Assembly (NCBI GenBank): GCA_963843145.1
Contig: CAWJJC010000015.1
Span: 18,082 to 82,081, forward strand
Origin: an uncultured delta proteobacterium
GTDB taxonomy: Bacteria > Desulfobacterota > RBG-13-43-22
DNA: 64,000 nt
Direction of reading: 5' to 3'
The translations under genes and the position numbers were made by a program. This document shows, piece by piece, positions 1 through 64,000 of this stretch. Each line of letters begins with the position of its first letter. Position 1 is the first letter of the stretch. The notes beneath the pieces are model-generated. The model had not been told where the DNA came from. It ran no database searches and was given only the letters and a program-made list of their open reading frames with translations.

Positions 1-111
1 ACGCTTATTCTGCGTCATCCCGTGCTTTTGGGGGACCCGGAAGATATGGATGACATCGTGGAAGTCCTGGGGAAAATAAAGAAAAATATCCATGAAATCG
101 TTACTGCCTAA
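1..111 (+). CDS. 3' end of a probable DegT/DnrJ/EryC1/StrS-family aminotransferase (partial)
   Basis: Frame-1 translation TLILRHPVLLGDPEDMDDIVEVLGKIKKNIHEIVTA* resembles the C-terminal helix of DegT-family PLP enzymes. Confidence 0.5.
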   Translation, partial: TLILRHPVLLGDPEDMDDIVEVLGKIKKNIHEIVTA

Positions 112-120
112 GGGGTATTT

Positions 121-1392
121 ATGTACGCTGCCAAGGAATTAAAAAGCGCCCAGCCCGTCAAGCCGGAGAACGTGAAGGCCCTCCGCCAGCGGGTGGAAGA
201 AATTCTGGAACGAGTCCGGCAGGAGGGCGATGGGGCCCTGCGCTATTTTTCCCGATCCTTCGACGGCTATGATGGGCCGGTCAAGATCGGCGAGGCCGAG
301 ATTGAGGCCGCCCGGCAAGAACTCCCGGCAGACATCATCCGGGGACTTGATTTTGCCATTGAGCGGGTAACGGCCTTTGCCCAGGCCCAGCGGTCCTCCC
401 TTTCCGAATTCGAGCAGGAGATGATCCCCGGCGTCCATATGGGCCAGCGACTGGTTCCCGTGAAATCCTGCGCGGCCTATGTGCCCGCCGGCCGTTATCC
501 CTGCCTGACTTCGGCCGTGATGTCGCTGGTGCCGGCCAAGGTGGCCGGGGTTAAAAGGGTGGTGGCCTGTTCTTCTCCGGGCCGGGAAAAACGCATCAAC
601 CCGGCCATCCTCTATACCATGGCCCGGATCGGGGCCGATGAGATCTACTGTCTGGGCGGGGCCCAGGCCATTGCCGCCATGGCTTTCGGCACGGAGACGA
701 TCCGGCCGGTTGACCTGATTGTCGGGCCGGGAAACCAGTACGTGATGGAGGCCAAAAGACAGGTCTTTGGAACCGTGGGGATTGATTTTCTGGCCGGGCC
801 GAGCGAATGCCTGGTGATTGCCGACGAGAGTGCCCGGGCGGATTATATCGCGGCCGATATCCTGGCCCAGTGCGAGCATGACCCTCAGGCCCGAGGGGCC
901 GTGGTCACCACCTCGGAGAAGCTCGGCCGGGCGGTGTTGGCGGAGATAGAACGGCAACTGCAGGCCCTGACCACCGAAGAGGTCGCCCGCCGTTCCTGGG
1001 AGGACCAGGGGGTGGTCGTGGTCGTCCCAACCTTGGAAGACGCGGCCGCCTATGCCAATGACTACGGCCCGGAGCACCTGGAAGTCCACACCCGTGACCC
1101 GAAGGCCCTGGTTCCCCTGTTGACGGCCTACGGTTCCTTGTTTCTGGGGGAGGCCGCGGCTGAGGTCTTTGCCGACAAAGTGGCCGGGACCAATCATATT
1201 CTCCCCACCATGGGAGGGGCCCGTTATACCGGAGGCCTCTGGGTGGGAAATTTCCTGAAGGTCATCACCCATCAATGGGTGGATGAACAGGGGATGAAAA
1301 CCCTGGCCCCTTATTCCGTGCGGCAGGCGGAATTTGAAACCATGGATGCCCACCGGCGGGCGGCCCTGATCCGGTTGGCCGGAAAGCTATAA
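121..1392 (+). CDS. Histidinol dehydrogenase-like protein (HisD paralogue, HpsN/sulfopropanediol dehydrogenase-like clade)
   Basis: Motifs [53 protein letters not shown]; no his operon context. Confidence 0.9.
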
Positions 1393-1530
1393 TTTTCAGG
1401 GTGTTCTCCCTTTTGGAGTGGATGGTATCAAGAAATAGGGGGTTCATATGAAGATAACCTCCTTAACCTGCATTATGGTTAATAATCAATAATCAATTCC
1501 TAATTCTCAATTAATGAAAGGAGTACCCTA

Positions 1531-2508
1531 ATGGCTAAACCATTAATCGAAAAGATTCTCACCAAGAGGACCGCAAAAAAAACCGGGACCAAGAGTCCTA
1601 AAAAGAAAGACGGGCCGGAAAGAGTTTACAACCTGTATCACTGCGGTTATCTGGAGGTTCGCGAATGGCTCAAGGAAACGGACATTATCCTGGTGCCTTT
1701 GGGAAGCTGCGAACAGCATGGCCGGCACCTGCCGGTCTGCACCGACGGCGTGGCCACCGAGATCCCGGTGCAGCGGGCGGCCCGTCTGGCCCAGGTCCCG
1801 CACACCCCGCTGATCTGGTTCGGCTATTCCCCCCAGCATCTGCACAGCGCCGGAACCGGCTCGGGAACTATCACGCTGCGGGCCGATATCTACCAGAATG
1901 TCCTCTATGACGTGGCTCGTTGCTTGATCCATAACGGTTTCAACAAGATCGTTTTCGCCACCGGGCATACCTCCAACATGAAGGTGGTGGACCCGGCCCT
2001 GCGGGCCCTCCGCTATGAAACCGGGGCCTTTGTCTGCGTCTTTCGCAACGATGCCGAGGCCGCCCCGGCCATGGTGCCCGATATCATCGAAAACCCTCCG
2101 GAGGAGACGCCGGGCTGGCACGGCAGCGAGATTGAAACCTCCGAAGTGCTGGCCTTTAATAAAGACCTGGTCCACCTGGAGCGGACCGGCAAAGATTTCA
2201 CCCATGCGCCCAAATGGCTGAGCAAAAAGTTCAACAAGGTCAACGGCAGTCCCTATGTGATTTATAACGGGATCAATGTCGCCTGGGTCCCCATGGACCA
2301 TCAGGAATACAGCGACACCGGCCTGATCGGCAACCCTTTCCGGGCCACGGCCGAAAAAGGGGACCTGATTTTTCAACGCAAGGCCGAAATCTTGGCCGAG
2401 TTTCTAGAGGAGCTGAAGAAGGTAAAAGTAACCGTTAAAAATCGGTCCTACGATCGGACGGACCTTTTAATTGAAAAATGTTCAAGGGCTTGTGGATTCA
2501 GGGGTTAA
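1531..2508 (+). CDS. Creatininase/mycofactocin MftE-family amidohydrolase
   Basis: LVPLGSCEQHGRHLPVCTD, GYSPQH, GH, HGSEIETS motifs; RBS AAAGGAG upstream. Confidence 0.88.
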   Translation: MAKPLIEKILTKRTAKKTGTKSPKKKDGPERVYNLYHCGYLEVREWLKETDIILVPLGSCEQHGRHLPVCTDGVATEIPVQRAARLAQVPHTPLIWFGYSPQHLHSAGTGSGTITLRADIYQNVLYDVARCLIHNGFNKIVFATGHTSNMKVVDPALRALRYETGAFVCVFRNDAEAAPAMVPDIIENPPEETPGWHGSEIETSEVLAFNKDLVHLERTGKDFTHAPKWLSKKFNKVNGSPYVIYNGINVAWVPMDHQEYSDTGLIGNPFRATAEKGDLIFQRKAEILAEFLEELKKVKVTVKNRSYDRTDLLIEKCSRACGFRG

Positions 2509-2523
2509 GGCCGTTGGCCTTTT

Positions 2524-2595
2524 TGTCATGCCGGACTTGATCCGGCATCCAGGAGGCTCGGACTGCCTTGGACCCCGGCTTTCGCCGGGGTGACG
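2524..2595. repeat. REP-like palindromic element (GTCATGCCGGACTTGATCCGGCATCC type)
   Basis: Hairpins gtcatgccggacttgatccggcatccag and ccccggctttcgccgggg; related copy at 63243-63270. Confidence 0.65.
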
Positions 2596-2683
2596 ATTTT
2601 TTAATTGGAATATATAGGCGAGCAAAAAGGCGATTTTTGACTTTTTGCGAGATCATCTAAAAATGGTACCAACATCGTGGCGC

Positions 2684-2767
2684 GTCATTCCCGCAGCGCT
2701 TTTGAGCGGGAATCCAGGTTTTTCTCAGGAAACACTGGATCCCCGATAAAGACATTCGGGGATGACG
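2684..2767. repeat. REP-like palindromic element
   Basis: gtcattcccgc...gcgggaatcc and ggatccccga...tcggggatgac inverted arms. Confidence 0.6.
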
Positions 2768-2919
2768 AGAAATTAGATCTAAAAATAATAAAGAGGCAAT
2801 TAATAATTGATAATTAACAATTGATTATTAATTATTAAGTTGGCGTTTAGGCCGATGCCTAGCAATATTTTCATGCTTCGCGGGTGCCCGCCCCGGGTAT
2901 GGGGGACTAACAAGGAACC

Positions 2920-4201
2920 ATGGAACCCATTCGGGATAAAACCATCGCCATCATCGCCACCCTGGATACCAAGGGGCCGGAAGTGGCTTACCTCAAGTCC
3001 CGGATTGAACTCCAAGGGTTCAAGACCCTGATCCTGAACACCGCCATTCTGGAATGCCGAAATGAGGCGGTTCCGGAGTGCCAGTTTCTCCCGGAGGCGA
3101 TCGCCCGGCGAGGGCGGGGTGAACCTCCGGGAACTCCGCCTGCTGTGCGCGGAGAAGGGCACCCGCAGTAAAGGCATCCGGGCCATGGCCGAGGGTTCGG
3201 CCCGGCTGCTCGGCCGGCTTTACGAGGAAGGCCGTTTCCGTGGGGTCATTGGTTTAGGGGGGGCCCAAGGCACCGAAATCTGTACCTGCGCCATGCGGGC
3301 CCTGCCGTTCGGCGTTCCCAAGGTCATGGTCTCCACGGTGGCCTCCGGCAAAACCCCCTTCGGAATCTACGTCGGGACCCGGGATGTAACCATCATGCAC
3401 TCCGTGGTGGACATTCTGGGTATCAACTCCCTGACCCGGAGGATCCTGGCCAATGCCGCCGGAGCCATCGGCGGCATGTGCGACCTCGATCCCCTGGAAG
3501 CGGAACCCGACCGCCCTCGGATCGGTATTACTATTTACGGCCAGACCACCCCCGGCGGCCTGGCCCTCAAGGTCGCCCTGGAGGAGAAGGGGTTTGAAGT
3601 CATCACCTTTCATCCCAACGGCACGGGAGGTCGGGCCATGGAGGAAATGGCCGGGGAACATTTCCTCCATGGCCTGCTGGACCTGACTCCGCATGAACTG
3701 ACCGATGAACTTTTCGGAGGGATTCATGCCGGGGATTCCGAGAGAATCCTGGCGGCAGGCCGAGCCGGGATCCCCCGGCTCCTGGTCCCGGGGGCGATGG
3801 AGGTGATTACCATGGCGGAGCCGGAGACGATCCCGGATTCCCTCCGGGATCACCCGCGTCTGCCCCACAACCCCCATATCACTCTGGTTCGGGCCGACCG
3901 GGAACAAATGATTCAACTGGGCCGGGCCTTGGGGGAAAGGCTGAACCAGTCCAGCGGTCCGGTCATCGTGGCCATTCCGCGGGGAGGGTATTCCTTCTAC
4001 AACCGTCCGGGTCTCCTCTTTTACGATCCTCCGGCGGACCGGGCCTTTGTCGAGGTCCTCAAGAAAACATTACGGAGCAATATCCCGGTGGTGGAGTTGG
4101 AAGGCCACATCAATGATCCGGAATTCGGGCAGGCTCTGGTGCCGTTGTTTTTGAAGATGATGGAGCGCTTCGGAGTGCGCGGGGCCGGAGGCCCGGAGTG
4201 A
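2920..4201 (+). CDS. Tm-1-like ATP-binding domain protein (UPF0261), frameshift near 3110-3120
   Basis: N-terminal IATLDTKGPE in ORF 2920-3171 continues in ORF 3062-4201 (GLGGAQGT, ALPFGVPKVMVST, FHPNGTGG, HINDPEF). Confidence 0.85.
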
Positions 4202-4881
4202 AACGGACGCTGGATGCCTATGTCCGGCAGGACCCCCGTATTCTCCGGGTTTACCTGGAGGCCCGGAAACAATACGATCAGGCCGGGCGGGAACATCACA
4301 ACTTTCAACACGTCCTTCGGGATCTGTACCGGGCGCTGGCCATCGCCGAAACGGAGGAGTCGGTGGACTTTAGCGTGCTGATTCCCAGCGTCCTGCTCCA
4401 TGATATCGGATTTTTCGATCCGGAGTTCCGGACCCGGGGGCACGAGGAAACCGGGGCCGCGCTGGCCCGCGGTCTACTGACCGGGCTGGGCTATGAAGAA
4501 ACGACCATTACGGCCGTGGCCGAATGTATTCGGGCCCATAAAGGAAGGGCCTCGCCGCCCCTGTCCCTGGAGGCCAGAATCCTTTACGATGCCGACGTCC
4601 TGGAAAAAGCCGGACTCTTCGCCCTGATTCTGGGCGGAAAGCTGATCTGCGAGTTTCGGGAGCCCTTGGAGGATTATGTCCGGAGGGAATCCGCCGACCG
4701 GGCGGAAGAACTTTCCCGGGGTTTTTATACGGCCAAGGGCCGGGAACTGGATGGGGGCCGGCTGGCCCGCACCCGCAATTTATTGGCGGAACTGAAGCAG
4801 GAAGTAGAAAAGGACCGTCCCGACTACAGCATCACCGAGCGGGATCTTTGGGACATCCCCCCCGCCGGAATAAACCCTTGA
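4198..4881 (+). CDS. HD-domain metal-dependent phosphohydrolase
   Basis: H...H, LLHDIG and YDAD motifs; GTGA overlap with upstream gene. Confidence 0.85.
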   Translation: MKRTLDAYVRQDPRILRVYLEARKQYDQAGREHHNFQHVLRDLYRALAIAETEESVDFSVLIPSVLLHDIGFFDPEFRTRGHEETGAALARGLLTGLGYEETTITAVAECIRAHKGRASPPLSLEARILYDADVLEKAGLFALILGGKLICEFREPLEDYVRRESADRAEELSRGFYTAKGRELDGGRLARTRNLLAELKQEVEKDRPDYSITERDLWDIPPAGINP

Positions 4882-4895
4882 TGATCGGGGGCACA

Positions 4896-5795
4896 ATGGA
4901 AGCTTCATCCCAGGCCCATTCCTTTCAAACCATAGAGGACCTTTACCGGGCACTCCAGGGACAAAAATATATCTGTGACCGCCGCCTGGCCACCACTATT
5001 TATTTAGCCCTGGGAATGGAAAAGCCCCTGCTGCTGGAGGGGGAAGCCGGAGTGGGGAAAACGGAAGTGGCCAAGGTCCTGGCCCAGGCCCTGGGCCGCC
5101 GTCTGATCCGGCTGCAGTGTTATGAAGGGCTGGATGTCAGTACGGCCATCTACGAGTGGAATTTCACCAAGCAGATCCTCGGTATCAAGCTGGCCGAAGC
5201 CCGGCATACCCTGGAAAACCTCACAAACATCTTTGACGAAGAATACCTGATTCAACGCCCGCTCCTGGAGGCGATCCGCAGCGAAACCCAAGGCCGGCCG
5301 GTGGTCCTGCTGATTGACGAACTGGACCGCGCCGATGAGGAATTTGAAGCCTTTCTGCTGGAGGTCCTTTCGGATTACCAGATTACAGTGCCGGAGATCG
5401 GGACCCTGACCGCGCTCTCCAAGCCGGTAGTCGTGATTACCTCCAACCGGACCCGGGAGCTCCACGACGCCATCAAAAGAAGATGCCTTTACTATTGGAT
5501 CCCCTACCCCTCGCTGGAAAAGGAATATGCCATCATCACCGCCAAGGTCCCGGAGATCGGCCGGGAGCTGGCCCTGAAGGTCTGCTCCCTCATGCAGGAC
5601 ATCCGCCGGATGGATTTTTTTAAACGGCCCGGCATAGCCGAAACCCTGGACTGGGTCCATTCTTTAATTCTTCTCCATCGCGACCATCTCGATGCCGAGA
5701 CGATCGAGGAAACCCTGGGATGTCTTTTCAAAGTTCAGGAGGACCAGGAGAAGGTGGAATCGGAAAAGCTGGCGGCGGCCTGGGCGGGAGCCTAA
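4896..5795 (+). CDS. coxD: MoxR-family AAA+ ATPase (CoxD-like)
   Basis: Walker A GEAGVGKT, RLQCYEG, LLIDELDRAD, TSNRTRELHDA; start at ATG 4896 chosen over upstream TTG. Confidence 0.85.
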   Translation: MEASSQAHSFQTIEDLYRALQGQKYICDRRLATTIYLALGMEKPLLLEGEAGVGKTEVAKVLAQALGRRLIRLQCYEGLDVSTAIYEWNFTKQILGIKLAEARHTLENLTNIFDEEYLIQRPLLEAIRSETQGRPVVLLIDELDRADEEFEAFLLEVLSDYQITVPEIGTLTALSKPVVVITSNRTRELHDAIKRRCLYYWIPYPSLEKEYAIITAKVPEIGRELALKVCSLMQDIRRMDFFKRPGIAETLDWVHSLILLHRDHLDAETIEETLGCLFKVQEDQEKVESEKLAAAWAGA

Positions 5796-5919
5796 ATGGG
5801 TCGGGTTCTTCCGGCGCCAGGCCCGATGAGGCTAAGGGCGGTGCTGGAGGCACCCGCCCTCTGGAAGAAAGGAAGGGTAGCCTATTCATTCCCAGGGCGC
5901 TAACAAACCTCCAGGGGAC

Positions 5920-7026
5920 TTTACGGAAAAGGTCCTCTTCTTCGCTCGCCGCCTGAAGGAACGGGGCCTTCCGGTTACTCTGGGCCGGACCTTGGGGGCC
6001 GTGGAAGGCTTAAAGCTGGTCCGGCTGGAGGAAAAGGAAGAAGTGCATGCCCTTTTCTGTTCCCATTTCGTCTCCAGGCCGGAAGAGATCCCGATATTCG
6101 ATCAGGCCTTTGAAGCCTTCTGGGGATCGAGCGGTTCGCGGGACTATTCCCGCAGCTTGGGGGATCCCCCCCAAAAAAGCGCCCGCCCCGTTGAACTGAC
6201 GGGGGAAGCCGAAGGCCCGGCCGGGCAGCCCAAGCGTGATCGCCGACTGCCGGCCTACAGCCCCGGGGAAGATCTATCCAAGAAAGATTTTGGTGAACTG
6301 ACGGGAAAGGAATCCGAGGAGGCGGCGCGGGTTATAACGGCCCTGGCCCAAACCATCGGAGAGCGTCTGGGACGGCGCTTCCGATCGGCACCCCGGGGAA
6401 GGCGGTTGGACCTCTCCCGGACCTTGCGCCGTTCCCTGCGGCACGGGGGGGACCTGCTGGTCCTGAGGCGAAAAAAACCGCGCCCCCGCAAGACCCGCTT
6501 CGTGGTCCTCTGCGATGTCAGCGGATCCATGGACAGCTACAGCCGCTTTTTGCTGGAATTTATGTACGGGTTTCAAAAGAACGTGCCCCGGGTGGAAACC
6601 TTTGTCTTCAGCACCCGGTTGTCGCACATTACCCGGGACCTGAGGCTCCGTCTCATGGGAGCGGCCTTTCAGCGGGTCTCCGCAAAGGTAAGGGACTGGT
6701 CCGGAGGGACGCGTATCGGGGGCGCCCTGAAAGAGTACAATCGGCGCTACGGCGGGAAATTTTCGGGGAACCGGACGATTTTTGTTCTCTTGAGTGACGG
6801 CTGGGACCAGGGGGAAATCCCTCTTCTCGATCAAGAACTGGCGGCCCTAAAAAAACGCGTCCGCCGTCTAATGTGGTTGAATCCGCTGCTGGGGATGCCC
6901 GATTACCGCCCCATCGACCGGGGAATGAAGGCGGCGTTGCCCCATACCGATGATTTTCTGGACTGCCACGATCTGGAAAAACTGGAGGAATTCGGCCACA
7001 GCCTGGAGAAGGTGGCCCAGGCCTGA
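5920..7026 (+). CDS. coxE: vWA-domain protein (CoxE-like); start uncertain
   Basis: DVSGSM MIDAS, WSGGTRIG, SDGWD, WLNPL. CoxE-like FARRLKERGL lies in frame upstream of TTG 5992 without a clear ATG. Confidence 0.8.
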   Translation, partial: FTEKVLFFARRLKERGLPVTLGRTLGAVEGLKLVRLEEKEEVHALFCSHFVSRPEEIPIFDQAFEAFWGSSGSRDYSRSLGDPPQKSARPVELTGEAEGPAGQPKRDRRLPAYSPGEDLSKKDFGELTGKESEEAARVITALAQTIGERLGRRFRSAPRGRRLDLSRTLRRSLRHGGDLLVLRRKKPRPRKTRFVVLCDVSGSMDSYSRFLLEFMYGFQKNVPRVETFVFSTRLSHITRDLRLRLMGAAFQRVSAKVRDWSGGTRIGGALKEYNRRYGGKFSGNRTIFVLLSDGWDQGEIPLLDQELAALKKRVRRLMWLNPLLGMPDYRPIDRGMKAALPHTDDFLDCHDLEKLEEFGHSLEKVAQA

Positions 7027-7117
7027 GGAGAAACCGAACCAAAAATATTTCGATATTCGATCATGCTGATTCATTTACCAGTTGCGAACACAGCATCAAT
7101 GAAAGGGGGACGGAACG

Positions 7118-7972
7118 ATGAAAGCGTTTGAAATGATTGAACCCCGGACTGTGGAAGAGGCCTGCCAATGGCTGGATCGGTTCAAAGGCCGGGCCCGGCC
7201 CTATGCCGGGGGGACGGACCTCCTGGTTGAATTAAAGACCGGGAGGGTCAAGCTGGACGCCCTGGTCAACCTGAAGCGTATCCGAGGCCTGGATAAAATC
7301 CGCTTCAGCGGTAAGAATGGGCTGACGATCGGGGCCCTGGCCACCTGGACCCAGCTTCTGGAATCGGAAGCCGTGTCCTCCCACTACCCGTTGCTGCGCA
7401 AGGCTTCGGGGTCCATGGGGTCCACGCAGATCAGGAATGTGGCCACGCTGACCGGGAACATCTGCCACGCCTCCCCAGCAGCCAACGGCCCCATTCCCCT
7501 GCTGCTCTATGAGGGCGTTTGTCTGGTCCAGGGAGTTAAAGGGGAGCGGATCATCCCGGTGAGCAAGCTCTTTGCCGGGGTCCAAAAAAACATCCTGAAG
7601 CGCGATGAAATCGTGACCGAGATCCGGCTTCCCCGGCCGCCGGCCGGAGCCCAAGGGTCCTTCCATAAATTTGCCCAACGAAAAGCCATGGAACTGCCGG
7701 TGGTGGCGGTCGGGACCCTCTGCTGGACGTTAAACGACGCCTGGGCCGAGGTCCGCCTGGCCCTGGGGGCGGTGGCCCAGAAACCCTTTCGGGCCCGAAA
7801 AACCGAAAAATTTCTGACGAAAAAAAAGACGGATGAGAAAATCCTGCGCCGAGCGGCGGAGGTGGCTGCCGGTGAATGTGCGCCTATAACGGACCTGCGG
7901 GCCTCCAAGGAGTACCGGCTGGAACTGGTCAAAGAGCTGGTCTTTCGGGCGCTGAAAGAAAGCCTGTCTTGA
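7118..7972 (+). CDS. Xanthine dehydrogenase family FAD-binding (medium) subunit
   Basis: AGGTDL, QIRNVATLTGN, DLRASKEYR motifs. Confidence 0.92.
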   Translation: MKAFEMIEPRTVEEACQWLDRFKGRARPYAGGTDLLVELKTGRVKLDALVNLKRIRGLDKIRFSGKNGLTIGALATWTQLLESEAVSSHYPLLRKASGSMGSTQIRNVATLTGNICHASPAANGPIPLLLYEGVCLVQGVKGERIIPVSKLFAGVQKNILKRDEIVTEIRLPRPPAGAQGSFHKFAQRKAMELPVVAVGTLCWTLNDAWAEVRLALGAVAQKPFRARKTEKFLTKKKTDEKILRRAAEVAAGECAPITDLRASKEYRLELVKELVFRALKESLS

Positions 7973-8009
7973 ACCCCCCCCACATGCATCGCGGAGATGG
8001 AGGAAGATC

Positions 8010-8480
8010 ATGAAAAAAACCGTCACACTGGTGATCAACGGAGAGACCCATATTTTGGAGGTCGAACATCGGAGAACGCTTCTGGAGGTTATCCGGGACG
8101 ACCTTCATTTGATCGGGACCAAGAAGATGTGCGGGCAAGGCGAATGCGGCTCCTGCACGGTCCTTCTGGACGACCTGGCGGTAAATGCCTGCCTGGTGCT
8201 GGCCCTGGACGCGGACGGGAAACGGATCGAAACCATTGAGGGACTGGCCCAGGGCGACACGCTGCACCCCATTCAGGAAGCCTTTATCGAAAAGGGGGCG
8301 ATCCAATGCGGGTTTTGCACGCCGGGCATGATTTTGACCACCAAAGCCTTTCTGGTCCGGAACCCCAGCCCCAGCGAGGAGGAGATCAAAACCGCCATTG
8401 CCGGTAACTTTTGCCGTTGTACGGGGTATGCGCGCATTGTGGAGGCCATACAGACAGCGGCCGTTCGATTAAGGGGGTAA
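8010..8480 (+). CDS. Xanthine dehydrogenase family 2x[2Fe-2S] (small) subunit
   Basis: CGQGECGSC...C and QCGFC...CRC motifs. Confidence 0.95.
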   Translation: MKKTVTLVINGETHILEVEHRRTLLEVIRDDLHLIGTKKMCGQGECGSCTVLLDDLAVNACLVLALDADGKRIETIEGLAQGDTLHPIQEAFIEKGAIQCGFCTPGMILTTKAFLVRNPSPSEEEIKTAIAGNFCRCTGYARIVEAIQTAAVRLRG

Positions 8481-8486
8481 GGAGCT

Positions 8487-10778
8487 ATGGAAGAACTATT
8501 TTTTGTAGGCAAAGACGTCCCCAGGGTGGATGCCCGGGCTAAAGCCACCGGTGAGGCGGTTTACACCGTAGACCTGACCTTTCCTAATATGCTTTGGGGT
8601 CAGATGTTGCGCAGTCCCCTGCCTCATGCCAAAATTCTAAAGATAGACACCAGCCGCGCCGAGCGGCTCAACGGCGTGAAGGCGGTGATCACCGGTCGGG
8701 ATACCCCTTATGTTTTTGGCGTTTCGCACATGGACCAGACCCCTTTGCAAACCGAAAAGGTACGCTATGTGGGGGACCCGGTGGCGGCCGTGGCGGCCGT
8801 GGACCTGGATACGGCCCAGGAGGCCTTAGGCCTGATCCAGGTGGAATATGAACCCCTGCCGGCTGTTTTTGATCCGGAAGAGGCTATGCGGGAAGGGGCG
8901 CCCCTGATCCACGAAGGAATTCCAAAGAATATCGCCGCCAATCCCAGGTACAATATCGGCGACGTGGAGGCGGCCTTCCGGGAAGCCGATTACGTCTTTG
9001 AAGACCGATTCGAGACCCAGCGGGTCGCCCATGTCTGCCCGGAACCCCACAACTGTGTGGCCGTTTGGGATCACAGCGGAAAACTGACCTTCTACTATTG
9101 TTCACAGATGCCCTCGGTCACCCGGGTCCAACTCTCCAAGGCCCTCGGTATCCCGGAAAGCAAGATACGGGTCATCACCAACAACGTGGGCGGCGGGTTT
9201 GGCAGCCGGGCCACCAGCAAGTTCCCCATGGACTTTGCGGCCATCGTGCTCGCCAAAAAATCCGGACGGCCGGTCAAGATCGAATATTCCCGGGCGGAAG
9301 AATTTATCTGGTCCTCTTTCCGGCATAAATTCATTATGACCGTGAAAACCGGGATCAAGAAGGACGGGACTATCACCGGACGGCAGATCACCAATATCTG
9401 CGACAACGGGGCCTACAGCGACTACGGCCCGGTGGTCACCAACGTGGGCGGGGCCATGCAGGGGACCCTCTACCGGTTCATGAATTACCGCTACGACGGC
9501 TACACCGTGTACACCAACCTGCCTTACGGCGGGGCCATGCGCGGCATCGGGAACCCTCAGGTCCATTACGCGGGAGAGGCCCAGCTCAATGTGATCGCCC
9601 AGCGCCTGGGGCTGGATCCCCTGGAGCTGCGCTTGAAAAACGCCGTGCGCACCGGAGACGAAACGGCTTCCGGAGCGGTCCTGAATAGCTGCGGGTTGGT
9701 GGAGTGTCTGGAGGGCGTGGCCGACAAAATCGGCTGGAAGGAAAAGAAAGCCAATCCCCAGCCCAACCGGGGACTGGGGATTGCCTGCGGCGTGCACTTT
9801 ACCGGGGTTCGGCTCTCCCCCGGGATTGACGCCGACTTTGCCGGGGCCACCATGGTCGTCAACGATGACGGTTCGGTCAACCTGGCCACCTCCTGTGTGG
9901 ATATCGGCAGCGGCTCCAGCACCGCCCTGACCCAGATCGCGGCGGAGGCCCTGGGGATCGAGATGGAAAAGATCCACACCATTTTCGGCGACACGGAAAC
10001 CTGCCCCATGGGCTGGGGTTCCCGGGCCAGCCGGAATACGGCCATCGGCGGCATGGCCGTTAAAAAGGCGGCCGAGGACGCCCGGGCCCAGATCCTCAAA
10101 GCGGCCGGTGAAAAAATGGAAGTCCATCCCGATGACCTGGGGATCCGGAACAGTACCGTCTTCGTGAAATCAGTCCCCAGCCGCTCCATGAGTGTGGCCG
10201 ACGTGGTGCGCTTTAACCGCTACCGGAAAAACGGTCAGGCCGTCATGGCCAAGGCCCACTGGGACGCCCCCAGCACCCTGGCGGATAAAGTCACCGGACG
10301 GGGAAATTTCTCCATGGCCTTCTCCTTCGGGGCCAAGGCCATTGAAGTCGAGGTGGATCCGGGAACCGGGCAAATGACTATTATCGAGGTGGCCGCTTCG
10401 CAGGATCTTGGTAAGGCCATCAACCCCTTAGGGGCCATTGGCCAGATCGAAGGGGGGGTACACATGGGACTGGGCTTCGCCATGTCCGAAGAAATCCTCT
10501 TGGATCCGGTGGGGCGGATGCGTAATAATTATCTGTTGGATTATCGAGTGCTCACCGCCCTGGACATGCCCCCGGTCTCCTCCATCCTGGTGGAAACCGA
10601 CGACCCGATCGGTCCTTTCGGGGCCAAAGGGGTGGGGGAAATGGCCACCATCGGCACCCCCGAGGCCTTGATAGCCGCCGTTTATGATGCGGTCGGGGTC
10701 TGGATCCCGAATCTGCCCATCACGCCGGAAAAGATTCTGCTGGCCCTTAAAAAGAAAAAAACCGAAGAAAAGGAGTAA
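8487..10778 (+). CDS. Xanthine dehydrogenase family molybdopterin-binding (large) subunit
   Basis: VGGGFG, GAMRGIG, GQIEGG, GAKGVGE motifs; lacks the CODH AYxCSFR active-site loop. Confidence 0.93.
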   Translation: MEELFFVGKDVPRVDARAKATGEAVYTVDLTFPNMLWGQMLRSPLPHAKILKIDTSRAERLNGVKAVITGRDTPYVFGVSHMDQTPLQTEKVRYVGDPVAAVAAVDLDTAQEALGLIQVEYEPLPAVFDPEEAMREGAPLIHEGIPKNIAANPRYNIGDVEAAFREADYVFEDRFETQRVAHVCPEPHNCVAVWDHSGKLTFYYCSQMPSVTRVQLSKALGIPESKIRVITNNVGGGFGSRATSKFPMDFAAIVLAKKSGRPVKIEYSRAEEFIWSSFRHKFIMTVKTGIKKDGTITGRQITNICDNGAYSDYGPVVTNVGGAMQGTLYRFMNYRYDGYTVYTNLPYGGAMRGIGNPQVHYAGEAQLNVIAQRLGLDPLELRLKNAVRTGDETASGAVLNSCGLVECLEGVADKIGWKEKKANPQPNRGLGIACGVHFTGVRLSPGIDADFAGATMVVNDDGSVNLATSCVDIGSGSSTALTQIAAEALGIEMEKIHTIFGDTETCPMGWGSRASRNTAIGGMAVKKAAEDARAQILKAAGEKMEVHPDDLGIRNSTVFVKSVPSRSMSVADVVRFNRYRKNGQAVMAKAHWDAPSTLADKVTGRGNFSMAFSFGAKAIEVEVDPGTGQMTIIEVAASQDLGKAINPLGAIGQIEGGVHMGLGFAMSEEILLDPVGRMRNNYLLDYRVLTALDMPPVSSILVETDDPIGPFGAKGVGEMATIGTPEALIAAVYDAVGVWIPNLPITPEKILLALKKKKTEEKE

Positions 10779-10781
10779 CCC

Positions 10782-11165
10782 ATGTCTTCCCAACTTCCTC
10801 TCGATCAAGTTCCCAGTCTGCTTCTGAATATTCAGGACCTGCTGGACAAAAATCCTCCACCACCCGGGGCGGAGGTTTATCTGTTGCCCTTGTTTCACGG
10901 GCAGGATATTACGGTCACCCTGGCCCAGATCCAAGGGACCCTTAACCCGCATTATCACGCCGCCCATGATGAAACCATCTATGTGTTGGCCGGCAAAGGG
11001 CAGGCCCTGGTGGCGGGCGCCTGGGTCGATCTGGCTCCGGGTATGGTCATGCATTTCCAGGGGACCGAGGTCCACGGGGCCCGGGCCGCATCCGGAGACA
11101 AGCTGGTCTTTCTCTGTCATTTCGCTCCGGGGATGAGAGAGCTGGATCGGGTTTTTGTAGAATAA
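10782..11165 (+). CDS. Cupin-domain protein
   Basis: PHYHAAHDETIYVLAG and G-x5-GTEVH cupin motifs. Confidence 0.85.
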   Translation: MSSQLPLDQVPSLLLNIQDLLDKNPPPPGAEVYLLPLFHGQDITVTLAQIQGTLNPHYHAAHDETIYVLAGKGQALVAGAWVDLAPGMVMHFQGTEVHGARAASGDKLVFLCHFAPGMRELDRVFVE

Positions 11166-12052
11166 TGGAAAAGATCGGTTTCATCGGCCTGGGGGTCATG
11201 GGAAAGCCCATGGCCCGAAACCTGCTTAAGGCGGGATACCTACTGGCCGTACACGACGTCATCCGTTCTCCGGTAGAGGAACTGGTAAAAGAAGGTGCTC
11301 GGGAGGCTTTTTCCCCCGGGGAGATCGCTCAGTGGGCGGATATCATGATTACCATGGTCCCGGACGGAGCGGCCTTGGAGGCTTTAACCTTCGGGGAGAA
11401 CGGAATCCTGGAAGGGATTCGCCCCGGGAGGATCCTGGTTGATATGAGTTCGGTTGAACCCCGGGTATCCAAAAAAGTGGCCCAAGCTTTGGCGTTGAAG
11501 GGCGCGGAGATGCTGGATGCCCCGGTTTCGGGCGGAGAACCCGGCGCCGTGGCCGGAACCCTTTCCATCATGGCCGGAGGGGAAAAAGATGTTTTCGAAC
11601 GGGTCCGTCCGGTTTTTGACGTCCTGGGAAACGGGGGGCTGTTGATCGGCCCGATCGGTTCCGGCAACGTGGCCAAGATGGCCAATCAGATCATGGTGGC
11701 CATCAACCTGATCGGCGTTGCCGAAGGGCTCGTCTTCGCCACCAAGGCCGGGGCTAATCCCCGGCTGGTCTTTGAGGCCGTAAAAGGTGGTCTGGCCGGG
11801 AGCAACTGCCTCAACGCCAAGGCTCCGCTCATCCTGGAGCGTAACTTCAAGCCCGGGGCCCGTCTGGAAATTCACATTAAGGACCTTCACAACGCCCTGA
11901 CCGCGGCCCATGAAGTGGGGGCGCCCCTCCCTTTTTCGGCCTTGGCCATGGAGGTCATGCAAGCCCTCAAAGCCTTGGGAGAGGGTCAGATCGATCACGG
12001 AGGAGTGATACGATACTTTGAGCGTCTGGCCGGTATCGAAGTGAAAGAATAG
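11165..12052 (+). CDS. garR: 2-hydroxy-3-oxopropionate reductase / beta-hydroxyacid dehydrogenase (GarR/GlxR-like)
   Basis: GFIGLGVMG, DAPVSGG, KMANQ, KDL motifs. Confidence 0.85.
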   Translation: MEKIGFIGLGVMGKPMARNLLKAGYLLAVHDVIRSPVEELVKEGAREAFSPGEIAQWADIMITMVPDGAALEALTFGENGILEGIRPGRILVDMSSVEPRVSKKVAQALALKGAEMLDAPVSGGEPGAVAGTLSIMAGGEKDVFERVRPVFDVLGNGGLLIGPIGSGNVAKMANQIMVAINLIGVAEGLVFATKAGANPRLVFEAVKGGLAGSNCLNAKAPLILERNFKPGARLEIHIKDLHNALTAAHEVGAPLPFSALAMEVMQALKALGEGQIDHGGVIRYFERLAGIEVKE

Positions 12053-12171
12053 GGTGGTCGTCCGCTGGGTGGATAGTCAATGCGGAAGAACTCGGTAACA
12101 CTTAGAGCATCATTAATAATTAACCATTGATTATTGATTATTAATATTATGTTAGACGGAGGAAGGATTGC

Positions 12172-12735
12172 ATGGCTGATTTGATTTCCCGGTCCCGGGA
12201 GGAGATTTTACGCGAAGTGGAAGAGAAGGCCTATGCTAATGAAAAGAATTTTCACGGGTGCAGCCAGTCCACTCTGGCCGCTCTGCAGGACGTTTTTGAC
12301 CGCCGAGATGATCCGGTGTTTCGGGCCGCCAGTGGCTTGGGCGGCGGTGTGGGCCTGACCGCTGAAACCTGCTGCGGCGGGTTAACGGGTGGCTGTATGT
12401 TTATCAGCCAGCTTTGCGGAAGAGAGCGGGAAGCGGACGGCAGCTTCGGAGACAAAGAAAACTTTCGCTTCCGGGCCTACAAATACTGCCAGCTTCTGGC
12501 CGAAAGGTTTTTTGAAGAATACGATGCCTGCAACTGCTTTGAGGTGCAGAAGGTAAAACTGGAAGGCCGCTCCTATGTTCTGGCCAAGCCCGATCAGTTC
12601 CAGGAGTTTATCGGTCGGGGAGGGCACAGCCACGTCTGTCCCGAAGTCATCGGGCGGTCGGCCCGCTGGGCGGCGGAAATCATACTGGATCATCTGGAAG
12701 ACTTCGGCCTGGCGGATAAGATCAAGTTGACCTGA
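12172..12735 (+). CDS. C_GCAxxG_C_C family putative redox-active protein
   Basis: GCSQS, GGGVG, TCCGGLTGG, C...C pattern. Confidence 0.85.
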   Translation: MADLISRSREEILREVEEKAYANEKNFHGCSQSTLAALQDVFDRRDDPVFRAASGLGGGVGLTAETCCGGLTGGCMFISQLCGREREADGSFGDKENFRFRAYKYCQLLAERFFEEYDACNCFEVQKVKLEGRSYVLAKPDQFQEFIGRGGHSHVCPEVIGRSARWAAEIILDHLEDFGLADKIKLT

Positions 12736-12763
12736 ACGAAGCCGGCAAAAAAAGGGGGTTCAT

Positions 12764-13048
12764 GTGTCCATTCTGGTAGCTTTTACGGCTAAACTCAAAG
12801 AAGGGGTGGAGGAACGGTATCTTGCCCTCTCCCAAGAGGTCCTGGAACAGGCCCTCAAACAACCCGGCCTGATTTTCCTGGACCGGGGAAGATCGGTGAT
12901 GCAGGAACGGGGCATTATCTCCGTTAGCGAATGGGCCTCCGAGGAGGCGCTTCAAGCCTGGAGGGACCATCCGCTGCACCGCCGGGCTCAGGAGCTGGCC
13001 AAAAAAAAGCTCTTTGAGTCCCATATCCTGAAAAAGGCCCAGCTCTAA
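12764..13048 (+). CDS. Antibiotic biosynthesis monooxygenase (ABM) family protein
   Basis: QPGLI, SEWASEEALQAWRDHPLHRRAQ. Confidence 0.8.
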   Translation: MSILVAFTAKLKEGVEERYLALSQEVLEQALKQPGLIFLDRGRSVMQERGIISVSEWASEEALQAWRDHPLHRRAQELAKKKLFESHILKKAQL

Positions 13049-13283
13049 TAAAATCAACCAAAAATTTATTAGTTTTTGGTTCAAATCCGAAATTCGAAAC
13101 ATTGTGCCCTAGGCAGACAGGTTTTCAGAAATCGGTATCTCCCGATTTCCGAAAAAACAAGGGTCCTCTGTGCTCTCTGTGTCTCGGCGGTGAAAAAGAT
13201 TTTCTGAAGGCTTAAATGCTGCGAATTTAGATATTCTCTTGTATAATGGTAGAGAAGGATTCTCAGAAGGAAAGGAGAACGCC

Positions 13284-14555
13284 ATGGCCCACTATTTAAA
13301 AAAAGCCCAGGAGCGTCCGGAGCAGGACCTGCGGGCCGTATCGGATTTGGTAAAGGAAGTATTGGATCGGGTCCGTCAGGAAGGGGAGGCGGCGGTGCGC
13401 TATTATTCGAAGAAGTTCGACGGGTGGGATCCGCCAAAATTCCGGGTTTCCAAAGCGGAAATTGAAAAGGCCGTCAAGAGCCTCTCTCCGTTGGAACGAG
13501 AGGATATCGATTTCTGCCAGGCCCAAATCCGAACTTTTGCCAAAAAGCAGCGACAAGTCATCCGGAGTTTTGAGGCCGAGACCTTGCCGGGCATCCATTT
13601 GGGGCAGAAGATCATACCGGTGGCGGCCAGCGGTTCTTATATCCCGGGAGGCCGCTATCCCATGCTGGCCTCGGCCCATATGACCGTCATCACCCCCAAA
13701 GTGGCCGGGGTGGAGCGGGTGGTGGCCTGCACGCCTCCCACCAAGGGTCTGGGGATCCATCCGGCCACCCTCTATTCCATGAAAGCCGGCGGGGCGGATG
13801 AGATCTTTTGCCTGGGCGGGGTTCAGGCCCTGGCCGCCATGGCCTATGGGATGGAAGGATTGGAGCCGGTGGACATGATTGTCGGCGCCGGTAATGTGTA
13901 TGTAGCCGAAGCCAAACGACAGCTCTTCGGCCGGGTGGGAATCGATCTCCTGGCCGGACCCACCGAAATTTTAGTCCTGATCGACGAGACGGCCGATCCG
14001 TACATCGTGGCCGCGGATATCCTGGGCCAGGCCGAGCACGACCCCAATGCCCGCCAGGCCCTGGTATCCCTTTCCAGGAGTGCGGCTGAGAAGGCTATGG
14101 CCGAGATTGAAGTCCAGTTGAAAACGCTGCCCACCAGGGAAATCGCCTCGGTCTCCTGGGGGAACAACGGGGAAGTGATAGTCGTCGATTCTCCGGAGGA
14201 GGCCGTGGCCGTATGCGACCAATGGGCGCCGGAACACCTGGAAGTCCAAACCGCCGATTGGCGCTATTATCTGGATCACCTCAAAAATTACGGCTCTATC
14301 TTTCTGGGTGAGGAAACGACGGTGGCCTACGGAGACAAATCGATCGGCACCAACCACGTCCTCCCCACCATGCGGGCCGCCCGCTATACCGGCGGCCTGT
14401 ACGTGGGGAAGTTCCTCAAGGTGGTCACCTACCAGTATGCCACCCGGCAGGCCTCCGCCAAATTGGGGGCCGTTTGCGAGCGGGCCTGCAACTATGAGAA
14501 CATGCTGGCCCACGGGATTTCCTGCCAGGTTCGAGTGGAGAAGTACGGCCGCTAA
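13284..14555 (+). CDS. Second HisD-like dehydrogenase (HpsN-like)
   Basis: MAHYLKKA start after AAAGGAG; YIPGGRYP, GIDLLAGPTE, AEHD, PEHL, GTNHVLPT. Confidence 0.9.
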   Translation: MAHYLKKAQERPEQDLRAVSDLVKEVLDRVRQEGEAAVRYYSKKFDGWDPPKFRVSKAEIEKAVKSLSPLEREDIDFCQAQIRTFAKKQRQVIRSFEAETLPGIHLGQKIIPVAASGSYIPGGRYPMLASAHMTVITPKVAGVERVVACTPPTKGLGIHPATLYSMKAGGADEIFCLGGVQALAAMAYGMEGLEPVDMIVGAGNVYVAEAKRQLFGRVGIDLLAGPTEILVLIDETADPYIVAADILGQAEHDPNARQALVSLSRSAAEKAMAEIEVQLKTLPTREIASVSWGNNGEVIVVDSPEEAVAVCDQWAPEHLEVQTADWRYYLDHLKNYGSIFLGEETTVAYGDKSIGTNHVLPTMRAARYTGGLYVGKFLKVVTYQYATRQASAKLGAVCERACNYENMLAHGISCQVRVEKYGR

Positions 14556-14608
14556 TACTTGGGCCGGATACCCGACTTAGGAAGGAAGCCCAATGAAAAG
14601 ATACCCGG

Positions 14609-14640
14609 CCCCACTTCTCAAACCAGAGGTGGGGTTTTTT
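14609..14640 (+). terminator. Rho-independent terminator
   Basis: ccccacttct-caaacc-agaggtgggg followed by a T run. Confidence 0.75.
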
Positions 14641-14668
14641 ATGCAGCCCCCAGGCGGAGATTTTAGGT

Positions 14669-16016
14669 ATGGATGACAACGGAAAGACCAATGAGCAACT
14701 GATCCAGGAGTTGGAGGATCTTCGCCGGAGGATTGCTGAACTCGAAATAGCAGATATCGAGCATCAGCGGGCGGAAGAAGTCATCCAAAAGAACTTAGGG
14801 TTCCGGCAAGTGTTGATGGATGCGATTCCCTCTCCCATCTTTTACAAGGATGCCGACGGCGTTTATCTTGGAGGCAATAAGGCCTTCGAGCGATATTTGG
14901 GGCTTTCGCTGCATCAAATCATGGGGAAGACCGTCTATGACATTTCACCTCCGGACTTGGCGGAGATCTACGATAGGGCCGACAAAGAGTTGCTGAATAA
15001 CCCCGGCGGCCAGATCTACGAAACTTCAGTCGCGTCATCCAGTGGAAAACGCCGCAATGTTATATTCAACAAGTCAACGTTCACCAATGCGGAAGGCCAA
15101 GTGGCCGGTCTGATCGGCGTGATCGTTGACATCACCGAGCGGAAGGAGGCCGAGGAGGCGCTGCAACAGGCACACGATGAACTGGAACAGCGGGTGGCGG
15201 CACGGACGGAAGAGTTGCGGAAGGCCAATGAGGAGTGTCATTTGGAAATCACCGAGCGCAAACGGACCGAAGAGGCGCTCCTGGAATCCGAAAACCGCCT
15301 TCGGTGGTTGAACGAACATATTCTGAACATGGTCATGGTCCTCTCTCATGACGTCAGGGGGCCGTTGACCTCCATCGTCTCCATCTTGAAACTCCTGTTT
15401 CGAGGCTCCTACGGAAAGCTGGATCAAAATCTGGCCAATACCGTCAAGGACCTCTTGGCCCGTTGCCTCCGCCTGCTCGGGACCGCGGAAGATTATTTGG
15501 GGAAAGCCTCCATCGTCGACGGCTCGGTGAAAATGAAAAGGGAAGTGCTGGACCTGCGAGAGGATATCATCGATACCGTGCTGGACGAGCTGGTTGACGA
15601 TATCACCAAGCATGAGATCGTGATCGACAATCGTTTAGGGACCATTCCCGCCGGATCCATTTCCATAAGCGCCAACAAAACCTGGCTCAAAGCCGTTTAT
15701 CGGAACCTGTTTACCAATGCCATCAAGTATGGCGGCCAGGGGTGCACCATCTCTTTTGGTTTCGAACCCGGTGAATCGCACTTCCGTTTGAACGTCTACA
15801 ACAGCGGAAACCCGATTCCGGAACCGGATCGGGGGAAGCTATTTGTTCGGTTTGGGCGAATCGAGAGCGAAGGGAAGACCCTCCCGGGATGGTGTCGGTC
15901 TCGGGTTGAGCCTCTGTCAGGAAATCATCCTCGACCACGGCGGAGAGATCTGGTACGAGGCCCTGCCCGACGGTTCGAACTTTGTATTTACCATCTCCAG
16001 GGAAGAGGGGGGTTAA
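14669..16016 (+). CDS. PAS-domain sensor histidine kinase, frameshift near 15890
   Basis: PAS, SHDVRGPL H-box, NLFTNAIKY N-box; G2 box DGVGLGLSLCQEII...NFVFTI is in a shifted frame ending at TAA 16016. Confidence 0.85.
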
Positions 16017-16176
16017 GAGACAATGTCGGCTCATTGTTCAACGGCTATGTGGATGAATCGATCAGTATGGCCTCCGACGAAGATGTGTTGTGGCTGTCCG
16101 CTGTCTTAAAGTAAAGAGGCCGGGTAAGATAGGGAGAACGCAAAACCGGTCACCTCAGGTGGCGATACTCGAATTT

Positions 16177-16995
16177 TTAGCGTTTGATTTCCTTGATGCG
16201 GGCGGCGCGGGTCTCCAGTAATTCGGCTTCCTCGGGGCGACCGGTTTTTCGGTAGATCGTTGCGAGATGGCTCAGGCTTTTGGCGACAGAGAGATGGTCG
16301 GGGCCGTAGGTTTTCTCATAGATGGCCAGCGAACGTTTATAGAGCGGCTCGGCCTGAGCATACCGGCCCTGGCTTTCGTAGAACCCGGCAAAATTATTTA
16401 AACTCTTGGCTAAATCAAGATGGTCGGGCCCGTAGGCTTTTTCAAAAATGGTCAGCGCGCGCTGGTAAAGTGGCTCGGCCTGAGCGTACTGGCCCTGGCT
16501 TTCGTAGAGTCTGGCGAGGTTATTCAGGATCGTGGCCGTAGCAGGATGATCGGGGCCTTGGACCTTTTCATAGATGGCCAACGAGCGCTGGTAAAGCGGG
16601 ACAGCCTGGGCATATTGGCTTTGGGCGCGGTACAGCATGGCCAGGTTGTTCAAGCTCATGGCGACAGAGAGATGGTTGGGACCGAGGGCTTTCTCATAGA
16701 TGGCCAGCGAGCGTTTATAGAGCGGCTCGGCCTGAGCGTACCGGCCTTGAGTGAAGTAGATTCTGGCCAGGTTATTCAGGCCCGTGGCGACGGCGGGATG
16801 GTCGGGGCCGACGGCCTTCTCCGCAACCTCGATCGCTTTCTTGGCTACGGTCACCGCTTGGTCGTACTGTCCTTTCTGGTAGAGAGACATCACCTTAGTA
16901 TTGAGGGATTCCCATTCGGTGCCTTGAGCATAGAGGGATGCTGCTCCAGCGAATAGTAGAAGAAGGCCCAGGGAGATGGTGATTGCTTTTTTCAC
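16177..16995 (-). CDS. Secreted TPR-repeat protein (kinesin light chain-type 42-aa repeats)
   Basis: Signal peptide; repeats of GPDHPAVATGLNNLA..Y..QGRYAQAEPLYKRSLAIYEK. Confidence 0.9.
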   Translation of the reverse strand: MKKAITISLGLLLLFAGAASLYAQGTEWESLNTKVMSLYQKGQYDQAVTVAKKAIEVAEKAVGPDHPAVATGLNNLARIYFTQGRYAQAEPLYKRSLAIYEKALGPNHLSVAMSLNNLAMLYRAQSQYAQAVPLYQRSLAIYEKVQGPDHPATATILNNLARLYESQGQYAQAEPLYQRALTIFEKAYGPDHLDLAKSLNNFAGFYESQGRYAQAEPLYKRSLAIYEKTYGPDHLSVAKSLSHLATIYRKTGRPEEAELLETRAARIKEIKR

Positions 16996-17117
16996 GGCCT
17001 ATCATTTCTATGAGATGGGAATTTATCGTCTGTTGCCATAAATACCTCGATGGATTTTACTTAAATAATATAGGCCTTTATGGAAAATTATGGAAGTGAA
17101 TACTTGAGTCAGTCCAA

Positions 17118-17207
17118 GGTAACGATCGGGTTATGCAGATTGCTAATAATTACGAAAGAGAGGTCTTTAACGGGGGCATTGGGCGGATAGTTTCCATTGA
17201 CGAAGAA
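17118..17207 (+). pseudogene. Small remnant of a RecD2-like helicase gene
   Basis: GNDRVMQIANNYEREVFNGGIGRIVSID resembles the RecD2 DRVMQxxNNY...VFNGDIG motif. Confidence 0.55.
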
Positions 17208-17343
17208 CCGCCATACCTGGTTGCGGGACAGGATGGCGGTCCAATAGCCAATCTTCGAAGCCATTTTATGGGAGCGTTTTTACAAAAGCTAATTAATCCA
17301 ATAGGTTGCTTAGTACTTCCTGAACAAGGACGCTATTCAATGG

Positions 17344-18833
17344 CTATCTGTGAATAATGGGCAGATAATTTTTTGGAGAATTAAACACGTAGGCCGCTCC
17401 GGCGGTAAGAGCCGAATTGTCCCCCTGATTGCCGTTCACCCCCGTGGCGTTGCTGGCTTCACTATAGGCCCCGACGACCACCGTGTCCCCGGATATTGCC
17501 ACTGAAGTCCCGAAGAGGTCCCCCGCGTTGGTATTGGAGGCCTTGAGGTAGGCCTGCTGGGCCCAGACCCCGCCGCTGCGGACAAACACGTAGGCCGCTC
17601 CGGCAAAATTGGCCGAATTGTCCCCCTGATTGCCGTTCACCCCCGTGGCGTTGCTGGCCTCACCAGAGGCCCCGACGACCACCGTGTCCCCGGATATCGC
17701 CACCGAAGTCCCGAATGAGTCACTGGCGCTCGGTATTGGAGGCCTTGAGGTAGGCCTGCTGGACCCAGACCCCGCCGCTGCGGACAAACACGTAGGCCGC
17801 TCCGGCAATAAGTGGCCGAATCGTCCCCTTGATTGCCGTTCACCCCGGTAGCGTTGCTGGCCTCACCAGAGGCCCCGACGACTACCGTGTCCCCGGATAT
17901 CGCCACCGAAGTCCCGAATGAGTCCCCGGCCCCGGTATTGGAGGCCTTGAGGTAGGCCTGCTGGATCAGCGGGTCAATAGTCAGGGGGTAGACGGCCTGT
18001 CGGTCGTCTACTACGATCTGTACTCGGCTCCCCGCCCCTTCCAGCCGGGCCGGTACCCGGAAACCCCCGGCATCCACCACGGTCAGTTCCCCGTAGGTCA
18101 GCCGCACCCGGCCGTCCCGGTCGTGGAAGCTGACCTGTCGCCCAAGAGGATCCGCCTCCGGATTAAGCCCCCCTTGCACCGCCAGGGCCAGGGCCAGGGG
18201 CTGCTCGGCTCCCAAACCCGCGGGCCGTTTCTTCACCGTAAATCCCTGTTCCAGTCCTCGTTCCCCATTTTCAACCCATTCAATCAGGGACCCGTCCCAG
18301 CGGTAATATACTCGGTTGTTCTCCGCCCAGACCTGTCGCGGCGGTCCGGTCAACTCGATCGCTCCATACCGGACCAGTCGCAGACCCCATTTCCAACTTC
18401 CCTCCGCGGGCTGTATTTGCATTCCCCCTTTGGCAAAGGTCGACTGTAATTGCTGGCCTGGATTAAAGGATTGATAGGTCCCGTCTGAGGCCGCTTGGAC
18501 CCGATGCCGGTGAAGATCCATTTCCTTCTTAATGGCCTGCCACTCTCCAGCCTCCAGACCGGAAGGGACTTCCTCCGGCCCAAGCAGGCGGCTCGATTTT
18601 CCGGATAGGGCGGCTTCATTCTTCTCTTGAGCTTTTAGCACTTCGTTTCGGATAACGGATGTGTTTATCTTGGAAAACGAAGTCTTGACGGGAGGAAGAA
18701 GGTTAGCCGGGAGAGGAGGGGTTTGGACCATGGCGCTGGTTGGTGCTATGCCGGCCGTCAGCGGTAAAACCAGCCAGGTAACAGTTACCAGCAGGAAAAA
18801 CCCGAATAGACCAAAAAGACGGATCGTTTTCAT
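17344..18833 (-). CDS. Secreted FG-GAP repeat protein, frameshifted near 17810/17730; tail NYLPIIHR
   Basis: Signal peptide, YPLTIDP, three QQAYLKASNT..D.FGTSVAISGDTVVVGA repeats split over two ORFs. Confidence 0.82.
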
Positions 18834-19212
18834 ATTGCCTCCTGAAGCTAAAGGGTTGGGTCCAATTTACAGGTCGGAGGGAACCAGGCGCTCTTAGGAA
18901 TTATCATTACCTAAAAAGATATCGCCTGGGGGACAAGAAATAAATAAGGTAAAACCCCTATTTTAAGGAGTAAATCATTGTATTTTGTGTCCTCTTATTA
19001 CCTCGGCAAATAATAATATCAACTCCGAATTAGGCAATGATTAGAGATAGGTTGTCCTGGCTTCTCCCCTGGGAAAATACAGTTTTTCCCTTAATAAAAT
19101 ACGTTATTTACCCCATATTAATCTTCAATTTATTACTGTTTACTATGACCATGAAGGAGTAAAATCCAATTTCCGGTCAACCTCCGAGCATGGTCGATTG
19201 TTGAGGAGGTAT

Positions 19213-19490
19213 ATGATCTTGCGCAGCTTATTGGTTCGTCTATTGCTTGTGTTTGGCTTGACGCAAGCCTTGTGGCTGATGTACTCGCCAATTTTACCTG
19301 TCCAGGCCGGCGGTTTGGTCACCAATTGTGCCGACGACGGCCAATTCAGCAGCCTGCTGGCCGGCGGCGGGAACATTACGTTCGACTGCGGCACGGCGCT
19401 GCCCGACCGGTGGGTCCGGCCTGCGATATCGGCGCCGTGGAATATAGGGCGTTCTTACCCTGGCTTTATCTGCCCTTAATCTCAAAATGA
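19213..19490 (+). pseudogene. Internally deleted parallel beta-helix/choice-of-anchor Q protein; tail LYLPLISK
   Basis: Signal peptide + AGGGNITFDCG (as in the 28400 protein) joined out of frame to RPVGPACDIGAVEY..LYLPLISK. Confidence 0.7.
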
Positions 19491-19672
19491 TAAAGCCAGG
19501 TTCGCTGGTCAGGGCAATAGGCGATTTAATCCAAAAAAGTCGGTCTCGATTTTTCTCATCCCGAATTTCCTTATTTTCATCCATACCATATGGTGTCTTT
19601 ATCCCGGGTGAAAAAAGTTTATTAGCAGAGGACTGATCCTATCATCAACAGATCTTGTTCTGAAAACGAAAA

Positions 19673-22516
19673 GTGAAACATGAAAGGGAGGTTATCATGA
19701 GGCGATTTCGATTTCTGGGTGGTTTGACAATTTCGCTGGCCATAGCCGTCTATGCCTTGCTGTTCGGGAGAGTCCTTCCGGCAAGCGCCCAGGTCCCGGC
19801 CGGAACAATCTGGTTCGTCGACGACAGCATCAACGACGGACTGGCGGCGCATTGGAAATTCGATGAGGTAGGGGCCGGTACCGCGCTGGAATTCATCGTC
19901 GGCGCCGACGGGAGTCTGGTGCCCGGGGCCTCCATGGCGGCCAGTCCCCGGCCTCCGGTACTGTTTAACGATACCGCCTCTCTAACTTTGGATGGCGTGG
20001 ACGGTAGGGTCGATATCGCCGATAACCCTTCCCTCAATCTATCCGCCAGTTTCACTGTGGCCGCCTGGGTAAAACGCAACGCGATAAATGTCTATCATGC
20101 CGTCTACGATTCCGGCGAACAGGCCAAACACTGGTGGGTTTTCATCTCCGACCTGACGCAAGGCAACCTCCCGGGGCTGGGTGTGCGGGGAGTGACTGAA
20201 ATCTACGGCACGAAGCCGATTACCGATTTCGGCTGGCATCATATCACCGTGGTCAAGAATGGGGATACGGGCGCCAATGTGACCTTTTATATTGACGGAG
20301 TGGCGACGGGCGGGGGTTCAATAGGCGCTTTGACCCTGCCAAGCGGGGTCAAGCGGATCGGGGCTTTGTTGGACGGCAACTTTTCGGCGCATTTCGACGG
20401 CAATATCGACGACCTGCGCCTCTATAATCGGGCACTGAGCGCCCCGGAAGTGCAGCGATTGGCCCAGGGCCGCGGTTGCGTAACCGAGGGTACTGCCTGG
20501 TCTACGGCCTTTCGCGAATTGCAATGCGGTCTGAGCATGGCGGCCGCGGGCGACCAGATCTGGATCGGTGAGGGCCTATATACACCCGGAGTCAGCGCCG
20601 CGCAATCATTTATCCTGAAGAACGGGGTTGATATTTTCGGCGGTTTCCTGGGGCTTAGTCCCGGAGGAGGCGAAACCGACCCGGGCCAACGCCCGGCCTT
20701 CAATGCCGATGCCCCTCTGACCATTTTGAGCGGTGATGTGCTGGGCGACGATCTGCCGGCCACTTTTGCGAACTACGGCGACAACGCGTTCCATGTGATG
20801 ACCGCCGGCACCGGCGTATCCGCCTCCTTGGACCGCCTGGGGATCCATAGCGGTAGCGCGACCGGCGCCGGCCCTTCCGAAAACCTGGGCGGAGGGATGC
20901 TGGTCCAGACCGATGCGGGAACCATTCAGTTGACCGAAGTGGCCTTCTTTGCCAACCAAGCAACTTTCACCGGTGGCGGGTTGATGGCGCAAGCACCGGT
21001 CATTCTCAACCAGACGAGTTTTCTTAACAATAGCGCTCTATTTGGCGGCGGCATCGCAACCACAGTACCGCTAACCATTACCGGCGGACGGTTTAATAAC
21101 AACCGGGCCACAACCTTTGATGGCGGTGCCATCCAATCAACGGCCACGTCCGGCACCCTATCGATATCGCAGAGTACGTTTACGGGCAACGTGGCCGCGT
21201 TCTCAGGCGGTGCGATCATTGTGGGGTCGGCAGCGCTGAACATCAACCAGTGTACTTTTCAGGATAACCAAACGAATACTTTTGATGGCGGCGCCATCAG
21301 TACCTCGGGAGTCCTGGATATCCAGAACTCAATCTTCAACTCCAACACCGCCAGGCAATTTGGAGGGGCGGTATCGGGCTCAGGGGGCGGAATCACAGTT
21401 CAAGGCAGCCAACTGACGGGCAATCGGGTTTTGGGGGGCAACTGCTCCCCTGCTTGCAGCATCGGTGATGGGGGCGCCATCTTCGCCCCTGGCCCCCTTA
21501 CCGTTACCAATACAACCCTGACCAATAACTTTGCCAGGCTTAAAGGGGGTGCTATCTCTGGAAGGGGGGTGACTACGCTTAGTGACTCGCTGCTGACCGG
21601 TAATCAGGCCGGCACCCCGGGCGACGTGAACAACCCGGGCAAGGGAGGGGCGGTATATGTGACCGGAGAGGCCAGCCTCAGCAACAATGTGTTTGAACTC
21701 AATGCTGCCCAAAGTCCTGTCTCTGACGGCGGAGGCCTATTCGGGGAAAATGGGCCGGTGCTGTCAACCGGTAACCGTTTCAGCGGCAACTCCTCCACCC
21801 ACTTTGGCGGCGGGGCGCGCTTGCCGTCTGCCCAGGTCAAAGGCGACCGCTATTTGAACAACACGGCTGTATTTGAAGGCGGCGGGATCCTAGCTTCAGG
21901 CAACCTAACGATTACCCAAACGATTTTCGACGGAAATGCTTCCGACTTAAGCGGCGCGATTTCCGCCGCCGCCGGTCCGTCCGATCGCTCGCTACAGTTG
22001 AACATCGACAACTCGCTTTTCATCCGTAACCAGCGTCAAAGCATCGCCGGCGACGCTGACCTGCGTCTCTTCGATATCACCGGCAAGCTGGTGAATAATA
22101 CCTTCGCCGATCCCGGGTCGGCCGGCGCGCTTTCCCTCAAGGCCTTCCGCAGCGACCTTCAAGTTGAAAACAACATTTTTGCCCATTACGGAAATAGCAT
22201 CGATGGCGATACCGGACCTGGCGGTTTACCTGTCCAGGAAGACTACAACCTCTTCTTCAACGCTCCCTTGGGCCCCACCGTCACCTCCGGGGGCCACAGC
22301 CTGACCGGCAATCCCCTATTCGTCGATCCGGCGACTCAGAACTACCGTTTGGCCGGCGGTTCGCCGGCCATTGGGGCCGGCCTGGACTCAGCCCTTCCGG
22401 CCTCGATTTTGAATGATCTCTCCGGGGGATTGCGGCGAGTTGGGCCTATCGATATTGGGGCCTATGAGTCTCAGAATCTTTTGTTCCTGCCGCTTATTTT
22501 AAGAAACGCGTTTTAA
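19673..22516 (+). CDS. Secreted LamG-like jellyroll + parallel beta-helix (GGA[IV] repeat) protein; tail LFLPLILRNAF
   Basis: Signal peptide, AHWKFDE...IDDLRLYNRALS, many GGAI/FxxN repeats, DIGAYE. Confidence 0.88.
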   Translation: MKHEREVIMRRFRFLGGLTISLAIAVYALLFGRVLPASAQVPAGTIWFVDDSINDGLAAHWKFDEVGAGTALEFIVGADGSLVPGASMAASPRPPVLFNDTASLTLDGVDGRVDIADNPSLNLSASFTVAAWVKRNAINVYHAVYDSGEQAKHWWVFISDLTQGNLPGLGVRGVTEIYGTKPITDFGWHHITVVKNGDTGANVTFYIDGVATGGGSIGALTLPSGVKRIGALLDGNFSAHFDGNIDDLRLYNRALSAPEVQRLAQGRGCVTEGTAWSTAFRELQCGLSMAAAGDQIWIGEGLYTPGVSAAQSFILKNGVDIFGGFLGLSPGGGETDPGQRPAFNADAPLTILSGDVLGDDLPATFANYGDNAFHVMTAGTGVSASLDRLGIHSGSATGAGPSENLGGGMLVQTDAGTIQLTEVAFFANQATFTGGGLMAQAPVILNQTSFLNNSALFGGGIATTVPLTITGGRFNNNRATTFDGGAIQSTATSGTLSISQSTFTGNVAAFSGGAIIVGSAALNINQCTFQDNQTNTFDGGAISTSGVLDIQNSIFNSNTARQFGGAVSGSGGGITVQGSQLTGNRVLGGNCSPACSIGDGGAIFAPGPLTVTNTTLTNNFARLKGGAISGRGVTTLSDSLLTGNQAGTPGDVNNPGKGGAVYVTGEASLSNNVFELNAAQSPVSDGGGLFGENGPVLSTGNRFSGNSSTHFGGGARLPSAQVKGDRYLNNTAVFEGGGILASGNLTITQTIFDGNASDLSGAISAAAGPSDRSLQLNIDNSLFIRNQRQSIAGDADLRLFDITGKLVNNTFADPGSAGALSLKAFRSDLQVENNIFAHYGNSIDGDTGPGGLPVQEDYNLFFNAPLGPTVTSGGHSLTGNPLFVDPATQNYRLAGGSPAIGAGLDSALPASILNDLSGGLRRVGPIDIGAYESQNLLFLPLILRNAF

Positions 22517-22626
22517 ACGGATGATGACAAATTGCCTGATAAGGCTGCCTGAGGAATCAAGCTCTATTCCGGGGGGGGTGAGATCCCAGATTTTCGCCTT
22601 GGCTATTTCAGGCCGTCATCAAATGG

Positions 22627-24294
22627 GTGAATTTAAATCGGACGGAGGAAAGAAAGAAGATGATTGTAACACATTCCAGATACCCCGTACTTTTGATGAT
22701 GGGATTGATCCTGGTCATGTTTTGTTCCGCCCTTCCCCTCCAGGCCGCCACGAACGTCACCTTGAGTGGTGTCATGCCAGCTTGGGGGGATGTTAATTCT
22801 TTCCAGATCAGTTCGGATGGCCGGCGTGCCGTCTATCTGGCGGATCAGGATACGGATGGTGTTTTGGAGCTTTACAGCGTCTCATGGGACGGAAGTCCCC
22901 CGATTCGATTGAATCCCCTTCTTCCCACCGGCAGATCCATAGCCTCATTTCAGATCAGCCCGGACAGCCACCGGGTGGTTTATACGGCCGATCAAGATAA
23001 CGCAAAAATCGTCGAATTGTATAGTGTGCCTATCGCAGGCCCGGCGGCGGCCGGGATCAAACTCAATGGGCCCCTGGTCCTCAGCGGTAATGTTGTTCGT
23101 TTCATTATCAGTCCGGACAGCACCCGGGTGATCTATCAAGCCAATCAACAAACCGCAAGTTTCCTGGAATTGTACAGTGTACCGATCGCGGGCCCGGCGG
23201 ACGCCTGGATCAAGCTCAACGGCCCCCTGGTCCTTAATGGGAATGTTGTGGATTATAAGATCAGCCCGGACAGCAGCCGGGTGCTTTATCGAGCCGACCA
23301 GGTCACCAACGGCGTCTTTGAGTTGTACAGTGTGCCGATCGCGGGCCCGGCAATGGAAGGGATCAAGCTCAACGGTTCCTTGGTTACTAACGGGTCTATT
23401 TTTGAATTTCAAGTCAGCCCGGACAGCAGCCAGGTGGTTTATAGAGCGGACCAACAAACCGATGAGGTCTTTGAGCTGTACAGCGTTCCTCTCGCGGGCC
23501 CTTCATCCGCCGGGGTCAAACTCAACGGCTCCCTGGCCCTCAACGGAGATATTGTGGAGTTTCAGATCAGCCCGGACGGCAGCCGGGTGGTCTATCAAGC
23601 TGACCAACAAACCAATGATGTTTTTGAATTGTACAGTGTGCCGATCAAAGGCCCGGCGGACGCCGGGATCAAGCTCAACGGCCTCCCGAGTCTTCTGGGA
23701 TTTTTTTTGGTTTTTCAGATCAGCCCGGACAGCACCCGGGTGGTTTATCGAATCGACCACCAGACCAATGGTGTTTTTGAATTGTTCAGCGTGCCGATCG
23801 CAGGCCCGGCGGACGCCTGGATCAAGCTCAACGGCCCCCTGGTCCCCAACGGTGCGGTTCAAGAATTTCAGATCAGTCCGGACAGCGCCCAGGTGGTTTA
23901 TCGAGCCGACCAACAAACCCATAATGTCCTGGAATTGTACCGTGTGCCGATCAAGGGTCCGGCGGACGCCTGGATCAAACTCAACAGCCCCCTGGTCCTC
24001 AACGGTTCGGTTTTGGATTTTCAGGTAAGCCCGAATAGTAGTCGGGTGGTTTATAGAGCCGACCAGGAAACGGTTAACGCCCCTGAATTGTACAGTGTCC
24101 CGATGGGGGGCCCGGCGGCGGCCGGATTCAAGCTTAACAGCTTTCTGGTTCTCAACGGGAGTGTCACGTCTTCTTACCAGATCAGCCCGGACAGCGGGCG
24201 GGTGCTTTATATCGCGGATCAAGATACCTATTCTGTATTTGAGCTTTTTATGACCTCCAATTATCAACTTTACTTGCCTCTGATGCTCAGATAA
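22627..24294 (+). CDS. Secreted beta-propeller protein with ten ~51-aa repeats; tail LYLPLMLR
   Basis: FQISPDSxRVVYRADQxTxxVFELYSVP repeats (TolB/PD40-like); signal peptide. Confidence 0.88.
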   Translation: MNLNRTEERKKMIVTHSRYPVLLMMGLILVMFCSALPLQAATNVTLSGVMPAWGDVNSFQISSDGRRAVYLADQDTDGVLELYSVSWDGSPPIRLNPLLPTGRSIASFQISPDSHRVVYTADQDNAKIVELYSVPIAGPAAAGIKLNGPLVLSGNVVRFIISPDSTRVIYQANQQTASFLELYSVPIAGPADAWIKLNGPLVLNGNVVDYKISPDSSRVLYRADQVTNGVFELYSVPIAGPAMEGIKLNGSLVTNGSIFEFQVSPDSSQVVYRADQQTDEVFELYSVPLAGPSSAGVKLNGSLALNGDIVEFQISPDGSRVVYQADQQTNDVFELYSVPIKGPADAGIKLNGLPSLLGFFLVFQISPDSTRVVYRIDHQTNGVFELFSVPIAGPADAWIKLNGPLVPNGAVQEFQISPDSAQVVYRADQQTHNVLELYRVPIKGPADAWIKLNSPLVLNGSVLDFQVSPNSSRVVYRADQETVNAPELYSVPMGGPAAAGFKLNSFLVLNGSVTSSYQISPDSGRVLYIADQDTYSVFELFMTSNYQLYLPLMLR

Positions 24295-24297
24295 GGA

Positions 24298-24770
24298 GGG
24301 GATCTCATCACCTTGAGCGGTGGGAATGCCCTTTCACTATTTTCAAGTTTCTTTCAGGTCAATCGCTGAACCGCAACCGGGTTGACCAATGCTACCATCA
24401 ACGGAAACCGGGCGGTAGGGAGCGGCGCTGTGGGTCAAGACGGAGGCAGCATCGTCCTGGCTCACGCAACCATCGCAAACAAAGCCGCACCATTCTTCGC
24501 CGGCGGGATCGGGAATCGGTTGGGCACGATCACCCTAAAGAACACACTCCTCTCGGGCAACTTTAACACAAGGAACGGTCAGGGAACGAACTGCTGTAAA
24601 CCGCTGGCCGCTGGCAGTTTCAGCTTGTCCGGTGATTTTACCTGTGGATTTGGCGCTGCCTTTGACCATGTCAGTCTCCCACTCTTTCCGCTGGCCTTTA
24701 GCCTGGGGTTCACGCCAACATAAATGCTTCCCCAAGGCAGTCCGGCAATTGAATCGGGAACTGGCGTCCG
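24298..24770 (+). pseudogene. Degraded parallel beta-helix/choice-of-anchor Q gene remnant
   Basis: TNATINGN, ATIAN, GGIGN, LKNTLLSGN, LGFTPT* then LPQGSPAI fragments. Confidence 0.5.
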
Positions 24771-24858
24771 GGCCATTAACAAGATTAAAGAATTTCGTGA
24801 AAATGCCGATAAGGAAAGGGGACGAAAGAGCCACTTGGACAATCCCGCCGATTTTTAA

Positions 24859-26193
24859 ATGAGAGCGCTTTCAGAATATGAGTGCTCAACTGATTGGATC
24901 TGCGCCATGCGATCAGACAAATGCTTAGCTCGAACCAACCGCCAGGCATGGGTTGCGGGCCTTTCCTTTTTTCTGATTCTGCTAATGATGGGTGCGAATA
25001 TCGGCATAAGCCAGGATCGTATCGCGGTTGCCGCACCGTCGCCAAAAGTGATATCCATCTGGGGGGGAGCGAGATCCTCGATCGTCCTAAAATCGGACGG
25101 TACAGTTTGGGACTGGGGCATGAATTGGCATGGCAAATTGGGCGATAACAGCGTTTCGATTTTCTCGGATCAGGCCGACTTCGCCGGTGGCAGCAATGAT
25201 CGCTTTACGCCGATTCAAGTCCACGGGCCAGGCAATGTGGGTTATCTCGATTCGATTACGGCGATCATGGGCGGCGAGAGCCATAGCTTCGCCCTGAAAT
25301 CGGACGGCACGGTCTGGGCCTGGGGTTGGAATACCATGGGTCAGTTAGGAGATGGAACCTATACGGACCGATATACACCTGTCCGAGTCAGCGGATTATA
25401 CTCAATCCTCGCCCTCGGAGGACGGGGGTATCACAGCCTGGCCCTCAGTTCGGACAGCACGGTCTGGAGCTGGGGATGGAATGCCGGTGGACAATTGGGT
25501 GATGGAACGACCATCAACAGAAACCTGCCTGTCCAGGTCATTGGACTGAGCGGAGTGTCGATGATTAGCGGAGGATATAAGCACAGCCTCGCTTTAATGG
25601 CTGACCAGACATTACGATCCTGGGGATTTAATAACGACGGCCAACTGGGGGATGGATCCAAGAACAATAGTGATACCCCTGTCCAAGTCAGCGTATTGAC
25701 CGATATTATCCAGGTCTCCAGCGGATGGAATCATAACGTGGCGCTCAAATCAGACGGCACGGTCTGGACCTGGGGTTGGAATTTCAATGGCGAATTGGGG
25801 AACGGGACCTCCTCAGATAGTAATGTGCCTATCCAGGTCAGCGGGTTAAGCAACATGATCGCAGTATCTGGCGGGGATTTTCACACTGCAGCGCTCAAGT
25901 CGGACGGCACGGTCTGGACCTGGGGATGGAATTACGATGGTCAATTGGGAGACGGGACAAATACGGAACGACATACTCCCGTCCAGGTTGTCGGATTAAG
26001 TGATGTGATCGCTATTGCCGCCAGAGACCACCATAACCTGGCGATCAAGGCAGATGGTTCAGTCTGGGCGTGGGGCTGGAATATCAATGGTCAGTTGGGC
26101 GATAACACGACTACCGACAGAAATATTCCCGTACCAGTCATTTTCTGGAACAATTGGAACAATCAAGTCTATTTGCCGCTCGTTGTGAGATGA
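24859..26193 (+). CDS. Secreted RCC1/BLIP-II repeat protein; tail VYLPLVVR
   Basis: About seven [25 protein letters not shown] repeats. Confidence 0.92.
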
Positions 26194-26220
26194 CAAAAAC
26201 TGGAGCCGAATGGAGAAAGG

Positions 26221-26829
26221 ATGAGGCACCTGTATCTAAAAAACAGAAATGGCAGGAGAGATTTGGGGAGGCCTATGCGCCTTATCATACCTCTCTCGCT
26301 GTTTATGCTCGCGATGGTTCTGCTTGGAATGGACGCTTGGGCACAAGTTGGAGGAGCAACTATCACCCTTGCCGGGAGCATCGTGACCAGAAACGGAACG
26401 GTGGTCCCGCCATTCCCTAAAGTCGGCAGATGGACTGAGTTTGAGGGTAAATCTTCCGACCGATATGAAACCCACCAATTTAGGTATATGGTCCCTAACG
26501 AGGCGCCGGCAATTGAACTTTACATGACAACCGACAAGCGGAATGAAGCGCCTGACGGAGTCTTTGAAATAGGATTGGTGAAAGGATTTGTCCGCGGTTT
26601 TGCTTCTAAGGCTGGATTCAAATACGAGGAGCCGGTTTTTGGAGGGCGGAATATCGGTACCGCCAAAACGCTGTACACTTCCGTGCTGTTATCGAAAGGC
26701 AGGCAGACACTTTGGGTTCATGCCTATGTCTATCCTCGTAAACCGTCACTGACGTTTATAGTGGTCACAGGAAATGAGGGTAGGCGAGAGGGAATAGAGA
26801 AGTACCTGTTGGGAGTTGAGGTGAAATAA
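26221..26829 (+). CDS. Hypothetical exported protein
   Basis: Hydrophobic signal-like segment ending AWA; no family recognised. Confidence 0.55.
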   Translation: MRHLYLKNRNGRRDLGRPMRLIIPLSLFMLAMVLLGMDAWAQVGGATITLAGSIVTRNGTVVPPFPKVGRWTEFEGKSSDRYETHQFRYMVPNEAPAIELYMTTDKRNEAPDGVFEIGLVKGFVRGFASKAGFKYEEPVFGGRNIGTAKTLYTSVLLSKGRQTLWVHAYVYPRKPSLTFIVVTGNEGRREGIEKYLLGVEVK

Positions 26830-27012
26830 GGTCGAAAAAGCTGTTGGAACGGACACCACCTCGCCCGCCGACCAATCCCCGGCACGCCTAAATAAGTAGG
26901 CCGGAACCGCCAGGCATTTTTCATTGCCCTTCATGCCAGACAGGACGAAAAGGTATGAAGCAAAGGCTTGGCATACCTATCGTTACCGGATTGATATGAA
27001 TCAGGAGGAAAC

Positions 27013-27693
27013 ATGGTCACCCTAATCGCCGAATGGATGGGTTCCGCTATCACCGTCTTGGCAGCAATACTATTCATGAAATTTTATTACACCGCTAAAA
27101 TGTCTCGTTTCTATAAAAAGAAATGGGTCATCGTGGTCTGTTCATTCATGGTGCTCTATTCAATCATCGGCATTACTAATGCCTATAGAAGCTATACCCA
27201 AGATAGGCTCCCGACAAAAGGGGAACTCCAAAAAGCGATCGGAGCAAACAGCACCCTCGTCGTCCAGGATTTTGTTTTCGACTCTCCGGATGGATTCACT
27301 TTAGTGGTGCCAGCCAATTATGCATACACGACTTTCCCTTCCGGTCCGATATCGATGATTGCCGTCAAAAAACAATCGCAATCTGCAATAGTTGTTTCGA
27401 GGCAGCAGGGCAGTGAGAATTTAGAAACCCTAGTTAAAGATACAATCCAGGTATTGAAAAGGAAAAATTCAACCTACGCTTTCTCCCCGGCATCACAGGT
27501 ATCGATAAGTAACAAAAATGCGATTAAAATAAGTGTTGATGTGGAGAAGGAGGGGATTCCCGTTAAAGGGATATACTTATTTTCAAAAATTGGAAATAAC
27601 GTTTTAGCAATTATGCTGTCCTGCCCGGCTAGTTTCTTTCCTCAAGAATCCGCAGCGTTCGAAAAAGTCATCCGATCGATAAGATTTCGATAA
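27013..27693 (+). CDS. Membrane protein with two N-terminal TM helices and a PsbP-like C-terminal domain
   Basis: AGGAGG RBS; low GC; C-terminus FEKVIRSIRF typical of PsbP/DcrB-like folds. Confidence 0.65.
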   Translation: MVTLIAEWMGSAITVLAAILFMKFYYTAKMSRFYKKKWVIVVCSFMVLYSIIGITNAYRSYTQDRLPTKGELQKAIGANSTLVVQDFVFDSPDGFTLVVPANYAYTTFPSGPISMIAVKKQSQSAIVVSRQQGSENLETLVKDTIQVLKRKNSTYAFSPASQVSISNKNAIKISVDVEKEGIPVKGIYLFSKIGNNVLAIMLSCPASFFPQESAAFEKVIRSIRFR

Positions 27694-27754
27694 AAGCATC
27701 CAACGAAATGGGCGTAGTCGACGGACGATAGTCGGTCAGGGTCCGGAAAACAAG

Positions 27755-28043
27755 CTTCTGGGAGGTCGAGACGGCATCACTCCGGATTTTCCCCAGGAGT
27801 TCCGGACCTTCGACATCCGCCGCAACAGTGACAATACCCTTTCCATCATCATCACCAAGGTGGACCCCGCGGTGGTCGCCGGGTCGCCCGCGGAAAAATC
27901 GAGGGGCTATGCCTTCGGCGCCGCGTGCGTCTTTGGTAGCTACCCTCTCGAGTACCGCTTCCCAGGCCTATAATGCCGAACTGGTGAGACAATTGACCCC
28001 TGCCAGGCAGGCGATCATCGTCAATTACGGCGAAGACTTGTAG
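27755..28043 (+). pseudogene. C-terminal remnant of a metallophosphoesterase (TIGR03768-like)
   Basis: Frame-hopping FWEVETASL..FPQEFRTFDIRRNSDNTLSI..VDPAV..GSPA and AYNAELVRQLTP. Confidence 0.5.
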
Positions 28044-28399
28044 GCGTATACGCTCAAAGGTAAGTCTGGAGACCGGGGGGAGGAGACCTTTTCAACTTGG
28101 AAAATCCGAGGCGAAGCAAATTTTCCTTGGAATATCGGGATGCTTCTTCCTGTACTCTTACTCCGCTACTCCTGAAAAAGGACGAGATTTAGAATGGAAA
28201 TCGTTAGTTATCGCCCAAAGTAAAAGCGCTTAAGGTTACTCCAGCTTTTCTCCACAAACCTCTTACTATGTACTGCCTGAATCGGTAAAATACTACGTTT
28301 ACCCTATTTACATTTATTCTTCCATATCCATAATGCTAAATTGGAATAAATCCTAAAATAATTCCAAGTTCATGTGACCATTATAGGGAAGGGGTAGCC

Positions 28400-30104
28400 A
28401 TGAAAGAGGAGCGCTGGAGGGATAGCAGGAATCTAAAGGTGCTGATTCAATCAGGATTATTGATTCTGGTTGGAACGATCCTAATTACAGTAACTGCCCA
28501 GGCAGCGGGGGTCGTCGGGACCGGTACACCGGCCAGTTGCACTGAGACAGCGCTGGATACCGCGCTGGCGGGCGGTGGCGCTGTGACCTTCAATTGCGGC
28601 GCGTCGCCGTTCATCATTATTGTCACCGGGGTCAAGACCATCAGCAGCGACACGACCATAGACGGTGGAACCTTGGTCGCGCTCAGCGGCGGGAACGTGA
28701 CGCGCGTGCTGGACGTAAATGCCGGCGTAACCCTCACCCTCAATAACCTCACGGTCCAGAATGCCTTCCGGAGCCTGGGCGACGGCGGCGCGATCCAAAA
28801 CCTCGGTACGCTCAACATTACGAACTGTAAATTCCTGAACAACAAGACCACGTCGGCCTGGAGCGGCGGGGCGATTTTGTCACTGGGACCATTGAACATC
28901 ACCAACAGCGAGTTTGCTTTCAACGAAGGGGGGAATGGCGGTGCCCTCTACCCGCGCTTTTCTGCTGCGATCACGATGATCTCGGGCAGCTCATTTCATG
29001 ACAACTCGACGTCGAACACGACGGACGGCTGGGGTGGCGCGATGCTGATCTGGGACGGCGCGCCGGTGACCGTACAGAGCAGCCAGTTCATCCACAATAC
29101 CGCCCGCTGGGGCGGCGCGTTATACGTCTTCCCCAACAGCAGCTTGACCCTGACCAGCAGCTTGTTGGCCAATAACGTGGCCGACGGCGGCCCCAGCGCG
29201 GACGGTGGCGGCGGGGCCATCTACAACAATGCCCACCTGGTGCTGGACGCTACCACGGTGGAGAACAACGTCGTGGTGGTGCCTCCGGGTTTCGGCTTCC
29301 CCGGGATTCGCGCCGGCGGCGCCATTTGGAACAGCACCTCCGGTTCGATCCAGATGAGCGGGGGCGCGCTGCGAGCAACCACGCCCTGCACGGTGGCGCG
29401 CTGTACAGCCTCGGAAACGCCGCGCTGGTCATGGCCACACTGGCGGATAACCTGGCCGGCAGAGGCGGCGCCATCGAAAATAGTAACAATTTGGCCAACA
29501 CGCTGACCATCAGCGGCTCCACCTTCAGCGGCAACCAGGTTTCCTTCGCGATTTATCCCGCCGTCGTTACCCCTCTGGGCAGCGCCATCTTCAACACGGC
29601 GCGCCTCGACATCACCAACAGCACCCTCAGCGGCAACAGCGGCAAATGGCGCTGCAAGAAGACAACAGCGTCATCACGCTTACCAACGTCACCGTGGCGC
29701 AAAACCCGAATGGCGGCCTCGGCTCTGATCAGAGCCCCAATACGAGTCAGGTCCGGTTGTTCAATACCTTGCTGGCCGGCAACGGCACGCACAACTGCGG
29801 ATCGATCCTGTTCGGGACGTTCACCAGCCAGAACAGCCTTTCGAGCGATAACAGTTGCCTAACCTGGGTCGGCAGCCAAAACCAAAACGGCATCGATCCG
29901 CTGTTGAGCCCGCTGGGCTTTCACGGCGGCCCCACCCTGACGCACATGTTGGCCGCCGACAGCCGGGCGGTGGACGCCGGTGCCAACTGCCCCGCGCTGG
30001 ACCAGCGCGGGGGCCTGCGGCCTGTGGGTGCCGCCTGCGACATCGGCTCGGTGGAGTATGGAGCGCTCTTGCCATTGCTTTATCTGCCGTTAATCTCGAA
30101 ATGA
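28400..30104 (+). CDS. Secreted parallel beta-helix protein with choice-of-anchor Q domain, two frameshifts (~29372, ~29645); tail LYLPLISK
   Basis: Three overlapping ORFs; the intact reading is recoverable from the duplicate at 38393-39145; GGPTLTHML..SRAVDAG..DQRG..CDIGSVE. Confidence 0.85.
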
Positions 30105-30217
30105 TTAATCCAGCTCGGTCAGATCTTCCCGTTCCTTGACACCTTTCCTCCAAACAGCCCCGAATAAATTTTCGCGTTGTTACCCGACTAGGGATCGTTG
30201 ACCGGACACTCGATCCT

Positions 30218-33214
30218 TTAGTTAAACAGCAGGGGGAGCCATATATTGGGATTCCAGACCACTGTAGCTGAACTGAAGAATTGAACCCCCGCCGCTACGC
30301 CGGTGGCTACAATCCTGTCCGTTCCCGGTGTCCCGTCATTCGAGTAGGTGAACGCCGCCCGGCCGTTGCTGTCGGTCGTGCCGGAACCGCCCTGGTCGCT
30401 GTTGGGGCCGGAGAGAATGTTGAAAAAGACCGGCACGTTCGCCAGCGGAGCACCGTCGGAGGTGATCGTCGCCGTGACCGTGTGGGGGCCGCTGGATTTG
30501 TTCGAACTCTCCTCGGGTGAAAGCGTGCTGATCAAGGTCCCCGCCGGGGGGGGACCGCTGGTCACCGTAACGCACCGAGAAAACTCCGAGGTACTCCCCT
30601 GGGGATCCGTAGCCGTGGCCGTGATGACCTGACCCGGGGAGACGGTGTCAAGCAGGGTCGCGCTGAAAGCCCCGGAGCCTGCGACGTCAGTCACTACAAG
30701 GGCTTCGCCCAGGAAAGTCCGGCCCTCGCCGAAACCCGAAGGGCTGCAAGACGAATTGGAGAAGAACTCCAACCGGAACTCGGTGTCCGGGGTGCTGTTG
30801 ATCATGCCGGCGATGGCGATGCTGTTCACAATCGTGGCGCTCGCCAGATCGGGATAGTTCTGGCCGGAATTGGCCCGCACGTCGGCGTCCAGGGGATCAT
30901 TGGTGTCTACACCCGTCGGAGGAGAGAGGTCGATGGCCGCGGTGCTGCCATTTTCAAAGATGCTGTTACGGGAAATCGTATTTCCCGTGCCCGTACCACT
31001 GATGAACACCCCTCGCAACGCGTTAAACGCGATGACATTGTTTTCAACCCTGTTCTGATCGGCGCTGGAGAGCAAGATCCCCGTATCCCCGTTTCCCCGG
31101 TTCAGGGTCCCGGTCAAATCCGTGCCGATCAGGTTATTCCAGACGAGATTTCTTCTCGCCCCCGGCCCCAGGGCCACCCCGGCCACGGTGTTGCCCGAGA
31201 TGACATTCCGATCCCCAGGATCAGGACCACCGATCCGATCATCCTCGCCAAATACGCCGATCCCCAGCCGATTGGGTATGACCGCGCTGCCCGGCGTAAG
31301 GCCGATCAGGTTCCCGGAGATCCAGTTCCCGTTTCCGGTCACCTGAATCGCGCCAATATTCGCGGAAGGCTGATGGTTCAGAAAGGCCAGGCCTTGAACA
31401 GTAATGTTATCCCCTGATAAATTTAACATCGGGGACTCAAGCCCGGCGCCATCCAAGCCGATTTTGACCACGCCGTTGAAGCCGGTCGATGCGGTGTTGG
31501 GGGCGGCCCCCGGCTGGGTAAAGCCGGCGATCACCGCAGGCTGGGTGATGGTCACCACACCTGCGAGGTCAATAACATGAGACTGGGAGCCGGGGATGTC
31601 AAAGAAGATCCGGTTCTCTACCGCAGGATTTTCGGTGCCGTTGGAGTCTAAAACAGCCTGGGCAAAGCTGCCTGGGCCGGTCGGGTTGGTATTGTTGACA
31701 CCGAACTCCTGGCCGGCTCGCGCCAAGACGGGGGAAAACTCCGAGGTATCCGGGATCGTTCCGGCGCGGGTGGCTGTGGAGCTGATCCAGTGCCCCTGGG
31801 AGGCGGGCAGGGCCGCTTCAAAAACCGCCTCGCCCTTCCCGTCGGTCGTTACGTCGATGGTCCCGAGATAAAACTGGCCCTCCCCGTAGCCGCTCGGGTC
31901 CCGGACCTCGTTTCCGTAAAAATCGATATGAAACGGGGTATTGGGCACGCTCTGGAGCCCCCCCTTGACCTTGAGGCCTGTACCGCTCGCCTCAACGCTG
32001 GAGAGGATCGGGAAGTTCTGGAGCCGGTTCGGGCCTTTGTCCTGGTCAGGGGCCGGGTCGTTTTTTGTTACCCCATCTGCTCCAAGGTCAATTCCGAGGC
32101 CTCCGTTTTTGAAGATGCGGTTTCCCCGAATCGAATTTCCGATGGATTCGAGGATCGAAAGGATCACACCTGATTCCAAATCATAACCACTCGATTTGGT
32201 AACGTTAATACCACTACCACCATTATTCGCGATGATGTTTCCTGCTCCCGGTGTCGTCTGGCCGACAACAGAGTTTGTCTCCCCCTCGAATATTATACCG
32301 GGTCCGCCATTCCCCAAGGCACCGGTGCCAGACACATCCGTACCGATGAAGTTGCCGGTGATCACTCCCTCCGTTCCAATTTGTGACCTGATACCTTCAT
32401 ACTCATTTCCCGAGATCACATTTCGTTGTTCGGGACTCGTTCCGCCGATTGATGTCCCAGTAGCCCTAAATATGGTAATCCCTACGCCATTTGCCAACTT
32501 GGCACTGCCTGTCTTGTCGGTTCCAATGAAATTCCCCTCGATCTTGGTCCGATTAGCGTTAGAAATTGTAATTCCCGTTCTGGTATTTCCAGAAATAACG
32601 TTCCGTGATATCGGGTCCGCTCCTCCAATAATGTTGGACGAAGAATTCTCCTGGATTTCAATGCCATATCTATTGCCCATGTCCGCGGAGCCGGAAGCAG
32701 GAATGCCGATGAAATTGCCGGAGATCACATCTCGGCCGGCACCCGCCAGAATAATTCCGATAAAACTAAATCCGTAGATCGCTAATCCCTTCACTTTGCT
32801 ATCTGCCGCAACGATATTTAAACCACTCGCAAGCCTACCTGCCAGGGAACCGTCCAATTCGATCTGCAATACCGCATTGTTGCCGGTGACCTCGGTGTTG
32901 GGGCTGGCCCCGGGCTGGGTGTAGCCGTCGATGGTTACCGGGGAAGTGATGGTTGGCAACGGACTTAAGGGCTTGATCGCATGGGGGCCTGCACCGGGTA
33001 TATTAAAGGCAATGGTGTCCGCATTCGTCACGGTCAGATTCGCCTGTTCAATGGCGTCCCTCAGTGACCCCGCCCCGGCATCGTTGGTATTGATTACGGT
33101 GAAGGTTTCAGCGTGGGCCGTCAGCGTTGCCGCGACCAGGCCCAGGCCCAGCAGCAACCCCTGCACGATTCTTTTCCCCAAACTTCCTCTCATTCTGAAG
33201 ACTTTGGTGTTCAT
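30218..33214 (-). CDS. Large secreted parallel beta-helix protein with duplicated module and C-terminal Ig-like (Big_1) domain; tail IWLPLLFN
   Basis: Signal peptide ..AHA, TFTVINTNDAGAGSLRDAI, two TSEFS-ending modules, TTDSNGRAAFTY. Confidence 0.87.
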   Translation of the reverse strand: MNTKVFRMRGSLGKRIVQGLLLGLGLVAATLTAHAETFTVINTNDAGAGSLRDAIEQANLTVTNADTIAFNIPGAGPHAIKPLSPLPTITSPVTIDGYTQPGASPNTEVTGNNAVLQIELDGSLAGRLASGLNIVAADSKVKGLAIYGFSFIGIILAGAGRDVISGNFIGIPASGSADMGNRYGIEIQENSSSNIIGGADPISRNVISGNTRTGITISNANRTKIEGNFIGTDKTGSAKLANGVGITIFRATGTSIGGTSPEQRNVISGNEYEGIRSQIGTEGVITGNFIGTDVSGTGALGNGGPGIIFEGETNSVVGQTTPGAGNIIANNGGSGINVTKSSGYDLESGVILSILESIGNSIRGNRIFKNGGLGIDLGADGVTKNDPAPDQDKGPNRLQNFPILSSVEASGTGLKVKGGLQSVPNTPFHIDFYGNEVRDPSGYGEGQFYLGTIDVTTDGKGEAVFEAALPASQGHWISSTATRAGTIPDTSEFSPVLARAGQEFGVNNTNPTGPGSFAQAVLDSNGTENPAVENRIFFDIPGSQSHVIDLAGVVTITQPAVIAGFTQPGAAPNTASTGFNGVVKIGLDGAGLESPMLNLSGDNITVQGLAFLNHQPSANIGAIQVTGNGNWISGNLIGLTPGSAVIPNRLGIGVFGEDDRIGGPDPGDRNVISGNTVAGVALGPGARRNLVWNNLIGTDLTGTLNRGNGDTGILLSSADQNRVENNVIAFNALRGVFISGTGTGNTISRNSIFENGSTAAIDLSPPTGVDTNDPLDADVRANSGQNYPDLASATIVNSIAIAGMINSTPDTEFRLEFFSNSSCSPSGFGEGRTFLGEALVVTDVAGSGAFSATLLDTVSPGQVITATATDPQGSTSEFSRCVTVTSGPPPAGTLISTLSPEESSNKSSGPHTVTATITSDGAPLANVPVFFNILSGPNSDQGGSGTTDSNGRAAFTYSNDGTPGTDRIVATGVAAGVQFFSSATVVWNPNIWLPLLFN

Positions 33215-33518
33215 CCGGGCACCCTCACTCTTTGAATAAATCCTATGTTCCGAAGTGGATTGATTGCCGCCAATTTCAGGACAAGCGTAACTAATTGTAC
33301 TTGTACGCTCATCCCCCCTTTTTAAAAAATATAAGTATTCTTTTTTAAGTTGGCCAGCAAAATCCACTTTTTTAGGGGCAGTTTCGCCCTTATATACGGA
33401 ACGCCTCCTAATATTAGGTTGTTTTTAGTGCCCCCCAAGTTGAATATAAGGGAATTTTAACAAGAAAATACAGGGTATCCCTTATTTTGATTAAGGGAAA
33501 AACTCTTATATTCTAATC

Positions 33519-33610
33519 TAGGGACGGTGAATCCTCGAGACCAGGGTGCCATCCCCTTGCGCTTTATGACCCAAACGGGAGGAGTGTTCCTTCCCTTGAT
33601 TTCTCGCTGA
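33519..33610 (+). pseudogene. 3' remnant of the 39404-40015 gene (tail VFLPLISR)
   Basis: Near-identical to 39921-40015; the 5' part is deleted directly after the shared promoter region. Confidence 0.8.
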
Positions 33611-33834
33611 TCGTTAAATGACCTCAATTGCCGGTAACTTCTACGGAGGAAGACCCTTGGGTTGGCAGGTTGGACCAACCGTAATCGGCGGTATTAATAT
33701 CTAGTGGAAATTATTAACCCTTAAGGGCAAAACAACATTAGCAGGTTCAATTAAGCCTAACGTAAATTTCGGTTTTGCTCGGTAATCGGAATTTGGGCTA
33801 GTGTACTCGCTATAAACCTTTACCAGGGCTTCGG

Positions 33835-35082
33835 ATGGACAAAATCAAGCGACAGGGAATGGTATTGGTCCGAAACGCCGAACTGCGCAGGCAAGCCGAG
33901 GAGATCGCCCGGGATAAAGCGGCCCAGTCGTCGGAAGTCCTGGAGGCTCTATCGCCCGAAGAAACGTGGCAGATGCTCCATGAACTGCGGGTGCACCAGA
34001 TCGAGCTGAAGATGCAAAATGAGGAACTGCGTCGGGCTCAGCAGGAACTTGAGACGTCCAGGACCAGATACTTTGACCTTTATGATCTGGCGCCGGTCGG
34101 CTATCTGACCTTAAGCGAAAAAGGGCTTATCCTAGAGGCCAATCTCACCGCAGCAGGTCTGTTGGGCCGGGAAAGAGGCGCGCTGGTCAAGCAGCCGTTT
34201 ACCCGGTTTATTCTCAAGGAGGACCAGGACCTCTTCTATCGGTACCGCAAACAGCTTCTTGGAACGGGCGCTCAGCAAACCTACCAACTGCGAATGGTGA
34301 AAAAGGACAAAACAGTATTCTGGGTGCGTATAGAGGCGGCCACTGTTCAGGACCCTAAGGGTCCGCTCGTATTCCGCGTAGTGATAAGCGATATCACCGA
34401 GCTTAAGAGGATCGAGGAGAAATTGCGGGAGGGCGAGGCGTGTTACCGACGACAGGTCCTCGCCGCCCAGGAGAATGAAAGAAAACGGATCGCCCTGGAA
34501 ATTCATGATAGTTTGGGGTCCAACCTGGCTGCCATTAAATTCAAGGTGGAAGAGGCCTTACTTCGTTTTCCTAAAGACGATATTTCTAAATCCCTGGAGG
34601 CCCTCACTCCCCTCATCAAGTATTCGATTGCCGAAGCCCGCAGAATTCAGATCGATTTGCGCCCCCCTCTTTTGGACGATCTGGGTATTGTGGTCACCCT
34701 TTCCTGGTTATGCCGGACCTTTGAAACGATTTACTCCGGCATCAAGGCTGAACTAGCGGTTAGCATCCTGGAAAAGGATGTGCCGGATCAAATTAAGATC
34801 GCCCTTTTCAGGACCGCCCAAGAGGCCATGAATAATATCGGAAAACATGCCAAGGCCAAAGCGATGCATCTCGTGCTGCGAAAAGTCGACGACACCATAG
34901 AACTGTGTATTAGAGATAATGGAGAAGGATTTGATCCGAAAAGTCTGTCCTCAAGTGAGAATTCAAAAAAAGGCCTTGGGCTTACCAGCATGAAAGAGCG
35001 GGTTGAATTCTCAGGTGGTTCTTTTTCTATTGAGTCCGCCATAGGAAAAGGGACGGTTATCCGGGCCGATTGGCCCGTCTGA
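33835..35082 (+). CDS. PAS sensor histidine kinase (HisKA_3/NarX-UhpB type)
   Basis: ERKRIALEIHD, EAMNNIGKHA, DNGEGF, GLGLTSMKERV. Confidence 0.92.
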   Translation: MDKIKRQGMVLVRNAELRRQAEEIARDKAAQSSEVLEALSPEETWQMLHELRVHQIELKMQNEELRRAQQELETSRTRYFDLYDLAPVGYLTLSEKGLILEANLTAAGLLGRERGALVKQPFTRFILKEDQDLFYRYRKQLLGTGAQQTYQLRMVKKDKTVFWVRIEAATVQDPKGPLVFRVVISDITELKRIEEKLREGEACYRRQVLAAQENERKRIALEIHDSLGSNLAAIKFKVEEALLRFPKDDISKSLEALTPLIKYSIAEARRIQIDLRPPLLDDLGIVVTLSWLCRTFETIYSGIKAELAVSILEKDVPDQIKIALFRTAQEAMNNIGKHAKAKAMHLVLRKVDDTIELCIRDNGEGFDPKSLSSSENSKKGLGLTSMKERVEFSGGSFSIESAIGKGTVIRADWPV

Positions 35083-35472
35083 TTATGAAGGCCTGGGCGG
35101 GCCGAGGGCCTTGTGGCAGAGTATTTACAAATGATAACCAACGAAAAGGCATTTCAAATTTGTTGACGTTATGATAAAAAATGGGTTGGGAAAATTATTA
35201 ACGGTCTCAAAATAATATTGACAGGATTCCTTGAAGCCGCCAGTCACAACCAAAGACAAAAGACGATCTCTCGCAAGAGCAACTTGGTCTTTCTCTGCGC
35301 CCTCGGCGAACTCGAGCGAAGCGGGCGAGAGACAAAAAGAAAACACCCCTGTAACTACAATTATGAGACCGTTAATAAAATAGATTTTTTGAGTTTCTTG
35401 GGAAACGTTTTTATCGAGGGAAGGTCAATGGAAGAATACTATTCTCCCTTTCTCAAATGAGAGACTTACAAG

Positions 35473-37275
35473 ATGAGAGATAATGAAAAGACCAAAGCCC
35501 AACTGATCGAGGATTTGAATGGTCTGCGCTTGAGAGTTACTGAACTGGAAAAGTTTGAAATCGAGCACAAGCAGACCGAAGGAGCTATTAAGAATTTAGC
35601 GAAGTTTCCCTCCGAAAACCCTAATCCTGTACTACGTTTGAGTCAAGAGGGTATTATCCTGTTTGCTAACGAGGCCAGTAAGGCCCTGCTCCGAGATTGG
35701 CAGTGTGAGGTGGGCGGCTATGCTCCTGCATTTTGGCACAATTTAGTTATTGAGGCCTTCAAAGATCAATCTCCGAAAACCGTTGATGTCCAATTTGGTG
35801 ATAAGTTTTATATGTTTGATATCGCCCCTGTCCCCCATACTAACTATGCCAACCTTTACGGTCGTGACAACACCGAACGCCAACGAGCGGAAGTTGAAAA
35901 TAGGCGCAACGAGGCACGGCTGGAAAGCTTGCTGAAGATATCCCAGTATCGCGCCGACTCGACTCAAGAGCTTCTGGATTTCGCCCTTGAAGAAGCCATT
36001 GCCCTCACAAACAGCAAGATCGGCTATGTTTACTTCTATGACGAGACCAAGAAAGAGTTTATTCTCAACACCTGGTCCAAAGAGGTCATGAATCAGTGCA
36101 CCATTGCCGAGCCACAAACTCTCTATCACCTCGATAAAACCGGGATCTGGGGAGAGGCCGTGCGGCAGGGTAGACCGATTATTCTCAATGATTTCCAGGC
36201 AACCCATCCATTAAAAAAGGGATACCCTGACGGCCATGCGCCCCTCTACAAGTATTTGACCGTTCCCGTCTTTTCCGATGACCGCATCGTGGGAGTTGTC
36301 GGCGTGGCCAATAAAGAAACGGACTATAACCCCTCCGATGTGCGCCAGCTCACCCTGCTCATGGACTCGGTCTGGAAAATCTTCGAACGCAAGCGGACCG
36401 AGGAGGCACTGCGAGAAAGTGAGCAGCGCTACCGCAGTTTATTTGAATCGATGGACGAGGGATTCGCCCTTTGTGAGATGGTCTATGACGTAGTCGAGGG
36501 CAAGCCCATAGACTTCCGTTACCTGGTCGTCAACCCCGCCTTCGGCAAGCTGACCGGCCTACCGGTCGACCAAGTCGTAGGACGAACGGTGAAGGAAGTG
36601 ATCCCGGGAATTGAGTCTTTCTGGATTGAGTCTTTCGACTGCGTGGTGCAGAGCGGTCGGGATGAAAGGTTTTCCAACCCCGTGGCGGAACTGGGAAAGG
36701 AATATGAAGCCTACGCCTGGCGCTCGGATGTCGGGCGGTTCGCGGTTGTCTTCAGCGACGTAACGGAGCGCAAAAGGGCCGAGGAAGCTCTCAAGGCATT
36801 GTCTCTTAAAGATGAACTGACCGGCCTGTATAACCGCCGGGGTTTCTTTACTTTGGCCGAACAGGGCTTGAAGGCGGCCCAACGGATGGGAATAGAAATG
36901 CTGGCCATTTTCGGAGACTTGGATAATCTGAAATATATTAATGATACCTTCGGCCATAAAGAAGGCGACCAAGCCTTGGTAGAAACATCACAGATACTTA
37001 AAGAAACCTTTCGGGAATCGGATATCATCGCCCGCATAGGAGGGGATGAATTCGTCATTCTGGCCATGAACAGCTTTAAGACCTCGGCCGAGAAACTGAT
37101 CAACCGGATCGAGCAGGCCTTGAATGACCATCCTCTCCAAAAAAAAGGCCCCTATAAAATCTCTCTAAGCTTAGGTATTGCCTGTTTTGATCCCCAAAAC
37201 CCTTGCTCCTTAGATGTCCTCCTGGCCGAGGCCGATAAGATGATGTATCAGAATAAACAAAAGAAGAATAGATAG
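35473..37275 (+). CDS. Diguanylate cyclase (PAS-GAF-PAS-GGDEF)
   Basis: DELTGLYNRR, RESD I-site, GGDEF. Confidence 0.93.
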   Translation: MRDNEKTKAQLIEDLNGLRLRVTELEKFEIEHKQTEGAIKNLAKFPSENPNPVLRLSQEGIILFANEASKALLRDWQCEVGGYAPAFWHNLVIEAFKDQSPKTVDVQFGDKFYMFDIAPVPHTNYANLYGRDNTERQRAEVENRRNEARLESLLKISQYRADSTQELLDFALEEAIALTNSKIGYVYFYDETKKEFILNTWSKEVMNQCTIAEPQTLYHLDKTGIWGEAVRQGRPIILNDFQATHPLKKGYPDGHAPLYKYLTVPVFSDDRIVGVVGVANKETDYNPSDVRQLTLLMDSVWKIFERKRTEEALRESEQRYRSLFESMDEGFALCEMVYDVVEGKPIDFRYLVVNPAFGKLTGLPVDQVVGRTVKEVIPGIESFWIESFDCVVQSGRDERFSNPVAELGKEYEAYAWRSDVGRFAVVFSDVTERKRAEEALKALSLKDELTGLYNRRGFFTLAEQGLKAAQRMGIEMLAIFGDLDNLKYINDTFGHKEGDQALVETSQILKETFRESDIIARIGGDEFVILAMNSFKTSAEKLINRIEQALNDHPLQKKGPYKISLSLGIACFDPQNPCSLDVLLAEADKMMYQNKQKKNR

Positions 37276-37318
37276 GGTCAGGATTTATGCCCTGTTTTTT
37301 CATTTATCCCAATAATAT

Positions 37319-38387
37319 AACGTTGGTTCTAGATTGCATATTTCTGAAGGCAGAGGTCAGGCATTTCCGGAGAGTTTGCCAACCGGGTAACGGATGAGGT
37401 CGTTGTTCCTAAGTAGCGCGCTACTTCCGCCCCTGAATATCCCCATCTCTTGACCGCCAGTTGACAGAAAAGTCTTCGGGTCTTTACTACCTTGGCGGCA
37501 CGGCTTCCGGACCGAACCAAATCCCAATCGGTTCCTTCCGACCGGGAAACCCGGGAGGCCAGTGTCCCCAGTTCAACCTTCCGAGCTTTGAGCCGGAGAG
37601 TTTCCTCTAACCGTTTCTCCGCCTGGGACATGACCTCCTCAATGAACTCGCCGCTCCCCAAAATCCGCTCATCCGAGGCCATCCGCAGTTCATGCCGCCG
37701 CAGAGACAGCACTTGCGACCAACCTCCGGCGCTGCGGATCAAACCCCCGCCAACTAAGTCAGGCCGCCGACCCATCGGGATCCCGTCGGCCACAAATCCC
37801 TCATATTCCGCTCGCGCCTTCCGCAATTTCGGACTAAAAATGGAAAGGATCGATTCGGTCTCCTGCCAGTCCCGCCCTACTTTCCCCATCAAAACCGAAT
37901 GCCCGCTCCAAGGGTATTCCTTTAATTTAGGCAAATCAGCCACCACTCCCCCCCGCAGAGGATTGAGATGAATGTAGCGCGTTAACTCCAAAAGGTAGGC
38001 CTCTTCTTCGCACACGATGGATTTATAGCGATTCTGGAAAAGGTGACCAAACCGTTTATGCCGTCGGTTGAAGTTTACTACATACCCGGTCATCAATTTT
38101 CTCATATTCGTGGAGAGAGGCTGAAGACCGGTACGTACCAATAAATGCATATGATTGGGCATCAGCGCCCAGGCATAGACCACCCACGCCCCGGCGCGAG
38201 CCCTTTCCTCCAGACGGAACAGGAAATCCTCCCGGTCTTTATGATTTCGAAAGATTTTGGTTCTTTCTATCCCTCGGGCCATGACATGGTGCAGAACCCC
38301 CGGTGCGTCTAATCGAGCTTGTCTGGGCATATTCAGAATTTATTACACTTCCCCTACTCTGTCAATGCAATTTAGAACCAACGTCCC
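37319..38387 (-). mobile_element. Y1/RAYT-like element copy 1 with ~20-bp terminal inverted repeats
   Basis: aacgttggttctagattgca (37319-37338) and tgcaatttagaaccaacgtccc (38366-38387) flank the transposase. Confidence 0.8.
37329..38330 (-). CDS. HUH Y1 transposase (REP-associated tyrosine transposase type) with DnaA_C-like HTH
   Basis: MPRQAR, HHVMARG, MPNHMHLL (HUH), GHLFQNRYKS, YIHLNP. Confidence 0.92.
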   Translation of the reverse strand: MPRQARLDAPGVLHHVMARGIERTKIFRNHKDREDFLFRLEERARAGAWVVYAWALMPNHMHLLVRTGLQPLSTNMRKLMTGYVVNFNRRHKRFGHLFQNRYKSIVCEEEAYLLELTRYIHLNPLRGGVVADLPKLKEYPWSGHSVLMGKVGRDWQETESILSIFSPKLRKARAEYEGFVADGIPMGRRPDLVGGGLIRSAGGWSQVLSLRRHELRMASDERILGSGEFIEEVMSQAEKRLEETLRLKARKVELGTLASRVSRSEGTDWDLVRSGSRAAKVVKTRRLFCQLAVKRWGYSGAEVARYLGTTTSSVTRLANSPEMPDLCLQKYAI

Positions 38388-38392
38388 GTATT

Positions 38393-39145
38393 ATGAGTGG
38401 GGGCGCGTTGAGCAACAACCGCGCCCTGCACGGTGGCGCGCTGTACAGCCTCGGGAACGCCGCGCTGGTCATGGCCACACTGGCGGATAACCTGGCCGGC
38501 AGAGGCGGCGCCATCGAAAACAGTAACAATTCGGCCAACACGCTGACCATCAACGCCTCTACCCTCAGCGGCAACCAGGTTTCCTTCGCGATTTATCCCG
38601 CCGTCACCACCCCGCTGGGCAGCGCCATCTTCAATACGGCGCACCTGGACATCACCAACAGCACCCTCAGCGGCAACAGCGGCAGCACGGCGCTGCAAGA
38701 AGACAACAGCGTCATTACGCTTACCAACGTCACCGTGGCGCAAAACCCGAATGGCGGACTCGGCTCTGACCAGAGCCCCAATACGAGTCAGGTGCGGTTG
38801 TTCAATACCTTGCTGGCCGGCAACGGCACGTACAACTGCGGACCGATCCTGTTCGGGACGTTTACCAGCCAGAACAGCCTTTCGAGCAACAACAGTTGCC
38901 TAACTTGGGTCGGCAACCAAAACCAAAACGGCATCGATCCGCTGTTGAGCCCGCTGGGCTTTCACGGCGGCCCCACCCTGACGCACATGTTGGCCGCCGA
39001 CAGCCGGGCGGTGGACGCCGGGGCCAACTGCCCCGCGCTGGACCAGCGCGGGGGCCTGCGGCCCGTGGGTGCCGCCTGCGACATCGGCTCGGTGGAGTAT
39101 GGAGCGCTCTTGCCATTGCTTTATCTGCCATTAATCTCGAAATGA
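38393..39145 (+). pseudogene. 5'-truncated duplicate of the 28400-30104 gene (tail LYLPLISK)
   Basis: High identity to 29354-30104; begins immediately after the Y1 element end. Confidence 0.85.
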
Positions 39146-39403
39146 TTGAGCCGGATCGGTTAGATCTCCCCGTCCCTTGGCAATGAACATCAGCCGAAGA
39201 CGGCTCAGCGGCAACAAATCAATTGGTAATTGCTTTATTGCCACCTCCAACGGAACGCCCCCTAATATAGGTTGTTTTTACTGCCCCTCAAGGTGAATAT
39301 AAGGGAATTTTAACAAGAAAATACAGGATATCCCTTATTTTGATTCAGGGAAAAACTGTTATATTGTAATCCAGGGAATAAAAAATCAAAAAAGGAGAAT
39401 GCT

Positions 39404-40015
39404 ATGAAGAAAACTATGTGCCTGATCGCGAGTATTTTTTTGGGAATTGGAATTTTAGGGATTGGCTCCTACCCGAGCTTGGCCGCAGCACCCTCCTTGG
39501 CTTCCAGTGGAGACGAGGTGCCACCTGCCAAACCCATTGGTGCATCGAAATCGCTGGCCGCCTTGCCGGCACCTACCCCCGGGGAAACCTTGGTCTATTT
39601 TTTTCCATCGGACAATGATGCCACAGCTACTGTCATGTACATGTTAAATACCGATTCTGTTCCCCATACGGTCGCTTTGAGGGGGTATAGCCAAAACGGG
39701 GTTACGGTTTATTCCCTAAATATCGATATCGGCGCTACCAGCATGTTACGTCTGATCAGCGATTTGGTAGCGGCTAGTCCTCCACCCAGTTGGGCAGCCG
39801 ACTCTAATTTAGGCACTCTTGCTCCGATCATAACCAATTTTACCGATTTTACCTATTTTGCCAGTCTATCTCTGCCGAAAGGGGTATTGGTGGACGGATA
39901 TGTTATCTTTAACCCCGGTACAGGGACGGTGGATCCTCGGAAGGACCAGGGAGCAATCCCTTTGCGTTTTATGACCCAAACGGGTGGAGTGTTCCTTCCC
40001 TTGATTTCTCGCTGA
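39404..40015 (+). CDS. Secreted hypothetical protein; tail VFLPLISR
   Basis: AAGGAG RBS, signal peptide, Pro-rich linker. Confidence 0.8.
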   Translation: MKKTMCLIASIFLGIGILGIGSYPSLAAAPSLASSGDEVPPAKPIGASKSLAALPAPTPGETLVYFFPSDNDATATVMYMLNTDSVPHTVALRGYSQNGVTVYSLNIDIGATSMLRLISDLVAASPPPSWAADSNLGTLAPIITNFTDFTYFASLSLPKGVLVDGYVIFNPGTGTVDPRKDQGAIPLRFMTQTGGVFLPLISR

Positions 40016-40080
40016 TCGTTGAATAACCTCAATTGCTGGTAACTTCTACGGAGGAAGACCATTAGGTTGGGAGGTTGGTT

Positions 40081-40187
40081 CAAATTAAGATCGCCCTTTT
40101 CGGGACCGCCCAAGAGGCCATGAATAATATCGGAAAACATGCCAAGGCCGAAGCGATGCATCTCGTGCTGCGAATTGAGTCCGCCAG
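40081..40187 (+). pseudogene. Collapsed remnant of the 33835-35082 kinase
   Basis: 40081-40172 matches ~34789-34880, followed by attgagtccgcca from ~35029-35041. Confidence 0.75.
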
Positions 40188-41990
40188 ATGAGAGATAATG
40201 AAAAGACCAAAGCCCAACTGATCGAGGATTTGAATGGTCTGCGCTTGAGAGTTACTGAACTGGAAAAGTTTGAAATCGAGCACAAGCAGACCGAAGGAGC
40301 TATTAAGAATTTAGCGAAGTTTCCCTCCGAAAACCCTAATGCTGTACTACGTTTGAGTCAAGAGGGCATTGTCCTGTATGCTAACGAAGCCAGTAAGGCC
40401 CTGCTCCGAGATTGGCAGTGTGAGGTGGGCGGCTATGCTCCTGCATTTTGGCACAATTTAGTTATTGAGGCCTTCAAAGATCAATCTCCGAAAACCGTTG
40501 ATGTCCAATTTGGTGATAAGTTTTATATGTTTGATATCGCCCCTGTCCCCCATACCAACTATGCCAACCTTTATGGTCGTGACAACACCGAACGCCAACG
40601 AGCGGAAGATGAAAATAGGCGAAACGAGGCACGGCTGGAAAGCTTCCTGAAGATATCCCAGTATCGCGCCGACTCGACTCAAGAGCTTCTGGATTTCGCC
40701 CTTGAAGAAGCCATTGCCCTCACAAACAGCAAGATCGGCTATGTTTACTTCTATGACGAGACCAAGAAAGAGTTTATTCTCAACACCTGGTCCAAAGAGG
40801 TCATGAACCAGTGCACCATTGCCGAGCCACAAACTCTCTATCACCTCGATAAAACCGGGATCTGGGGAGAGGCCGTGCGGCAGGGTACACCGATCATTCT
40901 CAATGATTTCCAGGCAACACATCCATTAAAAAAAGGATACCCTGACGGCCATGCGCCCCTCTACAAGTATTTGACCGTTCCCGTCTTTTCCGATGACCGC
41001 ATCGTGGGAGTTGTCGGCGTGGCCAATAAAGAAACGGACTATAACCCCTCCGATGTGCGCCAGCTCACCTTGCTCATGGACTCGGTCTGGAAAATCTTCG
41101 AACGCAAGCGGACCGAGGAGGCACTGCGCGAAAGTGAGCAGCGCTACCGCAGTTTGTTTGAGTCGATGGACGAGGGATTCGCCCTTTGTGAGATGGTCTA
41201 TGACGTAGTGAGGGCAAGCCCATAGACTTCCGTTACCTGGTCGTCAACCCCGCTTTCGGCAAGCTGACCGGCCTACCGGTCGATCAAGTCGTAGGACGAA
41301 CGGTGAAGGAAGTGATCCCGGGAATTGAGTCTTTCTGGATTGAGTCTTTCGACTGCGTGGTGCAGAGCGGTCGGGATGAAAGGTTTTCCAACCCCGTCGC
41401 GGAACTGGAGAAAGGAATATGAAGCCTACGCCTGGCGCTCGGATGTCGGGCGGTTCGCGGTTGTCTTCAGCGACGTAACGGAGCGCAAAAGGGCCGAGGA
41501 AGCTCTCAAGGCATTGTCTCTTAAAGATGAACTGACCGGCCTGTATAACCGCCGGGGTTTCTTTACTTTGGCCGAACAGGGCTTGAAGGCGGCCCAACGG
41601 ATGGGAATAGAAATGCTGGCCATTTTCGGAGACTTGGATAATCTGAAAAATATTAATGATACCTTCGGCCATAAAGAAGGCGACCAAGCCTTGGTATATA
41701 CCTCACAGATACTTAAAGAAACCTTTCGGGAATCGGATATCATCGCCCGCATAGGGGGGGATGAATTCATCATCCTGGCCATGAACAGTTTTAAGACCTC
41801 GGCCGAGAAACTGATCAACCGCTTCGAGCAGGCCTTGAATGACCATCCTCTCCAAAAAAAAGGCCCCTATAAAATCTCTCTAAGCTTAGGTATTGCCTGT
41901 TTTGATCCCCAAAACCCTTGTTCCTTAGATGTCCTGCTGGCCGAGGCCGATAAGATGATGTATCAGAATAAACAAAAGAAGAGTAGATAG
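40188..41990 (+). pseudogene. Second, frameshifted copy of the diguanylate cyclase
   Basis: Near-identical to 35473-37275, with indels around 41210-41410. Confidence 0.85.
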
Positions 41991-42101
41991 GGGCAGGATT
42001 TATGCCCTGTTTTTTCATTTATCCCAAAGAAAATACTTATTAAAACCTACATTGGCGCATCTCCGGCCTACTGACCGGCGATCGGATTGACAGGACTTCT
42101 G

Positions 42102-42372
42102 TCACTGGACGGTCTCGCACCTGGGAAAGTCGGTGTAGCCGACTTCGTCAAACGAGTACCAGACCTTCATGTCCGCCGGCGGATTTAAAGGCCAGCCGTT
42201 GACCAGCCGCTCGGCTAGATCCGGATTGCTGATGAAGGGCCGGCCGAAAGAGATCAAATCCGCCTGGCCGCTCTGAATTGCCGCCTCCGCGGTTTCCTTG
42301 GTGTACCCACAATTCCCCATGAGCGGCCCCTCAAATACCTCCCGGAATTCACCCAGGGTCATGGGCGCCCCG
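42102..42372 (-). pseudogene. Duplicated 3' end of the OYE/alkene reductase gene
   Basis: 42122-42372 matches 49511-49761 with scattered substitutions and a different tail. Confidence 0.9.
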
Positions 42373-42389
42373 TAGATGTAGATGGGACG

Positions 42390-44153
42390 CGTAATATGGG
42401 ACATCCTATAATCATCCTGTCAAGAGGAAATATTTCATTTTGAGAAAAATAACGATTTTGATGGGATAGGATTTGGGCTCATTTTTTGAACGCACCTCCC
42501 CTTATACGCCTGACGCAGACGTGATTTATAATGATATCCCCAGTGCTCACCAACCGCGAACTTTAAACCTCAGCGTTATCAGTATCCGGCATCCCGTCCT
42601 GGACAGGCGCCCATCATCCCTTATCCAGGTTTTAAAGTTTAGTGAGCGGCCCTGATTGTCCCCCTCGAGGTCCATAAAAGGCCTCTACGTTGGTGCCTCG
42701 GGCTCGCTAAAGGGAATTAAGAGTTTTCTGCTTACTCTGGATTCAGATATCGCGGATTATAGGGCTCCTTTTTCTTCATGATCGTCCAAGCGATGATCAA
42801 GAACTTGGCCGACAGCTTGACCCACCGTTTGGTTTTGATCCCGGCTTCTTTGGCCCGCCCCTGCAATTGATCCGTGTAATGTTCGATCCAGGGTCGATGG
42901 CGGGTGGAGGCGATAAAGGCTGCCTGGTATAAGGCATAGCGCAGATCGGCTTTTCCTTTTTTGGAAATGACCGGGATCGCCGTATCCGAGGGTTTCCCGC
43001 TCCGCTCGGCGCCCAGATCCAAGCCGGCCATCTTGAGCACCTGCTTCCGGTTTTGAAAACGGAAGGGATTGCCCAGGGCGCCGATCACCTTGGCCGAAAC
43101 GTCCGGGCCAAAGCCGGGGATGGTCAGCAGATACCCATATTCCGGAAACTGCCGGCAGGTCTCCCGGATCTGTTCGTCGGTCTTCTTAATGGTCTCCCGG
43201 AGTTGCCGCAACCCGTCCACCATCACCTCGGCCTCGAAGTGGGCCCCTTCCCCCATCTCGCAACCGATGGAGTCGATGGCCAGTTGCTGGATGGTCTTTA
43301 AGCGCTGGTGCTGGGCCAGGGTCTTTCGCCCGGGCACTACCCGCTGGACGAATTGACCGAACTCCAAACCGGCCAGTTCGGAAGTATCCAGGCACCAGCG
43401 GACAATCGCTTCCACCTCCGGCCGCCCGCTAAAACGATCCAATTCGGGGAAATACTGCGCTAAGAGGTGGTTCCGGATACGCACCCGATAGCTGTGTTCC
43501 TGCTTCTTCAGCTTCTTTTTCAGCGACAGCAGGGTGCGCAGATCCCGGAGCCCCATCTCCGGGTACTCGTAGTACAGGCATTTTCCCTGGGAGATCAGGT
43601 CGGCGATATTGGCCGCGTCTTTGCTATCGTGTTTGTCCCAGCGCCCGTCCAAAAGCTCCCGGTTGCGCTTGACCGCTACCCCGGAAACCAGGACCACCAT
43701 CCGGCCGCATTTAATCAAATGCTCTCCCAGCGGCTTGTGATAGTTGGCCGTGGGTTCCAGGCCAAAGACTGCCTTCGGCAGACCCTGGGCCACCTGGACG
43801 GCCCTGACCTGGGTCAGCAACTTCTCAAATCCCTCGATGGTATTGTCAAAGATCAATCGTTTGAAAAGCGTCTTCCCGGTGGCCGTGCCCAAGAAGGCAT
43901 GGTGTTTTTCCTTGGCCACGTCGATCCCGACGATCAGATGGTCCTTCGATCCCCGGATCTCTTTCTTGAGTTGACGAAATTCCTTGAGCCTGGTATCCTC
44001 TACTTCGTTCATTGAACACCTCCTGTTTGAGAGTTGAAGTTTGGTGGAACTTACTTTTTCTCTTAACAGGAGGTTTTTTATTTGGGAAGATTATATGAAT
44101 TTTTTTTCTGGCGCAGGCTCTGGAGCCTATTCCAAATTCTGGGAATATATAAC
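42390..44153 (-). mobile_element. IS110-family element copy A
   Basis: Reverse-complement match to copy B across both non-coding ends. Confidence 0.85.
42732..44012 (-). CDS. IS110-family DEDD recombinase/transposase
   Basis: VGIDVAK, EPT, KHDSKDA, TIPGFG, SG, SKKG...LRYALY. Confidence 0.93.
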   Translation of the reverse strand: MNEVEDTRLKEFRQLKKEIRGSKDHLIVGIDVAKEKHHAFLGTATGKTLFKRLIFDNTIEGFEKLLTQVRAVQVAQGLPKAVFGLEPTANYHKPLGEHLIKCGRMVVLVSGVAVKRNRELLDGRWDKHDSKDAANIADLISQGKCLYYEYPEMGLRDLRTLLSLKKKLKKQEHSYRVRIRNHLLAQYFPELDRFSGRPEVEAIVRWCLDTSELAGLEFGQFVQRVVPGRKTLAQHQRLKTIQQLAIDSIGCEMGEGAHFEAEVMVDGLRQLRETIKKTDEQIRETCRQFPEYGYLLTIPGFGPDVSAKVIGALGNPFRFQNRKQVLKMAGLDLGAERSGKPSDTAIPVISKKGKADLRYALYQAAFIASTRHRPWIEHYTDQLQGRAKEAGIKTKRWVKLSAKFLIIAWTIMKKKEPYNPRYLNPE

Positions 44154-45217
44154 GTTGGTTCTAGATTGCATATTTCTGAAGGCAGAGGTCAGGCATTTCC
44201 GGAGAGTTTGCCAACCGGGTAACGGATGAGGTCGTTGTTCCTAAGTAGCGCGCTACTTCCGCCCCTGAATATCCCCATCTCTTGACCGCCAGTTGACAGA
44301 AAAGTCTTCGGGTCTTTACTACCTTGGCGGCACGGCTTCCGGACCGAACCAAATCCCAATCGGTTCCTTCCGACCGGGAAACCCGGGAGGCCAGTGTCCC
44401 CAGTTCAACCTTCCGAGCTTTGAGCCGGAGAGTTTCCTCTAACCGTTTCTCCGCCTGGGACATGACCTCCTCAATGAACTCGCCGCTCCCCAAAATCCGC
44501 TCATCCGAGGCCATCCGCAGTTCATGCCGCCGCAGAGACAGCACTTGCGACCAACCTCCGGCGCTGCGGATCAAACCCCCGCCAACTAAGTCAGGCCGCC
44601 GACCCATCGGGATCCCGTCGGCCACAAATCCCTCATATTCCGCTCGCGCCTTCCGCAATTTCGGACTAAAAATGGAAAGGATCGATTCGGTCTCCTGCCA
44701 GTCCCGCCCTACTTTCCCCATCAAAACCGAATGCCCGCTCCAAGGGTATTCCTTTAATTTAGGCAAATCAGCCACCACTCCCCCCCGCAGAGGATTGAGA
44801 TGAATGTAGCGCGTTAACTCCAAAAGGTAGGCCTCTTCTTCGCACACGATGGATTTATAGCGATTCTGGAAAAGGTGACCAAACCGTTTATGCCGTCGGT
44901 TGAAGTTTACTACATACCCGGTCATCAATTTTCTCATATTCGTGGAGAGAGGCTGAAGACCGGTACGTACCAATAAATGCATATGATTGGGCATCAGCGC
45001 CCAGGCATAGACCACCCACGCCCCGGCGCGAGCCCTTTCCTCCAGACGGAACAGGAAATCCTCCCGGTCTTTATGATTTCGAAAGATTTTGGTTCTTTCT
45101 ATCCCTCCGGCCATGACATGGTGCAGAACCCCCGGTGCGTCTAATCGAGCTTGTCTGGGCATATTCAGAATTTATTACACTTCCCCTACTCTGTCAATGC
45201 AATCTAGAACCAACGTT
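44151..45217 (-). mobile_element. Y1/RAYT-like element copy 2 with perfect 20-bp inverted repeats
   Basis: aacgttggttctagattgca (44151-44170) / tgcaatctagaaccaacgtt (45198-45217). Confidence 0.85.
44161..45162 (-). CDS. HUH Y1 transposase (RAYT type), copy 2
   Basis: Identical to copy 1 except R19G (MARG to MAGG). Confidence 0.92.
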   Translation of the reverse strand: MPRQARLDAPGVLHHVMAGGIERTKIFRNHKDREDFLFRLEERARAGAWVVYAWALMPNHMHLLVRTGLQPLSTNMRKLMTGYVVNFNRRHKRFGHLFQNRYKSIVCEEEAYLLELTRYIHLNPLRGGVVADLPKLKEYPWSGHSVLMGKVGRDWQETESILSIFSPKLRKARAEYEGFVADGIPMGRRPDLVGGGLIRSAGGWSQVLSLRRHELRMASDERILGSGEFIEEVMSQAEKRLEETLRLKARKVELGTLASRVSRSEGTDWDLVRSGSRAAKVVKTRRLFCQLAVKRWGYSGAEVARYLGTTTSSVTRLANSPEMPDLCLQKYAI

Positions 45218-45355
45218 ATATATTCCCAGAATTTGGAATAGGCTCCCGAGCCTGCGCCAGAAAAAAAATTCATATAATCTTCCCAAATAAAAAACCTCCT
45301 GTTAAGAGAAAAAGTAAGCATCACCAAACTTCAACTCTTAAACAGGAGGTGTTCA

Positions 45356-46636
45356 ATGAACGAAGAAGAGGATATCAGGCTCAAGGAATTCCGTCAACTC
45401 AAGAAAGAGATCCGGGGATCGAAGGACCATCTGATCGTCGGGATCGACGTGGCCAAGGAAAAACACCATGCCTTCTTTGGCACGGCTACCGGGAAGACGT
45501 TTTTCAAACGATTGATCTTTGACAATACGATCGAGGGCTTTGAGAAGTTGCTGACTCAGGTCAGGGCCGTCCAGGTGGCCCAGGATCTGCCGAAGGCAGT
45601 CTTTGGTTTGGAACCCACGGCCAACTATCACAAACCGTTGGGAGAGCATTTGATTAAATGCGGCCGGATGGTGGTCTTGGTTTCCGGAGTAGCGGTCAAG
45701 CGCAACCGGGAGCTACTGGACGGGCGCTGGGACAAACACGATAGCAAAGACGCGGCCAATATCGCCGACCTGATCTCCCAGGGAAAATGCCTGTACTACG
45801 AGTACCCGGAGATAGGGCTCCGGGATCTGCGCACGCTGCTGTCGCTGAAGAAGAAGCTGAAGAAGCAGGAGCACAGCTATCGGGTGCGTATTCGGAACCA
45901 CCTCTTAGCGCAGTATTTCCCCGAATTGGATCGTTTTAGTGGGCGGCCAGAGGTGGAAGCGATTGTCCGCTGGTGCTTGGATACTTCCGAACTGGCCGGT
46001 TTGGAGTTCGGGCAATTCGTTCAACGGGTAGTGCCCGGGCGAAAGACCCTGGTCCAGCAGCGACGCTTGAAGACCATCCAGCAACTGGCCATCGACTCCA
46101 TCGGTTGCGAGATGGGGGAAGGGGCCCACTTCGAGGCCGAGGTGATGGTGGACGGGTTGCGGCAACTCCGGGAGACCATTAAGACGACCGACGAGCGGAT
46201 CCGGGAGACGTGCCGGCAGTTTCCGGAATATGGGTATCTGCTGACCATCCCCGGCTTTGGCCCGGACGTTTCGGCCAAGGTGATCGGCGCGATGGGTAAT
46301 CCCTTCCGTTTTCAAAACCGGAAGCAGGTACTCAAGATGGCCGGCTTGGATCTGGGCGCCGAGCGGAGCGGGAAACCCTCGGATACGGTGATCCCGGTTA
46401 TTTCCAAAAAAGGAAAAGCCGATCTGCGCTATGCCTTATACCAGGCAGCCTTCATCGCCTCCACCCGTTATCGACCTTGGATCGAAAAATACACCGATCA
46501 ATTGCAGGGGCGGGCCAAAGAACCCGGGATCAGAACCAAACGGTGGGTCAAGCTGTCGGCCAAGTTCTTGATCATCGCTTGGACGATCATGAAGAAAAAG
46601 GAGCCCTATAACCCGCGATATCTGAATCCGGAGTAA
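45356..46636 (+). CDS. IS110-family DEDD recombinase/transposase, copy B
   Basis: Same motifs as copy A, slightly diverged. Confidence 0.93.
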   Translation: MNEEEDIRLKEFRQLKKEIRGSKDHLIVGIDVAKEKHHAFFGTATGKTFFKRLIFDNTIEGFEKLLTQVRAVQVAQDLPKAVFGLEPTANYHKPLGEHLIKCGRMVVLVSGVAVKRNRELLDGRWDKHDSKDAANIADLISQGKCLYYEYPEIGLRDLRTLLSLKKKLKKQEHSYRVRIRNHLLAQYFPELDRFSGRPEVEAIVRWCLDTSELAGLEFGQFVQRVVPGRKTLVQQRRLKTIQQLAIDSIGCEMGEGAHFEAEVMVDGLRQLRETIKTTDERIRETCRQFPEYGYLLTIPGFGPDVSAKVIGAMGNPFRFQNRKQVLKMAGLDLGAERSGKPSDTVIPVISKKGKADLRYALYQAAFIASTRYRPWIEKYTDQLQGRAKEPGIRTKRWVKLSAKFLIIAWTIMKKKEPYNPRYLNPE

Positions 46637-46649
46637 GCAGAAAACTCAT

Positions 46650-46880
46650 AATTCCCTTTAGCGAGCCCGAGGCACCAACGTGGAGGCCTTTTAAGGACCT
46701 CGTGCGGGACAATCAGGGCCGCTCACTAAACTTTAAAACCTGGATAAGGGATGATGGGCGCCTGTCTCAGGACGGGATGCCGGATACTGATAACGCTGAG
46801 GTTTAAAGTTCGCGGTTGGTGGGCACTGGGGAAGCTATATAAATCACGTCTGCCCGTCAGGCGAACAGGGGAGGTATGTC
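46650..46880 (+). ncRNA. Candidate IS110 bridge/seek RNA (mirror copy at ~42490-42720, minus strand)
   Basis: Conserved between copies; stem-loops gcccga..tcagggc and aactttaaaacct..aggtttaaagtt; loop segments ACCAACGT and GGGAC match the target. Confidence 0.6.
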
Positions 46881-46982
46881 CAAAAAAGAGCCCAAATCCT
46901 ATCTCCCTATATTCATTATTTTTCTTGGATGAGCTACTTTTTCTCTTGACCGGATGGTTATAGGATGTCCCATATTACGTAT

Positions 46983-47045
46983 TACGAAAACATGCTGGCC
47001 CACGGTATTTCCTGCCAGGTGCGCGTGGAGAAATACGGTCGTTGA
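46983..47045 (+). pseudogene. Duplicated last 20 codons of the second hisD-like gene
   Basis: Encodes YENMLAHGISCQVRVEKYGR*, identical to 14493-14555, with 8 synonymous changes and a different stop codon. Confidence 0.9.
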
Positions 47046-47310
47046 TCCTCGTGCCGGGAACCTGAGGCTCAAGATCTCGTTGAGGGAACGAACCATGGCG
47101 ATCATCCCGGAAGGGGCCAAACCGGGGCTGGCGCTTTTACGGACAAGAACGTCCGGTATTCGCCTTTCCTCCATCGGCGATAAAATTTCCTATGTATTGC
47201 CCCCCCAATGGGTTAAAATTCAAGGCAGTTAAAGGCCGGAGATATAGCGTAACCCTTCTTCCAAGACGGCAACCATTCTATTAGGGGACAACTCGATGGG
47301 AGATTTATGG

Positions 47311-47345
47311 AAACCCCGTTTCTCGGAAGAGAGGTGGGGTTTTTA
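47311..47345 (+). terminator. Probable rho-independent terminator
   Basis: aaaccccgtttctc-ggaa-gagaggtggggttttt. Confidence 0.6.
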
Positions 47346-47427
47346 TTTATATCCAGGTACACCGTTGAGGGGCTTTTAAACCCTAAGCTCCCCGCTCGGC
47401 CAATCGTAGATTGCTGGAGAACACCCT

Positions 47428-49506
47428 ATGCTTTCTTTTGATATTTTTTCTCACATCCGGGAATACCTGGCCAAACCTTCCCTGGGAGAAAAGGACCGAT
47501 TGCTGCGTCAGATGCGGTGGCTGGTGGAATCCGGCCCACCGGACAGGGAGGAATTTGAGGTCTTTCGGCTCCAGAAAGGTTCGGGGGAAACCCTGAAGGA
47601 GAATCCAGAGAGGGAAGCCTTGTTGCTTCTGCTGGTCGGGTATAACCGAATGGCGGGATATGACCACCCGGGGGCGGAGGAGGCCTTTGAAAAAGTGATC
47701 CCCCAAAACGTCGGAGAACAGCATCCCCCCCTCCTCTATCTCAACTGCTGTGCCGGTCTGGGCCTGGCCCTGGGTCTCTCGGAACGGGGCCTGAACTTCC
47801 AGGCTTTGCAGAAGATAGAAAGTTTGAAACCCCTGCTGGATACGCTGGACCTGCCGGCCCTGAACGGAGAGGCTCGACACCTCCGGGCCCTGGCGCTTCG
47901 CCATCTGGGCCGGAACCTGGAGGCCCTGGCGGAACTAAACCAGGCCATCGGGCTTTTTCAACAGACAGCCAATGAACAGTGGGTGGCCCAGGTCGAGGAT
48001 GCCCTGGGCCTCGCCTCCCTTGATCTGGGGCAGATGGACCAGGCGGAGCTTCATTTTCAAAGGGCCCTGGCCCGAAAGACTCGTCTGGGCGATCTTCACG
48101 GCCGGGCCTACACCCTGGGGAACTTGGGCCGCTATTACGCCAGCCAGGAGCGGGACGACCTGGCCGCTCATTATCTCCAAAGGGAACTGGAGCTTTGTGA
48201 AGAGCTGGGACATCTAAAGGGAAGAATGGTTTCCCTGCAGGGGTTGGCCCGGATCGCCTGGAGGGCCGGGCAATGGAGCCGGGCCAAGGATTATCTGAAG
48301 CGGGTGGAGGGGCTGGTCCGGCAGGTGGGCAGTCGCTTTACCGAGGCCTGCCTGTCCCTCACCCGAGTCGACTATCACCTGGCCCGAGGGGAATGGGATC
48401 AGGCCGAGCCCCTTCATCAGAAGGCCCGTACTCTTTTCGGTCCGCAACCCGGGGATCTGATCCAGGCCCAACTGGAGCTTCAGACCGCCCAGATAGCCGC
48501 CAGCCGAGGGGATCCGATCCAGGCCGAAGAAAAATTTATCCAAGCCCGGGAGATCTTCCGGCAGCTTAATAGGCCCTCCTTCATGGCCCGGGTTGAGTTC
48601 GACTGGGGGGTGTGGCTGGCCCGGGAAGACCGGCTGGATGAGGCGGCCCCGCACATCGTCCAGGCCATCAGCCAGGCCCGGTCCTTTGAGGCCGATAAGA
48701 TGGCCGCCCGCTTTGCCTCTGCCTGTCAGTCCATAGGGACCGATCACTGGCTTCAGGCCCTTTGCAAGGCCAAGGAGATGTCGGAGGCCTTGGCCGCCGA
48801 GAAAGCCCGATTTTGTAGGATGGCCGAGACGATGGTTCACGATCTAAAAAATAAGATGGTCACCCTGAACTTGGCCCTGAAACGGGCCGAGACCAAAAAG
48901 GAAAAAGGAGGGGATTTCTGGAGGTATGTGGCCATGGTCCAGGGCCAGGGCCTCTACATGGAGAGCTTACTGAAAAGCTATCTCCAGGGGCTACGGGAGG
49001 AGGAGGGTCAATGCCTGGATGCAAGCCAGGACGTGGACCTGGACCCTATTTTCGGAGAAATGCGGCTGGCTTTTTCCGTCCCCCTGGATGAGAAAAACCT
49101 GGAGCTCATTGTAAATTCCCAACCCGGGGGAATACAGGTAAAGTCTAATGACCTCTTTTTGCGCCTGATCTTGTTCAACCTGCTGGACAATGCCATCAAA
49201 TATACCCCCAAAGGGCGGGGCGCCATTCGTCTCGAGGCTTTGGAAGAAGGAGGGGTTGGTAAGATATTCGTTATCGACCCGGGCGACGGCATCCCGGAAA
49301 ACCTGCAGGAAAGGATCTTTCAAAAATGGGGTCGGGTGGAAGGGCAGGAGGTTTCCTATTCCACCGGCCTGGGACTATTCCATACCAAGATGATGGTGGA
49401 GGCTTTCGGGGGGCAAATCGGAGTTAGCAGCACCGTGGGCCACGGCAGCACCTTTTGGTTTGCTTTGCCATCAGCGAAGAAAACCAATACGAGCAAGGAG
49501 CGCTAA
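47428..49506 (+). CDS. Cytoplasmic TPR-repeat histidine kinase
   Basis: TPR helices, VHDLKN H-box, NLLDNAIKY, DPGDGI, TGLGL, GSTFWF. Confidence 0.88.
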   Translation: MLSFDIFSHIREYLAKPSLGEKDRLLRQMRWLVESGPPDREEFEVFRLQKGSGETLKENPEREALLLLLVGYNRMAGYDHPGAEEAFEKVIPQNVGEQHPPLLYLNCCAGLGLALGLSERGLNFQALQKIESLKPLLDTLDLPALNGEARHLRALALRHLGRNLEALAELNQAIGLFQQTANEQWVAQVEDALGLASLDLGQMDQAELHFQRALARKTRLGDLHGRAYTLGNLGRYYASQERDDLAAHYLQRELELCEELGHLKGRMVSLQGLARIAWRAGQWSRAKDYLKRVEGLVRQVGSRFTEACLSLTRVDYHLARGEWDQAEPLHQKARTLFGPQPGDLIQAQLELQTAQIAASRGDPIQAEEKFIQAREIFRQLNRPSFMARVEFDWGVWLAREDRLDEAAPHIVQAISQARSFEADKMAARFASACQSIGTDHWLQALCKAKEMSEALAAEKARFCRMAETMVHDLKNKMVTLNLALKRAETKKEKGGDFWRYVAMVQGQGLYMESLLKSYLQGLREEEGQCLDASQDVDLDPIFGEMRLAFSVPLDEKNLELIVNSQPGGIQVKSNDLFLRLILFNLLDNAIKYTPKGRGAIRLEALEEGGVGKIFVIDPGDGIPENLQERIFQKWGRVEGQEVSYSTGLGLFHTKMMVEAFGGQIGVSSTVGHGSTFWFALPSAKKTNTSKER

Positions 49507-50600
49507 TGGATGGGAAAGTCGGTGTAGCCGACTTCGTCAAACGAGTACCAGACCTTCATGTCCGCCGGCGGATTTAAAGGCCAGCCATTGACCAGCCGCT
49601 CGGCCAGATCCGGATTGCTGATGAAGGGCCGGCCGAAAGAGATCAAATCCGCCTGGCCGCTCTGAATGGCCGCTTCGGCGGTTTCTTTGGTGTAACCGCA
49701 ATTCCCCATGAGCGGTCCCTCAAATACCCCCCGGAATTCACCCAGGGTCATGGGCGCCCCGAGCTCGTGAAAGCCGAAGGCCAGCCCATCCAGGACATGG
49801 AGGTAGGCCAATCCGAAACGGTTCAACCGGCCGGCGGCATAGAGAAAGGTCTCTCGAAAATCAGGCGCGCCCATATCGTTGAAAATACCGTTGGGCGCCA
49901 GGTGAACGCCGACGCGTCCCGCCGGCAGAACGGTTTGCAGCGACTCCAGGATTTCCTCCAGAAACCGGAAGCGATTCTCCAGACTTCCCCCATAGCGATC
50001 GGTCCGGTGATTGGTTTTTGATTGCAGGAACTCGTCGATGAGATAGCCGTTGGCGGCGTGCAATTCCACACCGTCAAATCCGGCTGATCGGGCCCGTTCG
50101 GCGGCCTTCCGGTAATCCGCCACGATGGCGGGGATTTCCTCCGTTTCCAGGGCGCGCGGTGTCTCATAAGGCTCATTGCCGGCCGGCGTATGAATAGGAT
50201 CCCCGTTCAGCTTAATGGCCGAGGGAGCGACCGGCAGCCCCTCCTCTTGATGAAAGCTGCTGTGGGAGGCACGGCCGCAGTGCCAAAGCTGGAGAAAGAT
50301 GGGCGTGCCTTGGGCGTGAACCGCCTCCACCACCTGCCTCCAGGCCTCGGCCTGCTCGTCGGTATAGATACCGGGGGCATTCAGCCAGCCGATTCCCTGT
50401 CTGGAAACAAAGACCCCCTCCGTGATGAGAAGCCCGGCGGAGGCCCTTTGGCGGTAATACTCCGCCATCAAGGGATTGGCCAGCCGTTCCTCACCGGCCC
50501 TGGCCCGCGTCATGGGCGCCATGGCGATCCGGTTCTTGAGCCTCAAGCCTTTAAGGTCAAAGGGAGTCTGGAGAACACTCTGGCTATCGGTATTTGTCAT
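49503..50600 (-). CDS. nemA: Old yellow enzyme family alkene reductase (NemA-like)
   Basis: MAPMTRAR, QLWHCGR, HAANGYL, FGRPFISNPDL, GYTDFP. Confidence 0.92.
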   Translation of the reverse strand: MTNTDSQSVLQTPFDLKGLRLKNRIAMAPMTRARAGEERLANPLMAEYYRQRASAGLLITEGVFVSRQGIGWLNAPGIYTDEQAEAWRQVVEAVHAQGTPIFLQLWHCGRASHSSFHQEEGLPVAPSAIKLNGDPIHTPAGNEPYETPRALETEEIPAIVADYRKAAERARSAGFDGVELHAANGYLIDEFLQSKTNHRTDRYGGSLENRFRFLEEILESLQTVLPAGRVGVHLAPNGIFNDMGAPDFRETFLYAAGRLNRFGLAYLHVLDGLAFGFHELGAPMTLGEFRGVFEGPLMGNCGYTKETAEAAIQSGQADLISFGRPFISNPDLAERLVNGWPLNPPADMKVWYSFDEVGYTDFPIH

Positions 50601-51132
50601 GGCGATCAGGTCTCCTCATTTTAAGCCTTGGAGGGTTTGGTAGATTCGTTGACTGGGTGGCCGACCCTGCCGCCTCCTTATTTTGGATCCGGGCGTTTTG
50701 GCAGACGAAAACCACAGACGGCTAAAGCATCCATGGAAGGGTTGAGAAACTGCTTTTAGATAAAGGATAAGAAAGGGAAGGGCGGAGGTCAAGGAGAAAA
50801 AGAAATGCCGGATAGCGCCCGGGATAGGTCCGGCGATCGCTGCGAAGAAAATTCCATCTTGACTACCTATTCTCTCAAGAGTATTTTTGAAACGTTTAGC
50901 TATCCGGACCTTATTAACCCCCCAACAAAACCTCTAACCTCTTGGAGTCCAATATGAAAGGGAATTCCAGCAGGTTCAGATTTTCTCTGTAATCCAGAAA
51001 GGATTGCCGGGATGAGGAATCATCCTATTTCTGAATATTCTGTTATAATATGTTGCGAGGAAACTGGGGAGGTTTATAGGCCACGGGGCATTAGCCTTCT
51101 GCTACTGCAACCGAAGGAGTGTGATTAGAACC

Positions 51133-51441
51133 ATGATCAAAACAAAGCAGGACTTTCTGGATGCTATCAATCAGAACCGATCTCACCTGAGGGCATTGGG
51201 AGTAAAAAGAATCGGACTTTTCGGTTCCTTTGTTCGCGGAGAGCAACGCCCTAACAGTGACATAGACTTGCTGGTCGAATTCGAGCCAGGACAAAAGACA
51301 TTTGATACCTTTATGGAACTTGCCTTCTTTCTGGAGGAGCTTCTACAGCATAGAATTGAACTTGTCACTGTGGAATCGCTCAGCCCCTATATTGGCCCTC
51401 ACATCCTTAAGGAGGTCGAGTATGCCGCTCTCGCCGCTTGA
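51133..51441 (+). CDS. mntA: MNT minimal nucleotidyltransferase antitoxin
   Basis: LFGSFVRG...SDIDLLVEF. Confidence 0.88.
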   Translation: MIKTKQDFLDAINQNRSHLRALGVKRIGLFGSFVRGEQRPNSDIDLLVEFEPGQKTFDTFMELAFFLEELLQHRIELVTVESLSPYIGPHILKEVEYAALAA

Positions 51442-51769
51442 GTATCTTCGCCACATACTCGATGAGACCAAGTACTTGATAGAAGAAAAGCAGGGTTTAG
51501 ACAAAGAGCAGTTCCTGCAGGATGCAACGCTCAAACGTGCCTTCGTGCGGAGCATTGCAATCATCGGAGAAGCCTCAAAGAAAGTACCCTCCGAACTCAA
51601 GAATCAATATCCAGGAGTGAATTGGAAAGCCCTAGCGGGCATGAGGGATCGACTCATCCACGATTACTTTGGGGTAGACTATGACCTAGTCTGGGATGTT
51701 GTGGAAAACAAAATACCCTCATTTCGTGAAGACATATTGAAGATTTTGGAAAAAGAGGATGCAACCTGA
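51422..51769 (+). CDS. hepT: HEPN (DUF86) ribonuclease toxin HepT
   Basis: RDRLIHDY RX4HXY motif; overlaps the MNT gene. Confidence 0.88.
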   Translation: MPLSPLEYLRHILDETKYLIEEKQGLDKEQFLQDATLKRAFVRSIAIIGEASKKVPSELKNQYPGVNWKALAGMRDRLIHDYFGVDYDLVWDVVENKIPSFREDILKILEKEDAT

Positions 51770-51950
51770 CGGAAGATATTGATGTCTGAAACGGCTTCCT
51801 GGGCATCCACCGGACACCAAGCCTTGCCGGGAATATCCGCAAAAATCAAGGGGGCTTTTGGCCTCTTTCACCGTCCTGCTTGGTATGCAATGGGTGTTCC
51901 AGACGACGTCGGCACTGACGCGCCGCGGCGCCTGAACCCAAGCGAAGGGT

Positions 51951-52083
51951 CGCCTATCGGAGGCCCATCTCCCTGGCTGCGGAGCGCCACATCAACAGGT
52001 TTCTTAGGCCTGTGGGTCCCCGGCCCTTCAAACGGATTGAGCAGACGCGCTAAACCGCGCTCCTAATCCTGGGGGATTAACCG
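51951..52083 (+). repeat. ~130-bp imperfect direct repeat ending in a degenerate attC-like hairpin (copy 1)
   Basis: Matches 54191-54323; ggattgagcagacgcg...cgcgctcctaatcc. Confidence 0.7.
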
Positions 52084-52098
52084 CAAGAGAATAACGAC

Positions 52099-52938
52099 AT
52101 GAAGAGACATCGTGTATTGCCGTTCTTCGACTTTGACACGAGAGTCATGACTCTCAGAGATCCGATCAGCGACACATGGGAAGACCAAGTCAAAGAATTG
52201 CACTACGCTAATCGCAAGCGAGTAACCGACTATCTGGTCGCTGAATTTGGTGAACTCAACAAAGACGGAAAACTGGCCAACTTTATCGCGCTCGACACGA
52301 AGCCATTTTCAATAATCGCGTTTCATAACCGTTTCTTTGCACAAGCAAGGACCGCCTTCGTAATGGGAGCCTATTATCCCGCCCTCACGGGCGCCTGTGC
52401 CTTGGGCGAACGAATTCTCAATCATTTGCTTTTGATATTGCGCGACGACTACAAACACACCCCTGAGTACCGCAAAGTCTACAGAAAAGACTCGTTTGAC
52501 GACTGGACAGTTCCAATTGACACCCTGAAGGCTTGGGGTATCCTCCTTCCGGATGTTGTCGACAACTTCCTAAGGTTGAAGGAGATGAGAAACAGAGCCA
52601 TTCACTTTCGCCCAGAGACCGACCATAATGACAGAGAACTTGCACTCGAAACGCTCGATTGCATTAGGGCAATAATCGGTAGTCAATTCGCCAGTCTGGG
52701 GACTCAGCCCTGGTTCATGACCGGAATTCCTGGAGAGGTATACATAAAGCAAGACTGGGAACAGAGGCCTTTCATACAAAAGGTCTACCTCCCCAACTGC
52801 GCGTTCGTCGGGCCAAAGCACATAATAGAAGCGCTGGAGCCTCGGGTTGTTATAAACGACAAGTTCCAGTATGAAGATATCACGATACCGGATGAGGTCT
52901 TCTGTCAACTTAGGAAGGACAGTAACCGGGGCGGTTAA
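52099..52938 (+). CDS. Hypothetical protein with possible HEPN-like RX4H motif
   Basis: Lower GC, cassette-like; RNRAIH motif. Confidence 0.7.
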   Translation: MKRHRVLPFFDFDTRVMTLRDPISDTWEDQVKELHYANRKRVTDYLVAEFGELNKDGKLANFIALDTKPFSIIAFHNRFFAQARTAFVMGAYYPALTGACALGERILNHLLLILRDDYKHTPEYRKVYRKDSFDDWTVPIDTLKAWGILLPDVVDNFLRLKEMRNRAIHFRPETDHNDRELALETLDCIRAIIGSQFASLGTQPWFMTGIPGEVYIKQDWEQRPFIQKVYLPNCAFVGPKHIIEALEPRVVINDKFQYEDITIPDEVFCQLRKDSNRGG

Positions 52939-53003
52939 TAATGCCCTGCAGCGGATTGCCAGTCCGCTTCGCGTTCTGGCAGCGTGCTGAGGGCCACGAT
53001 GTA
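52932..53003 (+). repeat. attC-like imperfect palindrome
   Basis: gccctgcagcgga-ttgccag..ctggcagc-gctgagggc immediately after the stop codon. Confidence 0.55.
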
Positions 53004-53030
53004 CTGAGGAAGAAAGAGGAGGATGTTCCT

Positions 53031-54113
53031 ATGCCTGTTGAGGTTGGACTTTGGCGACTCGGTCAAGAGCACCCGGAGAAGGTGGTCGTCTCCACGATGG
53101 ACGCCGAAGTTGTACTTGAAGACGCTTTGGAAAAGGACCTCTCGATCCTATCGGGAGGCCTTCTTCTTATAGGACGCCAAGTACCGACTTCATATGGGAA
53201 ATTCATAGACATGTTGGCGATGAACGCCTCGGGTGCGCTAATTGTCATAGAACTCAAGAAGTCTCGTACTCCTCGTGACGTGGTCGCTCAGGTGCTTGAC
53301 TATGCTTCTTGGGTCGAAGCGCTTTCATACGAGGAGATAGCCGGCATTTTCTCTGAGAAGAACGCTGGTAGAAAGCTGGAAGAAGCCTTTGATGACGCTT
53401 TTGGTATCAGTCTGCCGGAACAAATCAACCAGAGCCACGAACTGGTTATAGTTGCCACAGACCTCGATCCAAGCACCGAGCGAATCATAAACTACCTTGC
53501 AGATAAATACGGCGTGCCTGTGAATGCTGTTTTCTTCAGATTCTTTCGCGATGACGGTCGTGATTATCTTGCTCGCACCTGGCTGATTGACCCGAAGGAA
53601 GCCGAGCGAAAGGCGTCTCAGTCGAAAGTAAAGAAGGGTGGCGAACCATGGAACGGTCGTGATTTCTATGTGAGTCTCGGCGAAGGAGAGAACCGAACTT
53701 GGGATGATTGTCGGAAGTATGGATTTGTAGCCGGTGGTCAGGGCAAATGGTACAGCCAAACTTTGAAGGCGCTTTTCCCTGGGTCACGCGTGTTCGTGAA
53801 TATACCAAAGACAGGCTATGTGGGCGTGGGAGTGGTCAAGGAAGTGGCCGTGCCGGTGAGGGAATTCAGAGTCAGCATAGATGGTAAGGAAATTTCCATT
53901 TTGGAAGCGCCACTACAGGCAACGAAGATGGGTGAGAATTCTGAAGACCCAGACCTCTCCGAATACCTGGTTCGAGTGGAATGGCTGAAGGCGGTTCCTA
54001 AGAGTGAGGCGTATTGGGAGAAAGGTTTTTTTGCTCTCCAACATACTGCCTGTCGTCTAACGAGCAGCTTTACGATTGAGAGGGTTTCGCAGCATTTCAG
54101 CTTGAGTGAATAG
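53031..54113 (+). CDS. NucS/EndoMS-like PD-(D/E)XK endonuclease domain protein
   Basis: E..LE, IDMLA, VIELKK, AQVLDYA motifs. Confidence 0.82.
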   Translation: MPVEVGLWRLGQEHPEKVVVSTMDAEVVLEDALEKDLSILSGGLLLIGRQVPTSYGKFIDMLAMNASGALIVIELKKSRTPRDVVAQVLDYASWVEALSYEEIAGIFSEKNAGRKLEEAFDDAFGISLPEQINQSHELVIVATDLDPSTERIINYLADKYGVPVNAVFFRFFRDDGRDYLARTWLIDPKEAERKASQSKVKKGGEPWNGRDFYVSLGEGENRTWDDCRKYGFVAGGQGKWYSQTLKALFPGSRVFVNIPKTGYVGVGVVKEVAVPVREFRVSIDGKEISILEAPLQATKMGENSEDPDLSEYLVRVEWLKAVPKSEAYWEKGFFALQHTACRLTSSFTIERVSQHFSLSE

Positions 54114-54120
54114 TGTAGTG

Positions 54121-54191
54121 GATCGAACCAGGCGGTGCAGCTAATCGGCGGGAAAGGGCGCCCGCCTCTGGCTGACCTTTTTGATGGGCCG
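54121..54191 (+). repeat. attC-like imperfect palindrome
   Basis: tcgaaccaggcggtgcagctaa..ggcggg..cccgcc..tggctgacc just after the stop codon. Confidence 0.5.
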
Positions 54192-54323
54192 CCTATCGGC
54201 AGCCCCTCCCCCAGGCTGCGAAGCGCCCCATCAACAAGTTTCTTAGGCTGCCGGTCCCCAGCCCATTAAAAGGATCGAGCAGACGCGCCAAGCCGCACTC
54301 CTCATCCTGGGGGTTTTAGGCCC
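54191..54323 (+). repeat. ~130-bp direct repeat copy 2 with attC-like end (ttttaggc)
   Basis: Matches 51951-52083. Confidence 0.7.
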
Positions 54324-54692
54324 GCAGTTGCCCCAGGAGAGCCATCTTGTTCGCCGGTCATTTAGGAGTTGCCCTTGCAGCAGGTCGCGTTGAGCGGCGC
54401 ATGAATGTCGTCGTCTTCGCTGCTGCCCCCTTTCTGCTCGACGGCAATGGCCGCAAGCTCGCTCATTACCATCGTCATCCTGTGCCTGCTCATTGGCTGG
54501 CTGGGGAAAGGTTCGAATGACAGGCAGGCCTAACGCTCTGATCGAGAAGACCTCCACCGGCTAGGCGCTACGGCTAACTGTCCATGCTTTCCTGCACAGT
54601 AAGTCTATGGGCTGTTTGGTCTGACGTATAAGACCAGGGGACAGACGACGGAGGAGGGACATCCCTAAGGGCAACCTGCGGCAGTATATCAG

Positions 54693-55112
54693 TTAGGTAA
54701 GCCAACTGATTTCCAGGATTCCATCTTCTTCAAGGGCACGAAATTCGGGATCTCCAGTAAAAAGGGAGGCGTTTTTAACCTTGGCCAGGGCCGCCGCAAA
54801 GGAATCCGCATAAGAGATCGGATAGTTGGCTTTGATAGCCGCTGCGGTCAAGAGAAGTTCCTCGTTTATCGCCTCAACCAATTTTATTGGAAATCTCTTG
54901 ATCCGGGTATAAGCCAGATCCGCCACATCTTTGCCCTGTTCTCGAAGGGTAATATAGTAGACTTCTCCCAGATGAAGCGCATGTAAATAGACACGGGGAA
55001 GACCTTTTTTGGCCTGCTGGAGAAGGTCCTCTATTTCCTGGGCAAAAGGCTCGTTTTCGAGATAGCCTATCAAAGCAAAACTGTCCAGCACATAGCTATT
55101 TCCTTTTGCCAA
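54693..55112 (-). CDS. vapC: VapC PIN-domain toxin
   Basis: YVLDS, E, SYADSF, TGD. Confidence 0.88.
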   Translation of the reverse strand: MAKGNSYVLDSFALIGYLENEPFAQEIEDLLQQAKKGLPRVYLHALHLGEVYYITLREQGKDVADLAYTRIKRFPIKLVEAINEELLLTAAAIKANYPISYADSFAAALAKVKNASLFTGDPEFRALEEDGILEISWLT

Positions 55113-55356
55113 GCCTTCTGTCCTCCTTCCTTTTTTCCAGATGCTTCTCTTTAAGATAGGTCTTTAGTAGACCTGTACCCTTCAGCATTCCCCTGGCGGC
55201 TTTAATGACATCACTTGTTTCAGGAACCATCAATAAGCCATCCTCCTTGGGAATCCACCGTATGGTCATTGCCGGGGCAATAGCGTACTTTTCCCGTAAT
55301 CTTTTGGGGATCACAATTTGACCTTTTGACGTTACCCTGGATTTATCTGCTTCCAC
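55096..55356 (-). CDS. AbrB/MazE-family antitoxin
   Basis: VTSKGQIVIPKRLRE. Confidence 0.88.
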   Translation of the reverse strand: MEADKSRVTSKGQIVIPKRLREKYAIAPAMTIRWIPKEDGLLMVPETSDVIKAARGMLKGTGLLKTYLKEKHLEKRKEDRRLGKRK

Positions 55357-55435
55357 TTGGCTCTCCCCTTTGCCATCTTTTGATTGTTATAAGTAAGCCT
55401 AGGGAAGGAGTAAGAATTTGTCAATATGTTTTTCT

Positions 55436-55774
55436 TACCATCCGGAGTTGCCGCCGGCCGGGGCAGGGTCGCCAGTGGTGGGCGTCGGATTGTGGAACAA
55501 TATGCCGGTGGCCCTGGTGGTCGAAGCCGCCCTCGTTGTCATAGGGATGTACCTGTTCTTCCCTAGGAATGGCCTTTCGCGGGCGAAACAGCTTGCCCTT
55601 GGGGTGCTAAGCCTGCTGGTCCTCGCCTTGACCATCGCAGGCCTGACCGTCGCTCCGACTCCTCCGTCAGCCGCGGCAATGGCCGCAAGCGCACTCATTA
55701 CCATCGTCATCCTGTGCCTGCTCATTGGCTGGCTGGGAAAAGGTTCGAAATTGACAAAACTATATCGTTCATAA
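55436..55774 (+). pseudogene. C-terminal fragment of a membrane protein (metal-dependent hydrolase-like)
   Basis: HPELP..G.P.VGVGLWN followed by TM helices; no credible start; its 3' end is duplicated at 54442-54517. Confidence 0.5.
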
Positions 55775-55858
55775 TATCCTAATACAAAATGGGTCGGCGG
55801 ACATATCGGCCTGTAATCAGTAACCGTGCTCTGAGGGGCTGAAAGGGGGTTCAGGCAA

Positions 55859-56824
55859 ATGATCAAGGGTGACGCGGAAACAGCCGGGACCATGTACCGG
55901 AAAATGGTCCTTATTCGAAAATTCGAAGAAAAATTAGTGGAACTTTCTCAAGTCCGCGGGCGATTGCCGGGTATGCAAATCCTGGCTATCGGACAGGAGG
56001 CCGTGGCGGTAGGGGTCGTTCAGGCCATGCAGCCGAAGGATATCCTGGTCAGTAACCATCGGAGCCATGGTCATCTGTTGGCCAAGGGGGCCGATCCCGC
56101 GACTCTTTTGGCGGAGATCATGGGGAAAGGCACCGGTGTCAATAAGGGGAAAGCCGGGACCTTGCACCTGGCCGTTCCGGAAATCGGGGCCTTAATGACC
56201 AGTACGGTCGTCGGGGCCGGTCCCCCCCTGGCCGTGGGAGCGGCCTTTGCTCAGCAATACCGAAATGAACCCTTCATCACCGTGGTCTTTTTTGGAGACG
56301 GGGCCGCGGCGGAAGGCAGCGTTCATGAGGCCATGAATCTGGCCGCTCTCTGGAAATTGCCCGTGCTTTTTGTCTGTGAGAATAACTGCTGGGCAGGGGC
56401 CCAAGGCCTGGCGCAGCATTGTTCCCTGACCCGGTTAGCCGACAGGGCCCAGGCCTATGGTTTCCCCGGTCAGGTGGTGGATGGCAACGATGTCCTGGAA
56501 GTCTATGCCCAGGCCCGGCAATTGATCGCCTTCTGTCGAGAGGGAAAAGGACCAGCCCTGCTGGAGGCCAAGACCTATCGGATGCGGGGCCACGGAGAGT
56601 ATGACCATCAGCATTACGTCGATAAAGCAGAATTGGAAGAATGGGGTCGCCGCTCGCCCATTCAAAGGCTTGAAGAAAAACTGTTGGCCGAGGGAAGGAT
56701 GGACAAGAGGGAGATGGCTGACATTAAATTGGAGAACCAAAGACAGATTGAGGCGGCCCTGAAATTCGCTGACGAGAGTCCCTACCCCCTGCCGACCGAA
56801 GCCCTGGACCATCTTTGGGCCTAA
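55859..56824 (+). CDS. TPP-dependent dehydrogenase E1 alpha (acetoin/pyruvate family)
   Basis: GQEA, HRSHGH, FGDGA..ENN, TYRMRGH. Confidence 0.92.
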   Translation: MIKGDAETAGTMYRKMVLIRKFEEKLVELSQVRGRLPGMQILAIGQEAVAVGVVQAMQPKDILVSNHRSHGHLLAKGADPATLLAEIMGKGTGVNKGKAGTLHLAVPEIGALMTSTVVGAGPPLAVGAAFAQQYRNEPFITVVFFGDGAAAEGSVHEAMNLAALWKLPVLFVCENNCWAGAQGLAQHCSLTRLADRAQAYGFPGQVVDGNDVLEVYAQARQLIAFCREGKGPALLEAKTYRMRGHGEYDHQHYVDKAELEEWGRRSPIQRLEEKLLAEGRMDKREMADIKLENQRQIEAALKFADESPYPLPTEALDHLWA

Positions 56825-56839
56825 CGAAAGGAGCGTCTA

Positions 56840-57826
56840 ATGTCGATACTATCTTTTGGAAAGGCCATAAACCAAGGGCTGGATCTGGCGATGAGTCTGG
56901 ATGAACGAGTTTTTCTGGCCGGTGAGGGGGTGGGGGTATCCATTCATCTTGACCCCAATATGCCCACCTACGGTTTGCTCGAAAAATTCGGTCCGAAGCG
57001 AGTCAAGGATACGCCGGTCAGTGAGGCGGCCATTGCCGGCCTGGCCGTCGGCGCCTCTTGTCTCGGTCTTTTGCCGGTAGTAGAAATCATGTTTTTCCCC
57101 TTCTTTACGCTGGCCAGCGATATGATCATTAATCACGCGGCTAAATTGCGTTATCTCAGCGGGGGGAAATCGTCTTTTCCCCTGACGGTGCGAATCAAGT
57201 CCGGATCCGGTTTCTCGGCCGGCTGTCAGCATTCACATAATCTGGAGGCCTGGGTGGCCCATATCCCCGGCTTGAAGGTGGTCTATCCTTCAACCCCCGC
57301 CGATGCTAAAGGCCTCCTGCTGAGCGCCCTTTTTGATCCCAACCCGGTCATCGTCATCGAGGAGCTGGCTCTTTACGGGAGGGAGGACGAGGTCCCGGAA
57401 GGGGATTTTCGGGTACCTTTAGGCCAGGCTCGTCTAGTCCAAACGGGATCCGATTGTACCCTGGTCAGCTACGGTTCGGCTATTTATACGGTCTTGGAAG
57501 CGGCCGAGCTTTTGGCGAAGGAAGGTATCTCGGCAGAGGTCCTGGATTTGAGGTGCCTGGTTCCCCTGGATAGGGCTAGTCTTCTCGCGTCGGTCCGGAA
57601 GACGGGCCGGCTGGTGGTCATCCACGAGGCCAATAAATTTGGGGGCTTCGGAGCGGAAATTGCCGCCCTGGTTGCCGAGGAGGCCTTTGAACACCTTAAA
57701 TCACCCATCAAACGGGTTGGCGCCCCGGATATCCCGGTGCCCTTTTCACCACCCCAGGAGAAATTTTACCGACCAAGCCCGGAGAAGATCCTCGCTGCCG
57801 TTCACTCCCTGATGGAGGGCAGATAA
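56840..57826 (+). CDS. TPP-dependent dehydrogenase E1 beta
   Basis: DTPVSE, QHSH, PSTPADAKGLL, DLRCLVPLD. Confidence 0.92.
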   Translation: MSILSFGKAINQGLDLAMSLDERVFLAGEGVGVSIHLDPNMPTYGLLEKFGPKRVKDTPVSEAAIAGLAVGASCLGLLPVVEIMFFPFFTLASDMIINHAAKLRYLSGGKSSFPLTVRIKSGSGFSAGCQHSHNLEAWVAHIPGLKVVYPSTPADAKGLLLSALFDPNPVIVIEELALYGREDEVPEGDFRVPLGQARLVQTGSDCTLVSYGSAIYTVLEAAELLAKEGISAEVLDLRCLVPLDRASLLASVRKTGRLVVIHEANKFGGFGAEIAALVAEEAFEHLKSPIKRVGAPDIPVPFSPPQEKFYRPSPEKILAAVHSLMEGR

Positions 57827-58108
57827 ACTGTCGATCGTTTTGGTTCAAAATTTAGAACCAGTTGTCTTTTCTGAGAGAAAGAGGCTCGGATGATATAGGG
57901 GCCTGATTTTCTCTACGAGGCGCAGGCTCGCCTTTACGAGCCGGAGGTTATAGTTTCTTTTTCCCTGGGGTGGATGCAGGAACCGCAAAAGACCTGAAAA
58001 CCGGCCTCTGAACCGTAAGGCCTACGGCCCGGAGGGAATGTCTCCAGGAGTTCAGCAGAGTAAGGACTTTAAATCTAAAGCGAACGTGTATTTCAATGGG
58101 AGACGATC

Positions 58109-58450
58109 ATGATAAAAAAACTTGAAGTACTCCAACTTCCCTGGCAGGAGCATCCCGTTTTCAAAGATTTACGCATCAAGAAGCTTCTGACGTACGAAAT
58201 GGATAAAGTCGATTTGAGCATTGCGATGGTGCAAGTGAAGCGAGGCGCACAAATACCGGCTCATGTGCATGATCAAGACGACATAGTTTATCATTTGAAG
58301 GGGAAAGGAAAAATGTGGATTGAGGGCGAAGGAGATTTTGAAGTGACTGCGGGGAGCTTTATTCGAATTCCGGCTGGCGTAAAACACCAACCCCACGATA
58401 TTGAGGAGGAGATGTTGGTCTTTGATATCTATTTCCCCCACCTATTTTAA
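58109..58450 (+). CDS. Cupin-domain protein
   Basis: PAHVH, IPAGVKH. Confidence 0.85.
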   Translation: MIKKLEVLQLPWQEHPVFKDLRIKKLLTYEMDKVDLSIAMVQVKRGAQIPAHVHDQDDIVYHLKGKGKMWIEGEGDFEVTAGSFIRIPAGVKHQPHDIEEEMLVFDIYFPHLF

Positions 58451-58497
58451 AAGGGGATTTGGTGCGAGAAGAAGGAAGGGTGAGATGAAGGAGGGAA

Positions 58498-58550
58498 TGA
58501 ACTCTTATGAACGGGTAATAGCCGTTAGGGGGGGAGAGAAGCCAGATTGT
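58498..58550 (+). pseudogene. N-terminal stub of a uroporphyrinogen decarboxylase/MtaA-like gene
   Basis: AAGGAGG RBS then MNSYERVIAVRGGEKPD, truncated. Confidence 0.45.
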
Positions 58551-58686
58551 GGTAGGCAGGGGGACATCCAATTCAGAAAGTGCTTTATCAAATGACCTAA
58601 TAACGTAACCGGGGGCATCAACCTATTTGACAAAACTATATCGATCATGATATCGTAAAACAAAATTGATCGATGGAGGTATTGGG

Positions 58687-58893
58687 ATGCAATCAATAAC
58701 CGTATCACCAAAATATCAAATCGTTATCCCCAAAACGGTCAGGAAGGCATTGAATCTTCGGCCGGGCCAAAAAATGCAGGTTATCGAATATGCCGGACGT
58801 ATTGAACTTATACCGGAACGCGATATAAAGGAACTTCGGGGATTTCTTAAGGGCATCAATACTGAATTTAAACGAGAGAAAGATAGGGTATGA
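58687..58893 (+). CDS. AbrB/MazE-family antitoxin
   Basis: VSPKYQIVIPKTVRK; GGAGG RBS. Confidence 0.88.
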   Translation: MQSITVSPKYQIVIPKTVRKALNLRPGQKMQVIEYAGRIELIPERDIKELRGFLKGINTEFKREKDRV

Positions 58894-59264
58894 ATATTGT
58901 AGATTCCTCCGGCTGGCTGGCCTACTTCGCGGACGAGCCTAATGCCAAGCATTTCCTGACCCCGTTGAGTGATTCGACCTTGCTGGTTGTACCAACAGTT
59001 ACGATATACGAGGTCTTCAAGGTCATTCTCCGGGAGTCCAGTGAGAATGAAGCCTTGCAGGCGGTTGTGGCTATGCAAAAAGGAACGGTTGTGGATCTAA
59101 ACGCCTCATTGGCCATCGCTGCCTCAAAGCTAAGTTTGGAGCATAATCTCCCTATGGCGGACAGTATCATCCTCGCCACAGCGCAGGAATTCAAAGCCCT
59201 TCTCTGGACTCAGGATTCAGATTTCAAAAATTTAAGTAAGGTGAAGTATTTTTCCAAGAAATAA
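58890..59264 (+). CDS. vapC: VapC PIN-domain toxin
   Basis: VDSSGW, YEV, MADS, TQDSDF; ATGA overlap. Confidence 0.9.
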   Translation: MNIVDSSGWLAYFADEPNAKHFLTPLSDSTLLVVPTVTIYEVFKVILRESSENEALQAVVAMQKGTVVDLNASLAIAASKLSLEHNLPMADSIILATAQEFKALLWTQDSDFKNLSKVKYFSKK

Positions 59265-59342
59265 GAATTGGCCAACCAGTTAGTTTTTAAAGTGGTTTTG
59301 TTCGAAGACGGTTAGTTACTAGAAGGCCAAAAACATTTGCCA

Positions 59343-59840
59343 CTACTCAATTTTTTTATATCCCGGCTCCTCGATCCCACAGATAGGGCAGGTTGAGGGC
59401 GGGGTCTTCTCCGCGGTATGGCCGCATACCGGGCAGACATAATAGAAGTAGATTTCTTCGGAGCTACCGAGGGCGTCGGCTACCTTTTGAAAAAGCTCGG
59501 CATGGATCCTTTCCGATTCCAAGGCATAGCGAAAGAAATCTTCCGCCTCCTTATTCCCTTCCGCCTTGGCGGTCTCCACCATCTCGGGATAGACGGTCTT
59601 GAAGGACCGGCTTTCCACGGCGATGGCCTCCTGCAGGTTTTCCCGGGTTTCGCGGACCCCGTGGACGGCCTGCAGATAGTTGAGCGCGTGGACCGTTTCC
59701 GCCGCCGCTGCCGCGCGAAACAATCGCGCCACCTGCAGCCGGCCTTCTCGTTCGGCCCGGAGAGCAAAGGCCAGGTATCGGCGGTTGGTCTGGGATTCTC
59801 CAGCGAAGGCCGCTTTCAAAAACTCCTCTGTTTTGGACAT
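59343..59840 (-). CDS. rbr: Rubrerythrin
   Basis: AFAGES, ETVHA, ERIH, CPVCG..CPIC. Confidence 0.9.
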   Translation of the reverse strand: MSKTEEFLKAAFAGESQTNRRYLAFALRAEREGRLQVARLFRAAAAAETVHALNYLQAVHGVRETRENLQEAIAVESRSFKTVYPEMVETAKAEGNKEAEDFFRYALESERIHAELFQKVADALGSSEEIYFYYVCPVCGHTAEKTPPSTCPICGIEEPGYKKIE

Positions 59841-59899
59841 GGGTCTTCTCCTTATCTAAATTTTTTTGCCCCCTTGGGTATAGCTAACGGCAAAAAAAT

Positions 59900-60664
59900 T
59901 TAGCAGGCCGTAAAGCCGCCGTCGATCATCAGCACCGCGCCGTTGACGAAGCTGGAGGAATCCGAGGACAAATAGATGGCCGCCCCCACCGTTTCCTCCG
60001 GCTGGCCCATCCGGTGCAGCGGGATGCGGTTGGTGCTCCACTCCACAAAGGACGGGTCGGCCAGGACCGGGTTGTTCATGGGCGTGCGGACAAAGGCCGG
60101 CCCGATTCCGTTGACCTGTATGCCGTAAGGCCCCCATTCCGTGGCCAGGCAGCGGGTGACCAGTAGCAGGCCCCCCTTGCTGACGCAGTAGGCCCCGATG
60201 CCGTGCTCGGCCACGAAGCTGCAATTAGAGAGGATATTGATAATTTTCCCTTTTTTCCGTTTGATCATCTCTTTCCCCACGGCCAGGGCCATAAAGAAGT
60301 TCCCTTTCAGGTTGATGTCGATGGTCGTATCCCAGAGCTCTTCCGTGGTATCTTCAATGGGACCCTTAAAGAGCACCGCGGCGTTGTTGATCAGGACGTC
60401 GATTTTTCCGAAGGTCTTGACGGTCTCCGCTACCGCGTAATTCTGAAAACTCAAGTTGGAAATATCCCCCGGGAGCACCAGGGCCTGGACGCCCTGGGCC
60501 AGGACTTCCTGTTCCGCTTCCTTCAAGGGGTCCGGCCGCCGGCCGATGAGTATCAGGTCCGCCCCCGCCTGGGCCAGGCCGACGGCCATAGCCTGACCGA
60601 TCCCGGTACCGGCTCCGGTAACGATAATGCTTTTTCCGCTCAGATCGAAACCCGTGTATTTCAT
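59900..60664 (-). CDS. SDR oxidoreductase (gluconate 5-dehydrogenase/KduD-like)
   Basis: TGAGTGIG, NNA, YCVSK, DGG. Confidence 0.9.
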   Translation of the reverse strand: MKYTGFDLSGKSIIVTGAGTGIGQAMAVGLAQAGADLILIGRRPDPLKEAEQEVLAQGVQALVLPGDISNLSFQNYAVAETVKTFGKIDVLINNAAVLFKGPIEDTTEELWDTTIDINLKGNFFMALAVGKEMIKRKKGKIINILSNCSFVAEHGIGAYCVSKGGLLLVTRCLATEWGPYGIQVNGIGPAFVRTPMNNPVLADPSFVEWSTNRIPLHRMGQPEETVGAAIYLSSDSSSFVNGAVLMIDGGFTAC

Positions 60665-60767
60665 TTTTCCCTCCTTAGACGAAAAAATTGTGCTTAACGC
60701 TTGACACCCAAAGGTCGAAATTCAATAATTGACGGACTAATAAATCTCAGTAAAAGGAGCGACCTTT

Positions 60768-61532
60768 ATGGACTTCCCCGAATTCTCCCTCACCGACAAG
60801 GTAGCCTTAGTCACCGGAGCGAGCCGCGGCATCGGTCGTTATCTGGCCGCGGGGTTGGCCCGCTATGGGGCCGACCTGATCATCACCGGCCGCACGGTCA
60901 GCCAACTGGAAGAGGCGGCCCAGGAAATTCGTCAGCAGGGCCGCCGTTGCCTGGTAGTCCCCATGGACATTACCCAAAAAGCCGATATTGAAAAAGGAGT
61001 GGAACAGGCCTTTCGGCATTTCGGTCGTATTGATATCCTGGTCAACAACGCCGGCATCAACATCCCCAAACCGGCGCTGGAAGTTACCGAAGAGGACTGG
61101 CGCCGGGTCCTGGACTCCAACCTGACCGGTCTTTTTTTCTGCTGCCAGGCGGTCGGTCGGATCATGGTTAAGCAGAAGAGCGGAAAAATCATCAACATCA
61201 GCTCCCAGACCGGGACGGTGGCCATTCAGTGGCGGGCGGCCTATTGCTCCAGCAAAGCCGGGGTGAACCTCCTGACCAAGGAGCTGGCTCTGGAATGGGG
61301 ACCCTATAATATCAACGTCAATGCCGTGGCCCCGACCTTTATCGAAACGCCCATGACCAGGCCCATGCTGGAAAATCAGGCCTTCCGGGAGATGGTCCTC
61401 AGCAAAATTCTGTTAGGCCGTGTCGGTCAACCGAAAGACGTTTTGGGGGCCGTTATCTATCTGGCCTCCGAGGCCTCCGACCTGGTCACCGGCCATGTGC
61501 TCCTGGTGGACGGCGGCTGGACGGCACATTAG
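60768..61532 (+). CDS. SDR oxidoreductase (gluconate 5-dehydrogenase/KduD-like)
   Basis: TGASRGIG, NNAG, YCSSK, VDGGW. Confidence 0.9.
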   Translation: MDFPEFSLTDKVALVTGASRGIGRYLAAGLARYGADLIITGRTVSQLEEAAQEIRQQGRRCLVVPMDITQKADIEKGVEQAFRHFGRIDILVNNAGINIPKPALEVTEEDWRRVLDSNLTGLFFCCQAVGRIMVKQKSGKIINISSQTGTVAIQWRAAYCSSKAGVNLLTKELALEWGPYNINVNAVAPTFIETPMTRPMLENQAFREMVLSKILLGRVGQPKDVLGAVIYLASEASDLVTGHVLLVDGGWTAH

Positions 61533-61537
61533 AAAAA

Positions 61538-61676
61538 CAAATTCGAAATTCGAAGCACGAAATTCGAAACAAGCACGAAGGTTCAAAATACAAATGATCC
61601 AAACAAAAACGTTGTTGAATTATTGAAATTGGGTCATTCGAATTTGTTTCGGATTTCGATTTCGTGTCGAATTTAG
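61538..61676. repeat. AAATTCG heptamer-based inverted repeat element between convergent genes
   Basis: aaattcgaaattcgaagcacgaaattcgaaac ... gtttcggatttcgatttcg. Confidence 0.6.
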
Positions 61677-61728
61677 CCCTTTTTTAGGTTACTCAAGTGG
61701 AACGTTTTCCCGTCTAACCACCACCAGA

Positions 61729-62400
61729 TCACTCCTCCCTGGTCACCTTGAGCGCAAAATTATAGATATCCCGCTGGAGGCAGAGAATGGGATCTTCCGC
61801 CGGGAAATGGGCTTTTTCCCGGCGCAGAAACTTCTGGGTAGTTTCCTGGAAAATGATTTCCCGCAAGGCTTGATTATGGTCGTAGGCCGTCCCGTCCAGG
61901 AGATGGGCCAGGTACCGGGCGCAGCACTCGTCTTCGGGGGCCTTTTCCTTCAACTGGACCCCCATGGCGATAATGGAAACCGTCTCGGGCTCCCGGGCTT
62001 GAAGATACGCGGCGGTGGCCCGGGCTATCATGAAACTTCCCAAGAGTACCTCATCGGCCGTCTCCAGGGCCGCCAGAGCCCCCTGGACCCCGGCCGAGGT
62101 CCGCTGTACGACGGCCTTCCCGGCGAAGAATTCCGATCCCCGGCGCAGGATCTGGCTGGGAGAATTTCCCAGGTCGAATCCCTCGACCGGCACGCCCCCC
62201 ACCTCTCCGATCAAAACCAGCTCCTTATCGCCGGACTTCAAGGCCAGGGCTTCCTCCGGAGTGGCTACCAGCAGCGAGTGACGCACTCCCAGGGACAGGA
62301 GCAACGGGGTGCAGGAAAAAGCCCGGAAGACGTCCACCACTACGGCGATGCCCCGGGCCGACCGGGCCCCCTCCAGCAGGCTGGAACGGATTACTCTCAC
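61729..62400 (-). CDS. 2-phosphosulfolactate phosphatase family protein (ComB-like)
   Basis: VVDVFRAFS, GEVGG, FDLGNSP, ED..CA. Confidence 0.85.
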   Translation of the reverse strand: MRVIRSSLLEGARSARGIAVVVDVFRAFSCTPLLLSLGVRHSLLVATPEEALALKSGDKELVLIGEVGGVPVEGFDLGNSPSQILRRGSEFFAGKAVVQRTSAGVQGALAALETADEVLLGSFMIARATAAYLQAREPETVSIIAMGVQLKEKAPEDECCARYLAHLLDGTAYDHNQALREIIFQETTQKFLRREKAHFPAEDPILCLQRDIYNFALKVTREE

Positions 62401-62411
62401 GGGATTCCCTT

Positions 62412-63179
62412 TCAGTTATCGGTCCCGGCCGGATAGACCGCGTGGTCCATGGTGCGCATATCGTGACCGGGAAGAATGACCTTTCCCCGCCGCACGATCT
62501 CTTCCATACTGCGCCAGGAATCCACAATGTTGGAAAAACGGCCCATGACGGTAAAGGGCTGGTATTCATTGGCCGGGACGAGGTTGGCGTAGGAAAAAAC
62601 GGCATCCCCGGTGATGACATGGACGCCGCCTTCGGTGACCACGGCCACCGACTGATGTCCCGGAGAGTGTCCGGGAGTGGGGAAAATGGTAATTCCCGGT
62701 AAAATTTCCGCCTCAGCGGTTAACGTTTCGAAGGAAATTGCCGCGTAAGGGGGGGTCCGGCCGAGCCGGGGATGTTCATAGGATTTGTAATAAGGCGGGA
62801 TGGGATCCCGGGCAAAGTCCAGCTCCCGGGAATGGACCAGAAAACGGGCCCTGGAAAATTTATCCAGATTATGGCAGTGATCCCAGTGGAGATGGGTCAG
62901 GATGACCAGTTCGATTTCAGCGGGATCCACGCCCAGGGCCTGGAGTTGCTCGTGGACGGCTTCCCCGGGCTCCTGCCGTGAGCCTTTGTGGTGCCAGTCG
63001 GCCAGCTCGGTGTGGCACATGCCCGCGTCCACCATGATCTTGCGCCGGCCGTCGGTCACATACCAGGCGGTCCCCGGTATCTCCATCTCTCGGCCCAGAC
63101 CGATGCCCCGAGTGACATAGGCCCCCTGATCGACGATGATGGTTCCGGTCTTCAAGGGATAAATCCGGTAATGGTCCAT
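62412..63179 (-). CDS. Metallo-beta-lactamase fold hydrolase (AHL-lactonase family)
   Basis: THLHWDH, TPGHSPGHQ, GDA, PGHD. Confidence 0.9.
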   Translation of the reverse strand: MDHYRIYPLKTGTIIVDQGAYVTRGIGLGREMEIPGTAWYVTDGRRKIMVDAGMCHTELADWHHKGSRQEPGEAVHEQLQALGVDPAEIELVILTHLHWDHCHNLDKFSRARFLVHSRELDFARDPIPPYYKSYEHPRLGRTPPYAAISFETLTAEAEILPGITIFPTPGHSPGHQSVAVVTEGGVHVITGDAVFSYANLVPANEYQPFTVMGRFSNIVDSWRSMEEIVRRGKVILPGHDMRTMDHAVYPAGTDN

Positions 63180-63242
63180 TGACTTGCCTCCCTACTATGA
63201 AAATGGAATTGATCACCGCTTTTTAGGCGTTTGGTTTTTGCC

Positions 63243-63270
63243 GTCATCCCGGACTTGATCCGGGATCCAG
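63243..63270. repeat. REP-like palindrome
   Basis: gtcatcccggacttgatccgggatccag, related to 2524-2552. Confidence 0.6.
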
Positions 63271-63315
63271 CGCATTTGAACTTAAGGAAGCCCGGTTCCA
63301 GCATCCAGGCGATCA

Positions 63316-63453
63316 GTTTTTCGTAGGGGCGGCGACCCCGCCGCCTAAAACGGGGCTGGATTTGGCCACCGTCTCCGTTGCCTTACCCTGGATGTGCAGG
63401 GAACCTTATCCCTCACCCTGGCGGCCGGCGGGGTCGCCGGCCCTACGAAAAAC
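63316..63453. repeat. GTAG-type REP pair in inverted orientation (REPIN-like)
   Basis: gtttttcgtaggggcggcgaccccgccgcc ... ggcggccggcggggtcgccggccctacgaaaaac. Confidence 0.7.
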
Positions 63454-63653
63454 GAAAAGTTGGAATATTTTCAGGCTTAGGGATGTTCGCCCCGGTCTTG
63501 TGGGTTTATTAAGCTAGCCAACGATCAATCGCTTGGCGAACGGCCCTTTGATCGCCGTCTCCATTTTCCAATTTACCACCCTCCCCAGGATAAGGAAATG
63601 AAAAAAGCGGGAAGCCCCTGTCCCGGGCCCCCCGCTTCTGAATTCCAACTTTT

Positions 63654-64000
63654 TTAGTCCACTACCACGATTTCATCCACGGGCCATTGGCTGAGTATTT
63701 CCACTCCGCCCTCGACCACATGGATCATCTCTTCGATCCGGACCCCGCCGATTCCGGGAACGCCGTGCTGGGTTTCGATGGCAAACGTCATGCCCTTTTC
63801 AATCGGCATGGGGTGATCCAGCGAACAGCCCCGCCAGACCAGGGGATATTCATAAAGGGATAAGCCGATGCCGTGAGCCCAGTTGCTGCCGGCCGTCTGG
63901 TCTTCATAAGCCACCAGGATATCGCTCCAGTCCTTTTCGCAGGGAGGCCATTGTTCGGCAATATCTTTGGTGGTAATGCCGGGCTTGATCACGCTGATCG
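63654..64000 (-). CDS. M24 Xaa-Pro peptidase family protein (3' part)
   Basis: AHGIGL..EYP, FAIE, GVRIEE. Confidence 0.85.
   Translation of the reverse strand, partial: ISVIKPGITTKDIAEQWPPCEKDWSDILVAYEDQTAGSNWAHGIGLSLYEYPLVWRGCSLDHPMPIEKGMTFAIETQHGVPGIGGVRIEEMIHVVEGGVEILSQWPVDEIVVVD

Follow-up and report, generated by a model that had tools for sequence, protein, structure and literature searches.

Short C-terminal signals set the location of bacterial surface proteins, and LPXTG, PEP-CTERM and the T9SS domain each opened a field. The LPXTG signal, by which sortase sorts proteins to the cell wall in Gram-positive bacteria, has a membrane helix and a charged tail, the T9SS C-terminal domain (TIGR04183/PF18962, PorU) is folded, about 70-100 residues long and cleaved, and the GlyGly-CTERM (rhombosortase) and MYXO-CTERM signals have a Gly-Gly or Cys motif, a helix and a basic tail. 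The beta-signal of outer-membrane proteins is a terminal aromatic residue, usually Phe, at the end of the beta-barrel. In Braun's lipoprotein the C-terminal Lys is linked to peptidoglycan by L,D-transpeptidases. The short tag described here has no membrane helix and occurs at either protein end, which places it outside known schemes. It is found on about 1% of the genes of one Desulfobacterota genome, and on tens of genes per genome in about a tenth of the Chloroflexota genomes sampled. Chloroflexota are abundant in sludge, sediments and soils, and their envelope is poorly understood.

Tagged genes in the window

An earlier note on this DNA had listed ten C-terminal tails in the window (the whole 64,000-nucleotide stretch analysed), and all ten were found again by regular expression and six-frame translation. 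The pattern [YFW]LP[LI][ILVM] matches in nine window ORFs of at least 60 aa, two residues from the stop in eight and five residues from it in one, with no other matches inside those nine ORFs. The absence of the tail from non-secreted neighbours, stated in the earlier note, rests on this pattern search. The tenth tail, ending at 33610, lies inside a 39-codon remnant whose final 20 residues are identical to those of the protein ending at 40015. The tails are NYLPIIHR, LYLPLISK (three times), LFLPLILR (followed by NAF), LYLPLMLR, VYLPLVVR, IWLPLLFN and VFLPLISR (twice). Codon choice varies among the unrelated tails (TAT CTG CCC ATT ATT; TAC TTG CCT CTG ATG; TGG CTC CCC CTG CTG, etc.), so conservation is at the protein level. 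The genes and remnants concerned are as follows.

17344..17808, minus strand: C-terminal ORF of an FG-GAP repeat protein, tail NYLPIIHR directly before the stop (tail codons 17347-17370; regular expression; PF14312 FG-GAP_2, E 1.7e-23)
17637..18833, minus strand: upstream overlapping ORF of the same FG-GAP gene (ORF list; FG-GAP_2)
19272..19490, plus strand: 72-codon remnant, end of a choice-of-anchor-Q domain and tail LYLPLISK (regular expression, translation, repeat family D12)
19673..22516, plus strand: 947-aa signal-peptide protein with Laminin_G_3, PMP repeats and choice-of-anchor Q, tail LFLPLILR then NAF (NF041518, 27.3 bits; signal peptide by heuristic)
22627..24294, plus strand: 555-aa signal-peptide protein with a PD40 beta-propeller, tail LYLPLMLR (regular expression, family search, heuristic)
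24859..26193, plus strand: 444-aa RCC1-repeat protein with signal peptide, tail VYLPLVVR (regular expression, family search, heuristic)
28400..29506, plus strand: N-terminal part (signal peptide and PMP beta-helix) of a PMP/choice-of-anchor-Q gene (translation; Chlam_PMP)
29646..30104, plus strand: C-terminal part of the preceding gene, choice-of-anchor Q and tail LYLPLISK (NF041518, 74 bits; regular expression)
30218..33367, minus strand: 1049-aa protein combining a beta-helix (NosD/Beta_helix) and a Big_1-like Ig domain; its tail, IWLPLLFN, lacks a basic residue (regular expression, family search, heuristic)
33491..33610, plus strand: 39-codon remnant with tail VFLPLISR that duplicates the last part of the 39404-40015 gene (six-frame translation; repeats D13 and D14 at 91-93% identity)
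37329-38330, minus strand: IS200/Y1-type transposase gene abutting the next gene (REP_Tyr_transpos)
38303..39145, plus strand: 280-aa 5'-truncated PMP/choice-of-anchor-Q gene, tail LYLPLISK (71.6 bits; regular expression; repeats)
39404..40015, plus strand: 203-aa signal-peptide protein, tail VFLPLISR (regular expression, translation; no Pfam/NCBIfam family)

The carriers had been described as ten unrelated proteins. Six independent families are present (FG-GAP, PMP/choice-of-anchor-Q beta-helix, PD40, RCC1, beta-helix/Big_1 and one without a family), and the remainder are duplicates and remnants. The tails at 19490, 30104 and 39145 belong to paralogous copies of one choice-of-anchor-Q gene end, those at 33610 and 40015 form a duplicate pair inside segmental duplications, and several sit on truncated or frameshifted pieces. 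The FG-GAP gene (17344..18833), which contains a 77-nt direct repeat (17530-17606 and 17732-17808, 99% identity), probably owes its split to a frameshift within repeats that are nearly identical. The PMP part at 28400..29506 is out of frame with its tail-bearing end at 29646..30104, and the latter has a duplicate, 94-96% identical, at 38416-39154. The 96-nt repeat of family D12 is shared by the remnant at 19272..19490 with 30018-30113 and 39059-39154 (80-81% identity), and the PD40 gene contains seven 153-nt repeats. Matches to NF041518 confirm that the tail follows a choice-of-anchor-Q-like domain in some carriers. None of the curated Pfam or NCBIfam models covers the tail in the window proteins scanned, and no paper on the tag was found in the literature.

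Genome-wide occurrence and export

The earlier note had proposed a motif search across the proteome and a comparison with signal-peptide proteins, and both spoke for the tag. In the non-overlapping set of 4272 ORFs from the whole genome, the core [YFW]LP[LIVM][ILVMF] stands exactly 2 residues before the stop in 24 ORFs, against 0.23 expected (Poisson p ~5e-40); a scan of all its 24,936 stop-to-stop ORFs gave 213 core matches, of which 34 have exactly this distance from the end. When 32 tails were aligned, L, P and an aromatic residue (Y/F/W) were each present in 32/32 and K/R in 27/32. The aligned position after the core is R in 16, K in 11, N in 3 and H in 2, with 0-3 further residues behind it, and most tags end at the K/R itself. 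The consensus hydrophobic-[Y/F/W]-L-P-[L/I]-[I/V/L/M]-x-[K/R] is a real, portable short peptide tag.

A signal peptide without further helices was called in 16 of 34 tail ORFs, compared with 544 of 4238 background ORFs (odds ratio 6.0, p 1.4e-6), and a signal peptide of any kind in 19 of the 34; both signal peptides and genes were called by our own heuristics rather than by trained predictors. Nine tail ORFs scored as having no signal peptide were inspected, and all begin inside extracellular-type repeats and are thus fragments. Genome-wide there are about 30 C-terminal carriers with at least 12 architectures, including FG-GAP, PMP/beta-helix, PD40, RCC1, Big_1, DUF7948+SBBP, BNR/sortilin, Metallophos, fn3, Flg_new_2 and DUF4394. 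The signal-peptide enrichment and these family searches uphold the claim that the tag sits on secreted proteins of many architectures. Of the 32 tail ORFs retained for the genome-wide alignment about 13 are fragments, a share that could reflect the decay of imported genes of little use in the host. The GC content of the carriers is 0.557 (genome, 0.550), and transposase and integrase genes adjoin carriers.

Copies behind signal peptides

New here is that the same motif is also found directly behind the signal peptide, where it is conserved in a GDSL-lipase family of the tag-positive genera. Strict matches away from the C-terminus number 5 in the 4272 ORFs; 3 lie directly behind a predicted signal peptide, and 1 occupies residues 208-215 of a metalloprotease, at the junction of pro-domain and catalytic domain (the reprolysin domain starts at 218). 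By regular expression the N-terminal motif is kept in 18 of 30 GDSL-lipase homologues, and several others have near variants. In the genus (G000, the genome under study, G001 and G003) and in a sister genus (g2) the recovered paralogues keep the motif or a near variant, whereas the single homologue from a tag-poor genus (g4) lacks it. The tag-bearing orthologues of G000, G001 and G003 share 67-72% identity and an intact motif. One Anaerolineales protein also has the motif behind its signal peptide. A looser N-terminal pattern gave 11 matches in 953 signal-peptide ORFs (2 probably membrane helices) against a rough estimate of ~3, which is only modestly above chance, and N-terminal copies often lack the basic residue.

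In an AlphaFold2 model of a beta-helix carrier, pLDDT is 92 for the beta-helix and below 50 for the last 12 residues; with an N-terminal tag, residues 16-33 are likewise below 50. Both kinds of tag are unpacked in these models, although a short tag of six hydrophobic residues could score as disordered by length alone. Some Chloroflexota homologues (L027, L073) have a Pro/Thr-rich linker of 30-100 aa ahead of the tag, which together with the low pLDDT points to a separate module.

Host and distribution

The host, a bacterium of the sulfate-reducer type, is a diderm member of the Desulfobacterota with a BamA match of 680 bits, in keeping with the Gram-negative host assumed in the earlier note. 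The link to Chloroflexota drawn there also held: by regular expression, 90 of the 120 homologues nearest to one carrier have the tag at their end, and among those homologues every one with an organism name is from Chloroflexota. For choice-of-anchor-Q homologues, the tag was present in 21 of 53 Chloroflexota rows and in none of the 21 rows that represent eight other named phyla. Elsewhere this domain is followed by Cys-helix-RRRA (Sandaracinaceae), a helix and Arg run (Planctomycetota) or other tails. Twelve of the 120 nearest homologues of the RCC1 protein (24859..26193) are tagged by the same criterion, and most homologues in the 59-70% identity range belong to these twelve; at greater distance the proteins end in T9SS domains or helix-plus-basic membrane anchors.

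Judged by DNA-pattern excess, 9 of 91 Chloroflexota genomes have the tag. Across 301 genomes of the host phylum (199 genera sampled) only this genus stands out, and G000 has the highest broad-pattern count of the genomes scanned (40 matches vs 5 for the control). The PMP/beta-helix cargo genes fall at several places among Chloroflexota homologues, and none of 40 relatives has an orthologue of the Metallophos carrier. Within the genus and its sister genus the tag, N-terminal form included, is kept in diverged paralogues and orthologues. One tagged diderm genus beside tag-free sister genera offers a practical route to a partner, which might be found by subtracting genomes.

A co-occurring partner, which the earlier note had proposed to look for by phylogenetic profiling, did not emerge. 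Neither the 14 loci compared in this genome nor the 78 from other genomes share a conserved neighbour gene, and the distribution among relatives of two untagged genes within the window cluster does not track the tag. Sortase was rejected as the tag enzyme: PF04203 had no match in G000, which is 97.9% complete, while three Gram-positive control genomes matched. One exosortase and at least three PEP-CTERM proteins are encoded by the host; TIGR02595 matches three ORFs, located on contigs C3 and C4, but no tag carrier. Exosortase (PF09721) was found in G000, G001 and 12 tag-poor relatives and not in the tag-positive G002, G003 and G007; this candidate too was rejected, since its distribution across genomes does not follow the tag. 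Peptidase_C14, whose gene sits in the exosortase locus, was not found in G003.

What the tag may do

The presence of the tag at either protein end argues against a sortase-like cleaved signal and favours a docking or retention peptide. The explanation that we prefer, with about even confidence, is that the tag, displayed by Sec-exported proteins on a flexible and exposed terminus, may serve to dock or retain them non-covalently, having been acquired from Chloroflexota with its cargo genes and kept. Repeated exchange of cargo genes with Chloroflexota would have brought it into this diderm genus; exposed after export and signal-peptide removal, it would be recognised by an envelope component (a protein or an envelope layer) at whichever end it is displayed, and this recognition would hold adhesin-like and hydrolytic proteins at the cell. 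The diderm host counts against retention, because of the path that tagged proteins would have to take to the surface, and no partner was found in the neighbourhoods or among sortase, exosortase and Peptidase_C14. That retention is enzyme-free, with a single envelope receptor or layer recognising the eight-residue motif at either terminus, and that the system was taken from Chloroflexota with dozens of cargo genes, we put forward only tentatively. Surface display would also profit from a portable retention tag of eight residues.

The earlier note had proposed an uncharacterised surface-anchoring or export signal. A portable tag on signal-peptide proteins, without a curated model or paper, agrees with it; a strictly C-terminal sorting system with a dedicated processing enzyme is not favoured, given that the motif is conserved also behind signal peptides. 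Cutting and transfer by a sortase-type enzyme is probably not what happens. We regard it as unlikely that the tag is a true sorting signal, cleaved by a sortase- or exosortase-like enzyme that attaches the protein covalently to wall, lipid or glycan, even though it occupies the slot of LPXTG, PEP-CTERM-like, MYXO-CTERM-like and T9SS signals in homologues, often follows choice-of-anchor Q, has Pro/Thr linkers ahead of it in some proteins, and with L-P and a basic end resembles a tripartite signal minus the helix. There is no helix to hold the substrate, most tags end at K/R and so offer little or no leaving group, and transfer at the conserved N-terminal copies would attach only a few residues; the distributions of sortase, exosortase and Peptidase_C14 and the lack of a conserved neighbour tell against it as well. 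It is unlikely, too, that the tag anchors itself without a protein partner, its aromatic-Leu-Pro-hydrophobic stretch lying in a membrane leaflet or hydrophobic layer and its basic residue on anionic head groups. Such an anchor could serve on either terminus, whatever the host, which fits the N- and C-terminal copies, the cross-phylum spread and the lack of a linked gene, and in the parts of the literature seen the literal FLPLI occurs only as the N-terminus of the membrane-active temporins of frogs, an analogy rather than homology. However, the invariant Pro and the strict L-P order in 32 of 32 tails look more like specific recognition, the basic residue is often missing from N-terminal copies, and six or seven residues would partition weakly, by a rough estimate from hydrophobicity scales.

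The metalloprotease copy just ahead of the catalytic domain, and N-terminal copies lying behind the signal-peptide site and ahead of the domain in the manner of short pro-peptides, would suit a recognition or cleavage site of a maturation protease, with the motif marking pro-peptide and module boundaries and the C-terminal copies being trimmed ends. We consider this improbable: cleavage at the extreme C-terminus, the site of most copies, would remove 0-3 residues or the tag itself to no obvious purpose, and no protease tracks the tag. Less probable again is that the tag is functional in Chloroflexota donors and does nothing in its present host. The cargo genes are accessory, as with the Metallophos carrier, truncations and frameshifts affect many carriers, the PMP family falls at several points among Chloroflexota, and transposase and integrase genes lie beside carriers; yet enrichment is confined to one genus of 199 sampled in the phylum, with the highest count in G000, the tag persists in diverged gene copies of two genera, and carrier GC equals that of the genome. 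That the tag is a final beta-strand capping or closing the fold before it, as terminal strands do in the beta-propellers and beta-helices that make up many carriers, is highly improbable and already largely refuted: the motif is borne by at least 12 unrelated folds, long Pro/Thr linkers can intervene, N-terminal copies exist, and the tag is unpacked in two models.

Comparison with known sorting systems

Like the LPXTG signal, the tag is C-terminal on surface-type proteins, sometimes behind a Pro/Thr-rich spacer, and has L-P and a basic residue near the end; unlike it, it lacks T-G (0/32 aligned tails), has a single basic residue, occurs in N-terminal copies, and its proteins stop 2-5 residues after the core. 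With PEP-CTERM/exosortase it shares the slot after choice-of-anchor Q and similar domains, without the helix and the Arg cluster. Like the T9SS domain, it is a C-terminal address that can be moved among many unrelated secreted proteins, and RCC1 homologues bear that domain in the tag's slot; but the tag has only 8 residues. T9SS-domain models gave no Pfam/NCBIfam match on the 13 window proteins scanned, and a genome-wide search gave none in G000, a result of little weight, as the control genomes gave none either. The tails have no conserved terminal aromatic like that of the beta-signal (one ends in F), and family searches found no barrel domains in carriers. Nothing of the GlyGly-CTERM or MYXO-CTERM signals is present in the tails.

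Braun's lipoprotein is alike in being exported, in lacking a C-terminal helix, in its basic end residue and in its diderm periplasm. It differs in that up to three residues may follow the basic residue of the tag, in the N-terminal copies, and in the preference for Arg over Lys at the basic position (16 R, 11 K), which would argue against an Lpp-type peptidoglycan linkage, as Arg could not be so linked. The tail found on many secreted proteins in a subset of Chloroflexota is the same tag: it agrees in consensus, in its position at the very end of signal-peptide proteins and in protein families, whereas the tag here occurs in a BamA-bearing Desulfobacterota host and also in copies directly behind signal peptides.

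Tag-bearing genes in the window

Among ORFs of 60 aa or longer in the window, the pattern [YFW]LP[LI][ILVM] has nine matches, eight of them 2 residues and one 5 residues before the stop, and there is no further match elsewhere in those nine ORFs. The tail ending at 33610 belongs to a 39-codon remnant whose final 20 residues are the same as in the protein encoded at 39404-40015. With this remnant as the tenth tail, the coordinates and sequences listed in an earlier note are all correct. That note had described the ten tails as unrelated, which is too generous: there are six independent carrier families in the window (FG-GAP_2; Laminin_G_3 with PMP repeats and choice-of-anchor Q; PD40; RCC1; beta-helix with Big_1; a 203-aa protein without family), and the other tails are duplicates or gene-end copies. 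Segmental duplications make the tails ending at 19490, 30104 and 39145 copies of one gene end, and those ending at 33610 and 40015 a pair.

The same tail residues are encoded by different codons in unrelated carriers, so it is the peptide that is conserved; a DNA-level repeat or recombination site is thereby ruled out. Neither Pfam nor NCBIfam has a model for the tag.

Features of the tag cluster and its surroundings
3062-4201, UPF0261-family gene flanking the cluster (aromatic-compound metabolism)
8487-10778, 4-hydroxybenzoyl-CoA reductase alpha-like gene flanking the cluster (aromatic-compound metabolism)
28400-30104, gene whose own tail is out of frame
29376-30113 and 38416-39154, segmental duplication, 94-96% identity
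30218-33367 (minus strand), most deviant window tail, IWLPLLFN, in which the aromatic residue is Trp and no basic residue is present
33415-33678 and 39268-40083, segmental duplication, 91-93% identity
34785-34882 and 40077-40174, duplicates, 97-99% identity
35471-36994 and 40186-41709, segmental duplication, 98-99% identity
37329-38330 (minus strand), IS200/Y1-type (REP-associated tyrosine transposase-like) gene
38303, 5'-truncated PMP gene adjoining the IS200/Y1-type gene
40188-41225 and 41325-41990, two ORFs into which the second diguanylate cyclase copy is broken

Besides the tag carriers, the duplications include the gene for a GAF-PAS-GGDEF diguanylate cyclase and a portion of one for a PAS histidine kinase. 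In the FG-GAP gene, the break lies inside repeats that are 99% identical.

Genome-wide occurrence

The assembly (5.35 Mb, 32 contigs, with the window on contig C15) is a metagenome bin with an estimated contamination of 6.9%. The core [YFW]LP[LIVM][ILVMF] was counted in two ORF sets. Among stop-to-stop ORFs of at least 80 aa (n=24,936) it occurs 213 times; counted from the end, offsets 2, 3, 4 and 5 hold 34, 6, 4 and 3 of these matches. The second set is greedy and non-overlapping (at least 120 aa, n=4272) and spans 81% of the genome. It has 24 matches at offset 2, where the internal rate predicts 0.23 (Poisson p ~5e-40). The second set holds 34 tail ORFs, of which a histidine kinase and the ORF at C5:39187 were left out of the alignment as likely chance matches.

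Residues in the 32 aligned tails (position 0, the aromatic residue)
-1: L, I or V in 29
0: Y 19, F 12, W 1
+1: L 32
+2: P 32
+3: L 29
+4: I 26
+6: R 16, K 11, N 3, H 2
After the basic position: 0-3 residues

Outside the window, carriers include DUF7948+SBBP, BNR/sortilin, Metallophos, fn3, Flg_new_2 and DUF4394/DUF6923 proteins as well as further PMP proteins. Tail ORFs are enriched for predicted signal peptides: 16 of the 34 score as having a signal peptide and no other helices, 3 more as having a signal peptide and a helix, and against a background of 544/4238 the enrichment has an odds ratio of 6.0 (p 1.4e-6), the ORF set and signal-peptide calls being simple heuristics. Nine of the 15 tail ORFs called as having no signal peptide were inspected, and all nine start within extracellular-type repeats or domains and are thus C-terminal fragments.

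Distribution among other genomes

A 592-aa carrier of the PMP/choice-of-anchor-Q family (contig C20) has 6892 homologues at E <1e-5. By a loose regular expression the tag ends 90 of the best 120 of these, and every organism-named sequence among the 120 is from Chloroflexota (Anaerolineae, Promineifilaceae, Thermoflexales, Roseiflexaceae), which bears out the link to that phylum made in the earlier note. Most homologues are metagenome proteins. Homologues from named genomes were tabulated together with paralogues from G000, the genome that holds the window (87 ORFs, the named genomes contributing 78 loci). In contrast to the tagged proteins, homologues from other phyla end in Cys-helix-RRRA (Sandaracinaceae), in a helix and Arg run (Planctomycetota) or in short acidic tails.

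Tag-bearing rows in the named-genome table
Chloroflexota: 21 of 53
Eight other named phyla: 0 of 21
'Delta proteobacterium': 2 of 2
G000 paralogues: 8 of 8

As a DNA proxy, the back-translated tag followed by a stop was counted, with the same pattern read backwards as control. A narrow form was applied to 41 relatives, and a broad form to 91 Chloroflexota genomes and to 301 genomes from 199 genera of the host phylum.

Matches of the DNA pattern versus control
Narrow, relatives: G000, 37 vs 5; G001 (same genus), 16 vs 2; G002, 11 vs 1; G003 (same genus), 8 vs 5; G007, 9 vs 1; others at background
Broad, host phylum: G000, 40 vs 5; G003, 14 vs 4; next largest excess 8 (G296, 9 vs 1)
Broad, Chloroflexota: largest values G342, 26 vs 3, and G041, 33 vs 11

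Within the host phylum as sampled, the tag is limited to the genus of G000 and, in part, a sister genus. Nine of the Chloroflexota genomes exceed the control by at least 10, and most others have nearly none; the highest broad-pattern count among all genomes scanned is that of G000. G000-G003 are taken as tag-positive, as are G004 and G007 provisionally, G007 having a weak excess with the narrow pattern and G004 none; in Chloroflexota the tag-positive genomes are G041, G042, G329, G333, G342, G354, G383, G387, G392 and G401. The 14 species of the sister genus g4 and roughly 80 of the Chloroflexota genomes count as tag-poor.

Host assignment and evidence for exchange with Chloroflexota

The host genome has a BamA (TIGR03303) match of 680 bits, so the host cell is diderm. 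Contamination by Chloroflexota contigs was rejected on several grounds. The carriers are spread over 13 contigs, the largest three being 786, 778 and 486 kb, and the tag is present in two independent assemblies of the genus. Flanking genes on the window contig, such as the one at 8487-10778, share 90%-identity clusters with proteins named Deltaproteobacteria and Desulfobaccales bacterium. On contig C22, a ribonucleotide reductase falls into such a cluster with a Desulfobacterota (or Thermodesulfobacteriota) bacterium protein. The base composition of the carriers is not foreign (GC 0.557, genome 0.550, p 0.32).

For a quick maximum-likelihood tree (87 rows, LG+G4, SH-aLRT support only), the 420 residues that precede the tag were used and the columns of the tag itself were excluded. 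Sequences of the genus are scattered over several places in this tree, the backbone of which is poorly resolved, with one long-branch pair flagged. One genus pair lies inside an otherwise Chloroflexota clade (support 100%), the closest partner of one G003 sequence is from Anaerolineales (support 100), and one genus sequence is sister to Caldilineaceae sequences (support 93). When the ten genus sequences are constrained to be monophyletic, the log-likelihood falls by 224.6 units (AU p 0.0001), a test set after the tree had been seen. This is evidence for repeated exchange of carrier genes with Chloroflexota. The direction of transfer would follow only from how widespread the family is in Chloroflexota and from its restriction to one genus here. 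The tag carriers are accessory; 40 relatives hold no orthologue of the Metallophos carrier.

Neighbouring genes and candidate partners

Fourteen other tag loci of G000 were surveyed with Pfam (141 ORFs, plus 20 further unknown ones) and have no recurrent enzyme or transporter. In other genomes, 389 ORFs from 78 loci were clustered all against all, and no neighbour family recurs at more than 5 of the loci. The two untagged proteins of the window cluster were rejected as partners. Among 40 relatives, the 202-aa secreted protein (26221-26829) occurs only as a fragment in G003, and the DcrB-like protein (27013-27693) only in the tag-poor G012. A sortase was not found in G000. An exosortase is present there, and its distribution does not follow the tag; a caspase-like Peptidase_C14 sits in the exosortase locus, is not found in G003 and likewise has the wrong distribution. 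The search for Peptidase_C25 gave no match, in the control genomes as well.

Features at other loci
C3, ~5-23 kb: native exosortase locus of G000, with exosortase (C3:5079-5615), PEP-CTERM ORFs (C3:9532, C3:23261) and Peptidase_C14 (C3:19875-20705)
L009:828-2587 (C27) and L013:2018-3532 (C2): two paralogous cassettes, each with a gene for an Lcl_C (DUF1566) protein and, after it, one for a signal-peptide protein of 180 aa
L009:5303-5896 (C27): Asp_protease_2, retropepsin-like aspartyl protease gene in a tag-rich region
L010:6285-7001 (C20), L013:12448-13287 (C2), L016:5912-7051 (C10): phage-integrase-family genes between or beside PMP-type carriers
L014:1335-4759 (C5): PilX_N minor-pilin-like gene; ~0.9 kb downstream of it come an ORF and then a PMP-type ORF with the tag

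The gene pairing of the exosortase locus also occurs on contig C6 of G001. The 180-aa protein of each cassette ends in ...GVVTDF..[YF]LPL[IV]L[KR]xS. The phage-integrase-family genes may drive rearrangement or variation of surface-protein genes. The Asp_protease_2 gene was seen at one locus only and is thus probably incidental.

Placement and possible function of the tag

In some Chloroflexota homologues (loci L027 and L073) Pro/Thr-rich linkers of ~30 to more than 100 residues separate the last domain from the tag. An AlphaFold2 model of the 592-aa carrier (32-sequence alignment) has a mean pLDDT of 92.1, with residues 581-592, which hold the tag, below 50. As modelled, the tag is a separate, exposed module.

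Away from the C-terminus the strict eight-residue motif has five copies in the 4272 ORFs, three of them directly after a predicted signal-peptide cleavage site.

Non-C-terminal copies of the motif
GDSL lipase: residues 27-34, after the signal peptide; Pfam domain from 44
Two proteins without family: after the signal peptide
Reprolysin-like metalloprotease: residues 208-215; catalytic domain from 218
Transporter: within a helix, probably chance

The motif stands at the same spot in 18 of 30 GDSL-lipase homologues by regular expression, with near variants such as LYFPLILR in several more; in the two most distant (34-35% identity) the signal peptide is followed directly by the domain. Among 40 relatives the lipase occurs in G001, G003, both genomes of the sister genus g2 and one genome of the sister genus g4. 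The recovered copies from g2 and from the host genus have the tag or a variant, and the g4 copy is without it. One Anaerolineales protein likewise has the motif directly behind its signal peptide. Residues 16-33 of the AlphaFold2 lipase model are below pLDDT 50. A looser scan gave 11 N-terminal candidates (2 helix-like) among 953 signal-peptide ORFs, a count that is weak by itself since ~3 are estimated to arise by chance.

Literature searches on Chloroflexi sorting signals, on 'choice-of-anchor' and on the peptide sequences themselves returned nothing relevant to the tag; literal FLPLI leads to frog temporins, and the matching passages of PMC13319060 do not mention the tag. New here are the diderm Desulfobacterota host and the confinement to one genus and partly a sister genus, the evidence for repeated carrier exchange between the genus and Chloroflexota, the N-terminal and junction placements, two structure models, and the exclusion of several candidate enzymes.

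Several functions might be proposed for such a peptide. It is possible that the tag is a self-sufficient membrane-interface anchor, or a maturation-protease site, or that in this host it is non-functional baggage. We favour a docking or retention peptide, which might be read either by a protein or by a layer of the envelope. A signal that a sortase-type enzyme cleaves and transfers has to sit at the C-terminus and requires a leaving group. Here the chain usually ends right after the K/R of the tag, and the tag is also conserved at mature N-termini, which argues for a peptide that would be read, and not for one that is cut and transferred by a sortase-type enzyme.

Follow-up and report, generated by a model that had tools for sequence, protein, structure and literature searches.

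A TIRtron with an IS110-family insertion sequence in each terminal repeat and a predicted bridge RNA whose guides match that repeat

Introduction

What directs an insertion sequence to the same point in both terminal repeats of another mobile element? The question is raised by positions 42390-46979 of the window, i.e., the 64,000-nucleotide stretch of DNA from an uncultured delta proteobacterium analysed here. IS621 targets REP sequences, and IS4321/IS5075 reportedly target the terminal repeats of the Tn21 family. Read from its sequence, the present locus is a 1,087-bp Y1 element (a TIRtron) with a 1.75-kb IS110-family insertion sequence (IS) splitting each of its terminal inverted repeats (TIRs).

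A first-pass annotation had proposed a natural bridge (or seek) RNA recombinase with guides directed against the ends of another mobile element. This proposal is supported: the genomic copies lie at a TIR, the guides lie in a loop and the left guide covaries with its target. As a whole explanation, IS110-family insertion in each TIR of the Y1 element, guided by a bridge RNA encoded 3' of the recombinase gene, is considered highly probable. The evidence concerns: (i) the anatomy of the locus; (ii) the insertion site; (iii) the covariation of the RNA structure; (iv) the covariation of guides with target and with donor. By analogy with the family, the RNA would be made, bind the recombinase and direct recombination; a circle would form and its promoter would be active.

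Results

The target element

The centre of the locus (44152-45216, minus strand) is the inner part of TIRtron copy 2, recognized by Pfam Y1_Tnp and by its identity to copy 1 (99.8% over 1070 nt, against 37315-38389). It contains a Y1 (TIRYT-like) gene of 333 aa (44161-45162, minus strand). This gene matches Pfam Y1_Tnp with E 1.6e-9, and the HMH and RY motifs are visible in its translation; with NCBIfam REP_Tyr_transpos it scores 61 bits, i.e., under the cut-off of 80. A promoter scan gives a promoter-like site at 45197..45169. The inner TIR halves lie at 44152-44171 and 45197-45216, each with the GT/AC core. The terminal repeat had been taken to be 20 bp long; when the IS copies are removed, the full TIR is a perfect repeat of 31 bp. 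The inner 20-mer has about 9 copies in the genome at 3 mismatches or fewer, among 17 hits at 5 or fewer. Copy 1 (37320-38395, minus strand) has an intact right TIR, with an unoccupied target ACCAACGTCCC at 38377-38387, and a left end without the outer half. Its right end reads GAACCAACGTCCCG at 38375-38388, exactly as annotated.

From these features the target element is a TIRtron, in which perfect 31-bp TIRs enclose a tyrosine transposase gene of the RAYT-like TIRYT type; the class is already described in passages of PMC3733652. As depicted in parts of the TIRtron/TIRYT literature (Di Nocera et al. 2013; subclass 2.1 of Quentin et al. 2018), the likeness lies in the RAYT-like Y1 gene and in long TIRs instead of REP hairpins. 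The low copy number, the overlap of the gene 3' end with one repeat, and the repeat monomers and dimers without gene (found here in relatives) also agree with passages of PMC3733652 and bioRxiv 10.1101/279083. The repeat itself differs: it reads TGGGACGT here and GGGGWSAS in the published passages, which is a partial fit. In relatives L015 and L041 the TIR motif is GGGGACGT/GGGGACGC. Concerning the C-terminal helix-turn-helix that is a trait of subclass 2.1, the Y1 protein gives only a non-significant match to Bac_DnaA_C (E 0.22, 12 bits, far under the cut-off). In the passages of PMC3733652 and bioRxiv 10.1101/279083, no link is drawn between IS110-family insertion and TIRtron repeats.

The two IS copies and the palindrome

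Copy A (42401-44151, minus strand) is 1751 bp long, one GT core copy being counted at its right end, and copy B (45217-46968, plus strand) is 1752 bp long. The boundaries follow from relatives and from TIRs left uninterrupted at other places in the genome; these TIRs and the 44 relatives with a located right end give ...TAGGATGT as the right end. The boundaries as first drawn lay 11 nt too far out, and the outermost 11 nt of each arm are displaced TIR halves. These are the outer halves of the left (42390-42400) and right (46969-46979) 31-bp TIRs of TIRtron copy 2. They mirror each other, and in the intact TIRs at G000 C12:95421-96494 and at 38385-38395 of the window the outer halves match 42390-42400.

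The inverted repeat formed at 42390-46979 has main arms of 1570 nt (96%) lying 1025 nt apart, and further arm segments of 65 nt (98%), 41 nt (93%) and 47 nt (81%). Arm against arm, the identity is 94.5% across 1787 nt. The 4.6-kb palindrome of two divergent IS110 copies around Y1 copy 2 is thus present in the sequence, as had been reported. Insertion being orientation-specific, a target placed in an inverted repeat makes the IS copies face each other in this 4.59-kb arrangement.

To the left of the palindrome is a 17-nt TIR-like remnant (42373-42389) made of an outer half, the core and one base; on direct reading, its reverse complement resembles the outer TIR half. It lies between the palindrome and an oxidoreductase fragment, whose homology to the paralog at 49503-50600 ends at 42372. 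The GGGACG noted at 42384-42389 does exist, but it belongs to this separate remnant and is not the half displaced by copy A.

Both copies have an intact recombinase ORF of 426 aa (42732-44012, minus strand, in copy A; 45356-46636, plus strand, in copy B). The two proteins differ at 17 amino acids; 36 of the differing codons are synonymous and 17 non-synonymous. Domain hits and the IS621 alignment place the motifs GIDVAK, LEPT, DKHDSKDA and ERSG in copy B. The recombinase has a DEDD N-terminal and an SG-motif C-terminal domain (Pfam PF01548, E 6.8e-24, and PF02371, E 6.3e-17). It scores 158.3 bits against NF033542 «IS110 family RNA-guided transposase» (cut-off 140) and aligns with the IS621 transposase chain 8wt6_A (E 4.4e-13) across the regions of the catalytic motifs. 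The non-coding ends measure 139 nt (left) and 332 nt (right). A 5' UTR hairpin at 45294-45350 (plus strand) is predicted to pair with the ribosome-binding site of the recombinase gene; its single-sequence fold has a z of −5.87, none of 200 shuffles fold as well and the sequence is kept in relatives.

Insertion site and core

Insertion takes place at ACCAAC-GT-CCC, with junctions ACCAAC-GT-TATATA on the left and GGAT-GT-CCC on the right. Intact TIRs (both ends of G000 C12:95421-96494; 38365-38395 of the window) read ...ACCAAC-GT-CCC... with GT once, and occupied TIRs read ACCAACGT|TATATA...GGATGT|CCC. The core had been given as CG; the dinucleotide common to both junctions is GT. Insertion is site- and orientation-specific and without target duplication, and the register is identical in the 39 relatives with both ends located.

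The flanks of other genomic copies, a check that had been suggested, give the same picture. All three full IS copies of the genome (the two described here and one at C12:248107-249884) adjoin a TIR in the same register and orientation, and two IS relics (C27:15587-15711; C12:~247880-247945) adjoin a TIR in that register and orientation too. It must be noted that about 3.2 chance occurrences of the 11-mer ACCAACGTCCC are expected in the genome from base composition, so that a single guide-target match is weak evidence; the weight of the guide-target case comes from covariation across relatives. Three unoccupied occurrences were found, two of them in TIRs. Since unoccupied perfect targets remain, the activity of the IS may be low or past.

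A two-arm RNA encoded 3' of the recombinase gene

The module predicted as a bridge RNA, with a closing stem and one arm each for target and donor binding, lies at 46652-46833 (plus strand) in copy B and at 42534-42717 (minus strand) in copy A, where it was found with nhmmer (C15:60798-60615, E 1.5e-51; row L018_A of alignment A2). With nhmmer, 55 distinct relatives, with protein identities as low as about 45%, also show it 3' of the recombinase gene. In 36 aligned sequences, the 31 pairs of its five helices are 97.7% paired, with both sides changed in 17 of the 31, and 0 of 500 shuffles reach this. When the partners are slid by 1-3 columns in that alignment, pairing falls to 21-45%. The RNAalifold consensus fold supports a two-arm bridge RNA.

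Single-sequence folds are no better than those of shuffled sequences (330 nt: z +0.36; 190-nt module: z −1.58; the two arms: z −1.70 and −1.05). An Rfam search of the region gave no family match, and RNA-library contigs from other samples cover relatives in fragments only. The 3' non-coding end appears to encode a two-arm bridge RNA of about 180 nt, whose expression and binding by the recombinase would be expected from the family.

Target guides

The target loop is bounded by an outer stem (GCCC/GGGC) on one side and by the hairpin GAGGCC..GGACCTC on the other. The annotation had placed ACCAACGT (46674-46681) and GGGAC (46706-46710) on two sides of an internal loop; this is confirmed, in a structure with compensatory changes. 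The left target guide ACCAACGU (46674-46681, plus strand) is identical to the left flank at 45209-45216. It equals the top-strand left target plus the core and would pair with the bottom strand.

Over 37 distinct guide/flank pairs, the left guide and the left flank agree, on average, at 5.65 of the 7 variable positions, against 3.75 for shuffled pairs (sd 0.18, max 4.51). None of 10,000 shuffles reach 5.65. Shuffle tests across the relatives, this one included, overstate independence, since these sequences share ancestry. Examples of guide and flank are AACTACGT (L002), TTAACAGCGT (L030), TTATGGACGT (L035) and TCATGAACGT (L057); the left-flank match is poor in several relatives (L067, L041, L013, L028, L051). 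The right target guide GGGAC (46706-46710, plus strand) is complementary to GT+CCC, and in relatives CCC is the start of 37 of 44 right flanks. It is nearly invariant and only 5 nt long in this copy, while the match extends to 7-9 nt in L002, L026, L037, L038, L045, L046, L047 and L058.

Donor guides and circle junction

On the 5' side of the donor loop, the candidate left donor guide GGGAUG (46748-46753, plus strand) matches AGGATG at the right IS end, with A where the core has T. This guide changes together with the right IS end in five sequences, i.e., four end variants: L037/L038, which share one (GGCATG/AGCATG), L039 (GGTATT/AGTATG), L060 (GGAATG/AGAATG) and L064 (GGAGTG/AGAGTG). In L065 and L007 the right end changes without a matching donor guide. 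On direct reading, the candidate right donor guide AUAAC (46790-46794, plus strand) is complementary to the core and left IS end (GTTAT). It lies 5 nt from the closing stem, the same spacing as for the right target guide. In relatives it is [A/G]UAAC and the left IS end is constantly TATAT; this guide shows no covariation because the left end never varies. The ATAACG at 46790-46795 that had been matched to a CG-TTAT junction is present in the sequence.

Junction geometry predicts a −35 box, TTGACC, at the right IS end (46946-46951, plus strand) and a −10 box, TATATA, at the left IS end (45217-45222, plus strand) when a circle is joined. The joined ends (RE-LE) give TTGACN-17-TATATA, and the distance from TTGAC to GGATGT is constant in all 44 right ends located. 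By analogy with family members in which the junction has this function (PMC11187229), the RE-LE junction would act as a promoter in the circle.

Discussion

Place within the IS110 family

By its sequence features the element is of the IS110 family and is neither canonical IS1111 nor canonical IS110. In the target loop the bottom-strand match comes first, with the top-strand match 3' of it, which is the IS110-group order. This order and the 426-aa recombinase fit the IS110 group, yet the RNA lies downstream of the gene, so that the element is canonical in neither group. The long non-coding region and RNA upstream of the gene, a trait of the IS110 group, are thus not found here; some IS110-type elements do have a 3' non-coding region (PMC11187229).

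Like IS621 (IS110 group), the element has a DEDD plus serine recombinase (distant match to 8wt6, E 4.4e-13) and an RNA with target loop and donor loop; in passages of PMC11208160, the native right target pairing of IS621 is also short (4 bp). It differs from IS621 by the location of the RNA (left end, upstream of the gene, in IS621), by length (328 aa for the chain in the structure entry) and by core (CT in IS621). The guide order and the presence of the core inside each guide are shared with both IS621 and ISEc21, according to passages of PMC11187229 and PMC11208160. With ISEc21, a seekRNA element, further likenesses are the bottom-strand match 5' of the top-strand match, the absence of target duplication, a circle junction that makes a promoter (predicted here from sequence) and a target in another mobile element, i.e., a conserved stretch of IS3-family transposase genes (PMC11187229). 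ISMch6, a relative of ISEc21, is naturally redirected (PMC11187229). ISEc21 differs by an upstream non-coding region, a 358-aa transposase and a target that is coding sequence, not a terminal repeat. The IS1111-group elements (IS4321/IS5075, ISEc11, ISPa11, ISKpn4, ISPst6) have their RNA downstream of the gene, as here. The repeats of other elements that they target are REP sequences and attC sites (PMC11187229) as well as, reportedly, terminal repeats of the Tn21 family. They differ by the opposite guide order, by transposases of 330-350 aa and by subterminal repeats of 11-13 bp set 7 and 3 nt inside the ends, none of which is seen here.

Alternative explanations

Membership of the IS1111 group could be read from the long non-coding region downstream of the recombinase gene, with the bridge RNA in the right end as in IS1111 elements. 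It is very unlikely: in tested members the top-strand match comes first, the bottom-strand match follows 3' of it and the transposases have 330-350 aa (PMC11187229), whereas the guide order is reversed here and the recombinase has 426 aa. No 11-13-bp repeat occurs 7 and 3 nt from the ends; the sole end-proximal inverted repeat of the IS, of 25 nt (84%), is separated from the left end by 76 nt and from the right end by 10 nt. The site might also be chosen by the protein or by a TIR-bound host factor, the matches being incidental, e.g., target pieces captured at the IS end. The 5-nt, nearly invariant right guide would agree with this, as would the roughly three chance occurrences of the exact 11-mer. 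So would a weak flank consensus beyond guide reach (about −17 to −21), which could reflect protein or structural recognition; the abstract of bioRxiv 10.64898/2026.03.19.712850 proposes recognition of this sort for ISPpu10. But changes in the flank are followed by the left guide at 4-5 variable positions, with compensatory changes preserving the pairing of the adjoining stems, and the loop positions of the matches are those known from family members tested by experiment, which makes choice by protein or host factor highly improbable.

Concerning the palindrome, copies A and B could each come from a different TIRtron copy and have been linked during assembly via the 1,065-bp Y1 repeat. The Y1 centre is nearly identical to copy 1 on the same contig, and both differences (2/1070 nt) fall within about 100 nt of one end. 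The outer flanks are not contiguous DNA: the left one is a 3' fragment of an oxidoreductase paralog, the right one a 3' fragment of a gene that is unrelated and is also kept in G002 and G005. Moreover, TIRtron copy 1 has one odd end, and the genome is in 32 contigs with an estimated contamination of 6.9%. The arms nevertheless diverge by 5.5%, so that this is no fold-back artefact, and the sequence itself holds nothing that speaks against the contig as assembled; an artificial join is judged rather unlikely. Either way each IS copy sits in a TIR; the only claims at stake are «palindrome» and «both ends of one element». The truncated genes on both flanks, together with intact and perfectly symmetrical outer TIR halves, could instead suggest that IS110-Y1-IS110 is a single composite unit, mobilized either through its outer TIR halves, by the Y1 enzyme, or by IS-IS recombination. 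The genome is without a second copy of such a composite, and neither a target duplication nor a matching empty site was found; this composite origin is given very little credence.

Proposed mechanism

In the preferred explanation, i.e., RNA-guided insertion in each TIR, each IS would encode a DEDD/serine recombinase and, downstream, a bridge (seek) RNA of about 180 nt with two internal loops. The 5' strand of the target loop, ACCAACGU, would present the top-strand left half-site and GT core, and its 3' strand, GGGAC, would pair with the core and CCC. In the donor loop, GGGAUG would correspond to the right IS end and AUAAC would pair with the core and left IS end. The IS would excise as a circle, whose RE-LE junction would create the TTGACN-17-TATATA promoter. 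The recombinase-RNA complex would then pair circle and TIR via their common GT core, and the two would recombine without target duplication.

Distribution and significance

The targeting of repeats or genes of other elements is already known in the IS110 family, and the locus is a clear natural example of a known mechanism. Among 66 distinct insertion contexts in relatives with at least 300 nt of flank, a Y1 gene is detectable beside 17. The statement that the IS targets Y1 element ends is thus valid in this genome and in roughly one relative out of four; the remaining contexts look like TIR-family repeats without gene.

Members of the clade to which this IS110-type element with its 3' bridge RNA belongs come from Thermodesulfobacteriota, from Chlorobiales and from other MAGs. 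It is conceivable, at present as a doubtful proposition, that this clade is a specialised parasite of TIRtron/TIRYT repeats, with a left guide that co-diversifies with them and a right guide fixed on a conserved GGGGAC-type motif. If so, TIR variants without CCC (the left end of copy 1; C5:81875) would be escape alleles. With both repeats occupied, the Y1 element would either be inactivated or become part of a composite still mobilizable by the Y1 enzyme. The whole would then represent a natural RNA-guided arms race between two transposon families.

The palindrome and its genes

The inverted repeat detected by a repeat search of the window (C15:18082-82081 of the source genome) spans 42390-46979. 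Its main arms of 1570 nt (96% complementary) are 1025 nt apart and are accompanied by arms of 65 nt (98%), 41 nt (93%) and 47 nt (81%); by BLAST, arm-to-arm identity is 94.5% over 1787 nt. Each arm carries an intact recombinase gene of 426 aa, i.e., 42732-44012 on the minus strand (copy A) and 45356-46636 on the plus strand (copy B). Both proteins carry PF01548 and PF02371 (Pfam) and match NCBIfam NF033542, "IS110 family RNA-guided transposase", with 158 bits for a cut-off of 140; the element is a member of the IS110 family. The two genes have 55 differences in 1281 bases (differing codons: 36 synonymous, 17 non-synonymous), and they are thus diverged, functional-looking copies and not a fold-back artefact.

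The centre of the palindrome holds a Y1_Tnp gene (44161-45162, minus strand, 333 aa, Pfam E 1.6e-9) whose product reaches 61 bits with NCBIfam REP_Tyr_transpos, under the cut-off of 80. Over 1070 nt, this centre has 99.8% identity with a second Y1 copy at 37315-38389. The source genome contains one further full copy of each element, which makes three: an IS110 at C12:248107-249884 (97% identity with copy B) and a Y1 element at C12:95421-96494 (89% identity).

Element ends and core

Uninterrupted Y1 ends, i.e., both ends of the element on contig C12 and the right-hand one of Y1 copy 1, read ATGCAATnTAGAAnCAAC-GT-CCCrTATTA. At all three IS110 copies the same end is split, as ...ACCAACGT|TATATATTCCC...(IS)...TTATAGGATGT|CCCnTATTACG. 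The comparison of intact and split ends leads to the conclusions that: (i) the Y1 terminal repeat (TIR) is 31 bp long and perfect in copy 2, with its halves at 42390-42400 plus 44152-44171 and at 45197-45216 plus 46969-46979; (ii) the IS copies are 42401-44151 (1751 bp) and 45217-46968 (1752 bp); (iii) each palindrome arm finishes, on its outer side, with 11 nt of Y1 element sequence. Each IS copy sits in a TIR, and the first-pass annotation was right in seeing an IS110 pair in both terminal repeats of this Y1 element.

The details of that annotation have to be revised. GT is the sole dinucleotide common to both junctions and the intact site, so the CG core it proposed is wrong; the "missing half" of the repeat that it set at 42384-42389 was misplaced, since the displaced halves are the tips of the arms. 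Nor do the IS boundaries lie at 42390 and 46979, as past GGATGT the relatives have only CCC in common (37 of 44 located right ends; automatic end calls for the loci L050, L051 and L053, apparently out of register, were left uncorrected). GGGACG is present at 42384-42389, within a 17-nt stretch (42373-42389) just past the end of the homology to an oxidoreductase paralog (42372); by its sequence, this stretch appears to be one more remnant of an outer TIR half.

Several other element ends were also noticed. The left end of Y1 copy 1 (37315-37339) and a fragment at C5:81875 are without the CCC required by the right guide. In the former, ACGT is followed by TATAT, i.e., the 5 nt with which the IS110 left end begins; in the latter it is followed by ATTATGG, i.e., 5 nt are lost. 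Such ends could be footprints, deletions or sites escaping insertion. C27:1-21000 is a cluster of Y1 and IS110 fragments, and C27:15587-15711 is a 126-nt relic of an IS110 right end with the outer TIR half still attached. Just upstream of the third IS110 copy, at C12:247880-247945, a truncated Y1 gene is joined, in its middle, to another right-end relic with outer TIR half. In a Smithella MAG (L093), the IS110 left end comes directly after ...TATAGGATGT, the right end of another copy, which points to two copies in head-to-tail tandem or else to insertion into a donor-like site.

The RNA module

Relatives of the recombinase were collected from three sources: 41 related genomes (11 with a match at E <=1e-40, the source genome included), metagenome contigs (62 loci) and species-representative genomes (38 loci). 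The latter are mostly Thermodesulfobacteriota/"delta proteobacterium" MAGs, Smithella included, with Chlorobiales and a few others. A profile of the downstream region finds the RNA module downstream of the gene in 55 distinct relatives, to about 45% protein identity, and exactly three times in the source genome.

RNAalifold predicts two arms on an alignment of 36 sequences (A2). With 31 pairs fixed in five helices, 97.7% of the cells are standard-paired vs. 89.1% with shuffled partners (0 of 500 shuffles equal the observed value). Changes on both sides occur in 17 of the 31 pairs (104 cells), and pairing falls to 21-45% when the partners are slid by 1-3 columns. In copy B (plus strand), a closing stem UUCCC/GGGAA pairs 46652-46656 with 46829-46833. 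It was left out of the pair count, as the alignment loses register in this part; by direct reading of the alignment, it is UUCGGCGAG/CUCGCCGAA in the more distant group. In the target arm (stem GCCC/GGGC, hairpin GAGGCC..GGACCUC) the 5' loop strand ends with ACCAACGU (46674-46681) and the 3' strand holds GGGAC (46706-46710). The donor arm has the stems GCUCAC/GUGGGC and ACUUUAAAACC/GGUUUAAAGU, with UGGAUAAGGGAUGAUG as 5' loop strand, an inner stem-loop and GGAUACUGAUAACGCUGA as 3' loop strand.

Folding of the non-coding end had been proposed as a check by the first-pass annotation. The two-arm structure is borne out by covariation; single-sequence folds of the non-coding end and of its parts are no better than shuffles, and it is thus covariation that carries the structure. 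An Rfam search of 42000-47400 (E up to 1) returned no bridge-RNA family, the only match being a chance-level lncRNA (E 0.96). Pairing of the left guide with GGUUGGUG (46815-46822), seen in a 330-nt minimum-energy fold, was rejected since this spacer shows no guide-matching change in the relatives of the alignment.

Some modules are rearranged. In L058 the full module (3201-3386) is preceded, at a distance of about 300 nt, by an extra one (2787-2896) that consists of the target arm only and has another left guide. L034:2807-2894 has kept the target arm alone, followed by unrelated sequence. In the two close relatives L002 and L027 (protein identity 89-94%), about 25 nt are inserted at the very place that the right donor guide AUAAC has in the others (alignment columns 163-185).

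Guides and sites

In the target loop, the 5' strand has the sequence of the left flank (top strand), and the 3' strand is complementary to the right-side GT+CCC. The left guide was compared with its own flank for 37 distinct pairs, obtained from 42 pairs out of the 55 distinct modules. Dropped modules had a hairpin missed by the pattern (L031, L054, L061, L062, L064, L068, L069), less than 12 nt of left flank (L003, L033, L058, L070, L074) or an N (L055); by eye, L062 and L031 follow the trend and L061 and L068 agree poorly. A mean of 5.65 of the 7 variable positions upstream of CGT match, vs. 3.75 for shuffled pairings (sd 0.18, maximum 4.51; 0 of 10,000 shuffles equal the observed value), a test that overstates independence since the relatives are kin. 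Despite this kinship, guide and flank changes are seen on several different backgrounds. Among the clear cases are L002 (AACTACGT), L004/L006 (AGAAACAACGT), L007 (ATGGACAACGT), L030 (TTAACAGCGT), L035 (TTATGGACGT), L036 (AGAACCTACGT), L056 (TAACTCCGT) and L057 (TCATGAACGT); L067, L041, L013, L028 and L051 are among those that match poorly.

The match of the right target guide is 5 nt in the source genome and 7-9 nt in L002, L026, L037, L038, L045, L046, L047 and L058. The claim that guide segments match the target repeat thus holds, the left guide covarying with the flank and the right GGGAC being complementary to GT+CCC. On the donor side, the left guide GG[G]AUG tracks the right-end AG[G]ATG in L037/L038 (C), L039 (U/T), L060 (A) and L064 (AG) and fails to do so in L065 and L007, the gene of the latter having a stop codon. 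A candidate right donor guide, AUAAC/GUAAC, can pair with GTTAT of the core and left end; the left IS end on this side is invariant in the relatives, hence no covariation is readable.

The target repeats

Without IS copies the Y1 element is 1,087 bp long. The stop codon of its gene lies inside one TIR and the start codon 35 nt from the other. The element fits with a TIRtron encoding a TIRYT, as far as described in the available text of Di Nocera et al. 2013 (PMC3733652), and with subclass 2.1 in that of Quentin et al. 2018 (bioRxiv 10.1101/279083). The GGGGWSAS motif of that group is matched in part (TGGGACGT) and the match to its C-terminal helix-turn-helix is not significant. The ends are long terminal repeats, not REP hairpins, and a REP-like high copy number was rejected because the inner 20-mer has only about 9 real copies in the genome (among 17 matches at <=5 mismatches), i.e., it is low-copy. 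A promoter-like site of the Y1 gene (45169-45197, minus strand: TTGACA, 17 nt, TAAATT) begins exactly at the inner edge of the TIR, and in most of the relatives with an adjacent Y1 gene the TIR is likewise preceded by CTGTCAA.

In the source genome, where other copies were checked for target flanks as the first-pass annotation advised, all three full IS copies and two relics lie within TIRtron repeats. Among relatives, a Y1 homolog adjoins the junction in 17 of 66 distinct insertion contexts whose left flank is 300 nt or longer and in 13 of 48 when 1200 nt or more is required, as judged by tblastn with this single Y1 protein (E up to 1e-3), which misses diverged or decayed genes. In these the start codon is usually 49-61 nt from the junction, or the 3' end of the gene abuts it. 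No Y1 gene is detectable in the remaining 49 contexts, and their loose consensus with TIRs extends past the guide. In three of them (L060, L009, L041) an inverted partner lies 53-261 nt away, like the gene-less TIR monomers and dimers described by Di Nocera (PMC3733652, available text). Given these mixed contexts, the target of the clade is best described as TIR-family repeats, which in the source genome are the ends of complete Y1 elements.

Putative junction promoter

Joining of the IS ends brings TTGACC (46946-46951) 17 nt from TATATA (45217-45222), and the TTGAC-to-GGATGT distance is constant in 44 of 44 located right ends. A promoter scan of the integrated form found no sigma-70-like site on the plus strand upstream of the recombinase gene. 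The putative promoter would fit with the junction promoters reported for the IS110 family in sections 4 and 12 of PMC11187229. We infer RNA expression, circle formation and activity of the element; the cover of relatives in RNA libraries is no evidence of transcription.

The 5' untranslated region of the recombinase (45294-45350) forms a strong hairpin (z -5.87) with the ribosome-binding site in its 3' arm. Its 5' arm recurs inverted in the right IS end (46935-46959; 25 nt, 84%), beside the -35 box. This arrangement may be a translation control coupling both transcript ends.

Origin of the palindrome

The left flank (42102-42404) is the last 100 or so codons of an Old-Yellow-Enzyme-type oxidoreductase with a full paralog 7 kb away (49503-50600), and the right flank (46980-47050) is the last 20 or so codons of another gene, conserved in two related genomes (G002 and G005). 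In each of these genes the truncation is on the palindrome-facing side. It must also be noticed that a GAF-PAS-GGDEF gene is duplicated (35473-37275 and 40188-41990, 98-99% identity), each copy lying just upstream of a Y1 copy, and that the duplication ends a few bases from the left end of Y1 copy 1.

As the 1-kb Y1 centre has a near-identical copy elsewhere on its contig and each outer flank is the 3' fragment of an unrelated gene, either a rearrangement shaped this locus or the assembler joined two half-occupied Y1 elements. Such a misjoin is considered unlikely, the divergence of the functional-looking IS copies speaking against a fold-back artefact. None of the public sequencing runs has more than 17% of the sampled words of the locus, and contigs from four of them (X1, X2, X9, X20) are short, belong to relatives only and do not span any junction of the palindrome informatively. 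No orthologous empty site was found with the right flank in G001, G002, G003 and G005: G001 has the histidine-kinase gene with a different upstream neighbour, the other matches being a 66-nt 3' gene fragment. Misjoin or real palindrome, each IS copy lies in a TIR.

Place in the IS110 family

The arrangement in IS621 is the same as here, with bottom-strand pairing of the left guide, top-strand pairing of the right guide and the core within each (PMC11208160, available text). ISEc21, with its bottom-strand match 5' of the top-strand match (PMC11187229, section 12), has the same target-guide order, which is opposite in the IS1111 members tested in section 9. The element thus sides with the IS110 group by guide order and by its recombinase size, 426 aa falling inside the subgroup of 395-455 aa named in section 6. 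The subterminal repeats of IS1111 are absent; the RNA lies downstream of the gene, as in IS1111, and section 6 mentions IS110-type exceptions with a 3' non-coding region. The target logos, phylogeny and list of 3'-non-coding elements of PMC11187229 and PMC11208160 may already include this lineage.

The bridge/seek RNA mechanism and landing in the repeats of other elements are both established, insertion into repeats or genes of other elements being known for the family from the available text of PMC11187229. A literature search, within the texts it reached, found no published link between IS110-family elements and TIRtron repeats. As far as this search shows, the present link is the first. It is the counterpart of the IS110-REP link already known, so that the two RAYT-type repeat systems share one kind of secondary invader. 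The finding further accounts for a palindrome of 4.6 kb which one might otherwise take for an assembly artefact or for a locus forming hairpins. The lineage combines the IS110-group guide order with a 3' RNA, which bears on the move of the RNA between ends in the IS110/IS1111 split. Finally, dozens of relatives in several phyla form a well-resolved natural series whose left guide changes together with the insertion site; for a GT-core enzyme, this series can serve directly as a table of the guide/target pairs that are tolerated.
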